A stretch of 64,000 nt of DNA from Sphyrna mokarran (lineage: Eukaryota). The notes below the pieces were generated by a model. The model ran no database searches, had not been told where the DNA came from, and was given only the letters and a program-made list of their open reading frames with translations. The stretch covers positions 40,672,001 to 40,736,000 of the forward strand of contig JAGIQG010000008.1 in assembly GCA_024679065.1 (NCBI GenBank), written 5' to 3'. Made by a program: the position numbers and the translations under genes. Within the stretch, counting starts at the first letter, position 1, and each line of letters begins with the position of its first letter. Below are positions 1 to 64,000 of the stretch, piece after piece.

Positions 1-54
1 CATAGTACTGTGCGTAAAGTATTATTGATCCTATTAACAACATTGTAGTAGCTT

Positions 55-108
55 GTTGTCATGACCACATGAAGTAGAAGGGTTGTCATGACCACATGAA
101 GTAGAAGG
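55..108. repeat. 27-bp perfect tandem duplication
   Basis: gttgtcatgaccacatgaagtagaagg at 55-81 and 82-108. Confidence 0.95.
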
Positions 109-337
109 GATGTCATATATTTAAATGGTTGCAGATTGCTTCAAGAGAAGATCACATGATTTGATGGGATGTCATTTGGATATTGCACAGGTTGCTAGTT
201 CAGTTTTGGTTTGTCCTTTGTACAGGCATGAGCCCCCTCAATAAATTTGTTGTTGTTACTTTGAATCTACATGAGCAAACCACATCTTTTTTCTTTTTGT
301 TAAAACCCACAAACCCTAACGTAGTTAGAACATTACA

Positions 338-436
338 AAAATAAATTGCTGGAAAAACTCAACAGGTCTGGCAGCATATGTGGTAATTGAAACAGAGTTA
401 ATGCTTAGAATCCATGTGATACTTCTTTAGAGCTGA
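338..436 (-). mobile_element. Penelope-like pseudo-LTR fragment (family B), degraded
   Basis: tgctggaaaaactcaacaggtctggcagcat...aaacagagttaa matches copies at 33880, 44631 and 56987. Confidence 0.7.
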
Positions 437-439
437 AAT

Positions 440-520
440 GCGATGATCAGCCATGATTGTAATGAATGGGGGATCAAGTTCAAAGAACAAATGGCCTATT
501 CTTGCTTCTATTTTCTATGC
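440..520 (+). mobile_element. CR1 LINE 3' tail fragment
   Basis: atcagccatgatt...gaatgg...aatggcctattcttgcttctattttctatg, the same tail as at 11120-11200 and 38750-38825. Confidence 0.7.
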
Positions 521-1080
521 CAGTATAAAAAGAAAAAGCTCCGTGCAGCCTGACTGGCAGATAGAGTTGAGTATGTGGAGTGTGTGCAGCAAGATAGATC
601 AGGGTTAGTTGGGAGTTCAGGAGAGATTTCAAAATATGTCATGGACACAGACAAAATTGTGTTAAGGCTTAAGAAAAGTGTTAATAGGAGCATAAAGGTC
701 AGATAGCAGAATGTGTATATAGTAGAACAAGGGTTAGGATTTTCTAAAAGAAAAAGTATAAGAAATTACAAACTGGTGTGATGTCATGAGGAGGTTCAGA
801 GAATAAATTGTAAAAAGTTCAAAAGTCACAGAATTCACTCATTCATTGGTGGCCTGATATCATTAATTAAGTGGCCAAGAGCTGGATCCAAATTCAAATT
901 CAAGTTTTAAATGCCATTTCAGTTGAATGTCTGAGTCTTGTTAAACTCAATTTTGTTTGATTAAAAATTAGCCGCCGATTCCCTTTGCATTCAAACAATG
1001 TTTCCTGAATGGCAGTTAGATAATCATGAGGTACACCCATTCAGCTGAGGGCTTCTGAGGTTTGATCCAGTTTCACATCC

Positions 1081-1213
1081 AAAAGCAAAATACTGTAGAT
1101 GATGGAAACCTGAAAAAGGAGCAAAAATGCCACAAAAACTCAGCAGCCCATGCAGCACCTGTGCTGAGGAACAAACTTAGCATTTCAAGTCAATCACCTT
1201 TCATCAGAACTGA
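1081..1213 (-). mobile_element. Penelope-like pseudo-LTR (family B) with decayed hammerhead core
   Basis: Minus strand reads CUGAUGA-A-AGGU-GAUUG-ACUU-GAAA-UGCU (core begins at 1207); the cleavage triplet is mutated. Confidence 0.7.
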
Positions 1214-1227
1214 AAATAGAAATAGAC

Positions 1228-2048
1228 GTATAATTAGGACCAGGATTAGGTCATTTTTAGCCTGCTCCGCATACAGTAAGATCAAGGTTGTTCTGATGGT
1301 AATTTAGCCCTACATTCCTGCCTATCCTTGCTGGCCTTTCACTCCCTAGATTCCTTCCCTCTACCTTAAAAATATTCAAAGATTTTGTTTCCACCGCCTT
1401 TTGAGGATGATAGTTCCAAAAAATCCTCAACCGTCTGACAGGAACAAATTCTCCTCATCTCTGTCCTAAATGGATGACCCTTATTGTAAAGCAACAGCAT
1501 TTCATGCTAGATTTTCCCACCAGAGAATATATCTCTTCCACATCCGCTCTGTCAAGACACCTCAGGATCTTACATGTTTCAATTAAATAGTCTCTTACTC
1601 TTCTAAACTACCACAGTTTATTTTGTCCAATTTTTCCTCATAAGACAACTCCCCTGACTCAGGTATCAGTTTAGTAAATTTTTTCTGAACTGCTTCTTTA
1701 AATAACCCTTCCTTAAGTAAGGAGACTCAATACTGCATGTAGTAGTCCAGATGTGGTCTCACCAAAGCTCTGTATAACTAAAGTATAGCCTCCTATTTGT
1801 GTATTTAACTTCCCTCTCAAAAATTGTAATTTTCTATTAGCTTTCCCCAATTACTTGCTATACCTGTATACTAGTGTCTTGCAGTTTATGCATTAAGACT
1901 TCTTGATCCCTCTGCATCTCTGAGCTCTATAATATCTCACAATTTAGATATGCTTTTTTATTTTTAACACTTTCTTACATTATAATCCATTTTCCAAGTT
2001 TTTGCCCCAGTCTTATTGTGTCCTCTTCACATATCTTTGTGTCATCAG
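1228..2048 (-). mobile_element. CR1 LINE 3' portion, degraded
   Basis: Reverse complement includes ttggtgagaccacatctggactac (LVRPHL.Y-like) and a CR1 3' tail near 1230-1300. Confidence 0.75.
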
Positions 2049-2049
2049 C

Positions 2050-2360
2050 CAGTGGAATGGGGAAGGATGCTAGAAAAACAAAGGATTAGGCTATGATAGG
2101 ATAAAGGCTCGATGATGTTAACAAACAAAATGAAACCGCCAAAGAGAGTGGTAATGTGTCAGTAAAGAAGTAAATATTGTGTCCAAAGGAGGCATGAAGA
2201 AAGAAATAAGACAAGACCAAAATGGCAAAACAAAAAAAACGGCATTCCTCCATCTTGTTCTATATTTTTTTCCACAGACTTCTTTTCGCAGTAATATTAA
2301 CTTTGTTTCTCTCCACAGATACTGCCTGACTGCTACGTTTTCACAGCATGTTCTTATATT
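2050..2360. mobile_element. Penelope-like 3' region/pLTR fragments
   Basis: Purine-rich segment like 46200-46270 and antisense to 57110-57240, followed by ttctctccacagatactgcc (family B pLTR). Confidence 0.5.
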
Positions 2361-3119
2361 AACTTTGCTTTGTCTTTCAAGTTTAGCAAATAAACCTTCA
2401 AAGCTAGCTTCAGGTAATGGAAGCTCAACTTTTTCAAACCTCCCACCTCCAAAATAGTGCAAAAGGTGAAAGGAAAAAACAATTTTAAATTATTAAAAAG
2501 GATCCTGGCTATATTACAACAAAATGAAATACAGTTGAAACAATAAAAATTGGAGAGCATAACTGTAAAAAAAGAGAGACAATGAAACATGTTTAATTTA
2601 TATAATTCTTTATTTCATATTTAATCTGTTGATTTTATAGATTAGGGTTAATATTACAGTAATCAGAAGCACCAACCACCAGCCCCCCCACCCACTACCA
2701 ACCCCTGACAAACTGACTTGACAAGCCCAAGACCTGACTATTCATCCCGATTTGACTCAACTAACTCCTGCCACACTTGCCATCTGACCCACCTGCCAGC
2801 TTAACACCCTACTTACCTTATATCACTCCACCCATTCACTCATTCATTTGCCCGCTCATCCATTCATAGCATTCATACTCTGTTCAAATGTACCGTGTTA
2901 GTGCCATAAAAGGGGGCATGGCTTTTCTCCCCCCAAATCTACAATGAGCCAGTGGAGTTTTTTGAAGGATGCTGGAAAAGCCTGGTTTGGACAACCCAGC
3001 AAGAAATGTAGAGGAATATTTGAGTAGGGGGAAAGAGGGGTAGTTTGAGCAGATTGACGCTGATTGCCACTCCTCAGAAGGTCCGGTCAATGTATGCATA
3101 TAGTAACTCTCAGAACTTT

Positions 3120-3382
3120 TCAACATGCTTTACAATAAGTGGGTACTTTTTGAAGCGTAGACACTGCTGTTGTTGTAGACATGTAGCAGCTAAATTTGCA
3201 CACTGAGAAGGCCCGAAAGCAATAACAGAATGAATAGCCAGCTTTATTTATTTTTGCATGGCATTCAGGGCAAGCTGTTTGCCAGGGCAGTGTCCCCAAC
3301 ACCACTTTGAATACAGAAGAGACCTTTTTTGTTCATCTGATCAGACTGATTGTTAAAAACGGCACCCGCAGCAGTGCAGCAA
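3120..3382 (-). mobile_element. Deu-domain SINE (SacSINE/AmnSINE-like), old
   Basis: tactttttgaagcgtag...aaatttgcaca...gccaggg...tttgaata...gcagtgcagca is colinear with the copy at 22147-22450. Confidence 0.5.
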
Positions 3383-4251
3383 TTAATGTAATGAGTATTT
3401 GTTAGTTTCTGTTTTAACACGAAATTTTCTTAAAATGGCTCCCAAATATAGACTGCCAGAAGTTACAAATATACTTATGTGGAGAATACTGAGACAGATG
3501 GCAGTTATTTTAGAATCGAGGGCTTGAGATGATGTCATAAATGAACCATGACTGATATTTTGAGTGGAAACCTCATGCACCTCTGAGATGAAATTATTTT
3601 TTCTGGAATCTCTTTAATTCTTCCAATATTAGTGGCTTAGCAAATTATTTCTGCGTTGGGAAGTCAAAACCAAATGTAATCTTCAGATTAAGTCAGGTTA
3701 GAGTCCAGAGAATAATTGGACAGGGGCATGCGGATATAATTCAGATCTGTTTTCAAGTCATTCTTTCTGTCTCTTTTTCAATTATAAACACATATGTTTA
3801 AATTTGTATTTGTAACTGCCAGAGTAAATGTGCCACTCTGCAATCTCACAATTTTACCAGTGGTGACACTATACTGATTCCACAAAGATATAATTATCAT
3901 ATTACAAATTTTCATAGATAATATTTATGTGAATATAAGAATTTATGGAAAGATTGTCAAGAAGCATGAACAAATACATAGTTTTGTATATTATAGCCAC
4001 ATAACAGTATTAATTTTAACAGAAAATTGATATATTAGTATTACATACTGTTGTGTGAAAAGGATTGTTTTTCTATTCTTACTGTTGATGTCATGATAGA
4101 TGGCAGCTGTGACAATCTAAAGTTGTTACTTGATAATGTGTCACTGAAATGATAAAAGTAAGAAGTAATCACAACCAGATTGGAGTTGAATTTGCATCAG
4201 ATTATTGAGAAATAACATTAAAATGTAATCATTACTATGTAGTATATGTAC

Positions 4252-4537
4252 GAACTCAGTAAGAATTTAGCAACACCAATTTATAATCCAACCGATTTAT
4301 TTGATAGTAAAAAAGCGAGCTTTCGACTCTTGTGTCTTCAGGCAAATGCAGTGTTCTGGTCTGCAATAGCACACATCAGCAATTTGCAGACCAGAACACT
4401 GCATTTGCCTGAAGAAGACACAAGAGTCGAAAGCTCGCTTTTTTACTATCAAATAAATTGGTTGGATTATAAATTGGTGTTGCTAAATTCTTACTGAGTT
4501 CTTACCACCCCAATCCAACGCCGGCATCTGTACATCA
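4252..4537. mobile_element. Non-autonomous head-to-head PLE pseudo-LTR element (family A) with 12-bp TSD
   Basis: Inverted arms 4252-4366 and 4384-4501 (one mismatch, one 3-nt indel); 17-nt spacer; tail ccccaatccaacgccggcatctgtacatca; flanks tagtatatgtac (4240-4251) and tagtaaatgtac (4538-4549). Confidence 0.9.
4403..4438 (+). ncRNA. Minimal type-I hammerhead ribozyme motif
   Basis: CUGAAGA(4409-4415)-A-GAC-ACAAGA-GUC-GAAA-GCUC; stem I is only 2 bp in this subfamily. Confidence 0.6.
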
Positions 4538-7500
4538 TAGTAAATGTACATCATTGAAGTAATTCAATCTTGTCCATTGTTTTAACTGATCACTATAACA
4601 GATTTACACAATGATACCTTGTGTAAATCTGTAGAAAGATGTTGTCTTCTCTGACAACTCTCATTTCCATGGAAGAAATTGCAACTTAATTTCCCCAAAA
4701 TGTTCAATCTTTTTGCAGAAGAAATATAAACTACTTAATGTTCATATGGTATTGTGTTAGTAACAGTTAATTGTTTGTATATACACATTAAATAGTTCAT
4801 CCTAGCAACCTTTTACATAGCACTTGCTATTCTAATAAATGCTTAAAATAGTGAAGAAACATTGGTGAAGTTTCAATGAGTCTGTTCGAAATAGAATGAT
4901 TCTGTACAATTAACCTGGGAGGGGGTAGGTGATAGTGGATGAGAAAGCTTTCAGATAAACTAATTTGCGTAAAAGTGCACTTACCCATAAATCCTAGCTG
5001 TTAATACTTCATGTTATTCTTCTGAAATACTTAAAATAACTGACAGTCACTTTTAAAACAATTTGGCATGTGTTGAGACCTTACTGAATGAAAGAGTTCA
5101 ATAAAATTCTTCTTTACCTTTGACAGTTAAAACCTTACAATAAGGCTCATTTGCATGTGGGCGAGACTGCTATTTTGTGCTGCTTTTTTTAAATTGAGGT
5201 TTTTGTTTTCAGCCTCCAATGGCAGATATTTACATAAAACAAGGAATCCCTTGTATTCCGTTGTGTTTTAGAAACATTTAACAAGTCAGACCACATTTTT
5301 ATTGATGTTTTACAGACCAAAATGGCTACCAACAGCTTAATTTCACAGAAAGAAGAAACATCATTTGAGGCTTGAAGACTGCAGGGAATGTTTTTGTGCA
5401 AAAGATATCAAATTAGATAATGTAAGCAAGACAGAGTTTGAAATAATTATTGTAGTTTTCTTTCAGTTTTCTGCTTGGCAAGTTTGAGTTGTGGGGCAGA
5501 ATTGTCCAAGTATCCAGCTGACTCTGTCTGGAATAAAGCCATTGTTGAACAATGAAGCTGTTTGTAATTGCTTGGCTCTGTGGCTGTAAATTATTGGGTT
5601 CTTTAATTATATATTTAAATGTCATTATAACCATAAGGCCACCACTTCCTAAAACAAAAAAAGTGTTCAGCTAGAGATACCCTAGTGTTAGTGTCAATTT
5701 CAGCATATTAAGTAACCACAGGTAAGCACCTTACCTCTTTGTGTGCTGCCAGTCTTCTGTTTATTGAAAGAACCCTGGGTTAACAGATTAGCAATGTTCA
5801 AATAAAATCAAAAGAAGGTATCAGTGAAACACATATCATTGATACTTTCAGATACATACAAATGCAGAGATAAGTTGAATATTTTGTCCAAATCTGGGGA
5901 AAAGGTGGGGGGGGGGAGAATGTTTTATATGTAATGGTATTGAACATCTGTGTGCCGTTTATCATTAATGAGCTAACACAACACAAAATCCAGTCTCATT
6001 GTGTCTGTTGTCAGCCAGCTTGAATATTATGCTTCAGTTGTTTTTGAAGCCTAATTTCAAGCTGCAAGCTGTTCACTTGTAGGACAGAATTGTTAGGGTT
6101 ATCAGCCTACATTTAGGAGCTTATTTGGTGACAGCTTGCCATTCGTATGTATAAATATCAGTATAAAAAAAGACTTCTCTAAAACCAGGGAAAATAAATA
6201 ATAGATTGTCATGGAAAATTAATATGAGACATTTAATTTGTGCCCAAACCTGAAATATAATTTACAATTCGATTGATAGTGATAATGCCTTTTTAAATAT
6301 ACATGTAATATTAACCCAAAATAAACTAAAATTCTATATGAGGGGGGAGAAAGATTAGCAGCATTTTGTCCCGTATAGGAAAAATAAAGCTTTAATTTGC
6401 AGGTAATCAGGCATAGAAAGATGACGGTCAATATGCCTAGGTAATCATTTTGATTGGTGGCGATTTCCACCATTTTGCCTGTATTTGATTGAGTAATATA
6501 GTGTTTTTATCCTTATGTTAAGGAAGGCAAGAAAACTTGAATTTTGAGGTTTATGCAGATTTGTACTCTGAAAAGTTTTAGAATTGGAGTGATGGTAGTG
6601 GTTACAGAGTTCAGCAGCATCCAAACTGATTATCAGAAATTACAGAAGTCAGATCTGTCTACACTGATGTTTGTTTAATTGTTGGTAAGATGACAAGAGC
6701 ACAATAGGAATGTGATTTAAGTAATAAATCTTCCAATTTGTTTGTAAATAGACATTTGCATCTAATCTATGTCAGGCTTTGATCAGCCAGAGGGGACATT
6801 TTCAATTTTGCAGGAAGGAATAGATGTCTTCATTGCTAACAAGTCTCATTCTGTTCTATGGCTTGTCCAATTGAGAATAACCAAACCCATCTTCTTCAAA
6901 TGTTGCAGGTATTAGGGAGGAATTGGCTTCATGAGAAACCATTTGGACACAACCCCTGTAAAACTAGTAATTCATAACCAGAAGGTTATAGGAATAGTTC
7001 CCAAGACTACTGTCATGACTTCACTCAATTATTCATGATTCAACTGAACTGTTACATGGGAATGGCATGAAAATAATTTAAGGAAAGGAAGATTCCGCAT
7101 GACTAGCTTCGATCCTCAATGGCAAATCATAGAACTGGACTGATGTGGTAACAGTGAGGTCCACAGCTGGTTGACGAATGTAAGGGAGCAAATAGTCTGC
7201 AAGGACAAAAATATGGATGATGATAAATTTTCAAAACAATGGGAAAAGATTTTTTGGAATATAAGCATAAATAATAAATATCAAATACATGTTTTGCCAG
7301 GAAATAAGATGTTAAACGATTAATTCCCAAGGAATGAATTTCATGCTTAGTATAGAGCGAACATATTACAAATTAATTCCCATGATTATTCAGTTGCCAT
7401 AATCTTGTAAAATGATGATTCATTATACTGGCAAATGCCATTTTGATTTAAATTAGACTTACATAAATCACATTAAAAAATTGATGATCTTTGCTATGTT

Positions 7501-8850
7501 TGAATTTTATTCTATCTTTAAGCTGCATGTTTCTTGGGGTTTGAGTTGTGCCATGGGTTGATTCACCTTGGAACCTGGCTTTAAGAAAATACCATTTGCA
7601 TTGACTGAGTTATATTGGAAATTTAATACAAGCTGTAGCTACTTAACTAAAGTCTGTAGTCCTGATGGTCTTTGATCCTTTTAATTGGTGAAAATGGTAT
7701 ATTTTACAGTGGTGACTAAAAGTTTTACAGAATGTGACAATTTGTGAAAAGTCAGAATCATTGGCCTCAGATTTCTAAAGCTAAAAAGTGGCGTATTTAA
7801 TTTTGAAGGCTTGTATGTGAAGAATGCCATTTTATTATATTCAGATTGTGTTGGTAAATGGGCATGTGAACCACATGGGCATGTTTGTTGTGTTATGTAT
7901 TGCATGCTAAAGGTAAGAAATTATATTTCCTCTCAGCAATGCTCTTACTTAGATTTTGCAACAAAATAGAAAAGTCAACTGCATCATTATAGGTTTTATA
8001 TAATTAAGAATATATTTCCCTCTCCAAGCAATGTTTATGTTGTACTTAATAGAAAATGCTGGAAATAAGCAATGAATTTGTCAAGATTTAAACAAAAAGA
8101 TTACTATTTTAGGAGGAGTCCATCATCAGAACTCAGGAATTATAACATCATGAATTGCAAATGCTTGCTTGACAGGAAGTTTGTAACTAACTGTGCTGAT
8201 TACTTCACAGTTATTAATCTGTCAATGTGAATGTCATTGCATATTAATGAGACATGGCCTTTAGTTTTCCACTTACATACAGTGTTAGTATAGACCCTTG
8301 TAACACAAACCCTCATATATTCACACTGCATTAACAGATATCCCAGTAGTGATTTCAAGGGTAAATTCCACTTTGAAGTTCTAGGCCAGTTAAATTTGTT
8401 GTGTAGTCACAGTTTATGACATCATCTAAATGCATCAATGTATTTGCTGACATGTAGTCATTTCTTGATTTGCAATAATTTCTTCCTGAGTACCTAAGTT
8501 GACTTAAGTATTAAGCGATAGGATTTTTGTACTGTTCTTGAAAAGTACTAATCATAGTGGTCCATTTTGTAAATGTCTGCAGTGTTTGAGGAATCATCAA
8601 CATCAAGCCCTACTTTTCAGATATGTAGAACATACTAGAGGCTAACATTTAATTCAGTGCATTTGCCAGTTGAAGAATTCAGATCATCCTAGGACTAAGA
8701 ATGGTACCAAAGTGGTTTAAAATTGTCATTTGAAATTGATTTTAATATTGTCATTTACTACCAGTTAGCTGCAACGTTATCTGTAATTTGCAAACAACTG
8801 TTATGGCTCTGCTTACAGTTGCCTATCGTTGATTAAATATTTGAAGTATC

Positions 8851-8910
8851 CGGTGCAGACTCGATGGGCTGAATGGCCTCTTTCTGCGCTGTAGAATTCT
8901 ATGACTCTAT
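8851..8910 (+). mobile_element. HE1-type SINE 3' end
   Basis: cggtgcagactcgatgggctgaatggcctctttctgcgctgtagaattctatgactctat, as at 43125-43180. Confidence 0.8.
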
Positions 8911-10380
8911 CATCTGCAATTCATTGACTAGTAATTTACAACTGGCTGTAAAATTACCTGCAATTCACAACTAGACATTGGTTACACTAGGCTACAATTC
9001 ATCTACATCCAGCTTCAATGTTACCTGTAGATCATAGACACCAATTGCAACATATATAATTTGTTCACAGCATATTTATATTATTTCTTTTTATAACATT
9101 TGCAAGACACAACAATTTTATTCAATGACAGGTTCCACTAAAGCTACCTTGACAATGGGTCTTTGTATAAATTACAGCAGATATGTGGATGACACATAAG
9201 ATTGTTCTGATGACAAATTACAGAATTACTATTTACTACAAAAACTTACTTTTTCAGATATTTTGCCAATTGCCTTTATGTTTCTTTCTGCACATTCTCT
9301 CTTCTGTATTTGGATATAAGAAAGGTTATTTTTTGCATCCGAGAAGAGGTTTCCCAGCCAGCATGTAGCCTGCTGTTTGCTCCAGGTATCACATATGGTG
9401 AATGCAGTTCAACAGGGCAGATGTCAATGATCTCATACAATCATGTAAGAAGATTATTGAAACAGTGAGAGGGCAGTGGAAGCTTTTTGAGCACATAGTA
9501 CCCTGTTCACAGGTGAGAGAAGAATAAAGGAGCTGAATAAAGGAAACCCAATCTGTTAGTTATACCAATTGAGGTAATCAGAAACAATTATGGGGTATTA
9601 TTACAAACCCTCACCACTGAGGAACTAATGAAGACACAATTATTAGGAACCTGGAGGCAGGCCTAATGAAGCAGAGGTAAATCACCTGAGTTGTAATTAA
9701 TACTCAGTAGTAAATAAATAACAAGCTTACCTTTACTATGGTATTGCAATTAATGATTACTAAAAATACCAGTGTTGAAGGAAGCAAATAAGAAATAATT
9801 GCACTATAATGTTCGCACAATATCTGTGTGAGATATTGTTGGGCAAATGTTAAGTCCGAATGGCTCACGAGTAGATTAGCAAACTGTAGTTAGAAAATAG
9901 ATTTAAATTGAACAATTAGTTTAAATACAAGCATAATCACAAAAATGTTGCCATCACCATCTTAAAGAGGCCTGGAAACAGTAAAATTGATTTTTTTTTT
10001 GTTTAATACAAAATTGAATTTATTTCAAACAAATGTATTTTAGTTAGAGATCATTGTTGATGTAATGATTCCAGTGGGGGAAAAAAGATAGGGCATTGAT
10101 GCTGTGCCAAAGCAGTGAGATTGTGTTTAATTTCCCTCAAGATGATTTTGTTACTAAACTCTACCATGCTGGAGAAATAGCAGACAAGTTACACCTCAAA
10201 TAATGCTCACTTGTGCCAGTTTTGCCGATGTCAATTGATACATATATTACCTGCCAGTCGCATTAGTATAAGTAACATAAAATTTCATAAACAAGCAGAA
10301 TTCCGCAGAAATATTTAGGGCCAGAGAAAAGTATGAAACACGCACTATATATACCTTCTATATTTAAATTTCAAGCAATA

Positions 10381-11200
10381 TTTAAGTGAGTGGGCGAGAG
10401 TCTGGAAGAGTACAATGTTGGTAAATCTTGAGGTCATCCATTTTGGTAAGAAAATGGACTATTATTTAAATGGTAAAATTGCAGCATGTTGTTGTGCAGA
10501 GGGACCTGGGTGTCCTTGTTCATGAATCGCAAAAAGTTGGTTCACGGGCACAGCAGATAATTAAGAAGGCAAATGGAATTTTGTTCTTCATTGCTAGAGG
10601 GATGGAGTTTAAAACTGGGAGGTTATGTTGCAATATAAGGTGCTGGTGAGGCCACACCTGGAGTAATGTGTATAGTTTTGGTCTCCTTACTTGAGAACAG
10701 ATATATTGACACTGGACGGAGTGCAGAGGAGATTCACTACGTTAATACTGGAGTTGGGGGAGTTGGCTTACGAGAAGAGAAACTGGGACAATGCTTATTG
10801 GAATTTAGAAAAATTAAGGGGGGGATCTTAAAGAAACATATAAAATTATGAAGGAAATAGATGAGATAGAAGCAGGGAGGTTGTTTTCACTGGTAGGTAA
10901 AACCAGAGCTAGGGGGTATAGCCTCAAAATAAGGGGGAGCAGATTTAGGACTGAGTTGAGAAGGACCTTCATCACTCAAAAGATTGTGAATCTGTAAAAT
11001 TCTCTGCCCACTTGAGGCTATCTCATTGAATGTTTTTAAAGCAAAGATAGATTTTTGAATAGTAAATGAATTAAGGATTATGGTGACTGGGAGGCTAAGT
11101 GGAGCTGAGTCCATGAAAAGATCAGCCATTTCTTATTGAATGGCGGAGCAGGCTTGAGGGACCAAATGGTCTACTCCTGCACCTAATTATTATGTTATAT
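10381..11200 (+). mobile_element. CR1 LINE 3' portion
   Basis: tataaggtgctggtgaggccacacctggagta (YKVLVRPHLE) and a CR1 3' UTR tail. Confidence 0.9.
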
Positions 11201-11879
11201 TGGAATACATTAAATCAATTCTTGATAAATCACAGTTGATAACTTTTAAAATATATTTTTTGCTGTCTCTGCACCCAAAAGAAGCAATTAATTTTTAAAG
11301 CCTTCCTGAAGTTCTAGAAACGAGTCTAATTAGTGAACTGTCCAATGATGATTAATTTATCATGGGAGCATAACCCTTCCTCTGTGTCTTTAAGATTAGC
11401 ACAAACAAACACGGAAACTTAAGTTGTGCTGAATGCAAATTGTGCTTAAGTTTCTGCAATCTTTTGTTGATTCTGCTCAGCTAATTTTGGTTGAAAGAAA
11501 TACAATGCAATGAGTTGAAACTCCAAGGCAGCAAATTTAAGAATATGGGAGCTGTGATTTATTTAAAGTGACTCATGCTGAAAATGTAAAATGCATTCAC
11601 AGAAATAGAAAATGCAGATCCAGTCTCAATTTAGATAAATTTTTAAATTGCTTAAAAAGGACAATTTAAAAAATAATTACTTTATTTCTACTAAGTCAAA
11701 GATGATGGTATAATTTTACACCATTCGGAAACAGCGTTATTGCAGGAAATTAATTAATAAAACAGCATTTTGTAGGAAGGAAGAAGAAAGAGGAAATCAG
11801 ATATATATAAGATTCTGTTGCCAGAATTTTTTAGCATGTTAAGTAGTGTATATTCCTTAACTGTTAAGACACTGAATAC

Positions 11880-12038
11880 TATCTCTTACCAGGTCATTCA
11901 TTAGTTTGCATTTGTGGATGCTTTGCGAACTTTAGCTCCATGTTTGCCTGTATATCACTTTGGCACAACTTCAAAAGTAATCCATTTACTGTGGCTCTCA
12001 AAAAGATGTGAAAAGATGCTGTAAAAATCCAAGTCTTA
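11880..12038 (+). mobile_element. Deu-SINE 3' part, old
   Basis: caacttcaaaagta...gatgtgaaaagatgctgtaaaaatccaagtctt is antisense to 22147-22260. Confidence 0.45.
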
Positions 12039-13924
12039 GCATCTCATCACAAACTGGATTTGGTGATCTGAAAATGTAAAAGCTGATGCTTTGTTCCCAG
12101 GTGTGCCACTATGATCGTTGGTTCCCTTATGTGAGTGAAATTCAAAGGATTATTTTGGCCTGGTGTCCAACATTATTACAGTCCACAAAATGAAATTATT
12201 GCAGCTGAGAAAGATAAGAAATTAAACATATTAATGTTCCTGAAATTCACAGTCTGATGGCATGAACACAGCATACTGAACAGATGAAAAATTAGTCCAA
12301 ACTGGAGTAGCATCATGGAGAAAGAGTTGGTAGAAGAAGTGACTGAGTTCAATCATGGCAAGAAATCTCTTTTTAAAAGAGGGACAGGAGTAACAAACGT
12401 GAAACTTATTTTTGGTTCATTGTCAGTAGTGGATAATCACTTTTTGAACAGTCATTGAGTGTTAATAAAGGTGTTGCTGTCTCTTTAATGCAGGTCATTA
12501 ATGATTGGACTCATTCTTTAAGGATAATCATTATGGGCAAAAAAATGATTAGGGCTCAAAAATGGTCCAAATCCTTCTAAGGGTAAGATATTCTATTTGA
12601 AATGGGTCTGCGCACAGTTTTGCCAAGACATTCCCTTTGAAAGGAGCCAAAACAGTGAAAAATAATTTCATTTTGTGTACATGATTTGTAGACTGCTTTT
12701 ATTTTAATAGTATTTTATTCTTTCTCGCTGAGCATTGTATTTCATTTTTTCTTTTAAACTTCTTACTGATTTGCACACAACCTGAATCACCTATTTGTTT
12801 ACATTTACATCATACATTGCTGATTGATATCATTAATAACAATAAACTCTATACCTGATTAGTCATCTGTGTTTAGTGGTTAGCCACATACTCTTGAAAG
12901 CGCAAAGTGGGTCATCATCTTTATTACTGTGAAGTTACAAAAGGACATAGCTCTGAGGTTATTGAACAGCTGCTGGTGTGCTGCTTCTATTTTACAGACC
13001 ACTGTGCTGTTTAAAAAGCTGTCTTTAAATTCTTCATATTGTCAGCCAGACATGAGAGTATTATCTGTTTTTGTTTTGTTGAGAAAGCAAAGGGAAGAGT
13101 TAAAGTTCCTGATGTAAGATATCCATAAGATTGATGAGAGCTACAGACTGAGATTTACCCTGTGACAGTGATTATGTAACATCAAGTCTGAAAACTTGAA
13201 GGGGTAAAACAAAAATTCCATATTTAGGTGAGAATTAGTTCAGCATTAGAGGCAGTTTGATGACTTGATTTTAACATAATGGGAGAGGGAGGATAAGTAG
13301 CTCCTATCTGAAATGCTCTTTGAAAACTCCTGTGCTGCACTGTACTCGGTATTATCACATTTCCAGAATATTTACAATTCATAAGGTTTCATTGCCATTT
13401 AAGTCATGCAATTTTTGCTTAATTAGGAAATGTAGTAGTAACAACAACAAAAAAATTCCATATTATATTGAACTGGTTAAATTCTAAACGTATTAGCATT
13501 TGCTGCTGATTACACAGAAGGCTTGCTTTTAAGCTTATGTAAAATGCTACAAAACATTGAAAAGAAAGAAAATAATTCCGTCAGTTGTTGTTCATGGCAG
13601 TGTTGAGATGGTCTTTCCCTTCTGTGGAACTGTGAAGTTTTGGACAGAATTCATTCCTTCAATTCTTTGGTTGCGGATGTGCTGGCAGGAAGGAAGTCAA
13701 ATAGCCCGTTGTTTTGTCTTTTCCTGGTTCCAGGTACATTAAGTGCATCACTCATTTTTCTTGGCAGCTGTCTGCCAGATTCTCTGTTTTACAAATAAAT
13801 TACTGGAGTGTAAGGGCGAACAGGCTGCACTAAAATTGAAATATAAATAAAAATAAGATATTTAACTTTAGAATGGGACTGTGTTAAATCGACAGACTCC
13901 TACTTCTGTTTTCTGGCTTCCTAC

Positions 13925-15751
13925 TACTCCTAATTTGAAAAGTACACCTCATCTGGACTCTATTTGCACAATGCTCAGGAAGATCTATTCATATTTGTAG
14001 AACCATAGAATGTATACAGTACAGAAGGAGGGCATTTAACCTTTCATGTCTTTGTTGGTTCTCTGCAAAACGAACTCAGCCATAGTCCTCATAGCGCTGC
14101 AAATTTATCCCATTCAGTTAAACTTGGTGAGCCATCTTCTTTGAACCTCTGCACTCTATCAAGTTCAGACATGTCCATAATGCTGTTGAGTTCCAGGTTT
14201 TTGACTCAGTGACAATGGAAAGGGATGGCGATATATTTACAACTCAAGATGGTGTGTGGCTAGGAAGGGAATTTGCAGGTAATTGTGTTTGCATGCATTT
14301 GCTGCCCTTGTTCTTCTAAATGGTAGAGGTTGTGGCTTTGAAAGGTGTCATTGAAGGAGGCTTGGCTGAAGTGCATCATGTATATGGTGCACACTGATGT
14401 GACTATGCATCAGTGATGAAGAGAATGAATGTTTAAGATGGTGGATGGGGTGTCAGTCAAGCGGGCTGCCTCTTCCTTGGTGCTGTCGAGTTCCTTGAAT
14501 GTTGTTGGAGCTGTGGTCATCCAGGTAAGAGGAGAGTATTGCTTCAGACCTGACTTGAACCTTATAGATAGATGTTGGACAGGCTTTGGAAATCAAGAAA
14601 TTTGTTACTTTTTCTATCTACCATCTCAAAATGGTAGTTTAGTGTCATTCTTGATGTTGATAGTGGGGAAACAGCATAACATCATGAATTCACATCTGCA
14701 GCTGCAGAAATGGATGTCTACTACCTTAATTTGGATTTCTCTATCCCCATTTTTCTACGTATGGAAAAGCTAGCCATCATGGATTTGGCTTTTGCTGCAC
14801 TCTCCAGAGGAACCATCACTGTCCCCAATATTCTGAATGGAATACTGTCTGGAGTTGTGAAATGCATGTTGGTGATCCTCCTTGTTAGGCTGAGAATCTC
14901 ATTCTCTCTTTGCAGGGCTAGGTAGATAAATTTTGCACCTTAGTGGTTTTTCTCATCTGGGCCCTTTGGTACCCCTCCAAACCCTTAACCATCCCTTCAC
15001 ATCTTTTAGGTGCCCAGAATTGGAAACATAGTCACTGTGGGGTCGAACAGTTTTATATGGCTTTTGTATTCTCTATTTCTATCTATCTATAGATAGATAG
15101 CAATCTATCTATAAGGTTCAAGTCAGGTCTGAAGCAATACTCTCCTCTTACCTGGATGACCACAGCTCCAACAACATTCAAGGAACTCGACAGCACCAAG
15201 GAAGAGGCAGCCCGCTTGACTGACACCCCATCCACCATCTTAAACATTCATTCTCTTCATCACTGATGCATAGTCACATCAGTGTGCACTATATACAAGA
15301 TGCACTTCAGCCAAGCCTCCTTCAATGACACCTTTCAAAGCCACAACCTCTACCATTTAGAAGAACAAGGACAGCAAATGCATGCAAACACAATTACCTG
15401 CAAATTCCCTTCCTAGCCACACACCATCTTGAGTTGTAAATATATCGCCATCCCTTTCCATTGTCACTGAGTCAAAAACCTGGAACTCAACAGCATTATG
15501 GACATGTCTGAACTTGATAGAGTGCAGAGGTTCAAAGAAGATGGATCACCAAGTTTAACTGAATGGGATAAATTTGCAGGGCTATGAGGACTATGGCTGA
15601 GTTCGTTTTGCAGAGAACCAACAAAGACATGAAAGGTTAAATGCCCTCCTTCTGTACTGTATACATTCTATGGTTCTACAAATATGAATAGATCTTCCTG
15701 AGCATTGTGCAAATAGAGTCCAGATGAGGTGTACTTTTCAAATTAGGAGTA
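13925..15751. repeat. 649-bp near-perfect inverted duplication (arms 13925-14573 and 15103-15751; 529-bp spacer)
   Basis: Direct reverse-complement comparison: about 5 mismatches seen, no net indel (both end-pairs sum to 29676). Confidence 0.95.
14120..14900 (-). mobile_element. CR1/L2-group LINE 3' fragment (same family as 46330-47662)
   Basis: Antisense cagctccaacaacattcaaggaactcgacagcaccaagg matches 47200-47250 (APTTLKKLD-like). Confidence 0.75.
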
Positions 15752-16364
15752 CACCTAATTTGTCCATTTATAAATTCCATCAAAAGCTTGGGTTTCATTA
15801 TGATGCCTTTTACAATCACAGCTTTGTCAGGCATTTGCACACAACTTGGTTGCTTACATCAGGCAACTAGTTCTGCTTTTTTTAAACCAGGCCCTGTGCA
15901 ATTGCCAGACAGCAAGGTCCAAAAGACTTGAACCTTAAAAGCACCACAAACAACAATCCTATGTACAAATGAGAATATCCTGAACTAGTCGTGACAAAAT
16001 TTATTGGCACATAACTTCTGGTTTCACTTCCATGTTTAAAAATGACCTTCCAGTAAAGTAGCACGAACCAATAATGTGCTATTTCTATTCACACAAGTGG
16101 GATTTATTAACAGAAAAATATACTTTACATTGATAAATATTTTCTCATTTTAATTGACACTAATCACACTTATAAATGTCCAGCATGAGAATGCAGCCTG
16201 TTGAGGGCAAAAATATCCTTCTAACTCTTTCAATGCTGCTAATGATTTATTTTTGATTCCCACCATAACCCCACTCACTGATAAATTAATGAAGCAAAGA
16301 AGTCCTAAGGTAAGATACCATTTAATAATATTCATTTTCTGACTCCAAAATGTAATAATTGTCA

Positions 16365-16717
16365 TTCACAAGTCTCTGATTGCAAACATCACCAATCGTA
16401 ACCTGGTGATTGACCCAAGTGATGAAGTCCAAGGTTTTGATCTTTCACAGAAAATCTGGACAACCCTCAACTGCTTGAGGATGGGCCATGGAAGATGTAG
16501 CCAGTGGCTCCGTAAGTGGAACATGAGTAACAGTTCAAGTTGGACTGTGGCCATTCAAGTTAGACCATCACCCATATACTAAACCTTTGCCCTGGGAGTT
16601 CCATTTCTGATGCCATCACAATTATTCACAATGCATCAGCTCAAGATGCTGAATGGATTGTTAACTTAAACATCAAACCATATCTGCTTCCCCAGCCACA
16701 TGAATAAAAATAAAAAC
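16365..16717 (+). mobile_element. Ingi/Vingi-like LINE 3' end (C-terminal zinc knuckle)
   Basis: Translates to DPSDEVQGFDLSQKIWTTLNCLRMGHGRCSQWLRKWN...DCGH..TITHI..CP; ends gccacatgaataaaaataaaaa. Confidence 0.7.
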
Positions 16718-17897
16718 CTTCTTGCAAACCGTTCCTCAAAATAGGACATTTTGGTTTGGATTCAAATTTGATTTTAAAAGTCACACACTTAGTTATAATT
16801 AAGAATATACTGGCTAATTATCAAAACAGTGATACTCATTCTCATCCAAAAGGATGAATTTGCACGAAGAGGCAACTCAGATTCTCAGACAAGATGAGTT
16901 TTTGTCACAAAGAAAGTTAACTTTCCTTTTTCAACACAAGGACTGTAAAATGAGGTAGTCTGTCTAGCTGCAAAGTTACTCCCTTCTGTGGGAGAAACCA
17001 TTCCTTTTACTGATTGTGTTTGAGAGTCCAAGATACCAGACACCATGCCCTAAAGCAATTATACTTGAACACATAGTAGCGATTTTTAAAAATTCATTAA
17101 GAAACAGGATTGTTGACATACTGTCTGCAAAATACAGTGCCACCCTTGTTTTAACATGCTTTAAGAAATGTCTTATTTGTTCATTGGAAAAGTTATATTT
17201 TTTGCCCACCAATGAACTTGTGAATTTTCAGCAAGTTGAATGAGTTAATTCAAACTGCAAAGGAAATTGTTCATTTAGCATTTTTCCTACGCATAACTGT
17301 AATTTTTAATAGAACCTTATTGCTCCAATAATATAATGGCTCTGTAAGCTTCACATTATCATCAATGTCAGGTATCATTATTTTTCATCCTAAGATGTCT
17401 AGCTTTAAAATGGCTAGAATAAAGATGTATTTATGAGGTAAATCTGAAGCTGCCATTGAATTTATTGTAAATATCAGAAAATTTCCTTTGAATAACAGTT
17501 GAAAGTAGCCCTTAACCAGTTCAAGGAATTGTGATCAATGTTCTCATTTTAGATGGGAGATGGTTTGTGCATTGGTTGCTAAAAGAATGACAGAGATGGA
17601 GCTCTGCATCAAGTTATGTGATTACCCACTCAGCTGGAAACAGCATTCTAACATGTACTATTTAAATATATATTACTAAATATAAAAAGATGTGGAAATG
17701 TTTTCCAATGCAGAGACTGGGAAGAACCCAGAGTTTGCTCATTGATTTGTTCATCTTAGTCAAACAACAGTCGGCCCTTTCTACTGTCCATAGTATCCCC
17801 AGGTTAGGAAAGAATAAATCAATTGGGATTCCTACTCCCAACTGCTTTTTATGTATTCTTGTTGGAGATACACATTTGAATTTTGAATGAGAACAAA

Positions 17898-19208
17898 CAC
17901 AAGTCAAGAATCCGCTGTCTGAAATTCTCAGGACCAATCATGCTTCAGATTTCAGATCATTTTGGTTTTTGGATTCTGCATATATATATTTATGTCTATT
18001 TACATTACAACAGTCTAACCATAGGCTCCTAATATCAATACAATAGCTGGGAATGTAAGATGTATCATTGAGTTATAAATGTAGGGTACTTATAAAAAGT
18101 TCCCATGGCACCATCTAATTCTGCTTGTAGGATGAGAGTATTAATGTACACTAGTGGGAGACATTCTTCAATAGTTGTTCTAACTTCATCTGCCTCAGCA
18201 ACATTGATTTTTGTTTCATAAGTTTGACTTTTATTTTATTGATAAGCGTCATTTCTTGCTGACTTATAAATACACATTGTTCAAGTGCATTTATCTATCC
18301 TTCACACATCTTAAAAATATTGTCTATGGGCACTTACTCTGCTATATTCACTGCCATCCTCATCATCACTGTTAATGAATGTGACAATAATAAATCAAAT
18401 CAAATTATCAAGTTAATCTTAATGTAGCCATTTCTGCAATCTCTCCATCAGCCGAAGAACGCATGATGGGAGTATTGTTATCAATTTTAAACACTACCTT
18501 GACATCTTCAATTTCCAATATATTTTTATATTCTAATGAGATATATAAATATACCTTTTGCATATTCAACAAGCTGGTTTACTAGATTTCTTTCCTTGTT
18601 TGCACAAAAACCTTTACAGTCTTCATCAATATTATTGTCTTTAATGAACATTGTTTTGGGCCAAAGGTCATGCCAGCCAATGGTCAAGGTGTCTTTATCT
18701 TTACCTTTTTATTCTTCACTCAATTGGCCTTTGAAGTCAAGTTTCTACAGCAACTCTACTTTCTTAGTGATTGATAAATAATTTTCTTTTCTGATTGTTA
18801 CCCATAAGGGTATCTGATGGTCTTTTTAACATGTTCCAACCAAAAATCGCAAGGTAAATCATACAAATAACTAGATTTCCCTCACTAAAGGTCATGTGTG
18901 GTAGGTGAGGTTTGCATTGGCTTGGGTTGTTTCAGCTCTGGCCAAGGATTTCCTGTGCTAAAATTCAGGTGCAGCTGGTTGGGTTCGTGTTGAATGCAGA
19001 CAAACAACTAGACTTCCTGTGCTCAAATTCAGCTACTTTCGGCAGGATGTGCATCAAATGCAGACAAACAACTAGACTTCTTGTGCTAAAACTTGACTGT
19101 GGTCAACAAGGTTCATATGGCTTAGATTGTATTTGCTGAATTGTGTCAACTAGGGCCCAATGAAGTTTTAAAAAGTATGGTTTTTGGATGTGTCTGGCTT
19201 TCAGATTT
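17898..19208 (-). mobile_element. Internally deleted pogo/Tigger4(Zombi)-like DNA transposon
   Basis: Minus-strand peptides MLKRPSDTLMGNNQKRK/YLSITKKVELL*KLD (from 18832), DKDTLTIGWHDLWPKTMF, VFKIDNNTPIMRSSADGEIAEM and ALEQCVFISQQEM...LLRQMKLEQ; MER46-like terminal sequences at 17899-17980 and 19170-19208. Confidence 0.8.
18993..19090. repeat. 64-bp-period direct repeat upstream of the Tigger ORF
   Basis: aatgcagacaaacaactagacttcYtgtgct at 18993 and 19057; partial third copy near 18948. Confidence 0.85.
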
Positions 19209-19327
19209 CATAGAACACTATAGCACAAACAGGCCCTTTGGCCCACAAGTTGCACAGATCATGTCCATACTGACCAGTAAAGTTTTACAACACCAATTTT
19301 AAATCCAACCGATTTATTTGATAGTAA

Positions 19328-19367
19328 ATTCGCGAGCTTTCGACTTTATAGCCTTCGTCAGGCAAAT
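19328..19367 (-). ncRNA. Intact minimal type-I hammerhead ribozyme in PLE pseudo-LTR
   Basis: AUUUGC-CUGACGA-A-GGCU-AUAA-AGUC-GAAA-GCUC^GCGAAU: 6-bp stem I, 4-bp stem II, palindromic AGCU in place of stem III. Confidence 0.85.
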
Positions 19368-19581
19368 GCAGTGTTCTGGTCTGCAATAGCACTCATATCC
19401 ACTCAGACAGTTACAGATTGCTGATTAGGATGCGAATCCTTACATCTAACCTGCTATTCAAGTGTTAAAGTGGCTAACAATGTGTGTGAAGGGAATCCTG
19501 AGCATTGGTTAGAGAATTGTGTATTTTCTCCAGACAGCACAGTAAGTGAGGTTTTTTGCTAACCCAGGCAAGTTACGGGGG

Positions 19582-20487
19582 TTACAGATAGTGTGTCATG
19601 AAGCCAAGATCCCTATTAAGACCGTCCTCATGTGTGCGGAACTTGGCTATCAGTCTCTGCTCAGCGACTCTGCGCTGTCGTGTGTCACGAAGGCCCCCTT
19701 GAAGAACATTTACCCGCAGGTCGGAGGCCGAATGCCCATGACTGCTGAAGTGTTCGCCCACAGGAAGGGAACTGTTTTGCCTGGTGATTGTTGAGCGATG
19801 CTCATTCATCCGCTGTCGTAGTGTCTGCATGGTCTCCCCAATGTACCATGCTTCGGGACATCCTTTCTTGCAACGTATTAGGTAGACAACGTTGGCCGAG
19901 TTGCAAGAGTATGTACCGTGTACCTGGTGAATGGTATCCTCACGTTTGATGATGTCGTCCATGTCTATGATCTGGCATGTCTTGCAGAGGTTGCTGTGGC
20001 AGGGTTGTGTGGTATTGTGGTCACTGTTCTCCTGAAGGTTGGGTAGTTTGCTGCGAACAATAATCTGTTTGAGGTTGTACGGTTGTCTGAAAGCAAGAAG
20101 TAGGGGGGTGGGGATGGCCCTAGCGAGATGTTCATCGTCATCAATGACACGTTGAAGACTCCGGAGAAGATGTCGTAGCTTCTCCGCTCCTGGGAAGTAC
20201 TGGACAACAAAGGGTACTCTGTCCACCTTGTCCCGTGTTCATCTTCTGAGGAGGTCAGTGCGGTTTATCGCTGTGGCACGTCGGAATTGTCGATTGATGA
20301 GTCGAGCGCCATATCCTGTTCTCACGAGGGCATCCTTCAGCGTCTGGAGGTGTCTGTCACGATCCTCCTCATCTGAGCAAATTCTGTGTATACAGAGGGC
20401 TTGTCCATAGGGAATGGCTTCTTTAATGTGTCTAGGGTGGAAGCTGGAGAAGTGGAGCATTGTGAGATTGTCTGTCGGTTTGTCTGT
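19582..20487 (-). pseudogene. PLE ORF remnant: RT C-terminus, Cys linker and GIY-YIG endonuclease
   Basis: KPTD..LHFSSFHP..KEAIPYGQ..RICS; PCHSNLCKTC; VVYLIRC..CP..YIGET..LRQRMNEH..E..LI..GLNRD. ORFs 20239-20490 and 19582-20226 are in frame, separated by one TGA. Confidence 0.92.
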
Positions 20488-22146
20488 CATACTTACCAGG
20501 CCATAGAATTATCTGTAACTCCCAATCCCATTAAATCCCATGTACTCATCCAGAAGTCTTTTAAAAGACCCTAGCAAGTTCGTCTCTACCACCACCGATA
20601 GCAGCCAATTCCACTCACTCGCCACCTCTGAGTGAAAAACGTATCCCTAACATCTCCTCTGTACTTGCTTCCCAGCACCTTAAACCTGTGTCCTCTCGTA
20701 GCGACCATTTCAGCCCTGGGAAGTAGCCTGTGAGAATCCACCCTATCTATTCCTCTCAACATTTTATAAACCTCTATTAGGTCGCCTCTCAACCTTCGTC
20801 TCTCCAGGGAGAAGAGACCTAGATCCTTCAACCTATCATCATAAGGCATGCCTCCCAATCCAGGCAACATCCTTGTAAATCTCCTCTGCACCCTCTCAAT
20901 AGCTTCCACATCCTTCTTGTAGTGAAGCGACCAGAACTGCACCCAGTACTCCAAGTGTGGTCTGACAAGGGTCTTATAATGTTGTGGCATTATTTGTAGA
21001 TAAGTTTGGCTATGCTATCTGCACACTCCACAGTACATTCTTTCGCTTGAATAGCTTATAGCCACCAACATTCAAGAATAATAGGCACCTTCTGCACAAG
21101 GTGCTGAAAGTTTCCTCATGCCTGTAGTATTATGTATAATAGATAACTGGGAGTAATGACAAAGTTAGAATGTAATTAACCAAAAGATCCAATAGTTGGC
21201 ATATTTAATTCCTCATTTTCATGCCAACATTATATAATTTTCTTCTTGTTTTTGTTTCTTCCTGATAGCTAAGTACTTTGGAATTGATAGGTGATTGTTG
21301 CATTCCATGCAGAGTTGCATGTTTTGCTTTGTATCTGTCAGAACCTTCTGTATGAAAATGTTTCAAAATTCAAATATTTCAACTCAGAGTATTATATGAA
21401 GCAATGTTTTTTACAGCTACACATCTTGAATTAGTTTGATAATTACAGTGAAATGTCTAGACACATCACAATGTCAGGAACCACACTGATGTTACCTCCA
21501 AAGGTGTCCCAATTTGAAACTTTTGTTCGTGGTGGTGTGTAATTTTTTGAAATATTGTGAGAAGTCATGTAAAAACCCAGAAGGAACCAGAACTATCATT
21601 GTGTAACAATTACTAAAGAAGATTAATTAATTAACATAAAAGAAAAATACACATAAAAATAGAGTACAGTACACTATGACATAACTACACATCAGATATA
21701 TAGAAATTACCTCTTGTTCCAAAATATATCTATAGTCCCTTCCCTTCCCTTTCTCAAACAGCATCCAAATTAATAAATCAAATCCAGCTTACATTTACCA
21801 CTCCATACAGGCTGATGATCATCTGGATAAATTTCTTTTCCTTGTCCAGTGATGATGTTTAAGCTACTTCTACAAAAGTTTTCTCACAATGTCTTGACTC
21901 TAAGACATAGCTGCAACACTTCAATTTAGCATGCTTAAAGTGTTGAAACAAATTACAAATTTTTCACTTTGTAATGTAAGCAAATAAGGTTGTGACAATT
22001 ATAATTCTACTCTGCTTAGAAGATCAAATGTCTTTACATTATGAAATTCTAATTCACCTTCCACCTTTGCTTTTGATGTAGTTTTTTCTTAACTTGTTCT
22101 TTTCTCCATCCCTCTGACAGTGTTGATGTACTCTTGGTTATGAGGA

Positions 22147-22450
22147 AGAAAAGACTTGCATTTGTATAACATCTTTCATGACCACCAGATGTCTTCGAAC
22201 AAGTCAGAGCCAATGAAATAATTTTGAAGTGTTGTTATTGTTCTAATGTAGGAAATGCAGCAATCAGTTTGTGCACAGCAAACTTCTGTGCACAACAACA
22301 TAATAGTGAGCAGACAGTCTGTTTTTTGTGTAATTGTTTGAAGGATACATATTGGCCAGGACATTAGGATAATGCGCCTACTTTTCTTTGAAATAGTGCC
22401 ATGAGATCTATTACAGGAAAAAGGGGCACTTACCTGGTTTATAACAGCTA
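22147..22450 (-). mobile_element. Deu-domain SINE (SacSINE1/AmnSINE-related)
   Basis: Antisense agatctcatggcactatttcaaagaaaagtagg...tgtcctggccaatatg resembles the recalled Deu core; tail caaatgcaagtctttt. Confidence 0.7.
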
Positions 22451-22809
22451 GTGCCATAAGAAGGGATACATCTTCCTTCACTTTGACGACCTGAATTTTG
22501 ACTCTGGCTTTGGGATGAGATTTTCACTCTGCCTGAGATAGAATTGGAAGAAAAATCATCTAAGTATTTGGGCATGGAGTGGCAATCTGATGCTGATTGC
22601 CACTCTTAAATATTTGTGTACCTACAGCCCCTGATGTCTCTGTTCTTTCACCCATTTTAAACTTGTGCCATTTATTTTATATTGCCTTTCCTTATTATTC
22701 CTACCAAAATATAACACTTCACATGTTTTAGTTACATTTAATCTGCCATGTTTCTATTAAGTCTGTTATTTCCCAATGATCTATCCACACTCCCTCTACG
22801 TGTTGTCCC

Positions 22810-23722
22810 TTGAAGGTGTCCTCAGTCCCCTACTATACTTCTTATACACCAATGACTGTGTAGCCAAATTCCCTCCAACTTGATTTTCAATGATGACATC
22901 ACCGTAGTGGGTCAGATGTCAAGTAATGGCTCGACAGAGTACAGGAATGAGTATCTGGTGAACTGATGCGACAACAATAATCTCTCCATCAATGTCAACA
23001 AAACAAAGGAGATAGTCATCGACTTCAGGAAGCGTAGTGGAGAGCAAGCCCCTGCCTCTTCAATGGGGACGAAGTAGAAATGGTTGAGAGCTTCAAGTTT
23101 TTAAGTGTCCAGTTTACCAACAACCCGCCCATACCAATACTATAGTTAAGAAAACCTGCCAACATCTCTATTTTCTCAGAAGACTAAAGAAATTTGGCAT
23201 GCCTGCTATGACTTTCACCAACTTTACACTTGCACAAAGAAAGCATTTGTTTTGATTGTATCACAGCTTGGTATGACTCCTGTCTGCCCAAAAATACAAG
23301 AAACTATCAAGGGACATGAATGAAGCATGATCTAGCACGCAAACCAGCCTCTCATCTATTGACCATGCTGACTACACTTCCCACTGCCTCAAAAAAGCAG
23401 TAGCATATCAAGGACTTCACATGCCCTGGACATATTCTCATCCACCTTCTTCTGTTGGGAAAAAGAAAAGTTTTAGAAAAGTCTAATGTCACATACCAAC
23501 TGACTCAAGAACAGTTTCTTCCCTGTTGCCGTCAAGCTTTTGAATGAACCTACCTCATGCTAAGTTGATCTTTCTCTATACCTTAGCTATGAGTGTAACA
23601 CGACATTCTGCACCCTCTCCTCTGTGAATGGCATGCCTTGTCTGTATAGTGCGCAAGAAACAGTACTTTTCACTGTATAATTAATACGTGATAATAATAA
23701 ATCAAATTAAATCAAATCAAAA
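22810..23722 (+). mobile_element. Rex1/Babar LINE RT 3' half, degraded
   Basis: VLSPLLYFLYTNDCVAKF...DDITVVG...NNLSINVNKTKEIVIDFRK; (aatca)n tail at 23695-23720. Confidence 0.85.
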
Positions 23723-24109
23723 ACATTACCTAAAAGCACATTGTTAACATTCAAATATATATATGTGATGATGCACATCTTTGCCTCTGAATCATTTCCC
23801 AGTTATCTGGCACTCAGGCGAACAATATTTTTTTCTAATTAAATATTGAGAAGAATAAAACCATTGTTGTTTTATCCCTGCTTCAAATTCTTGTCTCTCC
23901 ATCCCTCTACCTGGTAATTGTCTGAGATTAAACCAGACTGTCTGTAGCCTTAGATTTGTATTTAACCTCAAGATAAACTTCTAATCATGTACTTTTATCA
24001 TTGCTAAAACCAGCCATTTCCATCTCCATAACATTACTGGATTTAGCTACCTTAGTTCAACGGAACATCTCATGTTGTGACTCTCATTTCTGCCTTTGTT
24101 ACGTACACT

Positions 24110-27100
24110 GGTCAGAGAGGGAGATTCTGTGTGAATGAGACACAGGTCAAGTGAGTATATTTGAGAAATTGGTTTAAAGTGAAAATTAGGGGGAAAGCAA
24201 AGCTTTAGATAATGTTCGCTGCAAGCGGTAATGTGTACTGAGTGGGGAGTTTGATGAAGGGCAGAGAAAAGATGTTTTTCTATTCTGTTCTTTTAAAGCT
24301 TAACAGTATTTGATTTGTACGGCATATGATAGAAAGTTTATTGGCAGTGCCAAAACCTAATGGGTGGTGTAGACTTTAATTTGCTAAGCGGGGACCGAAA
24401 ACAATGGCTTCATCTTTCTCGATATATAGTTGGAAGAAATTTTTGTTCGTTGAGATGTGTGTTGAATAGAATTGATAATTTAGTGAGAGGAATTCATTTA
24501 CTAGCAATTATTAATTAATTAATAACATTGGAGGTAACAAGGCAGGTGTGATGTGCTGCAACTGAAAGATGATGGAACTTCTGGATACTGGTTTGATCCA
24601 AGGCAAACATGTCTGCAGGAAGTGTTTGCAGCTGCAAAACTTTGACTCGGAGTTAATGAGCTGGAAGATAAGCTGTAAATACTGTGGCATATCAAGGGGA
24701 AGAACATTACCTGGATACTTTATTCCTTAGGATAGAGTCTTCTGATTTGATTAGTGGTCAGGGGCACAATGATGTGACTGCAAGTGAGGCATGTAAGAAG
24801 ACCTGAAGGGCAGGAGCCTTGGCTTTTGCAATTGACCGACAGATTTGAGTTTTTCTCAGTTGTTTGGATGAGAGTGGGGGCTGCAGGCTGGATAAGCTAA
24901 TTAGCCGTGGCACTATGTTACAGGAAGCCATTCAAGCAAGGGGTAACAAGGGATATAGTGATAGTAGGTGGATAGTATAGTCAGAGGGATTGGCACCTTT
25001 CTCTGCAGCAAATAACTTGAGTCCAGTTGGCTATATTGCCTGCCAGGTTTGGGACATTTTGGGGCTGGAGAGGAACTTACAGTGGGTGGGGGAGGACCCA
25101 ATCATTATAGTCCATATAGATACCAAGAAATAAGACAAAGAAGGGAGGCTTTGCATAGTCAGTATGAGGAATTTGGCAGCAGTTTAAGAATTAGAACCTC
25201 AAAAGTACATCCTCTAGATTATTTCTGCAGCCATGTGCAAATTGACATTGGAATAATCAGATTAGAAAGTTGAATGGCTGGCTCAAAGACTTTGGGAGAA
25301 GTAGGTTCCAGTTCATGAACTGACACCAGTATTGGGGAAATCAGGATCTGTACTGCTGGGACAGTTCACACCTGAACTATGTTGGGGCTTGTTCCACAAG
25401 CTATATAACTAGGGAAATAGAAAGTGTTTTAGAGTAAGTAGTCAGGGTAAAGGATAACATTTGGGAAGATGTGATCAATCAAAGTAGGGAGAAGGCAAAA
25501 GGATATTACTATAGGAAATATAAAACTAAAATCTCTGTATCTGAATGTACAAAGCATTCAAAAATAAAACAGATGAATTGAGAGTGCAAATAGAATTAAA
25601 TATATATAATTCAAAAGCAATTACAGAGGCATTGCACAGAAGAACATGAACTGGGACTTGAATATTGAAGCGACCAGGACATTTAGGAAGCACAGAAAGC
25701 AAGGAAAGGGTAGAGAGATGGCTCTGTTGGTTAATTATGGTATTAGCACAGAGAGAAATGAACTAAGTTCAGGAAACTAGGTTGTGGAAATAATTTGGGT
25801 AGAGATGAAAAATGGTAAAGGCAAGAAGTCACTTGCAGGATTAGTGAACAACCCCTAATAGTAACCACATGGGATAATGGAATATAAAGGAAGAAATAAT
25901 GGAAGCTTGTCAGAAAGGCACAGCAAAAGGTTTTCATTTATATATTAACTGGAAAAGTCAGGTGGATCAAGATAGCCTAGATGAGTTCATAGAATGTTTT
26001 CTGGATAGTTTCTTCGAACAGCATATCTAGTATAGCTAATGAGAGAGTAGACTACACCAGACCTGGTGTTGTAGGTTTAATTAATGATCTCATAGTGAAG
26101 GTGCCCATTGTAGCATAATATGATTGAATTTTTGAGGAAAAGTGGCGCAGGTTCAAGACTGAGGGTATGAAAGCTGAGCTGGCTAAAGTGAACTGCCACA
26201 TTTGTTAAAGGGATAGGTCAATAGAGCTGCAATGGCAAACATTTAACGGGATATTTCAGAATACACAGAATAGATACATTCCAATGAGTAAGAAAAAGTT
26301 CAAGGGACAGACACACCACCTGTGGTTAACTGGAAAGGTTAAAGATTGTATCAAACTTAAAAAGAAAAAAACATATTATTGTGCAAAGATAGGTAAAATT
26401 CAGTAAATTGGATAGAATCTAAGAAACAGCAAAGAATCACTAAAGATTAATAAGGAGGAAAAATATTTGAGTAGAAGAAAAGCTAGTTAGAAATATAACA
26501 ACAAATAATAAGAGTTTCTATAGACATTTCAAAAAGTAATAAGTTAACTAAATGAGTGTTGGTCCTATTGAAAGTGAATCTGGAGAATTAAAAATGGAAA
26601 AGAAGGAGATAGCAGATAAATCAGATGTGTTTTGCATTATCCTTCATTGCAGAGGATCCAAGTGACAGTCTAGAAGCAGCTGTAAATCAGAAAACAAAGG
26701 CAGAGAGGAACTCAGGAAAATTACTATCACCAGAGAAAGTGGTACTAAGTATATTGTTGGTGCTATGGGCTGATGAGTGCCCAGGGCCTTATGGACTTCA
26801 TGTTGGAGCATTAAAAGAAGAGAGATTGCTGATGCATTGGTCTTACATTTCTAAAAGTCCCTAGATTCCCTGAATCCTATTAGGTTGTAAGCTGACAAAT
26901 GTAACTCCATTATTCAAAAAGGAAGGAAGATAGAAACCAGGAAATTACAAGGATGTTTCCTTTTGTAGGAGAATCTAGAACCCTAGTTTTAATGTAAGAG
27001 GTTGCCCATTTTAAATAGAGATGAGGTGAAATGTTTTCTGAGTATTCTGAGTCAACAAAGAACAAAACAGCACGGGAAACAGGCCATTTGGCCCAACGAG

Positions 27101-27680
27101 CCTGCGCTGCCACCTCAATGTTCCCACTTCTATCCGTGATCCCTGTCATCCCTGTCTATGTTTATAGATCTATGCATTAGAACCAAATTTGAGACAATTT
27201 AGGGAGAATTTGTTCTGCCAATCAGCCTAAGGGCACGTCTTTGGGATGTGAGAGGAAACTGAAGCACCCAGAGAAAACCCACGCAAGCACGGGGAGAATC
27301 ACAAACTCTCACAGACACAGGCCCAAATCCATGTATCTGCGCAGCACAGTGACAGTCACTGAGCTGTCATGTTGCCCATCAAATGGCCCAGGTCAAGCGT
27401 ACACTAACGACGTGAAGCACTAGGATACTCCCGAAAAATCCAAGAGCAGCCCTCTCATGACCCATCGCATCTTTGGAACTCTTCCTCAAAAGGCAATGGA
27501 AACAGAGTCTTTGAATATTTTTAAGGCAGAAGTTGTAACTTTCTTGGTAAGCAAGAGGGTGTTGTTATCAGGGATAGGCAGGATGCAGATTTGAGGTTAC
27601 TATCAGATCAGACAAGGTTTCAACAAATGGAGAAGTAAGTTGAGATGCTGACTGGCTTATTCCTGCTCCTTGTTTGTATG
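24110..27680 (+). mobile_element. Long decayed CR1 LINE: ORF1 (zinc finger, coiled coil, SGNH esterase), APE endonuclease, RT mostly deleted, 3' tail
   Basis: HVCRKCLQLQ..VNELE (24607-24670); gatagtatagtcagaggg (DSIVRG) and CLPG near 24970-25050; LYLNVQSI at ~25535; tail at 27600-27680. Confidence 0.8.
27054..27375 (-). mobile_element. V-SINE (HE1-related) nested in CR1
   Basis: gtgagaggaaactgaagcacccagagaaaacccacgca is antisense to the SINE core; CR1-type tail at 27054-27110. Confidence 0.75.
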
Positions 27681-30241
27681 AATGTCCTCTCTATAAAGTT
27701 GAGGTTATCCAAAACTCAGCTGCCCATGTTCTTACCTACACTACGTACCATTCACTTTCCCACCCTTCTCGCTGACTTGTATTGGTTCCATGTAAAGGAA
27801 AGTATTGATTTTTAAAGTTTCATCCCTGTTTTCAATTCCCTCCATACATCTTTATTTCTGTAATCTTTCAGTCCCATACACCTCAGATCAGTCATCATCT
27901 AGTTCAGGCTTCTAGAGTATCCCCAGTTTTAATTCTGTGCCAACTGTTACCTCAGCCCTAACTCTGGAATTCTTTCCCTACACTAATACACCTTTTTTCT
28001 TGCTTTCCTCTTTTGTAACACATTTACCTATTGGATCAAGTTTTTTGTCTAATATAGTTCAATATAATTTTATTTTATAATGCTCTTGTGAAATGTCATA
28101 GATGTTCTGTTCATTAAAGGCACTGTATAAACATGTTGACATCTTTTTCTGTTTTACTGATGTTCTTAACTTGGTTCTCTTCTATTATTTGTTCTAAGCT
28201 TCATTTATGCTCTGCTGTTCATCTTTCTTTTCAAAATATTCTCACCACATTGCGGTTGGGACTTGACATACAATATCCAAATGTAAATTGCTGTTCCCTA
28301 TTACATTGAAACAGTGGAACTTCTGCCTACTATGTATTGTCCTTTTTCAATCCTTAGGCTTTTAAAAGCCAAATTTTGTATCATCAGATCACAAATTTCT
28401 TCAGTCTTAATAGGTTCTGCACAGTGTGTTTTAGCTTATCAATTGAGTTTTCAATAGTAAGTAAAATCTTACTAAATATATAAACATCTATACATAGCAA
28501 TAATACTATTATTCTACCCTCCATTACTATACTTTGATAATATTGCAATAATCTGTTCCATGTTTCATCATCATTTCAAATCTTTGAACTGTCATTAACT
28601 TGTTTTATTTAAACTGAATTGTAAAAATAATTATATGTATTAGAGATTAATAACGGCATAAAATCCACCAAGGGCTTTGATCTTCATTTATACTGTAAGA
28701 TTCATACTCTACTCTCAAATAGCTTCTGGATTTCACTCACTTCACTGGTCTCCGAATTCAGACAACAGCTCATTGATGCTTCATATTAATTCCACCCTTC
28801 TTAATTTGTCATTACTCCACCATGACACCTTCCTATTATCACCATCTATTTCGTATTATATGTTTTCTGTCATATTTTAATGTATCCTAATTTCTACCTA
28901 ACTCGACATATGTAACTTGAGCTCTCTCTGTTCTCATTCACATTGGATATTTTGGTGTTGCTTTGGATTAGAGCCTATTCAATTTATTTCCAGTTTTGCC
29001 TTTCTCTTTAATATTTTTTCTCTTTCCCCCTCCTTGACTGTCTTCTAATGTCATGCCTCCTTTCACTCCCACTCTGTCAGGTATTCTACCTTCACAATTC
29101 ACAACCTCAACTCTTCAGTACTACTTGACCTTCTCTGATTTCTTGTTACTATTCTAAGCTTGACTCCCTGTTAGACAACATTACAACTTCCCTCCATGGC
29201 TTTCATGGCATCTTTTAAAGGGCTTATCAAGATACTCAGTAGTAAGCCCAATTTCACCATCCCACTTGTCAACTTGCCCTTCTGTTGCGCATGCTTGAGA
29301 CTAATCTTGCCAATCACTTTCTCATCTAAGTCATCACTTCCATTGCCAATCCTGTAGTCTCTATTAGCAGATCAACTTTCACTAATTCTTGATACATCTA
29401 CTTCCAAAACATTTGATCACTTTGGAACAAGACCCTTGCCATCTATTAATGTGTTGTAGGTGGTTGTATTGGCATCATGTCCTTAATAGACACTTGGCTG
29501 AGGGCTGATGATATCTCCCTCCTTAATGAGACCCCTCAACTGGCAACATCTTCCACCACTAATTCCATCAAGATAGTAATGGTATGTTTGGTCTGACCTG
29601 TACTTCTTTGACAATTCTCCTCTTTTGAACTTCTCATATTGTTCCACCTCTCTTATCTTTTTCAGAATCATCATGCAGTCTTGTCCTCCCAGGTATGATG
29701 AAAGTTTTATCACAGATTTTTCTTTGCTGCTTTCCTTCAGCCTTAGTAATTCCAATCTCCATCTCAACTCACCATTTCCTTGCTCCTCTGAGTTATCTAC
29801 TCTCTTACCCTCTCTATGTGTAAGATCCTTAAGCTATATCTTTAGCCATCCTTGACCTTGGTACTTTGTGGTATTTCGCTACTCTCGTAGTTTCAGTCAC
29901 AGATCAGGCCATATTTGATAATTTCCTTGTATTGGTCACCACCCACATCCACCTTTCACGCTCCAACCATACCTGTTTCTGTGTTTGTTCCTGGAAAAAA
30001 CTATCTTCTAATTCACTTATAGCTGCACTTTCAAAATCCAAATTATTTAGCCTTTGACTTTCTATTCACTCCAACTACTGATGCTCAAGTGCATCATCTT
30101 CACTTCAGTCGCAGTCCCTAACAAAAGCATTACTCTCTCTCAACCTGGCTGTTCCCTCGGAGAGCCCTTATCTCTAGTCACTGAATCCAAGAGGCACAGA
30201 CTTGAAGGAATATAATACACAACTGGCTTAGCCATACACTG

Positions 30242-30498
30242 TGGAGATGCTGGTGTTGGAGAGGGATAAACACAGTAAGAAATCTCACAACACCATGTTA
30301 AAGTCTAATAGGTTTATTTGGTAGCAAATGCCATTAGCTTTCGGCGCGGTGCTCCTTTGTCAGGAGAATGTCTTTATATGCCCTGTTTGTAAACAGAACT
30401 CCCAGTCACATGCTGAAGGAGCAGTGCTCCAAAAGCTAGTGGTGTTTGCTACCAAATAAACCTGTCGGATTTTAACCTGGTGTTGTGAGACTTCTTAC
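30242..30498. mobile_element. Head-to-head PLE pseudo-LTR element (family A2) with 13-bp TSD and decayed hammerhead cores
   Basis: Arms ~30274-30365 and ~30405-30499; tail on the left; tagccatacactg at 30229-30241 and 30499-30511. Confidence 0.85.
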
Positions 30499-30739
30499 TA
30501 GCCATACACTGCTAGACGTGGCTTAAAACACTACCAGGCCCTACTTATTCCACTAAGACATCTGACTACTCCAGAATCATCTTGCGATGCAAGAATAACC
30601 CACGGCTTATTTTCTTGACTGTACGTCATCATCTTAAACCTCTCCTTCCTGTCCTCTCAACCCTTGCCTCAAATTACAGTTGTGAGGAGCTCATTGATTT
30701 CTTTGACAATATAATTGAGACAATCTGATTGTAATGACT

Positions 30740-31323
30740 TCAGTGTGGCCATTGAGATTGGCCTCTTGGAATATGAACTTCCTGATTTGAGCTTCCAGTT
30801 CATGGGCTTCCAAGTGGGCCCTTTTTGCAACCTTGTGCAGTTTGTAGACCATGTGTTTCATGTTACAGGCTGCACAACCTTTTTAATTTTCTCAAAAACC
30901 TTTTGTTGATGTTTTGTTTGCACTTCAGCCACACACTTCTGATCTACAGACACTTGGTGCAGAGAGGGTGAAGTGGGGGGGAGAGAGCAGGGTGTAGGGA
31001 AGAAGGAGGACTTTCTCGTGAACAGGTCCAGGCAGAAGGTGATCAAGGGGGTCATCCAACCTGAATGTCTGCCCCTCTACTACAGCTATATTTGCGGCGG
31101 CAAAAGAGCATGCGGTGTCCAAGGGCACCACTGATACCTTCCATGCCCACTGGGCACTGCAGGGACTGTGGTATATTATTGACTCCTTTAATCACATTTT
31201 AATTTGATGTTTTAAGTTTCCTTTCTGCTTTATCTTTTGTTTTGATGATTCCCCTCTTTTTAGGGAGCTGCCCTTTTTGAGTTATCCTGAAGTTAATTTT
31301 GTTTATTTGGTTTGAACAAAAGA
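30740..31323 (+). mobile_element. Tx1-clade LINE 3' end (probable)
   Basis: C-terminus GTTDTFHAHWALQGL..IIDSFNHILI* followed by a T-rich 3' UTR; family named from recall. Confidence 0.55.
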
Positions 31324-31512
31324 AGTTCTCTGATTGAGCTCGTTATTGCCTGCCCAATCAGGAAGTCTTTTCTGTATATATAACTGGGAGTGTCAGGTCT
31401 CCAGGCACGCTGGATGCTGACACAGAACCTATAGCACTCTATGAACTAAGATAGAGCTTGTAAATAAAATGGAATCTGGTGAAGGGACCCCAGCTTTTGC
31501 TGATTTATTTCA
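31324..31512 (+). mobile_element. LTR 3' part (solo-LTR-like)
   Basis: CCAAT, TATATAA and AATAAA in order, ending tttca. Confidence 0.5.
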
Positions 31513-33474
31513 TCAGTCACTACCTATTTCCATCATGCCCTTCACCTCCACTAGCCAGTCTGACCAAACTTCTTTTAATGTTCTTCAATCCTATTCCCAC
31601 AAAACTGATCACCCAATTTTCCCTCCACATTAACCAATAATGTAAATGTTCTTCTTTTCTCCAATAAATTAATTATCATTGCTCTGCTCCTTAAAAAAAA
31701 TCCCTGATCCCTTAGTTCTTACAAACTACTGTATATAGTAGTACCATAGGATCGAGGGAACAGGAAGTGGTCTCACATCATTCTCTAGTTTCTCTCCGAT
31801 CTCCATTCATGCCTTCTCTAAGTTCATCATGATGTGAGTTTATGGGCAGGGCAAAAAGGAGCATTTAAGGAAGTTTAGCAAGGTAAAAGAGAGAGATTAC
31901 CTCTTCCTTTAATGTACCTAATGCAGTTTTCGTATTTGTCTCACAAGGTGTATTGCAATACTACTATGCACAAACACTACACTGAGCTGTAACTGCACAT
32001 ATTATTGCAGCAGTAACATAGCTCATGTACTTAAGTCTCTACTGATCTGAGACCATAATTGATCTTTCATGCAGTACCATGGAAAACATGACATTCTGTG
32101 ATTGGGATGCTTCTAAAGAAGCTTCCACCTAAATGGTTGGTTAATTGGGCATTTACATCTCACTGTGATTGTATAAGTACAATTCCCAAAAGGGACTGGG
32201 GGAAATTCTCCACCAATGAAATGGGGTAGGGTTCTGTTTTCTGTAGACATGAGACTGCTGATAGCAAGAGGACATAGTTCCCCTCAGGCAACCTAACAGT
32301 CTGGCATTCCTGCACAGCTGTTCCTTTTTAAAACTCACTTTGAAGGATCACTAATGGTAAACCAGTGAAAGAAACTTGGGTCAAACATGACCAGGAACTG
32401 GTATCCAGGTTTACAAAAGCTGAGTGTCAGTCATAAAATAAAAACACAGGAAGAGTGTGATGAATATTCAGCTTAGTTCTGAGAGATTATTGTTATGAAG
32501 GTAAGACAACTAAATGCTGGGCTTTGAAGATTGCTGGAACTCCTAGAATCACATGGCAGTTCAGAAGGTTATGTATGCTTGTTTATTAGAGTCAGAATAG
32601 AAGAGGTGGAGCCATAAAATAGCAGATGAGCCTATTTAGCTGAAGTACTGGAAATGGATTCATGGGACAGAATTGGAGCAGGTGAAGGGCAGACTATGGA
32701 AAGTTCCATTTACCTCAGGTGAAATTTTACAATTTCAGGACAAGCGAGGCCATAATATCCTGTCCGTGATGTCTACGTGCTTGCAAACAAGTGTGCTCGA
32801 GGGAGATGTTTTGTTTTGGGAGTTAGAATGAAATTCATTAATAAGCATTCAGTGAGCCCTAAAAGGTTGTCATCTTGGAGATGGATAGAGCCTAAGAAGA
32901 TTTTCAGGTTTTACTTTAACATTTGTTTGCTGGGAAAAGGGTTTGGTTGCAATTTGGACCTTGTGATTTTCAGCTCAGAGAAGCCCTGGCAGCTGTTAGC
33001 AAATTCCAGGTAGTTAGGGCTCAGGGAAATCTTGGGACGTTGAGGAGATAGTGAAAGGTCACTGGTTCCATGCAAGGCAGTTAGAGTTCACAAAAGTCTT
33101 GGCGGGGGGTGAGGGGGCGGGACGGAGGCAAGTGCTCCGAGAAACCTTGGAGTAGTGCCAATTTAGTGAAGATAATGAGTAAGTTAGAAAAGCTATTGAG
33201 AGAATTTAAGAAGATAGATCTTTGAAAAAGAGGAAAATCCCTTGTTGGGAACATAATTATAATGAGATTTTGTGACTCATTGTGGTCACTGATGTCTGTG
33301 TAGATTGCTGAGAAATCTTTGGGGTCTTGGTCTGCCATTCAATGTGCAGTATGGTATGTTGATCCACAATTTGCCTATTAGTTTATCTTTACCACATTTA
33401 ATTCTGATTGTTAATGTTTCACTTCTCTGACTTTGTAAAGTTTATTTTATTTGAAGTCCATGGTTTTATATTGT

Positions 33475-33775
33475 GGGTAGCACAGTAGGTATCATATAAT
33501 ACAGTAGTTAGCACTACTGGTTCACAGCACCAGGGACCCAGCTTTGATTCCTGGCTTGGGTTACTGTCTGTTTGGAATTTGCATGTTCTCTCTGTGTTTG
33601 CATGGTGTTCTTCTGGGTGCTCAAGTTTCCTCCCACATTCTGAAAGATATACTCGTTAGGTGCATTGACCTGAACAGGTGCTGGTTTGTGGCGACAAGGG
33701 GAATTTCAGAGTGACTTCATTCCAGTGTTAATGTAAGCCTTAGGCTTAATTGTGACTAATAAATAAATGTTATTT
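33475..33775 (+). mobile_element. tRNA-derived V-SINE with alternative 3' tail
   Basis: gttagcactac..cacagcaccagggaccc..ttgattcctggcttggg..gtttcctcccaca; tail gtgactaataaataaa. Confidence 0.8.
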
Positions 33776-33879
33776 TCTGAGGGGGTAATTGGGATTTCAA
33801 ACCTTGCCTGTTTTAAACAAAAAAGTTATTAGTCTCTAACTACATTGTAACAAGGGCTTGAAATGATCATAACATGAAG

Positions 33880-34088
33880 TGTTGGAAAAGCTAGGCAGGT
33901 CTGGCAGTATCTGTGGAGAGAGAAAGAGTTAACATTTCAAGTCCAATTTGAGTGATTCTTATTTAGAAATATCATACTGGTTTTGAATCATTAACTCTGT
34001 CTCTCCATAAATGCTGCCAGACTTGCTGAATTTTTAAAGTAGTTTGTTTTTATTTCAGATCTCCATCAACCGGAGTATTTTACTTTTA
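33880..34088. mobile_element. Palindromic family-B PLE pseudo-LTR element, degraded
   Basis: gcaggtctggcagtatctgtggagagag..gagttaac versus ttaactctgtctctccataaatgctgccagacttgc. Confidence 0.75.
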
Positions 34089-34299
34089 AACTACGTTATT
34101 CACTTATTTTGTAAAGCCCCGCACCTGCAGATCCATCTGAGGCTCCCTCTCTGCCAGACCTTTATTGCTTTGCTGGGCACTCAGAAAATGATGTTGCCTC
34201 CTTTCCGATCCCTTTTACATAGAGTAATAAAACTCTGAGTTATCTCAGGTGGAAATTTCAGCTGTTCGCTCCGAACCTAATACAATGGGGCAACAAAAA

Positions 34300-35330
34300 C
34301 CTTTGAGATCTGAGACAAATATGACGATTTTTCCCTTAGAAATAGATGGCAATTGTAATTCGCTATCAGTCACTAATGTGACAAATGTGAATCAAAAATA
34401 GCTTCTAAACCTCCTTCTTGTCGTCCCTTTGATTTAATTTGATTTATTTTCAAGTTGGTCATTTTAAGTATTAGCTAAGTTTTGTGTCTTCTAATTCCAT
34501 GAAATTTCCCTGTGTGTAAAATCTTGGCATCCCTAAACTGTTTGCTTCTGAACGATTTCCCCCGTCAGAAATCTCCAGTAACTGTATTGCTGTAAACACC
34601 ATTGAGATGTAAATAATGATATTTACATAATGCTCTTGTGTCGGATCCTTGTTCGTTCCACCTGTTGGCGGTCACAGTGAACGAACTTATTGCCTCTTTT
34701 TTTTATCACCAGAACAAGTAGATACTGTAAAACGCTAATGAAGCCTTTTCGGCACTTTGTCAGCTTTTAGGTGGATCATTAGTTGAGGGGGTGGGTGGAA
34801 ATGGTGGTACAAATGCAATGAACTTTGTGGTAGCAAGTCCAAGAGCATCTGTGCAATGGTGGCTGCGACATAAAGGCTGTCTGTGTGAATCGTGGGAAAG
34901 GTAGCGGCTGGTCTGCGAGTGTGCTGCCATGAATTGAACTAATTGAAGATTATGCCGTGGAGTTTGCCGTGGCTCAGCGAGCGGATAATCCTTCATCGAC
35001 TGCGGTCACTGCCAGTAATTGGAGCATATTACAGGGAGGAGTTCCCCTGCAGCGCCGCCGAAAACTGAGAAGCTCACTGTTTAATTACCGACTCTATAGA
35101 AACCGAATAAAATGAGTAAGAGCGTCTGCAGAAAAAAGTTATGCAAGGTGCTGTGGCAGTCTGCGCATACTTAAACAAAAGGGATTTTATTTCGCCCCCT
35201 GCTCACTCAGACTACTTTTCCTTCTTCGACATGGCTAGCAACGTTTGGTTCGATGTAAATTAAACCGTGCCGTTTTGGGGAGTGGTAGTATAGAACGAGA
35301 CACGACGGACAGAGAATCAGATTTCATACC
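34300..35330. promoter_or_regulatory. CpG-retaining unique block, candidate enhancer/insulator with two CTCF-like motifs
   Basis: CpG visibly enriched over the flanks; ccacctgttggcgg at 34658-34671 (12/14 to CCASYAGRKGGCRS); minus-strand tgagcagggggcga at 35192-35205 (11/14). Confidence 0.45.
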
Positions 35331-35745
35331 TTGTCAGACTAGTATGTAAAATACGTTTAAAAATGTCAGCATGTGTTTATTTATAGATTGTAAGGTAGGA
35401 AACTGATATTGACAAGAATAATGTTGCCATCACGCAGGGAAGAAGAGCCAGTGTCATGAATATATTTGCCTGTCAAACAGACTTCAAATCCAGCCAGTAA
35501 AGGCTTCCCGGCGATTCCAGCTCAGTTTCCCTCCATTTAATAAATCCAGACCAATACGAAGCAACCATCTCCCCAAAGTATTATTTGTCCTTAAATATAA
35601 ACGGTCCATTTAATTACGATCTTTATAATAGGTTTCCCTTTAGGTTCAATCTAACTTTAAATCTTGAGGTTTGTATCCTGAAATCAAATAGCGAGTGATG
35701 GAGTCACATTTCTTTTGGGACGCTCTTACCTTTCACAATGATGGA

Positions 35746-35940
35746 GGTCGGTTGACTCAGTTAGCTGGAGTGTGAAGCAGACTGATGCCAACAATATGGG
35801 TTCAAAACCCGTACTGCCTGTGGTATTTCATGGAGGCTTGCCTCCATTATTTCCTTGCAAGTTGGTGCCTCTCAAGCTATATCTATAGTATTTTTCTAAT
35901 GGAGGGAGATCTTATGGTCCTTTGTGGACAACAGCAAATC
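35746..35940 (+). mobile_element. Old tRNA-derived SINE (same family as 61882-62100)
   Basis: A-box-like tgactcagttag; tgatgccaa...gggttcaaaacccgtact B-box-like; shared gcctctca and ctRatggag. Confidence 0.6.
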
Positions 35941-38900
35941 ACCTCACAAAGATTGTGTTCTTGTATTGACAGCTCCTGTGGAGTAAAATAATGATACTTT
36001 TCTTTCTCTGGAAAACCTTGTATCTTGTTTGATAGTTGCATTTGTGTATTTCTAATCTAGCTAGTCCCATCCCTATTTTTAAGATTAATACTGGAGAGAT
36101 AAATGTGACAGAAAACTTGCTGCATTTACGGCTTCTTAGGGTGTGGATTCAGTCTGCAAATATGCAGTCACGACTTGTTCAACTTGTCCAGATTCAAAAG
36201 GCCAGTTATAACAGGTAACAGCATGTGTTTCTCCACTCAGTGAATTACGGCATCAAAGTACTGATGTGAAAATCATATTTCTTTTTGTGTTGTGTTCTTT
36301 TACTATAGGGGATAACTTATACAATGAGGGCATTATTTGCACAAAAGTGGTCACAAAATGCAAGAGTGACAGTTGTGTTTTGCTTTGCAGTGGCTGTATT
36401 TAATTGGCAGATTTTTGGTGGTAAAATTAAAATATTTGTGATTTTTTTTCACTGTCACTGAAATCCTTACATCATGCTTGTCCAGTAGAACCACACATGG
36501 AACGTAAATGACCTGAAACACTTTTACTTAGGTGCCATTGCTAAGAGCCACTTTGTATTGGATAAAGTTCAGCTGGTGTGAGATGGCCAGAGGTCAGGAC
36601 TTTACTACTTGATCATCCTTTACTGCCATTTTTGTACTGATGTGCACCCTAAACTACTTGGTGATATATCTTTACTGTAGCTCTTACATTATTAAAGAAT
36701 GGCTTCCAATAGATAACAAGTTTGAACTGTAAATGAGCTTTGATCATTTATCACTGTTTTCATAACCAGCAATAATGCTAAAGGTGTACCATTCACCTTT
36801 TCCATTTAATCTCACTCCATTGTAGGGATTTGAATTCTGCTAAACCTCAGAGTAAAAAAATTATTGCTGAGGAGTATATTGGTAAAAAGGATGATTCTTA
36901 ATTTAGACTGCAAGCCAACAGGTTTTATTGAACAACAAAGATTAATACTTAACATTCCACTAGTTGGGACATGGAGTGATACAGAAGTCCAATATGTGTC
37001 AAGTCTGTCTTTAATCATGGGACTTCTGAGATTTTCTCCCTACTTCTTTGAACCTGGGCTTTTTGATTCAAAGTCCTTTGAGATTTCAACTTAGTTATCT
37101 AACTGTAACATACATATAAATCTCTTTGCAGCATTAAGACTCCAACTCTAGCCTCCCTGTCTATCTTAACTGCTGAGGTTGCACATTTCACTGCAGCTGC
37201 TTGCTGAATGTTTCTCTCTCGGGCTCTTGAGCTGAAAGTAGTTTTCGAATGAAAACTTTTCATTTTAAGCCCCAATACTGAATTCTAGTGCTGATCTATT
37301 ACTTAATTTTTGCAGCAATTCTCAACCTCTGACAATTATTTTAGTCACTTCTGGATTCTTACGGCAAACCCCAATGACAATTACCTGTTGACTGGCAATG
37401 TCCGATGCAAATGCTAACTTACTAGTAAGTATCTTGCTCCTAATTCTTCACTCCTGACAAAATGCCTCCCAGCAAAAGTTTTGTAATGAACAAGTATAAT
37501 GGAGTGGCATGGCGGTACAGTAGTTAACACTGATTTTGCAACATTCAGCTCAGGTGTATCAACACAACTAATAATTTCTAACCAAATATTTCCAATTCTA
37601 AACCAATATAAGTGTTTTTCTGGTTTTCCCACAACAAACAAATGATAATATATACTTTGTGATTGATGGCCATAGTGCATTTAACCCTGAAGCCACCCTT
37701 CCATCCATCAGCATTGCTGACTTGGTTTCTTTTACTGCTAATGCTAGACTCACTGCAGCCCAAATATGACATCAGACCATAAGATGCAGGAACAGAAGTA
37801 GGCCATTCTACCCATCAAGTCTTCTTCACCATTTAAAACGATATGACTGATCGAAATAATAATCCTCCATTCCACTTTCCTGCTTTTTCCCCATGATTCC
37901 ATTGCTTATTAAAAATTAGTCTATCTCAGCCTGGAACGCATGAAAGATCTAGCTTCTATAGCCCTCTGCAGTAAGAAATTTCGCAAGAAAAAGCAATATA
38001 GCTGAGGATTTAGGGGAGCAATTTAAAATTCAGCAAAAGAGGACCAAGGAATTGATTAAGAAGAGAAAAACAATATGAAAGTAGGCTATTGGAAAACATA
38101 AAAACTACTGTAAAAGTTTCTGTGTAAAATGAAAAACATTGACAAAAACAAATGTAGGTCCCTTACAGTCAGAAATGGGAGAATTCATAACAGGGAACAA
38201 AGAAATAGCTGAGGATCAAATTTGTACTTTTGCTAGAGTTCATTATCAAGGATTTCATAGCTGAGCATTTGGAAAGCAATGGTATAATCCAAAGTCAGCA
38301 TAGATTTACTTACTTGAGAAAGGATACATTGGCACTGGAGGGAGTGCAGAGCAGGTTCACTAGGTTGATTCCAGAGTTGAGAGAGTTGGCTTATGAGGAA
38401 AGACTGAGTAGATTGGGGCTATACTCATTGGAATCCAAAAGAATGAGGGGAGATCTTATAGAAACATATAAGATTATGAAGAGAATAGATAGTATAGAAT
38501 CAGGGAAGTTGTTTCTGCAGGTGAAATCAGAACTGGGGGCATTGTCTCAAAATAAGGGGGAACAGATTTAGAACTGAGTTCAGGAGGAACTTCTTCACAC
38601 AGTTATGAATCTATGGAATTCTTGCCTAGTGAAGCAGTTGAGGCTATGTCATTAAATGTTTTTAAGGCAAGGATAGATAAATTTTTGAGCAGTAAAGGAA
38701 TTAAGGGTTATGGTGAGCGGGCGGGTAAGTGGAGCTGAGTCCATGGAAAGATCAACCATGATCTTATTGAATGGTGGAGCAGGCTCAAGAGGCCAGATGG
38801 TTTACTCTTGTTCCTTGTTCTTATGTACAGAGGGGAAGTCATGCTTGATAAATCTACTGGAATTCTTTGAGGATGTAAAATAGTAGAGCTGAACAAGGAG

Positions 38901-39479
38901 AATTGGTGTATGTCATCTATTTAGGGTTTCTGAAAGCTTTCAACATGGCCTCACGTAGCAGATTACTATGTAAAGTTAAAGCACATGGGATTGCAGGTAG
39001 TGTCGTGAGAAAACTGGTTAGCAGATAGGAAGCCAAGAGTTGTCATAAGTGAGACTTTTTCTGATTGACATGCAGTGACTAGTCTCACGTTATGGCATCC
39101 GTGTCACTAGTTTCACATTATGTATTAATGATGTGGAAGTGGAACTAAATGTATTATCTGCAAGTTTGCAGATGATACAAACTTAGGTGGGAGGGTGAGC
39201 TGTAAGGAGGAGGATGCACAGATACTTCAGCGTGATTTGGATAGGCTGGGTGAATGGGTATATAGAGTCAGATGCAGTATAATATGGATAAATGTGAGGT
39301 TATCTACTTAAGTGGCAATAATAGAAAGGTAGGTTATTATATGAATGGGTGTAAATTAAGAGACGTGGATACTCGGCGAGATCTTGCTGTCCTTTGCAAC
39401 AGTCACTGAAAAGTAAGAACGCAGTAAAGAAGGCAAATGGTATGTTGGCCTTCATTACAAGATGCTGACATATCATTTG

Positions 39480-39803
39480 AAGCAGCATAGTGACACAGTG
39501 GTTAACAATGCTGCCTTACAGTGCCAGGGCCCCAGGTTCAATTTTAGTCTTGGGTCACTGTGTGGAGTTTGTACCTTCTCCCTGTGTCTGTGTGGGTTTC
39601 TTCCAGGTGTTCTGATTTCCTCCCAGAATTTAGTGAAGTGCGGATTACGTTAATTGGCCATGCAAAATTGACCCTAGTATCAGGGAATTAGCAGGATAAA
39701 TATGTGGGGTTACAAGAATAGGGCCTGGGCAGGATTATGGTTGGTGCAGAATTGATAGGTTGAATGGCTTTCTTCTGCACTGTAGGGATTCTATGATTCT
39801 ATT
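39480..39803 (+). mobile_element. HE1-type V-SINE
   Basis: cacagtggttaac..caggttcaatt..gggtcactgtgtggagtttg..tail ggattctatgattctattc. Confidence 0.85.
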
Positions 39804-41819
39804 CCGTAAGGAAATATTTATATTTTAAATAAAAAAATTTTATTATATTTTTATAAAAAAAATATTTTTATTTTAAATTTCTATTCTATTTTAAATTTAA
39901 AATAAATTTTTAAATTTCTATTCTTTCTATTCTATTCTATTTCAAAACTCTAGTGCGGCCGCACTTGGAGTATTGTGTGCAGTTCTGGTCCCCAGATTAT
40001 AAGAAAGATGTGGAGGCATTGGAGAGGGTACAGAGGAGGTTTACCAGGATGTTGCCTGGTATGGAGGGCAGGTCTTATGAAGAGAGGCTGAGGGATTTGA
40101 GGTTGTTTTCGTTAGAAAGGAGGCGGCTAAGAGGGGACCTGATCGAAACATATAAGATGATTAGAGGTTTAGATAGGGTGGACAGTGATAGCCTTTTTCC
40201 TAGGATGGAAAAGCTAGCACAAGGGGACACAGCTTTAAATTAAGGGGTGATAGTTATAGGACGGATATCAGAGGCAGGTTCTTTACCCAAAGGGTGGTTC
40301 GGGAGTGGAATGCCCTGCCTGCAGCGGTGTAGATGCGCCAAGTTTGGTGGCGTTTAAGAGGTTAGTTGATAAGTATATGGAGAGAAGGGAATGGTTTAGT
40401 TTGGAGGGGCATTGCTTTTTATATGGTTGGCGCAACATCGAAGGCCGAAGGGCCTGTTCTGTGCTGTAATGTTCTATGTTCTATGTTCTATGAGTATATG
40501 GGATCCAATGGGATTGGGGGTTATAGATAGGTCTATGGCTGGGTAGGTTTTGATGTGTTCGGCACAACTTGTGGGCCGAAGGGCCTGTTTGTGCTGTAGT
40601 GTTCTATGTAAGAGGATTTGAGCATAGAAATAAAAATGCAATTATATAGGCATTGGTGAGGCCTGGAGTACCGTATGTAGTTTTGAAGTCCTTGCCTAAG
40701 GAAAGTGTCCTTGCTATAACAGGAGTACAGCAGAGGTTTACCAGGTTAATTCCTGGAATGGCAGGTCTGTCATATGAGGAGAAACTACATCAGGTAGGAT
40801 TATATTCATTGAAGTTTAGAAAAGTGAAAGGGGATCTAATAGAAACTTGTCAAATTCTAATGGGATTAAGGTAGATTCAGAATGTCCCAATGGTGGGGGA
40901 ATCCAGAGCTAGGGGTCATAATTTAATGATAAGGGATTGACGCGAGGAGAAATTTCTTCACTGAGAGAATGATGAATCTGTGGAATTCACTACCACAGAA
41001 AGTAGTTGAGGTCAAAATGTTGGATGATTTCAAAAAGAAATTAAATAGCGCTGTCAGGTCTAAAGGGATCAAGGGATATGGGAGAAAGACAGGATCAGGA
41101 TATTGAATATGATGATCAACCATGATCAAAATAAATGGTGGAAGGGATTGAAGGTCTGAATAGCCCACTCCAACTTCTAATTTCTGTGTTCCTATCTAAA
41201 GAAATCCACAGATTCACTATCCTCAGAGAGAAGATATTCCTCATCAGTCTTAAATGGGTACCCCCTTACTCTGAGATTATGCACTCCAGTTCCAGACTTT
41301 CTCAAGAGTGAAACAACTTTGTAGCATTTTCTCAGCCCTGTCAAGCTGCCTGAGAATCTGATTTGTCTCAATCAGGTTGCACCTCAATCTTCAAAACTTC
41401 AATGAGTACAGACTCAACCTACCATAACTCTGCTCATAAGAAAATCCTCCATTCATAAGGATCAACCTAATGAGCCTCCTCTGGTATATCATTCCTTAGA
41501 TGTAGTCTGACTGATGCCCAGTATAGTTTTAGCAAGTCGTCCGTATTTTTCTACTTCGTTCCTTTTAAATAAAGGGCAACATTCCGTTTGCCTTCCCTAT
41601 TACCTGCTAAACTTGTATGCTAACATTTTGTGGTTTATGCACGAGGACTCCCAATTCTTCTGGGCTGTGGTTTTCTGCAGTCTTTCTAAATTTAAATAAT
41701 ACTTAGCTCCTTTATTCTTCCTATAGAAGTACTTAACTTCACATTTTCCTATGTTATATTCCATTTGCCAAATTTTTGTGTCTCACCTAGCCTGTTTATA
41801 TCCCTCAGTAGACTTTGGC

Positions 41820-42530
41820 TGTGATGGGCGGAGTGAGCTGGTAAAATCACACAAGAGCCAAGAAATCGGTCGGGGGGGGAGGGGTGGTGCCCCTTAGTGC
41901 CAGCCTAGCATTTTGGAAGTGCCTACTGGGTGCCATGGCACTGCCCACCAAACAACTGGGCATTGCCCACAGAGGCTATGATGGATGGGGCTTGGAGGAG
42001 ATGGGGCCTGTGGGATAGAGGGTGGATGGGGGTGGTGCCCATTGAGACAGGGCCTGGAGTTGAGACCTGTTGCCAGATGGGGACAACCCGATTAGGGCAG
42101 GAGGGAGACTCACTGCTGCTCTGCTTTAAGGTTGGAGTGAGAGGGTCCTGCTGTCACTCTACAGCTGCAATCAATTGTGGGGGAGGTGGTGTTGAAGACT
42201 ATATGTTCTGTTGGTGTGGGGTTCGCAATTGGCTGCAGGCACCTGAAATTGCAGGGAGGAGTGCTGGGTAGGGGCCTGACAGATCTCGATCTCTCTCTAT
42301 TAGGGCTCTGCTGTTGAAATTGTGCATGTCCAGCCACAGAGGTTTGCACATGCTCAATAGCTGCTGCCTGATCAGGTTGGCTGGTGAATTAGCTGCACCC
42401 ACTGCTATAAGTAACTAGAAACCATCTAGTCCACTTTTTTTATGCACTATGTGCATAAAATTTGGAGTAAAAACTCACCCAAAAATGGATCTGCAACTCT
42501 CATATTTTCATTGGACACTTAGAATTTTGT
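41820..42530. mobile_element. Non-autonomous Harbinger-like fragment inserted in CR1
   Basis: G-rich body; end acacttagaatttt resembles 54571-54590 (acacttcgaattttt). Confidence 0.45.
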
Positions 42531-42734
42531 CATCTTCACCACTTGCCTTTCAACCTATCTTGTATCATCTGGAAATGTGACAATAATACATTCATTTCCC
42601 TCATCCAAATCACTAACATATATTGTAAATAATTGAGGCCCCAGTACTGAACCCTGTGGCACTCCACTCATTACAGGTTGTTACCCTGAAAATTCCCCTC
42701 TTACTCCAACTCTCTGCCTTCTTTCAGTTTGATA

Positions 42735-42868
42735 AGATCTCTCACAACACCAAATTAAAATCCAACAGATATATTTGGTAATAGAAGTCATAAGCTTTCG
42801 GAGCACAACCCCTTCATTAGGTGAGTGGGAGTTGTGTTCAAACAAGGTATATATAGACATAAACTCAA
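42735..42868 (-). mobile_element. PLE pseudo-LTR (family A2), single arm, hammerhead core with G5A change
   Basis: Minus strand CAC-CUAAUGA-A-GGGGU-UGU-GCUCC-GAAA-GCUU. Confidence 0.75.
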
Positions 42869-42869
42869 A

Positions 42870-43182
42870 CTTCACAGCTCCACAGGGTCCTGTGTTCAAT
42901 TCCTGGCTCAGGTCAGTATCTGTGTGGAGTTTGCACATTCTCTTCGTGTCTGCATGGGTTTCCTCTAGGTACTCTGGTTTCCTTCCACAGTCCAAAGATG
43001 TGCAGGTTAGGTTGATTGGCCATGTTAAAAAATTGCCCCTTAGTGTCCAGGGATGTGTAGGTTAGAGGGATTAGTGGATATAATATGTCGAGATATGGGA
43101 GTAGGGCCTAGGTGGGATTGTGTTCGGTGCAGACTCGATGGGTCAAAGGGCTTGTTTCTGCACTGTAGGATTCTGTGTTCTA
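42870..43182 (+). mobile_element. HE1-type V-SINE, 5'-clipped
   Basis: ctgtgtggagtttgcacattctc..cacagtccaaagatgtgcaggttaggttgattggcc..ctgtaggattct. Confidence 0.9.
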
Positions 43183-43319
43183 TTTGGAATGTTGTTAGTG
43201 TTTTCACTGTGAAGACTGATGCAAATTATTTACCTGATCAATAACTCCACATGTTCTTTCGTAAAGGTACAACGAAGTATTTTGGTTCTTAAAGAGGTGC
43301 CAACTTGATGACTTTTTAA

Positions 43320-43850
43320 CATGCCAATATCATACAAATTCCCAGCTTATGTAGAATACAATCAAGCCTTATTAATTAGACAAAATGTCAACTGGTTGAA
43401 GCCTTAACACCATTCAAAATTATTTTATATGTATATTACACATGGATAATAGTTGAGTTTTTTTACCCCTTTCTCTCCTCTTTGCACTTTGTATTCCTTT
43501 TTAGATTGCTTCTCATGAGAAGTTTTTTGGTTCCTCTCATGAATAACTACAGAGAGCTAGTACAGCTATGAACTCTCTTCTTCCCCTTCTGGCACTCCCT
43601 GCTGTAATAATCTCGTCGAGATCAGTCTTCCGATGCTATAATCCTTTTTTTACAATGTGCATAAAGGACCACTTCTGCCGCTATAGTGTACAGGTCAAGC
43701 CCCAGAATCCTTCAACTGCTGGCCTGAGTGGAACCAGCTGGTATTAAATCCCTGGCGGTTTCTTCCCTATTGGGTGAGCCTCCACTTGCTTAATAATCTT
43801 GTACCCTACGGAACCCAAGGGCAGATCTGTCCCTTACGGCTATCATAACA
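43320..43850 (-). mobile_element. Possible solo LTR
   Basis: Ends cataaca (TGTTATG on the minus strand); tttatt at ~43368; no clear TSD. Confidence 0.35.
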
Positions 43851-44630
43851 CCCATCCTGCCCCATTCTACTTCATCTAAAATATTACTATAGTTATAAAG
43901 ATTCTGTCTATACTATACAGGCCAAATATTCAAATGTTTATTTTGCCTCATTCTATGCTTTTCATTCTGTTCATGTAACAATTGGTTTGATTACTCTGCT
44001 ACACCTGTAATTTTGTTTTGTACTATATTCTCCAGTATCACATAACTTACTGTTTTTCTTTGACGATGTATGTGTAGGCATTCCCTTTTCTTTTTTTTTG
44101 TATGATTTTTAATTAGTTCAGTAACCTGCAATTCTGGAGTTGCAATTATATAACTGGTTTGGAACAGTACAATTGACCTAATATTTTTACTTAACTGAAT
44201 CGTTTAATTTGAAATGTTCTGTTGTTTATTGCAGGAAACTCTTGAAGTTTTAACAGCTTTGGCTCATTAGTGTGACTCTGACAGCCCGCTCCATCTGTCA
44301 ATGATTTTAAAAGTTGCCAACTAAACTGAAAGCCAAGAGCAGACATTTGTTGTTGTATTTAGTTGTTGCAAATGCAGAGCTGAGTCTTTGGTAAACTGGA
44401 TGGGGGAAGAGAAAAAAACTGTTCATGTGTTTTAAGTGTCACTGTGAAAGGGGAAACATTTGGTTGCTATAACACTATAACACTAATAGTTGTATTGTAA
44501 ATACATTGACTCAGATAATGTGTGCTTTAGCAAAATTAAACTATATTTGACCTAGGATTTCTGACAGCGATATTTTTGCTGTACTGTGTGAAGAGTTGAA
44601 AGCATGTAAGCATAACTTGATTTAGTAATT

Positions 44631-44797
44631 TAAAAGCAAATTACTCTGGATGCTGGAATGTGAAACAAAAACAGAAAATCCTGGAAAATCTCAGCAGGTC
44701 TGACAGCATCTGTGGAGAGAGAATACACCTAATGTTTTGAGTCTGGTTGACCCTTCATCAGAACTGATGAAAGGTCATTCAGACTTGAATTGTTAGT
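44631..44797. mobile_element. Head-to-head family-B pLTR element with two abutting hammerhead cores and 14-bp TSD
   Basis: Centre gacccttcatcag-aa-ctgatgaaaggtc; flanks ttgatttagtaatt (44617-44630) and ttgattgagtaatt (44798-44811). Confidence 0.85.
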
Positions 44798-46074
44798 TTG
44801 ATTGAGTAATTAGTTGATTTGTGTTATGATATATCTATTGAGGGTTGTCATCTTTACTAGGTCCAGAACAGAAGGGAAGGCAGAAGAGGAATAAGGCGGT
44901 AGATGAGAATGATGGCTTTAGCTGTGATTACTTTACCTTAATGCTGAAAATGAAAATTCTAGAACTAATGTCAGTGCAACAGAGAAAATATACTCTAACT
45001 TAAGCAAAAATAAACTTTTATTAACTGGGTCATGTTGTGGATCCTTTGGACAGCACATTTAAAGACTGGACTTCTAATTAGTGTAACAATGTTAAGTAAT
45101 TTGCAGTTGAGGTTGCTGCTTCGAAGTCTACCAGTGAAATTATTTTCCTGGACTGCTGATTATACTGTTGAATAAATGAGGGTAAAGAGGTCACAATCCA
45201 TCATTAAACTGTGATGCATGAAAACCCATTGTTTATTCAGGTCAATTTGTTTTCATCATGACAGCGTCAAACCATAATAATCAGAGTAAGGTCAATAAAA
45301 TGATTAAGCACAAATGAGTGTATCCTATTTAATAGAAAGAAGATCACATTTCATGGCAAATGTCAGGGTTCATGGAATTATTATCCGTGAGCAAGATTCT
45401 TTTTTTAAAAAACACTATTATTCTGCTTTTTGATAAAGTTCAATACCTCAATACTTTTGTGATATACTCTAATTATCTAATCCTTTCTTATTGTTCAGTC
45501 TTGTTCTTTTATTTCTTGTTTTTCTATTTATCCTTATGTGTGAGAGATGCATGCAAACAAAGCTGCTGAGTAATGAAACCAATTGAAGTGCATGCAGAGG
45601 CTGAGCAAAATATAAAAATAAGTTATGAGATAATGAATTCGGGCACGCATCAAGTACAAGGAACGAAATAGGATATACAGAGGGATTTGTGTGTGGAGAT
45701 GGAAGGATCCAGAATAAGGCAGAGCAGAGGAAAAGTTAAAGAAAGCTAATAAAAACTGAATGAGGAATCAGAATTGCTGAAAATTCTAGAATGTGGCACA
45801 ATATTTTGGAAACTCTGCAAAATTGGTTCCACTAAGAAATGATTGCGTGGAATTTTAAATTATAAAGCTGTTCTGTCTCAAATAATTGTTAGGTGACCTA
45901 CCTAAACTTAGTGTACTTTAAGCACCGGAATTAGACAAATAATTGCATGGATAATGGCCAAAATTCAGAGGTATATTCATTTTTTCTAAAATAACATAAT
46001 TTCTAGAGACCCTTCAGTACTCTACAAGGATATAAATTGTATTGAGTCTGCAAAATAAGAATTTTGAAATAGAA

Positions 46075-46280
46075 TATGAAAATCAAAAGTGCTGGAACTA
46101 CTCAGAGGTCAGTTAGCATCTGTTGAGAGAAACAGTTAATATTTCAGGTCGAGATGATCTTTCATCAATTGAAGAAAGATAAAAATGTAAGACTTTTTAA
46201 GCTGGAGGAAAGGACAGGAAGAATAAAAGGAAAACTCTGAGATAGGGTGGAGAACGGGAGAATTTAAACAACAAAAATTT
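46075..46280 (-). mobile_element. Family-B PLE pLTR fragment
   Basis: gtgctggaactactcag..gcatctgttgagagaaacagttaatatttcaggtcgagatgatctttcatca. Confidence 0.7.
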
Positions 46281-46329
46281 AAAAAAATATTTTTCTGAAA
46301 TCTTTTTATGTTAATCTCTCTTAATGAAA

Positions 46330-47662
46330 AGTGACTCAAGGCTTTGGATATTGCAAAGATGATAGGCTCTGAAAGCATTCGAGCAAGAGTACCAAAAACG
46401 TGTGTTCCAGAACTAGCTGCGTCCCTAGCCAAATTGTATAGCTACTGGCATCTATCCAGACATGTGAAATTGTTATTACAGAAAGCAGGACAACTGCAAC
46501 TCAACCTCATCAGTTCTTGACCTAATTACAGCCTTGGTCCAGACATTGGCAAAAAAGCTGAGCTCCAGAGGTAAGATGAGAGTGACTGCCCTTAACATCA
46601 AGGCAACATTTGATCAAGTGTGACATCATGAGCTCTCACAAAACTGGTGTCAATGGGAATTATGAGCCCTCACAAAACTGGTATCAATGTGAATTAGAAG
46701 GAAAATACTCCACAAAGGAAAATGTTTGTGGTTATTGGATGGCCCAACCATCTTCAGTTGCTTCATCAATTACCTTCCCACCATCATAAGGTCAGAAGTG
46801 TGGATGTTCACTGATTGCACAATGTTCAGTACCATCCACAACTCCTCAGATACTCAAACAGTTTGTGCCCACGTGCACCAAGATCTGGACAACATTCAGG
46901 CTTGGTGATTAACATTTGTGTCACAGAAATTCAGGCAAAAACCATCTCCAAGAGAGAATCCAACCATCTTCCCTTGACATTCAATGGCATTACCATAGCT
47001 AAATCCCAACTGTCAACATCCTGGGAGTTACCATTGACCAGAAACTGAACTAGATAAATAGCTATATAAATGTTGAGACTATTAGAGCAAGTCTGAGGCT
47101 TAATTTTATGATCACTAACTCTTACTTCATGACTCCCAGAGACTATCAGCCATGTATAAAGCATAAATGATGGAATACTTTCCACTTGCCTGGTTGAGTG
47201 CAGTTCCAACAGCACTCAAGAAGCTCAACATCACCCAGGACAAAGCAGCCCATTTGCCTGGCACCTTGCCCACCACTTCCAGCATTTACTTTCTCCATCA
47301 GTGACAGTACTGTGTACCATCCATAAGATGACCTGCAGCAACTCACCAGGGTCCTTTGACAGCTCCTTCCAAACCTACAACTTTTACCACCTAGAAGGAC
47401 AAGACAGCAGATGACAGAAACACCACACACTGCAAGTTCTCCTGCAAGTTACATTCTGACTCAGAATTACATTACCATTCATTTACTGTTGTTGGGTCAA
47501 AATTCTGGGACTCCCTTCCAATCAGCGTATTGGGTGTACCAACACACATGTACTGTAGAGCGTCAAGAAGGCAGCTCACCACCATCTTTTCTAGGGCAAT
47601 TAGGGATAGTGAAAAAATGTTGGCCTTGCCAATGGTACACATATCCCATGAAAGAAATAAAG
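46330..47662 (+). mobile_element. CR1/L2-group LINE RT and 3' end, degraded
   Basis: ALDIAK..G..SI....KTCVPELAASLAKL; ALNIKATFDQV; GPTIFSCFINYLP; 34-bp internal duplication at 46628-46695. Confidence 0.8.
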
Positions 47663-49637
47663 GTTCATATGGTGCAAATGAAGGAACACAAACATCAAAA
47701 CTGCCAGCAGTAGTGGAAAAGTGAGTCTGGATATCTTGGAATTTTGCTTAATTAATTACCTTTCCTGCAGAAACTTTCCTTATATAAATTAAACAAATAG
47801 CTAGTTGCCTAAATTCAGAATTGGCAATGTGAACTCAGCACAGTTTTGATATGCCATAGGTATCAATTTATGTTCAGTCGTGTCATTTAATTTGTTTCAT
47901 TGTGCCTTGAGGAGTTAGGGTACTCATTACCCTAAAATCTACTTGCATGGTTATGCAACCTAAGAATCTAATAATTGAAATTACCTTCTGATTTCATAAA
48001 GTCAAGTTATTATAGCACAGGCCTTTCAGTCCATCATCCATGCTGACTCTCTAAAAAGCGGTATAGGCAGTTCTATTATCTGACTCTTTTCCTATTGCCC
48101 CTGAAAGTTATTTGGATCTATGAGTCTTTGCGATTTAAACATCTCTCTTCCTTCAATCTCTCCATAAGTAAACTGAGTTAACAATAGATAAGAGTTGGAT
48201 TGTAAACTATTTTATTCCACAGTAGGTAAAACACTGAGATTTATGATGCAATGGTGCAGAAGTAAAGAACAGAGAAGCACTTGCCCTCTATGGCAGAACA
48301 TCTTATTCAAATTAAAAGAACATTCTGTTTTTTTTCCAGGAGAGTCCTTTTGCAGAATTCTATTTAAGATTGACTCCTTGTCTGATTAAGCAATCTGAGA
48401 GGCTGTACAAATTCAAGGTACAAAATTTGCTTCAGAGTAAGCAAGCATGGCTGCTTGTCAGGGTTGTTAGAATAACTTTCAATCACAAATTTTAGTTAAC
48501 ACTGATCTTGTGTATTGATTCACAATGGGTAAGGACACTGGCAAGTTAATGGGGGCGATTCTCCCATCCTGCTGCATAGTTTTTATAGTGCAGCGGGCCA
48601 GAGAACTCAAGTGCCAGCCGATTTGTGTTGGGTGGCCAGGTCTCCCCGCCTAAGCTTTTCCGGTTAAGGACTCACATTGAAAATCAGGATAAGGATATTA
48701 GCATGCGTTAACATCTAATGAGCAGGTCTACAACTAGAATCCCCATCCCTGGTGGTGTCCCCTCTCCCTGCCACGACATTATGCTGGTGGTTTTTACAAC
48801 TGCTCTATAAAAGTCAAGACCTGGCATGGCAGCGTTGAACAGGATTAAGGAGGTATGTGCTGTGGAGCTGCAGCCTCCGGAATGCAGGGGAGGTTGGAGG
48901 CAGGGACTGGAAAATTTCTGCTTGTTGTGGGAAAGTTTCTGGAGAACTGGAAGTGCTGTCCCCAGGCCCAGGGATGTTTTATGTAGTCTCTGTGTGGTGA
49001 GGTGGAGCCCTTTACTGAGTGATGATCAGACCACTATCTGCTGCCAGTGAGCTACTGCTCTGGGATGGAGCCATTTATTGAGTGCTGGTCAAGCTGCAGC
49101 CTCAGTCACTGGGCTGTTCCACTGTACTGGTTATGGGGTGTGGTGAGGATTGCACTGAGTGCTGGAATTTTGGGGACAGGAAGTGCACCATGTGCTGCTT
49201 GAGAGCTCATCAATTCAGGTAGGTGGTACTTGAAGCAGGGGTGCTTTCGTTAACATAGGCACTCATGCTGCATGTACTCTGCAGTAAATGGGAGCCCATC
49301 TTGTGATAATTAGGAATCTGTCCCTGCCCCATGTCCCTGATCTGCAATGTATGCCTGGAAGGGAACGCTGTAGTTACACTCATGGCAATGGCTCAAGGGA
49401 GCACAATGGCCACGCCTGCATACTAACCTGTGTTTTCTCTCTCCCTGCCTGCTGTGTTAAACGATGCCAATGGCAGGCAATCGAATCAGGTGACACATGG
49501 CACCACAGGTGTAGAGTTGCCAGCATCCACAAGTGGGAGTACTGGTCCCAGTGAGGGATAAGGTGTTGGTGCTGCGATTGTTGCAAGCAATGACATGTAT
49601 CTATCAATCGCTCTCTCTCTAATACCCATTGCGTAGA

Positions 49638-51020
49638 ATGGATCTCAGTCTTATCGATCTAGAGCTGGCCATTGTGGTGGCGGTTGAGAAGGAGGAGGTG
49701 GCTCAGAAGGTGGAGGGCATAGGTAGGCCAGGGGGCTGCCACTGATGGCCATGAGGTGGCTCCTGAAAGGATGGCTAGGGGTAGGAGAATGCAGTCTAGG
49801 CAGTATCAGAACAGGACATCACTTCAGGGCTTATCAGAGGTGATGTGCCATCACTGTGAACATAGCAGGCAAGGATAGCATGTAACTTGTTGTGCGAGCA
49901 TGACCATTATGCTCCTTTGAACCATTGCCATGAGTGCAACTATAGCATTCCCTTCTAGACATGTATTGCAGGTCAGGGACACGGTGCTGGGATAGACTCC
50001 TAATTATCTCAAGATGGGTTCTCATTTACTGCAGAGTACATGCAGCATGAGTATCCATCTAATATCACCAGTGTGAACTGCTCTAACAACTAGCACCTCA
50101 GGAGGAGAGGTCACCTGCTCCCACTAGAAGTTTTACGCAACAGGATCATTTCACGCACCCAGTGGCAACCTATGTGGAATCTTGCAGGCCTCAGTCCACA
50201 GATGCATTGCCGGGTGACAGATGCCTTGAACGCTTACCAACATATCCATTTTGATATTGGAGAGGGTCAGCAGGAGGCTGGCACTGCAGGATTTATAATC
50301 CAACCGATTTATTTGATAGTAAAAAAGCGAGCTTTCAACACTCTGTGTCTTCCTCAGGCAAATGCAGTGTTGCCTGAGGAAGACACAGAGTGTTGAAAGC
50401 TCGCTTTTTTACTATCAAATAAATCGGTTGGATTATAAATTGGTGTTGCTAAATTCTTACTGAGTTCTTACCACCCCAATCCAATGCCGGCATCTGTATA
50501 TCATGACTGCAGGATTTGCCACTATTGCAGGGATGCCTTATGTGCAGGGGGCAGTGGATAGTTCCCCATGATGTGATGGGCAACCATTTAATAACAGAAA
50601 GGGATTCAAATTGTATGTGACCGTCAGATGAACATTGCAAGTCTGTGCACGCCACTCAGGTTACATGTAAGATTATTTGTGTTATGATACAACTTTTGTC
50701 CTACAAAAGCAATTAGTATTGGCTTACAATTACAGTGTTAAGACTAATTGCTTTTTTTATGGGAATTCTATGTGCTGTCGTGGCCGAACATCTCTGGGCT
50801 CGTCAAAGACCAGCATAGACTACCAGGATAACTCATGAGGACAATGGGTACTTGCTGCTATGGTGAGGCCCACACTGCCATCCAGTCCATAGTGGACTGT
50901 TGCATAGGCCTGCTGAAGATGCAGTTCCGCTGCCAGTGCCACTCTGGGGGTGCCCTCCAGTATGAACCTATGTGGGTGTCATGCATAATTGTACGTTGCA
51001 CCCCGCACAACACAGCGCAT
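49638..51020 (+). pseudogene. Harbinger DDE transposase (HARBI1-like), disrupted
   Basis: FYATGSFH..GNLCGI.QASVHRCI; FATIAGMPYVQGAVD; FNNRKGF; YGEAH..IGLLKMQFRC..SGGALQYEP..IIV..HN (ORF 50835-51158). Confidence 0.88.
50295..50505. mobile_element. Head-to-head family-A pLTR element inserted in the transposase, 12-bp TSD
   Basis: Perfect 71-bp arms 50291-50361 and 50370-50440; actgcaggattt at 50283-50294 and 50506-50517; both arms carry CUGAGGA-A-GACAC-AGA-GUGUU-GAAA-GCUC. Confidence 0.92.
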
Positions 51021-51779
51021 CAGCAGGGAGACCAGCTGGAGGAGAAGGATCAACATCGTCAGGCAGAACTCAACCACTTGCCAATGAGGAGCAGAGGATG
51101 GAGGACAGGTGACAATGGCAGGTATCTAGCAGGGAGGGTTGCAAGGGAGCCCAGATAGCAGCTTTAACTAGCTGGTGCCGTGCAGTGAGGAGGCTGCTCC
51201 CAACATCTTTCCACCACACCCCAGAAACTACTGCAACTGTCACCCCATCCCAAAGCTGCCCACTCAACTCATATGACTCTTCTGCTACCTTACTCTCTCC
51301 CACCCTCCTTCAGCAGCCCCCCCCCACCCCCACACACGAGACATTGGGTCTTGGCTGAAACTGCTCACAACTCTTTGGTGAAGGCTTGAGGATGCTACTC
51401 TGGTGCCTCTCAAGTCTGTCTTTTACCTGTTCTCTGAATGAACACTGTCACCTGAGCCCAGGTAGCAGAAAGAGTTGGGAATATCATAAATGTGTGGAGC
51501 AATGGGTCAGGGGTGGAGGGGTGCAGGGTGCATGTTGTGGGTGGTGTTTGACGAAGGATCCAGTGGATGTTGAGGAAAGCAGGGCAGGTGGTGAATAACT
51601 TTTGGCTGAGGGGCTGATATTGTGCAGCACAGGAATCTACGCCTTGATGCACGAGATTGAGTGCACTCTGTGATGGGAGAATCAGAGACAGATTAGTCAT
51701 AGCTGTGAGACACAAAACATTTAATTGTGGTCTTAGCATTGACCAAAACTTAACCCTGATTACTGCTGACCATAACCTC

Positions 51780-53824
51780 TTAGTGACCTTACAACTTTCT
51801 AATCTTCTGTGGTCTACTGCTTCATCTAGAAGCTCCCCCAGGATGCACGTCAGAAGTGGAGGTGTCCCACTGTGATCCATGCCTCGTTGCCTGTGATCCC
51901 CTGGGGGTTAAGACCTGGAAGACCCGGCTGACTTCTGGATGACGCTGATGTTTCTGTGCTACCCTGTTTGTTCAGCTAGCCCCGAGATGGTCCAGTGTGA
52001 GGAATAGGGGAATCAGAAGGTCTCAGGACGTCCAGAGCCTTTTGGGTGGAAGGCCCCAACATGGGCTGCAGCCCTTCCTTCTCCCTTGGGTGCCATAGCC
52101 CAGGGACACTATGAATTAACTGGACAGAGCTCCAGAAAATCCAATATCACCTGGCTCTCCAGTCCTGGAGACCCAGACATATCTGCCCCATGGGGATATG
52201 ATCCCTCAACGCTGGCCTTCGGAGATTGGGGCAAGCTCTGCAGCCCTTCAGCATTAGTCCTCCTGAGACTGGGCTAAGTTGTTGAGGCCCACCGCCATGG
52301 TCTGCTGTCTCCCCAGAATTCCTGTGGGAGCCCCAGCTATGGCCAGCAGTGTCTCCAACATGCCTCCCAACACCCGTGACCATGGACTGATGTACCTTGT
52401 CTGTGACCTGCTGTGTCTCTGCCAGGTCCTGTTATGTCTCCAGAATTGCAATGAGAGCCCCAGCCATAGCCAACTATGTTTCCAACATGGCCTTGACACC
52501 CATGGCCATGGACCGATAATGCCTCCAGCATGCTAGTGACATCCTTGGTCATGGCCAGCTATGTCTCAGGATGGCCTGCACTCTGTCACCCATGAAGCCA
52601 GACCCCTGTACCAGACTTTCCACTGCAGTGTTGGCCTGGTTAATACACTGTGCTGGCAACACTACCTGCAATAGCGCTCTGTTTGACTCCTCTAGACAGC
52701 CTTGCAGTCGCAGCATGGTTGCTGACAGCTCATCCACAACTCCCCCTGTTTGCTAATGCATCTCCACCAACTTCAGGAGGAATGAACTCTGAGGCCCAGC
52801 ATTTGGCTTGGGGTCAGCTGATCTTCTTCCTCTGGCAGGCTTACATATGGCCCAAACTCTCAGATGTACCCACCTCAACCCAATGTGCATCAGCAACAGC
52901 AATGTGCTCACCAGGAAGTGACCCAAAAGCTTCAGAACTAACATGAGCCACCATAGTCTCTACGTTGGTGGGTTGTGTGGTTGATGTCTGAGCCGAATTA
53001 CTAGTGCTGTCCTTGGATTCCTCTGAGTTGTTTCCCAAGGTTTCCATGGGAGTTGGATCAGGAGCAGCAGTGGAGTTGTGACATCATTATGGCCTGGTGC
53101 ATCAAGGTCCAGTACTCTAAGAAAGAACACATGTTAGTGAGGGAGGAAAAACAGCCTGCGTAACATATCACTTACTTCAAAGACTTATGGATAGGGTTCA
53201 GCTGATGCTCACTTGCGTGCTGGACTCTGACCTGGCTGTTGTTGACCATTCTAGGTGCTGTCTCCCCCCGACTCTAGGCCATGCTACTCAAACCGTCAAC
53301 AGCCACAGCTCAGGTACATCTTCACCAGTTGTGCAGGCTGTGTGCTTTTTTCTGTGGGAATGTGGGGATTGAAAGCATGATGTATGGAAGGGCATGGAGT
53401 GCAATGTATGTTGGGGTTGGGAGCTCGTGTTGGCTGTTTTGAGGAAATGGGTCCCCAAAGTGGGGGATGCTGATTGGGCTGGGGGTGGTTGCTGGAGGCA
53501 GCAGTAAGGGGGCTGGGTTACTGTAGCTGTCCTCAAGGTGTCAAGAGATAGTTTGACATTGTAAGTACAACACATGTACAGGTTTCAGAATGGGATGCAC
53601 ACGCACCTTTGCAATCTGAAGAGGTCATTCATTCTCTGGACCAAGGGATCAGAATCTTAGCATTCACAGCAGATGCCACTGCCTCCCATAACACGCTTGC
53701 TACATGACCCCTTGAACAACGACTATGAATGGGCTACAGCAGATGGCACCTCTCCTCCACTGTATCTAGCATGCATGCCTGCTTACTTTCAGAAAATCTG
53801 AGACCGGATTTCTTTTGGGGCCAT
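51780..53824 (-). pseudogene. Harbinger second gene (Myb/SANT-like with coiled coil), intron-containing, disrupted
   Basis: From ATG 53824: MAPK/LRFSE..MLDTVEER..LL*P..LWEAVASAVNA..RMNDL, then donor GTGCGT at 53606; acceptor tttcttag near 53118; LQGCLEESNR coiled coil. The 3' end is approximate. Confidence 0.72.
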
Positions 53825-54133
53825 CTTCTTGGCATGACTGCTTGTGTGTCCATAATTGCAACTTATGTACAGCTCTGGCTCGTCGAGGGGTTCTAGGTGC
53901 AGTCAGTTTGGACTAGTCATAGGCCCATTAATTAAATTTCATTATGAATAATGTATAGGCAACCTGGTTCAATAGAGGATGCTGATTGAATTAACTCAAC
54001 AAGTTATTGTGTCCAGAGGGAGAAGGCGTGCCATGCTCAAGGCTGTAACTCAACAAGGGGGAATGCTCGCTGGCATTAGGTGTGCATGGCAGCACAGCGT
54101 TCTGTGTGAGAAGGGGAATGAATGGGGAGTGAT

Positions 54134-54352
54134 GGGGAGGCCAGCTATATCCAGGTCAGTGGGGGATGGGGAAGTCAGCTATGTCCGGTCCGGGTCAGTG
54201 GGGAATTGGGAGGCCAGCTACGTCTGGGTCTGTGGATCATTGGGAGGCCAGAAGAGGAGGGTAAGAGGCCACTAATATTCACGGGGGGAAGTAAGAGGCC
54301 AGCGATCAGGTCAGCAATGTATGTGGGGGGGGGTTGAGGCCAGCAATCTCAG
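54134..54352. repeat. Subterminal gaggccag-core repeats of the Harbinger
   Basis: About 7 copies of (gg)gaggccagc..ggtcag spaced ~25-42 bp. Confidence 0.7.
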
Positions 54353-54689
54353 TGCTGGGGGGATTTGTTTAGCAATCTCCCAGTGATCAGCGCACGTGTG
54401 GTGGCTCATTCAGCGTGCTGATTTCAGCCTCTGTAGTGGGAAAACATCCCGCCCCTAGATTTTTCACACAATTTATGAGAGTGCCCTCTGCCGTGCACAG
54501 AGTAGAGAATTCATTTTGAAAATCCTGCTGCAAAAACTAGCGTGATTTACTCCAGTTTTCATGCAAATTCAACACTTCGAATTTTTTTGGGAAAATCAAC
54601 CCCCATGTCTTTGAGGTAGGCTTTGACTAAAAAACACATGAATATAGCTCATGTACCTGAAGGAAAAAGCCATAGAAGTTGGTGGTATA

Positions 54690-55165
54690 ACAGGCACTTG
54701 TAAGGAGCTCTAAGCCTTAAACTGTGCATGTACAGCACTTGAAAACACCAGTGCATGATTTGTAATGAGTCCACAGCAGTCAGCCCAGCATCGGTAATGA
54801 ACTCATAATCATCAATACCGTTTCCATAATGAAGCCAAAGTTAGCAATGGACAGCACAGCATGTGTACCTAATCTCAGAGTTAATAGTATAATACTTGTA
54901 GTGAACCTGGAGTTAATAGCATAGCAATGACAATAAACATGAAACTGTCAGCACAATGGCTGTTATTAAACTACAGTTAACCACACATCTATACTGAATC
55001 CAGAGTTGTCTGCACAACAATTATAATGAACTTGACAGTTGAAAGTGCAATATTTGTAATTAATTTGTAATTTACGCAGCCCAGGATCAACTGTCAACAC
55101 TGATAGTGAACGAAGAATTGATAGCACAACATTTGTACTGAACTATGATGATCATAGCATTTAGT
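54690..55165. repeat. Highly diverged ~32-bp tandem array
   Basis: Units such as gtagtgaacctggagttaatagcatagcaatg, atactgaatccagagttgtctgcacaacaatt and atagtgaacgaagaattgatagcacaacattt. Confidence 0.7.
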
Positions 55166-55194
55166 TGTATGTAAAGATTTTCATTACTATGATG

Positions 55195-57418
55195 TATTAA
55201 TCCTATCTACATCCCTCATTCTACCAATGAAGTTCTTTAAAATAACAATTTCCAGTTTACTAGCCTTAACAAACTCCTTTTCTCCATGGACATCCAATCT
55301 CTCTATTCCTCCATCCACCACACAGTGGGAGCTCACTGCTTTTTCATTAAATGGACACTCACCCAGTCTCCATCCACTAGCACCCTTCTCAAGTTGGCTA
55401 AACGTCTTCTTACATTGAACAGTTTCTTATTTAACTCCTCTAATTTCCTCACAAATGAGGTCTCTTTAGGGAACCCTTATGGGTTGTAAATATGCCTGAA
55501 TTTTTGTAGAATATGTGGAACATTTCTTGTTCCAGTTCTACTCAGATTCTTTCCTTAAACCTTATTTCTCTGATACTTCTGGGTGGCGCAGTAAGGAGTA
55601 ACCGTGGGTTAGCACCACGCATCTTAGTGCCAGGGATCCAGGTTTGATTCCCAGTTTGGGTCACTGTCTGTTATAGAATTTGCACATTCTCCTTTGTCTG
55701 CATGGGTTTTCTCTGGGTGCTCTCATTTCCTCCCACAGACCAAAGGCATGCGCATTAGGTGGATTGGCCATGCTATATTGCTCCTTAGTGTCAGGTGGAC
55801 TAGCTCGGATAAATGCATGCGGTTATGAGGATAGCGCCTGAATGGGATTGTGGTTGGTGCAGACTTGATGGACCGAATGGCTGCCTCCTGCACCATAGGA
55901 TTCTATGATACTTTGACTGTATTAGTGCTGCTTTCTCCTCATTGTCAAGGACTGGAAAATTTAATCATTTTTACTTCCAATTTACACCTTATTCCCACTT
56001 TCACTTGGTTCATCTCTGACTCTTCCCTTCCTGAATGTCCCTGTCTCAATTTCAGGCTCTGAACGCATATTCACTATAAGTCCATTGATTTTTTTTTTTA
56101 TCCAGCTACTATACTTCATCACACTCTGAAGAACTCTGCTCCGTTTTCTCAATTTCTTCCACCTTGTCACATCTATTCTGATGACACAAATCTCCTTACC
56201 AGTGTTCCACTCCATCTTCCTGATTTCTCAGCTGAAAATTCCCCCTCCACTATGGTCAACAGGGCACTTGACCATATCCGTTTCACTTTACACACTTCTA
56301 ATCTCCCTCTTTCTCCTGTTTCCAGAATCACAATAGGGAGTCCTGTCCTCACTTCCCATCCATCAGTATCCAATCGCAATGATCATCCTATGCCATTTCC
56401 TGCACCTCAGGCATGATGTCCCCATTAAACACATCTTCTCCACCCACCCCTTTGGACATTGCAAAGGTACTGTTCCTTCCGTAATGCTCTGTGTCCAGTC
56501 TTTGATTGCTCCCATTACCCCATCCCACAGCACCTTTCATCTATTTTCATAGGTCTAAGGCCCCAAATACTGTTTTCATGTGAAACAGCAATCTGTGTAT
56601 TTCTTTCAATTTTGTATATTATAGTCGCTGCTTATGATGCTGTTTACTCTATACTGGAGGTGCCAAAATTATGGTGGAACACTGTAATTCATATTGTAAG
56701 CATAACTAAGTTTTCAATTATCTGTCATGTTAATTCTTTTCTCCACTTCCACTTTACAAGAGACTTAGGACAGAGAAGTTAATATTTCAATGAAGCTGAA
56801 TGTAAACTCACCTTTAATTAGGCACTTTACAACCTTCTGAACTCAGCTTTAAAGTAAACAAATCAAAATATTGTAACCTCTGCCCCCAATTTGTTATTTC
56901 TTTCCCCAATTTGGGATTTTTTGAATTTTGAATGGCAGCTGTTCATAACTGCCATTCACGCCTTCTTTAGCTATGTCTTCTGTTTATAAAAGCAAATTAC
57001 TGTGGATGCTGGAATCTGAAAGAAAAGCAAAAAGTGCTAGAAAATCTCAACAGATCTGACAACATCTGTAGAAAGAGAACAGCGTGAACATTTCAAGTCT
57101 GGATGACTGTCATTTTTTGTTTCTTTACTTTTAACGTTTGCCTTTTGCCGTGCATTATTAACCTTTTTGACATTTAGTCTTTCCTGTCTTCTATCATTCA
57201 CTGAGCTTTTATTTCTTTTTCCTCCTTTCTCCATTTCCCTGCCTCTATATTTGCTTAAAACCTATTAATTAAAACTCTAACTTTTTCCAGTTCTGATGAA
57301 AGATCAGTAACCCGATCAACTGATTTGTGTCTTCACAGATTCTGCCAGACCACTGAGTTTTTCCAGTATTTTCTGATTTTGTTTCAAATTTTCAGCATCT
57401 GATGTATTTTACTCTTCT
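55195..57418 (+). mobile_element. Decayed PLE (family B): RT region to pLTR
   Basis: MDIQSLYSSIH (ORF 55286); pLTR with ctgatgaaag at 57293; inverted pLTR piece at 56987-57110. Confidence 0.75.
55580..55910 (+). mobile_element. HE1-type V-SINE nested in PLE
   Basis: gggtggcgcagt..gggttagcac..ggtttgattccc..taggattctatgat. Confidence 0.85.
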
Positions 57419-58287
57419 ACAATTATACTGCCCCTTTCATTGCAATACAATGTGAATTTTACATAACACATTGGTTAACTAAGTGCATGTCCTCATCTAG
57501 GATCCAAGTGTACAAAAATTGAGTAATGTGAATCTTCTGCAAAAGTCACGCTCACACCATTTTTAGTTTGCACCAGCTGTGGGACAATTCCAGTTATGTG
57601 TAAAACAAGTGGATCAGTTGGAACTTGGAATTTATTCATATTGGAACTTATTCACAGTAGGATGATGTGGCAAATCTCACATATGCCCAACTGACATGGG
57701 AAGCTGTGTTGTGTGGATGTCACAGAATCACAGAATTGTTATAGCACAAGTGGGAAGCCACTTGGCCAATCATATCTGTGCTGGTTCCCCAGAGGGGCAA
57801 GTTATCTTGTGCCAGTCCCTCATCTTCTCCAGATGACCTTGCCCATTTTTCTTTTCAGACAACAATCTAATTCCATCATAATAATCAAGAGTCATCCAGA
57901 CTTGAAACCTTGGCTCTATTGTCTTTTCACAGATGGAGTCAGACCTGCTGAGATTTTCCAACATTTTCTGTTTTTGTTTCAGATTCCAGCATCCACAGTA
58001 ATTTGTTTTATCTTAGTTTTTAACTAATTGCCATTTCTCTTCCAGGAATGTCAAGCCTGAAGAAGTACGGCTCTTCTTTCTGACAAGATTTCCATTTGTT
58101 TCTTTTGCTCTGTCCAATTCATTGCTTTCCATTTCTGTTCTGGTGCTTGACAAGGTATTTACCAAAACTCATTTTCACAGCCATATTGCCTTCCTCAGTG
58201 ACTGTCTCTATCTCTGACTTACCCCACATGGATTCCAACAGAAGTTCCATCCCTCACCTTTTGAATCCACCTGGGATTACAGATATC

Positions 58288-58509
58288 AGTAAAGTTTTGC
58301 AACACCAATTTAAAATCCAACCAATTTATTTGATAGTAAATCCACGAGCTTTCGACACTATGTTGTGCCTTCGTCAGGCAAATGCAGTGTTCTGATCTGC
58401 AGAGGCACTCATATCCACACAGACAGTTACATACTGCTGGTTGGATTTTAAATTGGTGTTGCAAAACTTTACTGAGTTTACCCCAGTCCAACGCCGGCAT
58501 CTCTACATC
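58288..58509. mobile_element. Asymmetric head-to-head family-A pLTR element with perfect 12-bp TSD
   Basis: attacagatatc at 58276-58287 and 58510-58521; arms ~58287-58322 and ~58439-58474; tail ccccagtccaacgccggcatctctacatc. Confidence 0.92.
58340..58383 (-). ncRNA. Intact minimal type-I hammerhead ribozyme
   Basis: AUUUGC-CUGACGA-A-GGCAC-AACAUA-GUGUC-GAAA-GCUC^GUGGAU; stem I is kept with G-U pairs. Confidence 0.8.
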
Positions 58510-59647
58510 ATTACAGATATCTCCAGGATTTGCAATGTTCCTCAGACTGCTGTTTTTGCCACATACTGCCATTGGCACATACTTGATATCTCTCTCCAGC
58601 AGCACCAACTCTCACTAAGCTCTCCTTGTCCCCAGTTTCATTTCATTCTTTGTCTTATCTGACATCTTAACAATAATTTTTTTTTCTCTTCCTTTCAGGT
58701 ATTAAGAAACGTAAACTCCAACAACTCCCTCTTAGGAGTCGCTTTCCTGTCCCATCCCTTGGATCCCATCCCTTCTAACCCCAGCCTTGGCCATATATTC
58801 ACCATATCCTCCGACCTTCCCCTCTGTAAAGCCGGACATGCTGTACCCAGCAAAGGACTTGGCTTACACATGTCCTGACCTCAACCAATTCTAAAAACAA
58901 CTGGATGCTAAACTTTTCTTTCGCCGCCTTTATCTCCATGTTCTCTTCTTTAGGTAGGAGTCCTCTCCCCCATTCAGCCGATCCTTTCATCCACCTCCAG
59001 CATTCTCCCTCCACCTGGACCCATCCTCTGGCGTCTTACCTGCTCTTGATCTTTACATTGAACATTCTTGGTTTGACATTGGCCATTGCAATTTCTCTCT
59101 CCTCTCACCTACCCAAATCTGTCGCCTTCTGAACTTGCTGCACTTTGCTCACTCGGGTCCAATTCTGACTTTATCATCAAACCTGCTGACAAGGTTAATG
59201 CTTTTGTTGCCTGGTGTATTGATCTCTACCTCACAGAGGCTGAGAGCTAACTCTCGGACATTTTCTCCTACCTTCCCCTGGAATATAACTCTACCACTGA
59301 ACATCAAGCTACTCTCTCCAGGACTGTCACTGATCTTATCTCTGGAGGTCTTTTCTCCACAGCTTCTAACTTCATAGTTTCCCCAGCCGTGACAACCCAT
59401 GCTTGTCTCCTTCCCAAAATTCACAAACAGGCTGTCCTGACAGGTCCATTATGTTCTTGCCCCACTGAACTAAATTTTTTCTATCTTGATTTCATTCTCT
59501 TTCCTCTTATCCAGTCCCTTCCCAACTACATCACTGAATTCTCTGATGTCTTTTGCCATATCAACAAATGCCAGTTCCCTGGCCTAAATCATCACCTCCT
59601 CACCATGGATATCCAATCCCTCTACACCTTCATTCACACTCAGATGG

Positions 59648-59739
59648 CCTGAGAGTTCTTTGCTTCTTCCTCACACAGAAGCCTGAACAATCTCCTGAGA
59701 GTTCTTTGCTTCTTCCTCACACAGAAGCCTGAACAATCT
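59648..59739. repeat. 46-bp perfect tandem duplication
   Basis: cctgagagttctttgcttcttcctcacacagaagcctgaacaatct twice. Confidence 0.95.
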
Positions 59740-60405
59740 CCATCTACCAGCACCACTCTCCTCTGGCTGAACTACTTCTCCCACTCAACAATTTCTCCTT
59801 TAACTTGTCTCACTTCCTCCAAATAAAAGCTGTGGCTATGGGTACCCACATGTCTTTTATTGGGTATGTTAAGCATTCCCTGTTCCTGTCCTATTCTGGC
59901 TGTCTCTCACAACTCTTTTGTCAATACATCAGCGACAATTTCAGTGTCACTTCTTCGTGTCCTTGTCTGAACCTGGAAAAATTTATCAATGTTTGTTTTC
60001 AATTTCCACACCTTTACCACCTTCTCATGGTCCATCTCTGATACTTCTCTTCCCTTCCTTTGCCTATCTGTTTCCATTTCTGGTGATAGACTGCCCACCA
60101 TCTATTTCAAGCCCACCAACTCCCACAGCTACCTTGATTACAGCTGTTCATACCGACATCCTGTAAGGATTCCATCCCAATTCCTTTGCCTCCGCCGCAT
60201 CTGTTCTGATGATGCCACTTTACAAAATGGCACTCTGATATGTCTTCCTCCTTCCCAAATCAATGTAAGCCTTCTGAACTGAACACTGAGTTCAACAACT
60301 TCAGAGCATGAACTCTCTCTTCCACATCTCCATTTATTTTATTTCACTTCTTTTCATTCGCAGTCCTACACTCTGCACCTTTAAATGTTTTGCCATTTAC
60401 ATATT

Positions 60406-60446
60406 GAGCTCTGATGAAGGGTCATCTTGACTCAAAATATTAGCTC
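60406..60446 (+). ncRNA. Decayed family-B hammerhead motif
   Basis: GAGCU-CUGAUGA-A-GGGUC-AUCUU-GACUC-aAAA-uaUU-AGCUC: stems I and II intact, GAAA changed, consistent with CpG decay. Confidence 0.6.
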
Positions 60447-60504
60447 TATTCTTTTCCATTGTCAGAGCTGCTGAGATTTTCCAGCATTTTCTGTTTTTGT
60501 TTTG

Positions 60505-60862
60505 AATCCCCTCTTGAATGCCTTAAATGGACCTATCTCCACCACATTATCATACAGTACATTCTAGATCTTATCTACTCGCTGTATGAAAACTTTTTCT
60601 CATGCCATCATTGCATCATTTGTCAATTCCTTAAATCTGTGCTCTTTTGCTCTCAACTGTTCCATGAAAGAACATTTTTTCCCCATCTATTCTGTCCAGA
60701 CCTCTTATGATTTTGAATACCTTTATCAAATTTCCTCCCAACCTTCTCCAGAGAGAGCAGTTACAACTTCTCCATTCTATCTACATCACTAAAGTTCTTC
60801 AACCCTGGGATCATTCTTGTGTATCTTTTCTGCACTTTCTCTATGCCTTTATATCTTTCCTT
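60505..60862 (-). mobile_element. CR1 fragment
   Basis: ttatgattttgaatacctttatcaaat is antisense to the (D)LIKVFKI motif. Confidence 0.65.
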
Positions 60863-61881
60863 TGTCAAGTCGCATAGTGGAAACGTCTTTTGTCATGGTA
60901 TTTTGTGACAATCTGGCTAATGTAAATTTGTAGCATTATGAGAATGAATTAATACACCGCAGCAAGAAAATGCAACACTTAAATTGCTAGCTGCAACCAC
61001 AACTTATTTCTGTACTAGGGCTTCAAGTTTGTGTATATTAGGAATGCTTGAGATATTGTCCCTTATGCTTTCAATCATCCTTGTTGAGGTATTCACTATA
61101 TTCAGCTCAAAAGATGTTAAATGTTTCTGGCTGATCTGCACTGCAGATTTTTTTTAACCATGCACAATTTCCCCCACCCATCTTCAATAGTTTAATTTTA
61201 CAATCATGATCCTTGTTAGATGTTTCACAATAGCCTCACCCCATGATACCAATGCCTTTTCCTCTAATTCTGCATCTAACCTTGCACCCTGCATCCTAGT
61301 ATTTTGTACAGCGTCCTCCTGCTTTTACAGCATAAATGGCAAAGCCTTCAAACATCTTGACCTGCAGTCTGAAATTCCTTTGTTAAATCCCCTGTGTCCC
61401 TGGTTCCCAATCAGTGCTGCTTTTTAAAAAAGGAACGTTTTATTATATTAGCTTTTTGGTGCTCCAAAGTATTTTATAAACAATGGACTACTTTTGAAAG
61501 TTGGTGACTATTACTAAACTATAAAAACAAAATAAAACTTTATCATAGTGTTGCGAGAATTATTGTATGAGTATTGTTATAATTGCATGAAATGCAATTC
61601 AGGTTTATAAATTGAATATTTTTAATAAGACTTACAGAACTTGCTCCACAATTGGAGGCCATACCTTCTGTTTCTAAGGAAGATTTTCTTCCTTAAATAC
61701 TTATGATTTCTAACCCACTACTTCCCCCTACCTTAAGGCCATCCTTAAGCCCTACTTTTTGACTACATTTTTGGTCACCCAGCCTGATGACTTCTTTGAG
61801 TGGATGTTTATATTTGTGCCCCTGGAGTATTTTACCACATGAAGATAAGTGTTAAACAATCTCCATTTTTTGTTGTATTTA

Positions 61882-62100
61882 GGTCCAGTTGACTAGAGAT
61901 GGTTCCAATGAGGTGCAGAATGATGCCAATAGCAAGGGTTCAATCCCGTACTAGCTATGGTAGATAATGGAAACCTGCCACTTTGCCATTCCCCCAATTC
62001 CCCTTCTCCCCTCCCCAGTGGAATGTGGAGTGATGCCTCTCAGGCAATATAAAACAATTGACTCTTTCTGATGGAGAAACCCCATTGTCCTAGCCGTGGA
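61882..62100 (+). mobile_element. Old tRNA-derived SINE
   Basis: tgatgccaatagcaagggttcaatcccgtact B-box-like; colinear with 35746-35940. Confidence 0.6.
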
Positions 62101-62259
62101 TAATACGTTTTATCGATTTCATCTAAAGTGTACCACTTGTTCGGTTCTTCTCCAAACCTATATAAAATCATATATATATATAAAAAACAACAAAATCAGT
62201 TAATAAACATTGTATGGAGTTTCATATAAAATCTACGTGTTTCTTTAAATTGAGCTGTC

Positions 62260-63300
62260 TTGACCGATTGAGGAGAATCAGTGTTTGGAAGGGAAGTGTG
62301 ATATTTAAGAGCGGTACACCAAGCTGTGGAGACCGGCACCTGTCATCTGCGCTATAGTCAGGTTGGGGCAGGCAAGCATTCAATGGCTTGTTTGGAGATA
62401 GTGAGCCGAGAACATGATTTGGTGGGATCTGTGCCCTTTTACGATGTGTTCTCTGCTTGGTTCGTGTTACAATTCAAATCGTCATCTTTACAAATAATCA
62501 GGAGGCCAGGTGCGAAACGCAGCCACGGATGGCGATTAGCTGAAGTTATTATCTTTTGCAACCAAGAGCCAATGGGTAACTGGCAAAGTCGGTGAGCACA
62601 TGGCAGAGCGATGATGCCCTTTGCAAAAAAAAGAACCGGTTGAAAGACGGTAAAAAAAATGAACCTGGTTATAGCAGACAAGGTCAAAGACGAGTGCCAC
62701 ACTGGAGCTAGCCTTATATCACATCGAACTGACAAAACCGCAGTGGTCGGCCGGCGCTGATATATCCCTCCCTGTGCAGGGATTTGCCTTCTGCATACTT
62801 TGATTGTTTTTGTTATTGCAAAACACATTTACAAAAAAAAAGTCAGTTATTGTTTTGCCTGTAAACGTGATGTCCCGTGGCACATGGAACTGCGATAACT
62901 GCTCCTAGAATCAGTATGAAGCTGGCTTGCTTGCTGCTGGAAATTGCTTCTTTTGAATCTTATCTCATTCGTTCGTCTTGTTGATCTCCCGATGGAGCTT
63001 CACTATTTTGTGCGTTTTAAGGTTATGTATGGTTTAAAGAAAATTCGGATTTGCGTCACTAGCGCCTGGGATAAACATCACTCTTTCAGTGAAAGGAATG
63101 CATGGGTGGAGGGCAGCTGTGTTTTCCGAGTGCTGACCGGAAGCAATTTTAAAGCTGAATTATTGTGTAAAGTTGGTGCTCCCAATTTAGTGTGTACTGT
63201 TCCCTAAAAAAAAGTGCGTCCCTTCATTTATTATATGTCGGAACTTGTTAAAAGGCTGAGAACTGATTAGCAGCGACTGAGCAGGGTCAGGGTAAGTGCT
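62260..63300. promoter_or_regulatory. CpG-retaining unique region, candidate promoter/enhancer
   Basis: Many CpGs; CCAAT at ~62569; ggccggcgc followed by gatatatc; splice-donor-like ggtaagt at 63291. Confidence 0.4.
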
Positions 63301-64000
63301 ACCTAATCCTTTAAACAATTGTTATTTTATGTTTTGTTTAACACTGTGATCATCAAAGAGATTAATAATTGTACATATGATGCACTTTAAACAAATCATT
63401 GGTCATGATGTTTAAGAATGTTTGCAAATTTCTGAAGTGGCTAGAAAATAAATTCTTAAGCGTTGTAAACATGTTGGACTAAAAATGTGCTGGAGGAAGC
63501 GGCAGGATTGGCAGGTACGGTGCAGTACCTTGTAGGTGTGGCTCTGGGATCATCAATTGAAGTGCTCTTTCGTACATTGCAGAACTGACAACGAATGACA
63601 CACACAACCAGGGATTTAATATATTTTGACCAGCATATTTACCAGAGTTAATTTTCAACCGTCAGTGAAATGTTTGTACTTTCGTTGCACTAAAGAAAAT
63701 AGATGCATCTGTACAAGATCCAAATAGCTTTTCAAAAAACAATTACTCAATCCATTAAAACAACCGAGAGTTGTCTTCAGAGCTTTAACATTTAAAAAAA
63801 AATTGCGAATATTCCCTGCCAGCTATGAGTAATCCACAAATGCAAAGTTTTATTGAATCAAATTGAATGCGTTTTGGAAAATCATAGAAAATCTTTTAAA
63901 TTCAGATATAATAAAATTAATGTCGGAAATTTGAAATAAAACCTGCGGAGGCTGGAAAATAGTTGTGTTCAAATGTAAAAGAAAGAAAGTGAACGTTTCC

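What the first reader, a model, noticed from the sequence alone, without database searches (positions are those of the whole stretch)
4240..58521. Family of tiny ORF-less, head-to-head hammerhead-ribozyme retroelements with 12-14 bp TSDs
Seen: five separate 170-290 bp insertions (4252, 30242, 44631, 50295, 58288) consist only of two PLE pseudo-LTR segments in inverted orientation. Each is flanked by a 12-14 bp direct repeat and carries CUGANGA...GAAA cores, some of them mutated. They belong to three sequence families, and the inversion point differs in every copy. Established: Penelope-like elements carry minimal type-I hammerheads in their pLTRs and can form inverted pLTRs. Inference: these are discrete products of one integration route, possibly a retrozyme/MITE-like RNA system mobilised by PLE RT and GIY-YIG. 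Inverted pLTRs are known; what may be undescribed is their abundance and consistent TSD length in a shark.
Basis: partly seen in the sequence, partly recalled or inferred. Interest (0 to 1): 0.8.

Follow-up and report, generated by a model that had tools for sequence, protein, structure and literature searches.

The report
Short inverted Penelope retrotransposon insertions
These five short palindromes in a shark-like genome are truncated insertions of ordinary Penelope-type retrotransposons rather than a new ribozyme RNA family, although their lopsided ends hint that the enzyme copies its RNA from both sides of the cut.

Summary
Five 167-286 bp head-to-head pLTR palindromes lie between 12-14 bp direct repeats (0 of 300 random pairs score as high). 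For one, the empty site restores a Harbinger transposase frame with exactly one repeat copy.

The retrozyme/MITE reading does not hold. It has the same pLTR family and the same 12-bp TSD but no inversion. Only 4 of 10 arms have an intact hammerhead, the cores are on opposite strands, and no arm starts at the cleavage site. An inverted 5'-truncated copy with a TSD and a 30-40 bp tail at one end is the published PLE structure.

What remains of interest is a polarity. In 4 of 4 family-1/2 palindromes one arm has the tail, the other lacks it, and the tail-less arm runs further 5'. Three of the four tail-less ends lie within 6 nt of where non-inverted copies end. This fits priming from both nicks at the two RT start sites found in vitro and argues against fold-back. 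One or two older family-3 cases disagree. Genome-wide abundance could not be tested.

The parts
4240..4251 (+). E1 left TSD (12 bp, 1 mismatch to the right copy at 4538-4549)
4252..4380 (-). E1 tail-less pLTR arm; 3-nt deletion breaks the hammerhead; about 9 nt at the centre unassigned
4384..4537 (+). E1 tailed pLTR arm; intact minimal hammerhead (C3 at 4409); tail about 4504-4537
4538..4549 (+). E1 right TSD
19266..19277 (+). TSD of the 5'-truncated coding PLE (12 bp, 1 mismatch to 20488-20499)
19278..20487 (-). 5'-truncated Neptune/Nematis-type PLE, not inverted: end of RT, CX4CxxC linker, GIY-YIG, 3' UTR, tail-less family-1 pLTR with intact hammerhead (C3 at 19361). Same pLTR family as E1, E4, E5
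19582..20238 (-). open 218-aa stretch with GIY-YIG domain (Pfam E 4.8e-05); homology to a Heptranchias PLE ORF runs 20496-19585 at 82%
20488..20499 (+). second TSD copy of the coding PLE
30229..30241 (+). E2 left TSD (13 bp, identical to 30499-30511)
30242..30368 (-). E2 tailed family-2 arm; hammerhead core mutated at G8
30364..30498 (+). E2 tail-less family-2 arm, reaching further 5' through a TATA-like stretch; core mutated
30499..30511 (+). E2 right TSD
42733..42878 (-). solo tail-less family-2 pLTR, not inverted, no TSD found
44617..44630 (+). E3 left TSD (14 bp, 1 mismatch to 44798-44811)
44631..44767 (-). E3 tailed family-3 arm; G12 of the core mutated
44764..44797 (+). E3 short arm (34 nt), ending about 2 nt past the predicted hammerhead cleavage site; 3-nt overlap with the other arm
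44798..44811 (+). E3 right TSD
50283..50294 (+). E4 left TSD (12 bp, identical to 50506-50517), inside a decayed Harbinger (HARBI1-like) transposase ORF
50295..50371 (-). E4 tail-less arm, ending about 25 nt short of the usual site at a 4-nt match to the target; intact core
50370..50505 (+). E4 tailed arm; intact core (C3 at 50374); 2-nt overlap at the centre
50506..50517 (+). E4 right TSD
56986..57416 (.). old family-3 inverted pair with both arms tailed, arms 68 of 98 identical, no TSD; may be two events
57882..60506 (+). decayed family-3 PLE that hosts E5: tailed 5' pLTR running into the ORF, RT remains (59086-60234, 42% to a Mobula protein), endonuclease region missing, tail-less 3' pLTR
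58276..58287 (+). E5 left TSD (12 bp, identical to 58510-58521)
58288..58446 (-). E5 tail-less arm, 159 nt, 87% identical to the 3' end of the coding PLE; intact core (C3 at 58377)
58438..58509 (+). E5 tailed arm, 72 nt, no hammerhead
58510..58521 (+). E5 right TSD

Best explanation
Each palindrome is a single, dead-on-arrival insertion of an autonomous Neptune-type PLE family in which both cDNAs are very short. SHOWN: the arms are pLTR sequence of coding PLEs present in the window; the target is duplicated by 12-14 bp; both arms point their RNA 3' ends at the target; one arm has the roughly 35-nt tail and the other does not; the arms overlap by 2 or more nt at the centre where this can be read. 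INFERRED: the RT-GIY-YIG protein nicks both strands 12-13 nt apart, leaving two 3'-OH ends. One end primes on sense RNA at the inner (tail-less) start site and the other at the outer (tail) site, helped by 0-4 nt of pairing. The two short cDNAs are joined head to head by microhomology and filled in, which duplicates the target. When the second end is not used for priming, an ordinary 5'-truncated copy with the same TSD results (19278-20487). The hammerheads are passengers of the pLTR and do not delimit the unit. I put 0.85 on 'ordinary PLE insertion products' and about 0.6 on two-ended priming as the route.
For: Same pLTR and a 12-bp TSD on a non-inverted coding copy. Empty-site test at E4: one TSD copy scores best against 8 of 10 named shark HARBI1-like proteins, ungapped across the site in 7 of 10; summed scores 385/493/431 for 0/1/2 copies. 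Exactly one tail in 4 of 4 family-1/2 palindromes, and in all 4 the tail-less arm reaches further 5'. Tail-less ends at +64, +57 and +59 nt from the predicted cleavage site (E1, E5, E2) match non-inverted copies at +55 and +58; tailed ends lie at about +92 to +102 (counted by hand). Family 3 shows the same two end classes. Arms within an element are more alike than arms of different elements: E4 71/71, E5 38/38, E1 114/118, against 84/89 for E1 vs E4. In vitro a Poseidon PLE cleaves and extends both strands, starts at two adjacent internal sites that bracket the tail, uses uncleaved RNA and is predicted to be a dimer (PMC11167929).
Against: n is 4. Each of the two polarity rules has a chance of 1 in 16 under a 50:50 null. 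E4's tail-less end is at +33, about 25 nt early. In E3 the tailed arm is the one reaching further 5' (by about 6 nt) and the other arm stops at +2, which fits fold-back. The pair at 56986-57416 has two tails. The in vitro paper saw no difference in start site between strands, and its element is from another clade. E2 arms differ at 18 of 92 positions (6 at CpG-type dinucleotides) despite a perfect 13-bp TSD, so its arms may come from two RNAs. Arm identity can also come from later gene conversion. The E5 empty-site test is weak (9 and 21 of 500 shuffles reach the score).
Confidence: 0.65

Rival explanations
1. Self-priming or fold-back: one cDNA, or an antisense RNA as proposed for Adineta PLEs, folds back at a short palindrome and copies itself; the hairpin is then integrated and one end is trimmed by the endonuclease to leave a single tail.
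For: Published model (PMC3846280 Discussion); PMC8557442 ascribes the tail to endonuclease resolution. Short overlaps at the centres of E3, E4 and E5 could be fold-back seeds. E3 has the polarity it predicts. Arms are nearly identical in young copies.
Against: In simple fold-back the arm that carries the loop must also contain everything in the copied arm. In E1, E2, E4 and E5 the loop-carrying arm lacks the tail that the other arm has, so an extra trimming step at a defined site is needed. Junctions are not at one fixed palindrome among E1, E4 and E5.
Confidence: 0.2
2. One reading: preformed palindromes are a non-autonomous family that is transcribed or processed as a unit (retrozyme- or MITE-like) and re-mobilised in trans by PLE proteins.
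For: PLE pLTRs can mobilise other sequence in trans (PMC3846280). Inverted loci are common here: 4 of 6 family-1/2 loci and 3 of 8 family-3 loci. E4 could be a deletion derivative of an E1-like unit via a 2-nt overlap.
Against: No two of the five share a junction or both ends. Cores are on opposite strands and are paired away in the three elements folded. No arm starts at the cleavage site. 6 of 10 arms lack an intact core. An RT copying a palindromic transcript has no evident reason to stop at the inner priming site.
Confidence: 0.1
3. DNA-transposon MITEs, later inverted duplication of solo pLTRs, or chimeric-read assembly artefacts.
For: Near-perfect hairpins. An unrelated 649-nt, 99% inverted duplication lies at 13925-15751, so such events or artefacts occur in this window.
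Against: Each arm holds sequence the other lacks, so neither can be a copy of the other. TSDs enclose both arms. Termini are asymmetric. The sequence is PLE pLTR. A transposase relic is restored by removing E4 plus one repeat copy.
Confidence: 0.05

Closest known systems
Inverted-pLTR insertions of EN+ PLEs (Drosophila virilis Penelope, Adineta vaga Pen2/Pen3, Neptune, Naiad; PMC3846280, PMC8557442, PMC2377424)
   Same: Head-to-head inverted 5'-truncated copy, overlap at the junction, 30-40 bp tail at one end only, TSD around the whole unit, minimal hammerhead in the pLTR.
   Different: Here both arms are short, so no ORF is left. TSDs are 12-14 bp against 8-10 bp in the Adineta examples read.
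Paired minimal hammerheads on opposite strands in Schistosoma mansoni (PMC4209133)
   Same: [quoted passage not shown]
   Different: In the parts read, that paper gives no TSDs, tails or junctions; different host and PLE family.
Poseidon element of Anolis carolinensis in vitro (PMC11167929)
   Same: Two RT start sites bracketing the tail, both strands cut and extended, uncleaved RNA as template.
   Different: Poseidon clade, whereas the family here has the CX2-5CxxC linker of Neptune/Nematis. The parts read do not link the two sites to inverted insertions ('inverted' occurs once in the paper, for a blocking dT).
Non-LTR retrozymes (PMC7229834; bioRxiv 10.64898/2026.07.22.740005)
   Same: Short, non-coding, type-I hammerhead, related to PLE pLTRs, 150-450 bp.
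   Different: Retrozymes are head-to-tail tandem repeats with same-strand ribozymes that release unit RNAs and circles; these are inverted pairs not bounded by cleavage sites.
L1 twin priming (recalled; no paper on it was read)
   Same: Both nicks prime, the cDNAs are joined by microhomology, and a 5' inversion sits inside a TSD.
   Different: L1 arms cover different parts of the RNA; here both arms cover the same pLTR, giving a palindrome, and the second priming site is fixed.

Membership tests
EN+ Penelope-like elements (insertion products) | pLTR sequence belongs to an element encoding PLE RT and C-terminal GIY-YIG | tested here: met
   E1, E4, E5 arms 82-94% identical to the 3' end of 19278-20487, which encodes GIY-YIG; E3 family flanks the RT relic at 57882-60506. 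For E2's family only 77-80% local matches to family 1; no family-2 ORF in the window.
EN+ Penelope-like elements (insertion products) | variable 5' truncation, with an inverted 5'-truncated copy joined head to head | tested here: met
EN+ Penelope-like elements (insertion products) | optional 30-40 bp tail, often at one end only | tested here: met
   5 of 5 elements have one tailed arm; E3's other arm ends far earlier than the usual site
EN+ Penelope-like elements (insertion products) | target-site duplication | tested here: met
   with null; empty-site test for E4; weak for E5
EN+ Penelope-like elements (insertion products) | minimal type-I hammerhead with extra nucleotide after A9 and palindromic helix III | tested here: met
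   6 descriptor sites in the window, 0-2 in 100 shuffles; helix II pairs with two-sided changes across 7 copies. Intact in only 4 of 10 arms.
Neptune clade | CX2-5CxxC linker upstream of GIY-YIG (shared with Nematis, absent in Penelope/Poseidon) | tested here: met
   motif present in the window ORF and shark homologues; definition from PMC8557442
Neptune clade | RT phylogeny groups with Neptune rather than Nematis | not tested
   no reference RT set at hand
Non-LTR retrozymes | tandem, same-strand units each with an intact hammerhead | tested here: not met
   inverted pairs, at most one sense core per strand
Non-LTR retrozymes | unit bounded by cleavage sites | tested here: not met
   0 of 10 arms start at the predicted site; E3's short arm ends about 2 nt past it
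Non-LTR retrozymes | expressed as unit-length linear and circular RNAs; self-cleavage | not testable with these tools
   no RNA data or bench assay
MITE of a DNA transposon | symmetric, fixed terminal inverted repeats abutting the TSD, uniform size | tested here: not met
   33-65 nt extra on one end in E1, E2, E4, E5; ends and sizes differ within family 1
MITE of a DNA transposon | many near-identical copies genome-wide | not testable with these tools

The most novel reading that the evidence does not exclude
These minimal palindromes record the general PLE integration reaction. A dimeric RT-endonuclease primes both nicks on one mRNA, one subunit at the tail-less site of the 3' pLTR and the other at the tail site, which in a master copy lies at the 5' pLTR/ORF junction, so that this cDNA runs off near the RNA's 5' end. 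That single rule would explain the inverted pLTR, the one-sided tail and the short tailed arm across PLEs, and shark genomes would hold enough clean copies to prove it.
Probability: 0.35. Interest if true: 0.6.

Novelty: new member of a known kind. Interest (0 to 1): 0.3.

Why it matters
As objects these are ordinary PLE debris, relevant to repeat annotation: such hairpins score against miRNA models and look like MITEs. Their value is as a test set. How PLEs form inverted pLTRs and the one-sided tail is described as unresolved (PMC8557442), and the two published leads (antisense self-priming; two internal start sites in vitro) predict different arm polarity. Short copies with clean TSDs let that be counted directly in a shark assembly.

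Tried and rejected
Rfam scan: no hammerhead among 12 matches; taken as a limit of the models for minimal cores (inference), not as absence. TSD search found no repeat scoring above the null range at 6 of 6 other loci tested (33871, 56986, 42733, 1081, 60407, 337). A homologue search with the family-3 RT stretch gave 0 of 114 candidates; a second gave 13 proteins of 214-425 aa, and of the 4 I aligned to the window none reached 5' of 59086, so E5's empty site could be tested only against distant N-termini, with a weak result. Empty-site reading frames at E1, E2 and E3 gave no test: no homologues were fetched; E2's flanks look like a decayed L2-type ORF by recall only. Upstream-extension alignments for family-3 copies were noisy, so the apparent clustering of their 5' ends just upstream of the ribozyme core rests on reading the alignment. 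The 3' stem-loop around the two end sites is conserved in 4 arms but has 0 of 13 pairs with two-sided changes, and single folds were not significant (z -0.3 to -2.0). Pfam on 10 further open frames gave nothing; no host gene was identified. Searches for Penelope with twin priming (3 papers, none on PLE mechanism by title or abstract start; not read), with both strands/template switch (0 papers) and with shark terms (listings only, no PLE-structure paper evident) found no description of two-ended priming or of shark palindromes; subscription papers (Arkhipova 2006, Evgen'ev and Arkhipova 2005) and Repbase/Dfam entries were not seen. No genome-wide, orthologous-site or RNA check was possible: no eukaryotic genome collection was available, the metagenome and viral collections stayed unchecked, and the bacterial/archaeal genome collection was not scanned.
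Full report
VERDICT. The five elements are real insertions, but they are short products of ordinary Penelope-like elements (PLEs), not a separate ribozyme RNA system. One feature, the polarity of their arms, bears on an open mechanistic question.

1. OBSERVATION. Between the flanking repeats lie E1 4252-4537, E2 30242-30498, E3 44631-44797, E4 50295-50505 and E5 58288-58509. The repeats are 12 bp with 1 mismatch, 13/0, 14/1, 12/0 and 12/0; 0 of 300 random position pairs scored as high as the weakest of them. The arms are inverted with sense 5' ends in the middle. E1, E2 and E4 fold as long hairpins (z -34, -14, -21); E3 and E5 were not folded whole. Rfam found no hammerhead among 12 matches. 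My own minimal descriptor found 6 sites in the window, against 0 in 79, 1 in 19 and 2 in 2 of 100 shuffles. Four of the six are in the elements (E1 right, both E4 arms, E5 left), so 4 of 10 arms are intact. Across 7 family-1/2 copies helix II keeps its pairs through two-sided changes, with an extra A after the CUGANGA box, as described for PLE minimal hammerheads (PMC4209133, parts 1-2 of 4 read).

2. A 1210-bp PLE fragment lies on the minus strand at 19278-20487. It encodes a GIY-YIG domain with a CX4CxxC linker, the mark of Neptune/Nematis (PMC8557442 passages), and is 82-87% identical to Mustelus and Heptranchias proteins. Its pLTR matches E1, E4 and E5 at 82-94%. It has a 12-bp TSD with 1 mismatch and no inversion. 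So the TSD length belongs to the family's enzyme, not to the palindromes (inference). A decayed family-3 PLE spans 57882-60506, with a tailed 5' pLTR running into the ORF, RT remains and a tail-less 3' pLTR; E5 is inserted in it. HMMs built from window arms give 10 family-1/2 hits in 6 loci, 4 inverted, and 12 family-3 hits in 8 loci, 3 inverted. Older inverted pairs at 33869-34086 and 56986-57416 have no detectable TSD.

3. TRUE INSERTIONS. E4 interrupts a Harbinger transposase relic. I tested 10 of the 110 hits, all named shark proteins. Joining the flanks in silico with one repeat copy scored best in 8 of 10 and aligned without gaps across the site in 7 of 10; two gave no alignment there and one had a gap. 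Summed scores were 385, 493 and 431 for 0, 1 and 2 copies. For E5 one copy also scored best against 2 of 2 distant PLE N-termini, but weakly (9 and 21 of 500 shuffles). E1-E3 could not be tested this way.

4. ANATOMY. Positions below are relative to the predicted cleavage site and were counted by hand. Tail-less arms: E1 from about -70 to +64, E4 -43 to +33, E5 -101 to +57, E2 -71 to +59. Tailed arms: E1 -53 to +100, E4 -33 to +102, E5 about +21 to +93, E2 -36 to +92. The two non-inverted copies end at +55 and about +58. So 4 of 4 have one tail, in 4 of 4 the tail-less arm reaches further 5', and 3 of 4 tail-less ends lie within 6 nt of the non-inverted ends. Each 4-of-4 pattern has a chance of 1 in 16 under a 50:50 null. 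The old pair at 33869 follows the same pattern. Against it: in E3 the tailed arm reaches about 6 nt further 5' and the other arm stops at +2, and 56986-57416 has two tails (arms 68 of 98 identical, possibly two events). Tail-less ends share 0, 4, 2, 1 and 3 nt with the target (E1, E4, E5, E2, coding copy); of three tailed ends tried one gave 2 nt and two returned no value. Centres overlap by 2 nt in E4, 3 nt in E3 and at least 2 nt in E5; E2 and E1 are uncertain. Arm identity is 71/71 (E4), 38/38 (E5), 114/118 (E1), 74/92 (E2) and 25/34 (E3).

5. MECHANISM. Both arms point their RNA 3' ends at the target, as expected if each 3'-OH of a 12-13 nt staggered cut primed reverse transcription of sense RNA and the two cDNAs were joined by microhomology (inference). 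A purified Anolis PLE protein cuts and extends both strands, starts at two adjacent internal sites bracketing the tail, needs no ribozyme cleavage and is predicted to be a dimer (PMC11167929, parts 1-2 of 4; supplement text had no hits for 5 terms and figures are not held). Simple fold-back requires the loop-carrying arm to contain all of the copied arm, which fails in 4 of 4 family-1/2 elements; it needs an added trimming step. The published proposal is self-priming on antisense RNA (PMC3846280 Discussion). Two versions of two-ended priming remain: both sites of one pLTR with strand displacement, or the two pLTRs of one mRNA, where the tail is the start of the ORF side (PMC3846280; PMC2377424 passages; and the 57882 copy here). 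The window cannot separate them.

6. COMPARISON. An inverted 5'-truncated copy, a tail at one end and an 8-10 bp TSD are described as the typical Penelope structure, also in flies and fish (PMC3846280 passages, part 2 and Discussion; PMC8557442 passages; PMC8969392 passages and supplement passages). Paired minimal hammerheads 100-700 bp apart on opposite strands were reported in Schistosoma. Non-LTR retrozymes are tandem repeats with same-strand ribozymes (PMC7229834 passages; bioRxiv 10.64898/2026.07.22.740005 parts 1-3 of 5, supplements not seen), and PLE hammerheads likely cleave as dimers (PMC6765202 passages). These elements fail the tandem and cleavage-boundary tests, and the symmetric-terminus test for MITEs. 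L1 twin priming is a recalled analogy.

7. NOVELTY. New members of a known kind. Ten searches showed no paper on such palindromes in sharks or on two-ended priming by PLEs, but subscription papers and repeat databases were not searched, so absence from print is not established. Abundance rests on one 64-kb window. Interest 0.3; 0.6 if the polarity rule holds genome-wide (probability about 0.35 for the one-mRNA, two-pLTR version).

Noticed in passing
window 13925-14573 and 15103-15751: 649-nt arms, 99% complementary, 529 nt apart, not PLE sequence; the inner junction has a short palindromic simple repeat (15075-15104). A recent inverted duplication or an assembly artefact.
   Followed up: partly
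window 44795-44797: E3's short arm ends about 2 nt past the predicted hammerhead cleavage site, as if it were copied from the 5' cleavage product. One case; could be chance.
   Followed up: partly
window 337, 1081, 33869, 44631, 46074, 56986, 57882 (family-3 copies): The 5' ends of many family-3 copies, including the long one at 57882, appear to cluster just upstream of the hammerhead core, suggesting a transcription start or RT stop there. Read from the alignment; the quantitative check was noisy.
   Followed up: partly
window 30366-30385 and 42845-42865: TATA-like stretch about 40-45 nt upstream of the core in family-2 pLTRs; E2's tailed arm stops near where a start site would be expected.
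   Followed up: no
window 58005-58050: Pyrimidine tract ending in AG just after the tail of the family-3 5' pLTR, resembling an intron acceptor; PLE introns are known.
   Followed up: no
window 55202-56491: Further decayed PLE ORF pieces (31-52% identity to named ray proteins) with no pLTR hit next to them.
   Followed up: no
window 49261-49420 and 49893-50052: 160-nt inverted repeat, 86% complementary, at the 5' side of the Harbinger relic that hosts E4.
   Followed up: no
window 33501-33670, 39495-39803, 42871-43184, 55608-55912: Dispersed SINE-like repeat at 71-76% identity; by recall it resembles the shark HE1/V-SINE. The solo family-2 pLTR at 42733-42878 abuts one copy.
   Followed up: no
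window 10686-11195, 20586-21014, 38209-38826, 39914-40243: CR1/L2-like LINE 3' fragments (label recalled). The coding PLE's right TSD adjoins the one at 20500-21014.
   Followed up: no

Follow-up and report, generated by a model that had tools for sequence, protein, structure and literature searches.

Penelope-like elements (PLEs) carry minimal hammerhead ribozymes (min-HHRs) in their pseudo-LTRs (pLTRs), and four recurring features are described for them in Cervera and De la Pena 2014 (PMC4209133), namely families that covary, a residue that lies between positions 9 and 10.1, a G10.1-C11.1 pair and a palindrome at positions 15.2-16.2. An S. mansoni min-HHR is reported there to show no cleavage as a monomer and low cleavage as a dimer in vitro, and dimer cleavage of min-HHRs is described as needing a tandem layout (PMC6765202, PMC6466107). 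According to Frangieh et al. 2024 (PMC11167929), the hammerhead of PAc, the Poseidon PLE of Anolis carolinensis, did not cleave unless PLE protein was supplied; moreover, catalytic mutants had no effect on insertion in vitro and uncut RNA was the main template. The satellite-2 non-LTR retrozymes of newt and axolotl also bear type I hammerheads, with a weak helix III region containing a palindrome, and are reported to cleave better as dimers; they are non-coding tandem repeats of 330-350 bp that give circular RNAs (PMC7229834). Among chondrichthyans, one species was sampled for retrozymes in a 2026 preprint (10.64898/2026.07.22.740005). Our literature searches found no report on PLE ribozymes of sharks or other elasmobranchs, the supplements of that preprint being a place where such a family may be listed, and the searchable supplement of PMC4209133, one file of which is unsearchable, holds no shark or Callorhinchus entry.

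Here, we analysed a stretch of 64,000 nucleotides of Sphyrna mokarran DNA (the window), in which a sequence-only reading had placed an intact hammerhead ribozyme downstream of a GIY-YIG open reading frame. We show below how this locus and its genomic family compare with the systems described so far.

Results

A minimal hammerhead on the minus strand

All the parts that had been claimed for the minus strand (stem I, CUGACGA, an extra A, stem II, GAAA and CUC) were found. Residues are numbered in the form used for PLE hammerheads, and the features are as follows, all on the minus strand and each part read from the sequence.

19328..19367, minus strand: minimal type I hammerhead motif (min-HHR), from the sequence, the shuffle control and covariation among family copies
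19367-19362, minus strand: stem I, 5' arm, AUUUGC
19361-19355, minus strand: CUGACGA box
19354, minus strand: extra A
19353-19350, minus strand: stem II, 5' arm, GGCU, followed by the loop AUAA
19345-19342, minus strand: stem II, 3' arm, AGUC
19341-19338, minus strand: GAAA box
19337-19334, minus strand: G-C-U-C with the CUC triplet
19333-19328, minus strand: stem I, 3' arm, GCGAAU

The motif has the core of a type I hammerhead, with CUGANGA, GAAA, a UH triplet and stems I and II, the former of six pairs and the latter of four, each including one G-U. Stem III had been described as reduced to a self-complementary AGCU, and we indeed found this palindrome at 19338-19335 with neither helix III nor loop 3. 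The cut is predicted after C17, just 3' of the CUC triplet and between 19334 and 19333, as the earlier reading had it. The hallmarks of PLE min-HHRs are also present: A19354 lies between positions 9 and 10.1, G19353-C19342 corresponds to the G10.1-C11.1 pair, and positions 15.2-16.2 are palindromic in the absence of helix III. Judged by its sequence, the motif is genuine and looks intact, and it belongs with the minimal type I hammerheads of PLEs.

A strict minimal-hammerhead descriptor matched twice in the window (19361 and 58377) versus 0 matches in each of 200 dinucleotide shuffles. Genome-wide, the family motif pattern had 15,061 matches versus 0 for a reversed control, and a more general pattern had 25,227 versus 2. 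A chance match as the origin of the motif is ruled out by the shuffles together with these family counts. The Rfam hammerhead models gave no match to the motif, either at the gathering score or at E<=10. Elsewhere in the window, the motif at 58377 has an intact core and a stem II of 5 bp; the one at 4341 has lost three core bases.

Variation among family copies

Stem II was compared among strings taken from fetched loci and from the window. With 52 distinct strings, pairs 2-4 make up 156 cells, and 136 of these were paired, versus a shuffle mean of 109 (sd 3.8; 0 of 5000 shuffles reached 136), a count that is not to be read as a probability because the copies are related and the shuffle test ignores their kinship. 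A-U, G-C, U-A and C-G were all found at the same positions across strings. Pair 1 was G-C in 38 of the 52 strings and G-U in 13, being partly fixed by the search pattern, which required R..Y. Variation in stem I was mostly decay of the 3' arm, with 27-34 of 39 paired per position. Stem II thus covaries among family copies, and the family is one of many copies in a single genome, as described for min-HHRs. In the genome-wide pattern, the cut site and its 3' side are still joined in 12,260 copies.

Folding of the motif

Unusual stability of the motif fold was not found (z -0.31). When folded in its sequence context, the motif had a competing hairpin over the catalytic core, pairing 19363-19360 with 19351-19354 at P about 0.8, and the hammerhead stems reached P<=0.16 for stem I and P<=0.24 for stem II. 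Nearest-neighbour energies, from which tertiary contacts of the core are excluded, were -12.9 kcal/mol for a modelled double hammerhead, 2 x -6.6 for two monomers and -24.7 for a non-catalytic duplex. The double hammerhead can make every one of its pairs, yet other structures are favoured in folding; since tertiary contacts are omitted, these energies are weak evidence. The alternative hairpin (GCCU/AGGC, 19363-19351 of the window, minus strand) sequesters the core in subfamilies whose stem II starts with GGC and cannot form in those where it starts with GAC. It could be an off-state of the hammerhead.

The element carrying the motif

The motif lies in the 3' end of a Penelope-like insertion, itself placed in an older repeat.

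20498..21014, resuming at about 19265-19209, minus strand: older dispersed repeat, target of the PLE insertion; its flanks are contiguous in uninterrupted copies
20488..20497, minus strand: upstream half of a probable target-site duplication (10 bp, of which 9 are identical), followed by five extra bases (20487-20483)
20482-19276, minus strand: 5'-truncated PLE of 1.2 kb, from the extent shared with sister copies
20239..20482, minus strand: 5'-most remnant of the PLE ORF, in frame and downstream of the RT core, from its translation; 96.9% match to the unit of locus L071
19582..20238, minus strand: C-terminal 218 open codons of the PLE ORF, with a CX5CX2C linker (CHSNLCKTC) and a GIY-YIG endonuclease with CCHH-type residues, from Pfam and motif positions
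19276..19581, minus strand: non-coding 3' part of the pLTR, holding the hammerhead; the stop codon ends at 19582 and the 3' end, 19275, is common to sister copies
19266..19275, minus strand: downstream half of the likely target-site duplication, from flank comparison

The older repeat (20498..21014) is presumably the 3' part of a CR1/L2-type LINE. Its flanks are contiguous, with no PLE between them, in uninterrupted copies such as L127, L038 and L095, and joints that skip the PLE also occur in contigs of one sequencing run (X1). The 3' end of the window PLE lies 58-59 nt beyond the predicted cut, which is the short type of end, devoid of a tail of ~35 nt.

As to the GIY-YIG ORF claimed upstream of the motif, the domain is real (PF01541, in frame at 20238-19582, 24 bits for a Pfam cut-off of 22.6, E 4.8e-05), but it is not a free-standing gene. 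It represents the tail, running from stop to stop, of a truncated PLE gene, which is broken by an in-frame stop at 20241-20239 and lacks its RT core and start. Because of the 5' truncation, the in-frame stop, the contiguous repeat flanks and the 10-bp duplication with one mismatch, the sequence leads us to regard the window copy as a young, dead PLE insertion with one lone 3' pLTR.

The nearest family motifs on the same strand as 19328..19367 are 15,020 bp, 30,996 bp and 39,016 bp away, the closest with a damaged core. Given this distance and the lone 3' pLTR, no cis partner is evident. As to a host gene, Pfam gave 0 matches in the 40 scanned of the 70 frames of >=85 aa, a search that short exons would escape, and a host transcript through the locus may exist.

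Other repeats were observed in the window. Four short head-to-head pieces of PLE ends, that is, inverted pLTR fragments, lie at 4248-4538, 30240-30499, 50291-50508 and 58286-58514; most have a tail on one arm, and those at 4.3, 50.3 and 58.4 kb belong to the same PLE family as the copy at 20482-19276. An inverted repeat with arms of 649 bp (13925-14573 and 15103-15751) is 99% complementary over a spacing of 529 bp. Another, of 160 bp and 86% complementary (49261-49420 and 49893-50052), opens a GC-richer stretch at 48-54 kb with 47-51% GC. A further dispersed repeat (about 1207 on the minus strand, 44631-44765, 56987-57108, 57884-58009 and 60407-60502) bears a degenerate hammerhead-like word, CUGAUGAA...GAAA, and its copies are probably the ends of an older PLE family.

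Sister copies and the full-length unit

A DNA search of the same genome gave 1,511 candidates, and the 40 that were scored were all 98-100% identical over >=325 bases; with a more upstream piece, 40 were scored of 2,052 candidates. The sister copies are 96-99% identical and share 20482-19275, and many extend upstream into RT sequence. The single ORF with RT plus a GIY-YIG domain at the C-terminus that characterizes EN+ PLEs is seen in sister loci, the window copy being devoid of the RT core. Indeed, locus L034 has both RVT_1 (27.7 bits, just under the cut-off of 29.6) and GIY-YIG in one open frame, and RVT_1 reaches 30.9 bits in L032, above this cut-off. A homologue search gave 112 longer proteins, most of them with RVT_1; they are mostly unnamed, the named ones being mainly gene models of turtles and other animals.

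Locus L071 is a tandem copy whose motifs, all on one strand, lie at 5151, 2134 and 1268. A frameshifted RT-endonuclease ORF stands between the first two, which are separated by 3,017 bp; a partial second unit follows, and the third motif lies 866 bp further. At each of the first two motifs, 95 nt separate the predicted cut from the ORF ATG that follows it, and the short 3' end comes 60 nt after the cut. The motif is therefore found at both ends of the ORF, as befits a pLTR, in a unit to which the window copy is 96.9% identical. A second PLE family, about 70-78% identical, adjoins several copies (L071:6-1012 on the plus strand; L006, L013, L032 and L034) and carries its own min-HHR, which ends in GCUA in L071.

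Among 96 distinct contexts, 38 had the short 3' end, 51 an end about 35 nt longer and seven ran on, with none in between. These two classes of 3' end are the tail signature of PLEs, as described in the parts seen of PMC11167929 and PMC8557442. Across copies, the features of EN+ PLEs were found, namely pLTRs, partial tandems, inverted 5' copies and an optional tail of 30-40 nt. The CX2-5CxxC linker between RT and EN that marks Neptune is present as CHSNLCKTC. The source element may accordingly be called a Neptune-like Penelope retrotransposon, a label taken solely from the linker motif, which Nematis shares.

5' ends around the cut site

The 5' ends of copies were counted with mismatch-filter patterns, which matched 16 times at -8, 9 at -4, 45 at +1, 30 at +5 and 75 at +9. 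Inspection covered the '+1' class alone; among 30 of its 45 members, eight retained upstream family sequence and were not true ends, so that 45 was scaled to 33. The estimated 5' ends per position were about 45, 26, 106, 208 and 229 at -8, -4, +1, +5 and +9, the patterns for +5 and +9 being looser and admitting more subfamilies. The step across the cut is roughly 4-fold relative to -4 (p 7e-05), with p 0.004 relative to -8. A sharp cleavage footprint was rejected, the step having no peak at the cut. Overall, the copies that start at the predicted cut or shortly beyond it amount to about 1% of the family, several times the number that start just before it. At 33 of the 75 '+9' junctions the same word occurs, which corresponds to the stem II 3' arm in reverse complement; this probably marks a hot spot of template switching, from which inverted copies at the hammerhead would arise.

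Discussion

The motif is of an already described kind, the PLE minimal hammerhead, and belongs to a set of about 15,000 sister copies genome-wide. Compared with the metazoan PLE min-HHRs for which the available text of PMC4209133 gives details, all four recurring features are present in the shark motif; the host and the family are different, and the count is higher here (15,061, or 25,227 for the general pattern). Relative to S. mansoni in the same source, stem II is of 4 bp and stem I of 6 bp instead of 7-8 and 4-5 bp.

The family resembles PAc, as described in PMC11167929, in having its hammerhead in the pLTR and close to where the ORF begins, a pair of discrete 3' ends that define a 30-40-nt tail (matching RT start sites in PAc) and signs of uncut RNA as the dominant template, which was shown in PAc. 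In contrast, the PAc ORF starts inside stem II and is cut 26 nt into the ORF, whereas the shark-family ATG is 95 nt downstream of the cut, with the longer 3' end at about the ATG. A further difference from PAc, a Poseidon element, is that the linker of the shark family is the CX2-5CxxC one known from Neptune and Nematis. It shares with the Neptune-clade EN+ PLEs, as far as these are covered in the text consulted of Craig et al. 2021 (PMC8557442), the order of RT then C-terminal GIY-YIG, this linker, an HHR in the pLTR, 5' truncation, partial tandems, inverted 5' copies and the tail.

The layout had also been likened to that of newt satellite-2, a parallel that does not hold. The amphibian hammerhead, according to the parts seen of PMC7229834, keeps a helix III of one or two pairs closed by a palindromic tetraloop, as well as loop 1-loop 2 contacts, and these are not in the shark motif; nor do the non-coding tandem repeats and circular RNAs of that system apply to it.

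The predicted cleavage as a dimer through the palindrome was sustained in part. The motif is a minimal PLE-type hammerhead, a kind thought to need a dimer (PMC4209133 and PMC6765202, each as partly available), but no cis partner is evident and the dimer fold is not favoured. By analogy with its relatives, the window hammerhead would cut RNA weakly, as a pair or with help from a protein. It had further been proposed that a lack of cleavage under Mg2+ would refute the hammerhead. This does not follow, since the available accounts of PLE relatives report weak dimer cleavage (PMC4209133) or a need for the PLE protein (PMC11167929).

We consider it highly probable that the motif belongs to the pLTR of its source PLE and that the window copy, being 5'-truncated and stop-broken, has a ribozyme that is likely inert in place. 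The source element has one motif in each ~3.0-kb unit, and L071 shows the predicted cut 95 nt before the ORF ATG. Published PLE work suggests that, in a tandem transcript, two motifs might pair through AGCU and be cut slowly after CUC, probably with the aid of the protein that the element encodes. Reverse transcription is likely to begin at a point 59 or ~95 nt downstream of this site and to copy across it. If it does, landed copies, including that of the window, would come from RNA uncut or re-joined at the site, and the 12,260 copies with an intact site suggest that templates were mostly uncut. The intact look of the motif is best put down to the youth of the copy (97-99% identity with its sisters), not to any use of it at this locus.

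Other readings have to be weighed against this one. The window copy might be an active ribozyme in vivo, which, transcribed by read-through, would cleave in trans with a sister motif or with the PLE protein and thereby cut a host or LINE-driven transcript. Its core has lost no residue and thousands of near-identical partner motifs exist in the genome; protein-assisted cleavage is known for the Anolis PLE (PMC11167929, as partly available); and family sequence occurs in contigs of three runs recorded as RNA and one guessed as RNA (X1, X2, X3 and X5), a presence that is not copy-specific and is silent on expression, strand and ends. However, a same-strand partner is absent within 15 kb, and the modelled double hammerhead is no better than two monomers and far above the non-catalytic duplex. 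Moreover, the copy is devoid of the ORF start region thought to be bound by the Anolis protein, and no reads ended at the hammerhead site in Anolis RNA-seq, both according to the accessible text of PMC11167929. We therefore hold activity of this copy to be quite improbable; the lone copy is likely silent. That the motif is instead a retrozyme or a self-cleaving repeat of the newt-satellite type, or a chance match, deserves hardly any credence: it does have a type I fold with a palindromic helix III region, and retrozymes are argued to derive from PLE pLTRs in the part seen of the 2026 preprint (10.64898/2026.07.22.740005), but it is a single motif joined to a coding PLE remnant and not a short non-coding tandem unit, it has neither helix III nor loop 3, chance is excluded, and such an origin is contradicted by the RT-EN remnant to which it is joined and by L071, the tandem locus.

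It seems rather unlikely that the family motif has lost cleavage altogether and persists in the pLTR for its structure or as a signal bound by protein. In favour of this reading, RNA that was uncut or re-joined at the site gave rise to at least 12,260 copies, catalytic mutants left insertion unaffected in vitro (PMC11167929), and Naiad PLEs thrive without canonical HHRs (PMC8557442). Against this, the catalytic boxes are fixed while stem II shows compensating change across several subfamilies, a pattern expected of selection on catalysis, the boxes being fixed by design in the general search pattern. A germ-line record of the ribozyme at work, in which a cleaved 3' product would occasionally serve as template and be inserted, uncut RNA being the source of most insertions, is likewise doubtful. 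The step in 5' ends is a weak hint that some templates were cut, affecting about 1% of copies, and stalling of RT at stem I explains it equally well. If true, such a record would testify to cleavage by PLE hammerheads in vivo, for which evidence is said to be lacking in the PLE literature consulted.

To conclude, the motif at 19328..19367 is best seen as the hammerhead of a source PLE pLTR carried along in a truncated insertion. The single locus matters little, as one young, broken copy among thousands. The PLE family, for its part, is a usable test bed for the in vivo role of PLE hammerheads, since its covarying variants are many, its tandem unit is clear and its insertion junctions number in the thousands, with 5' and 3' ends that may be mapped against the predicted cut.
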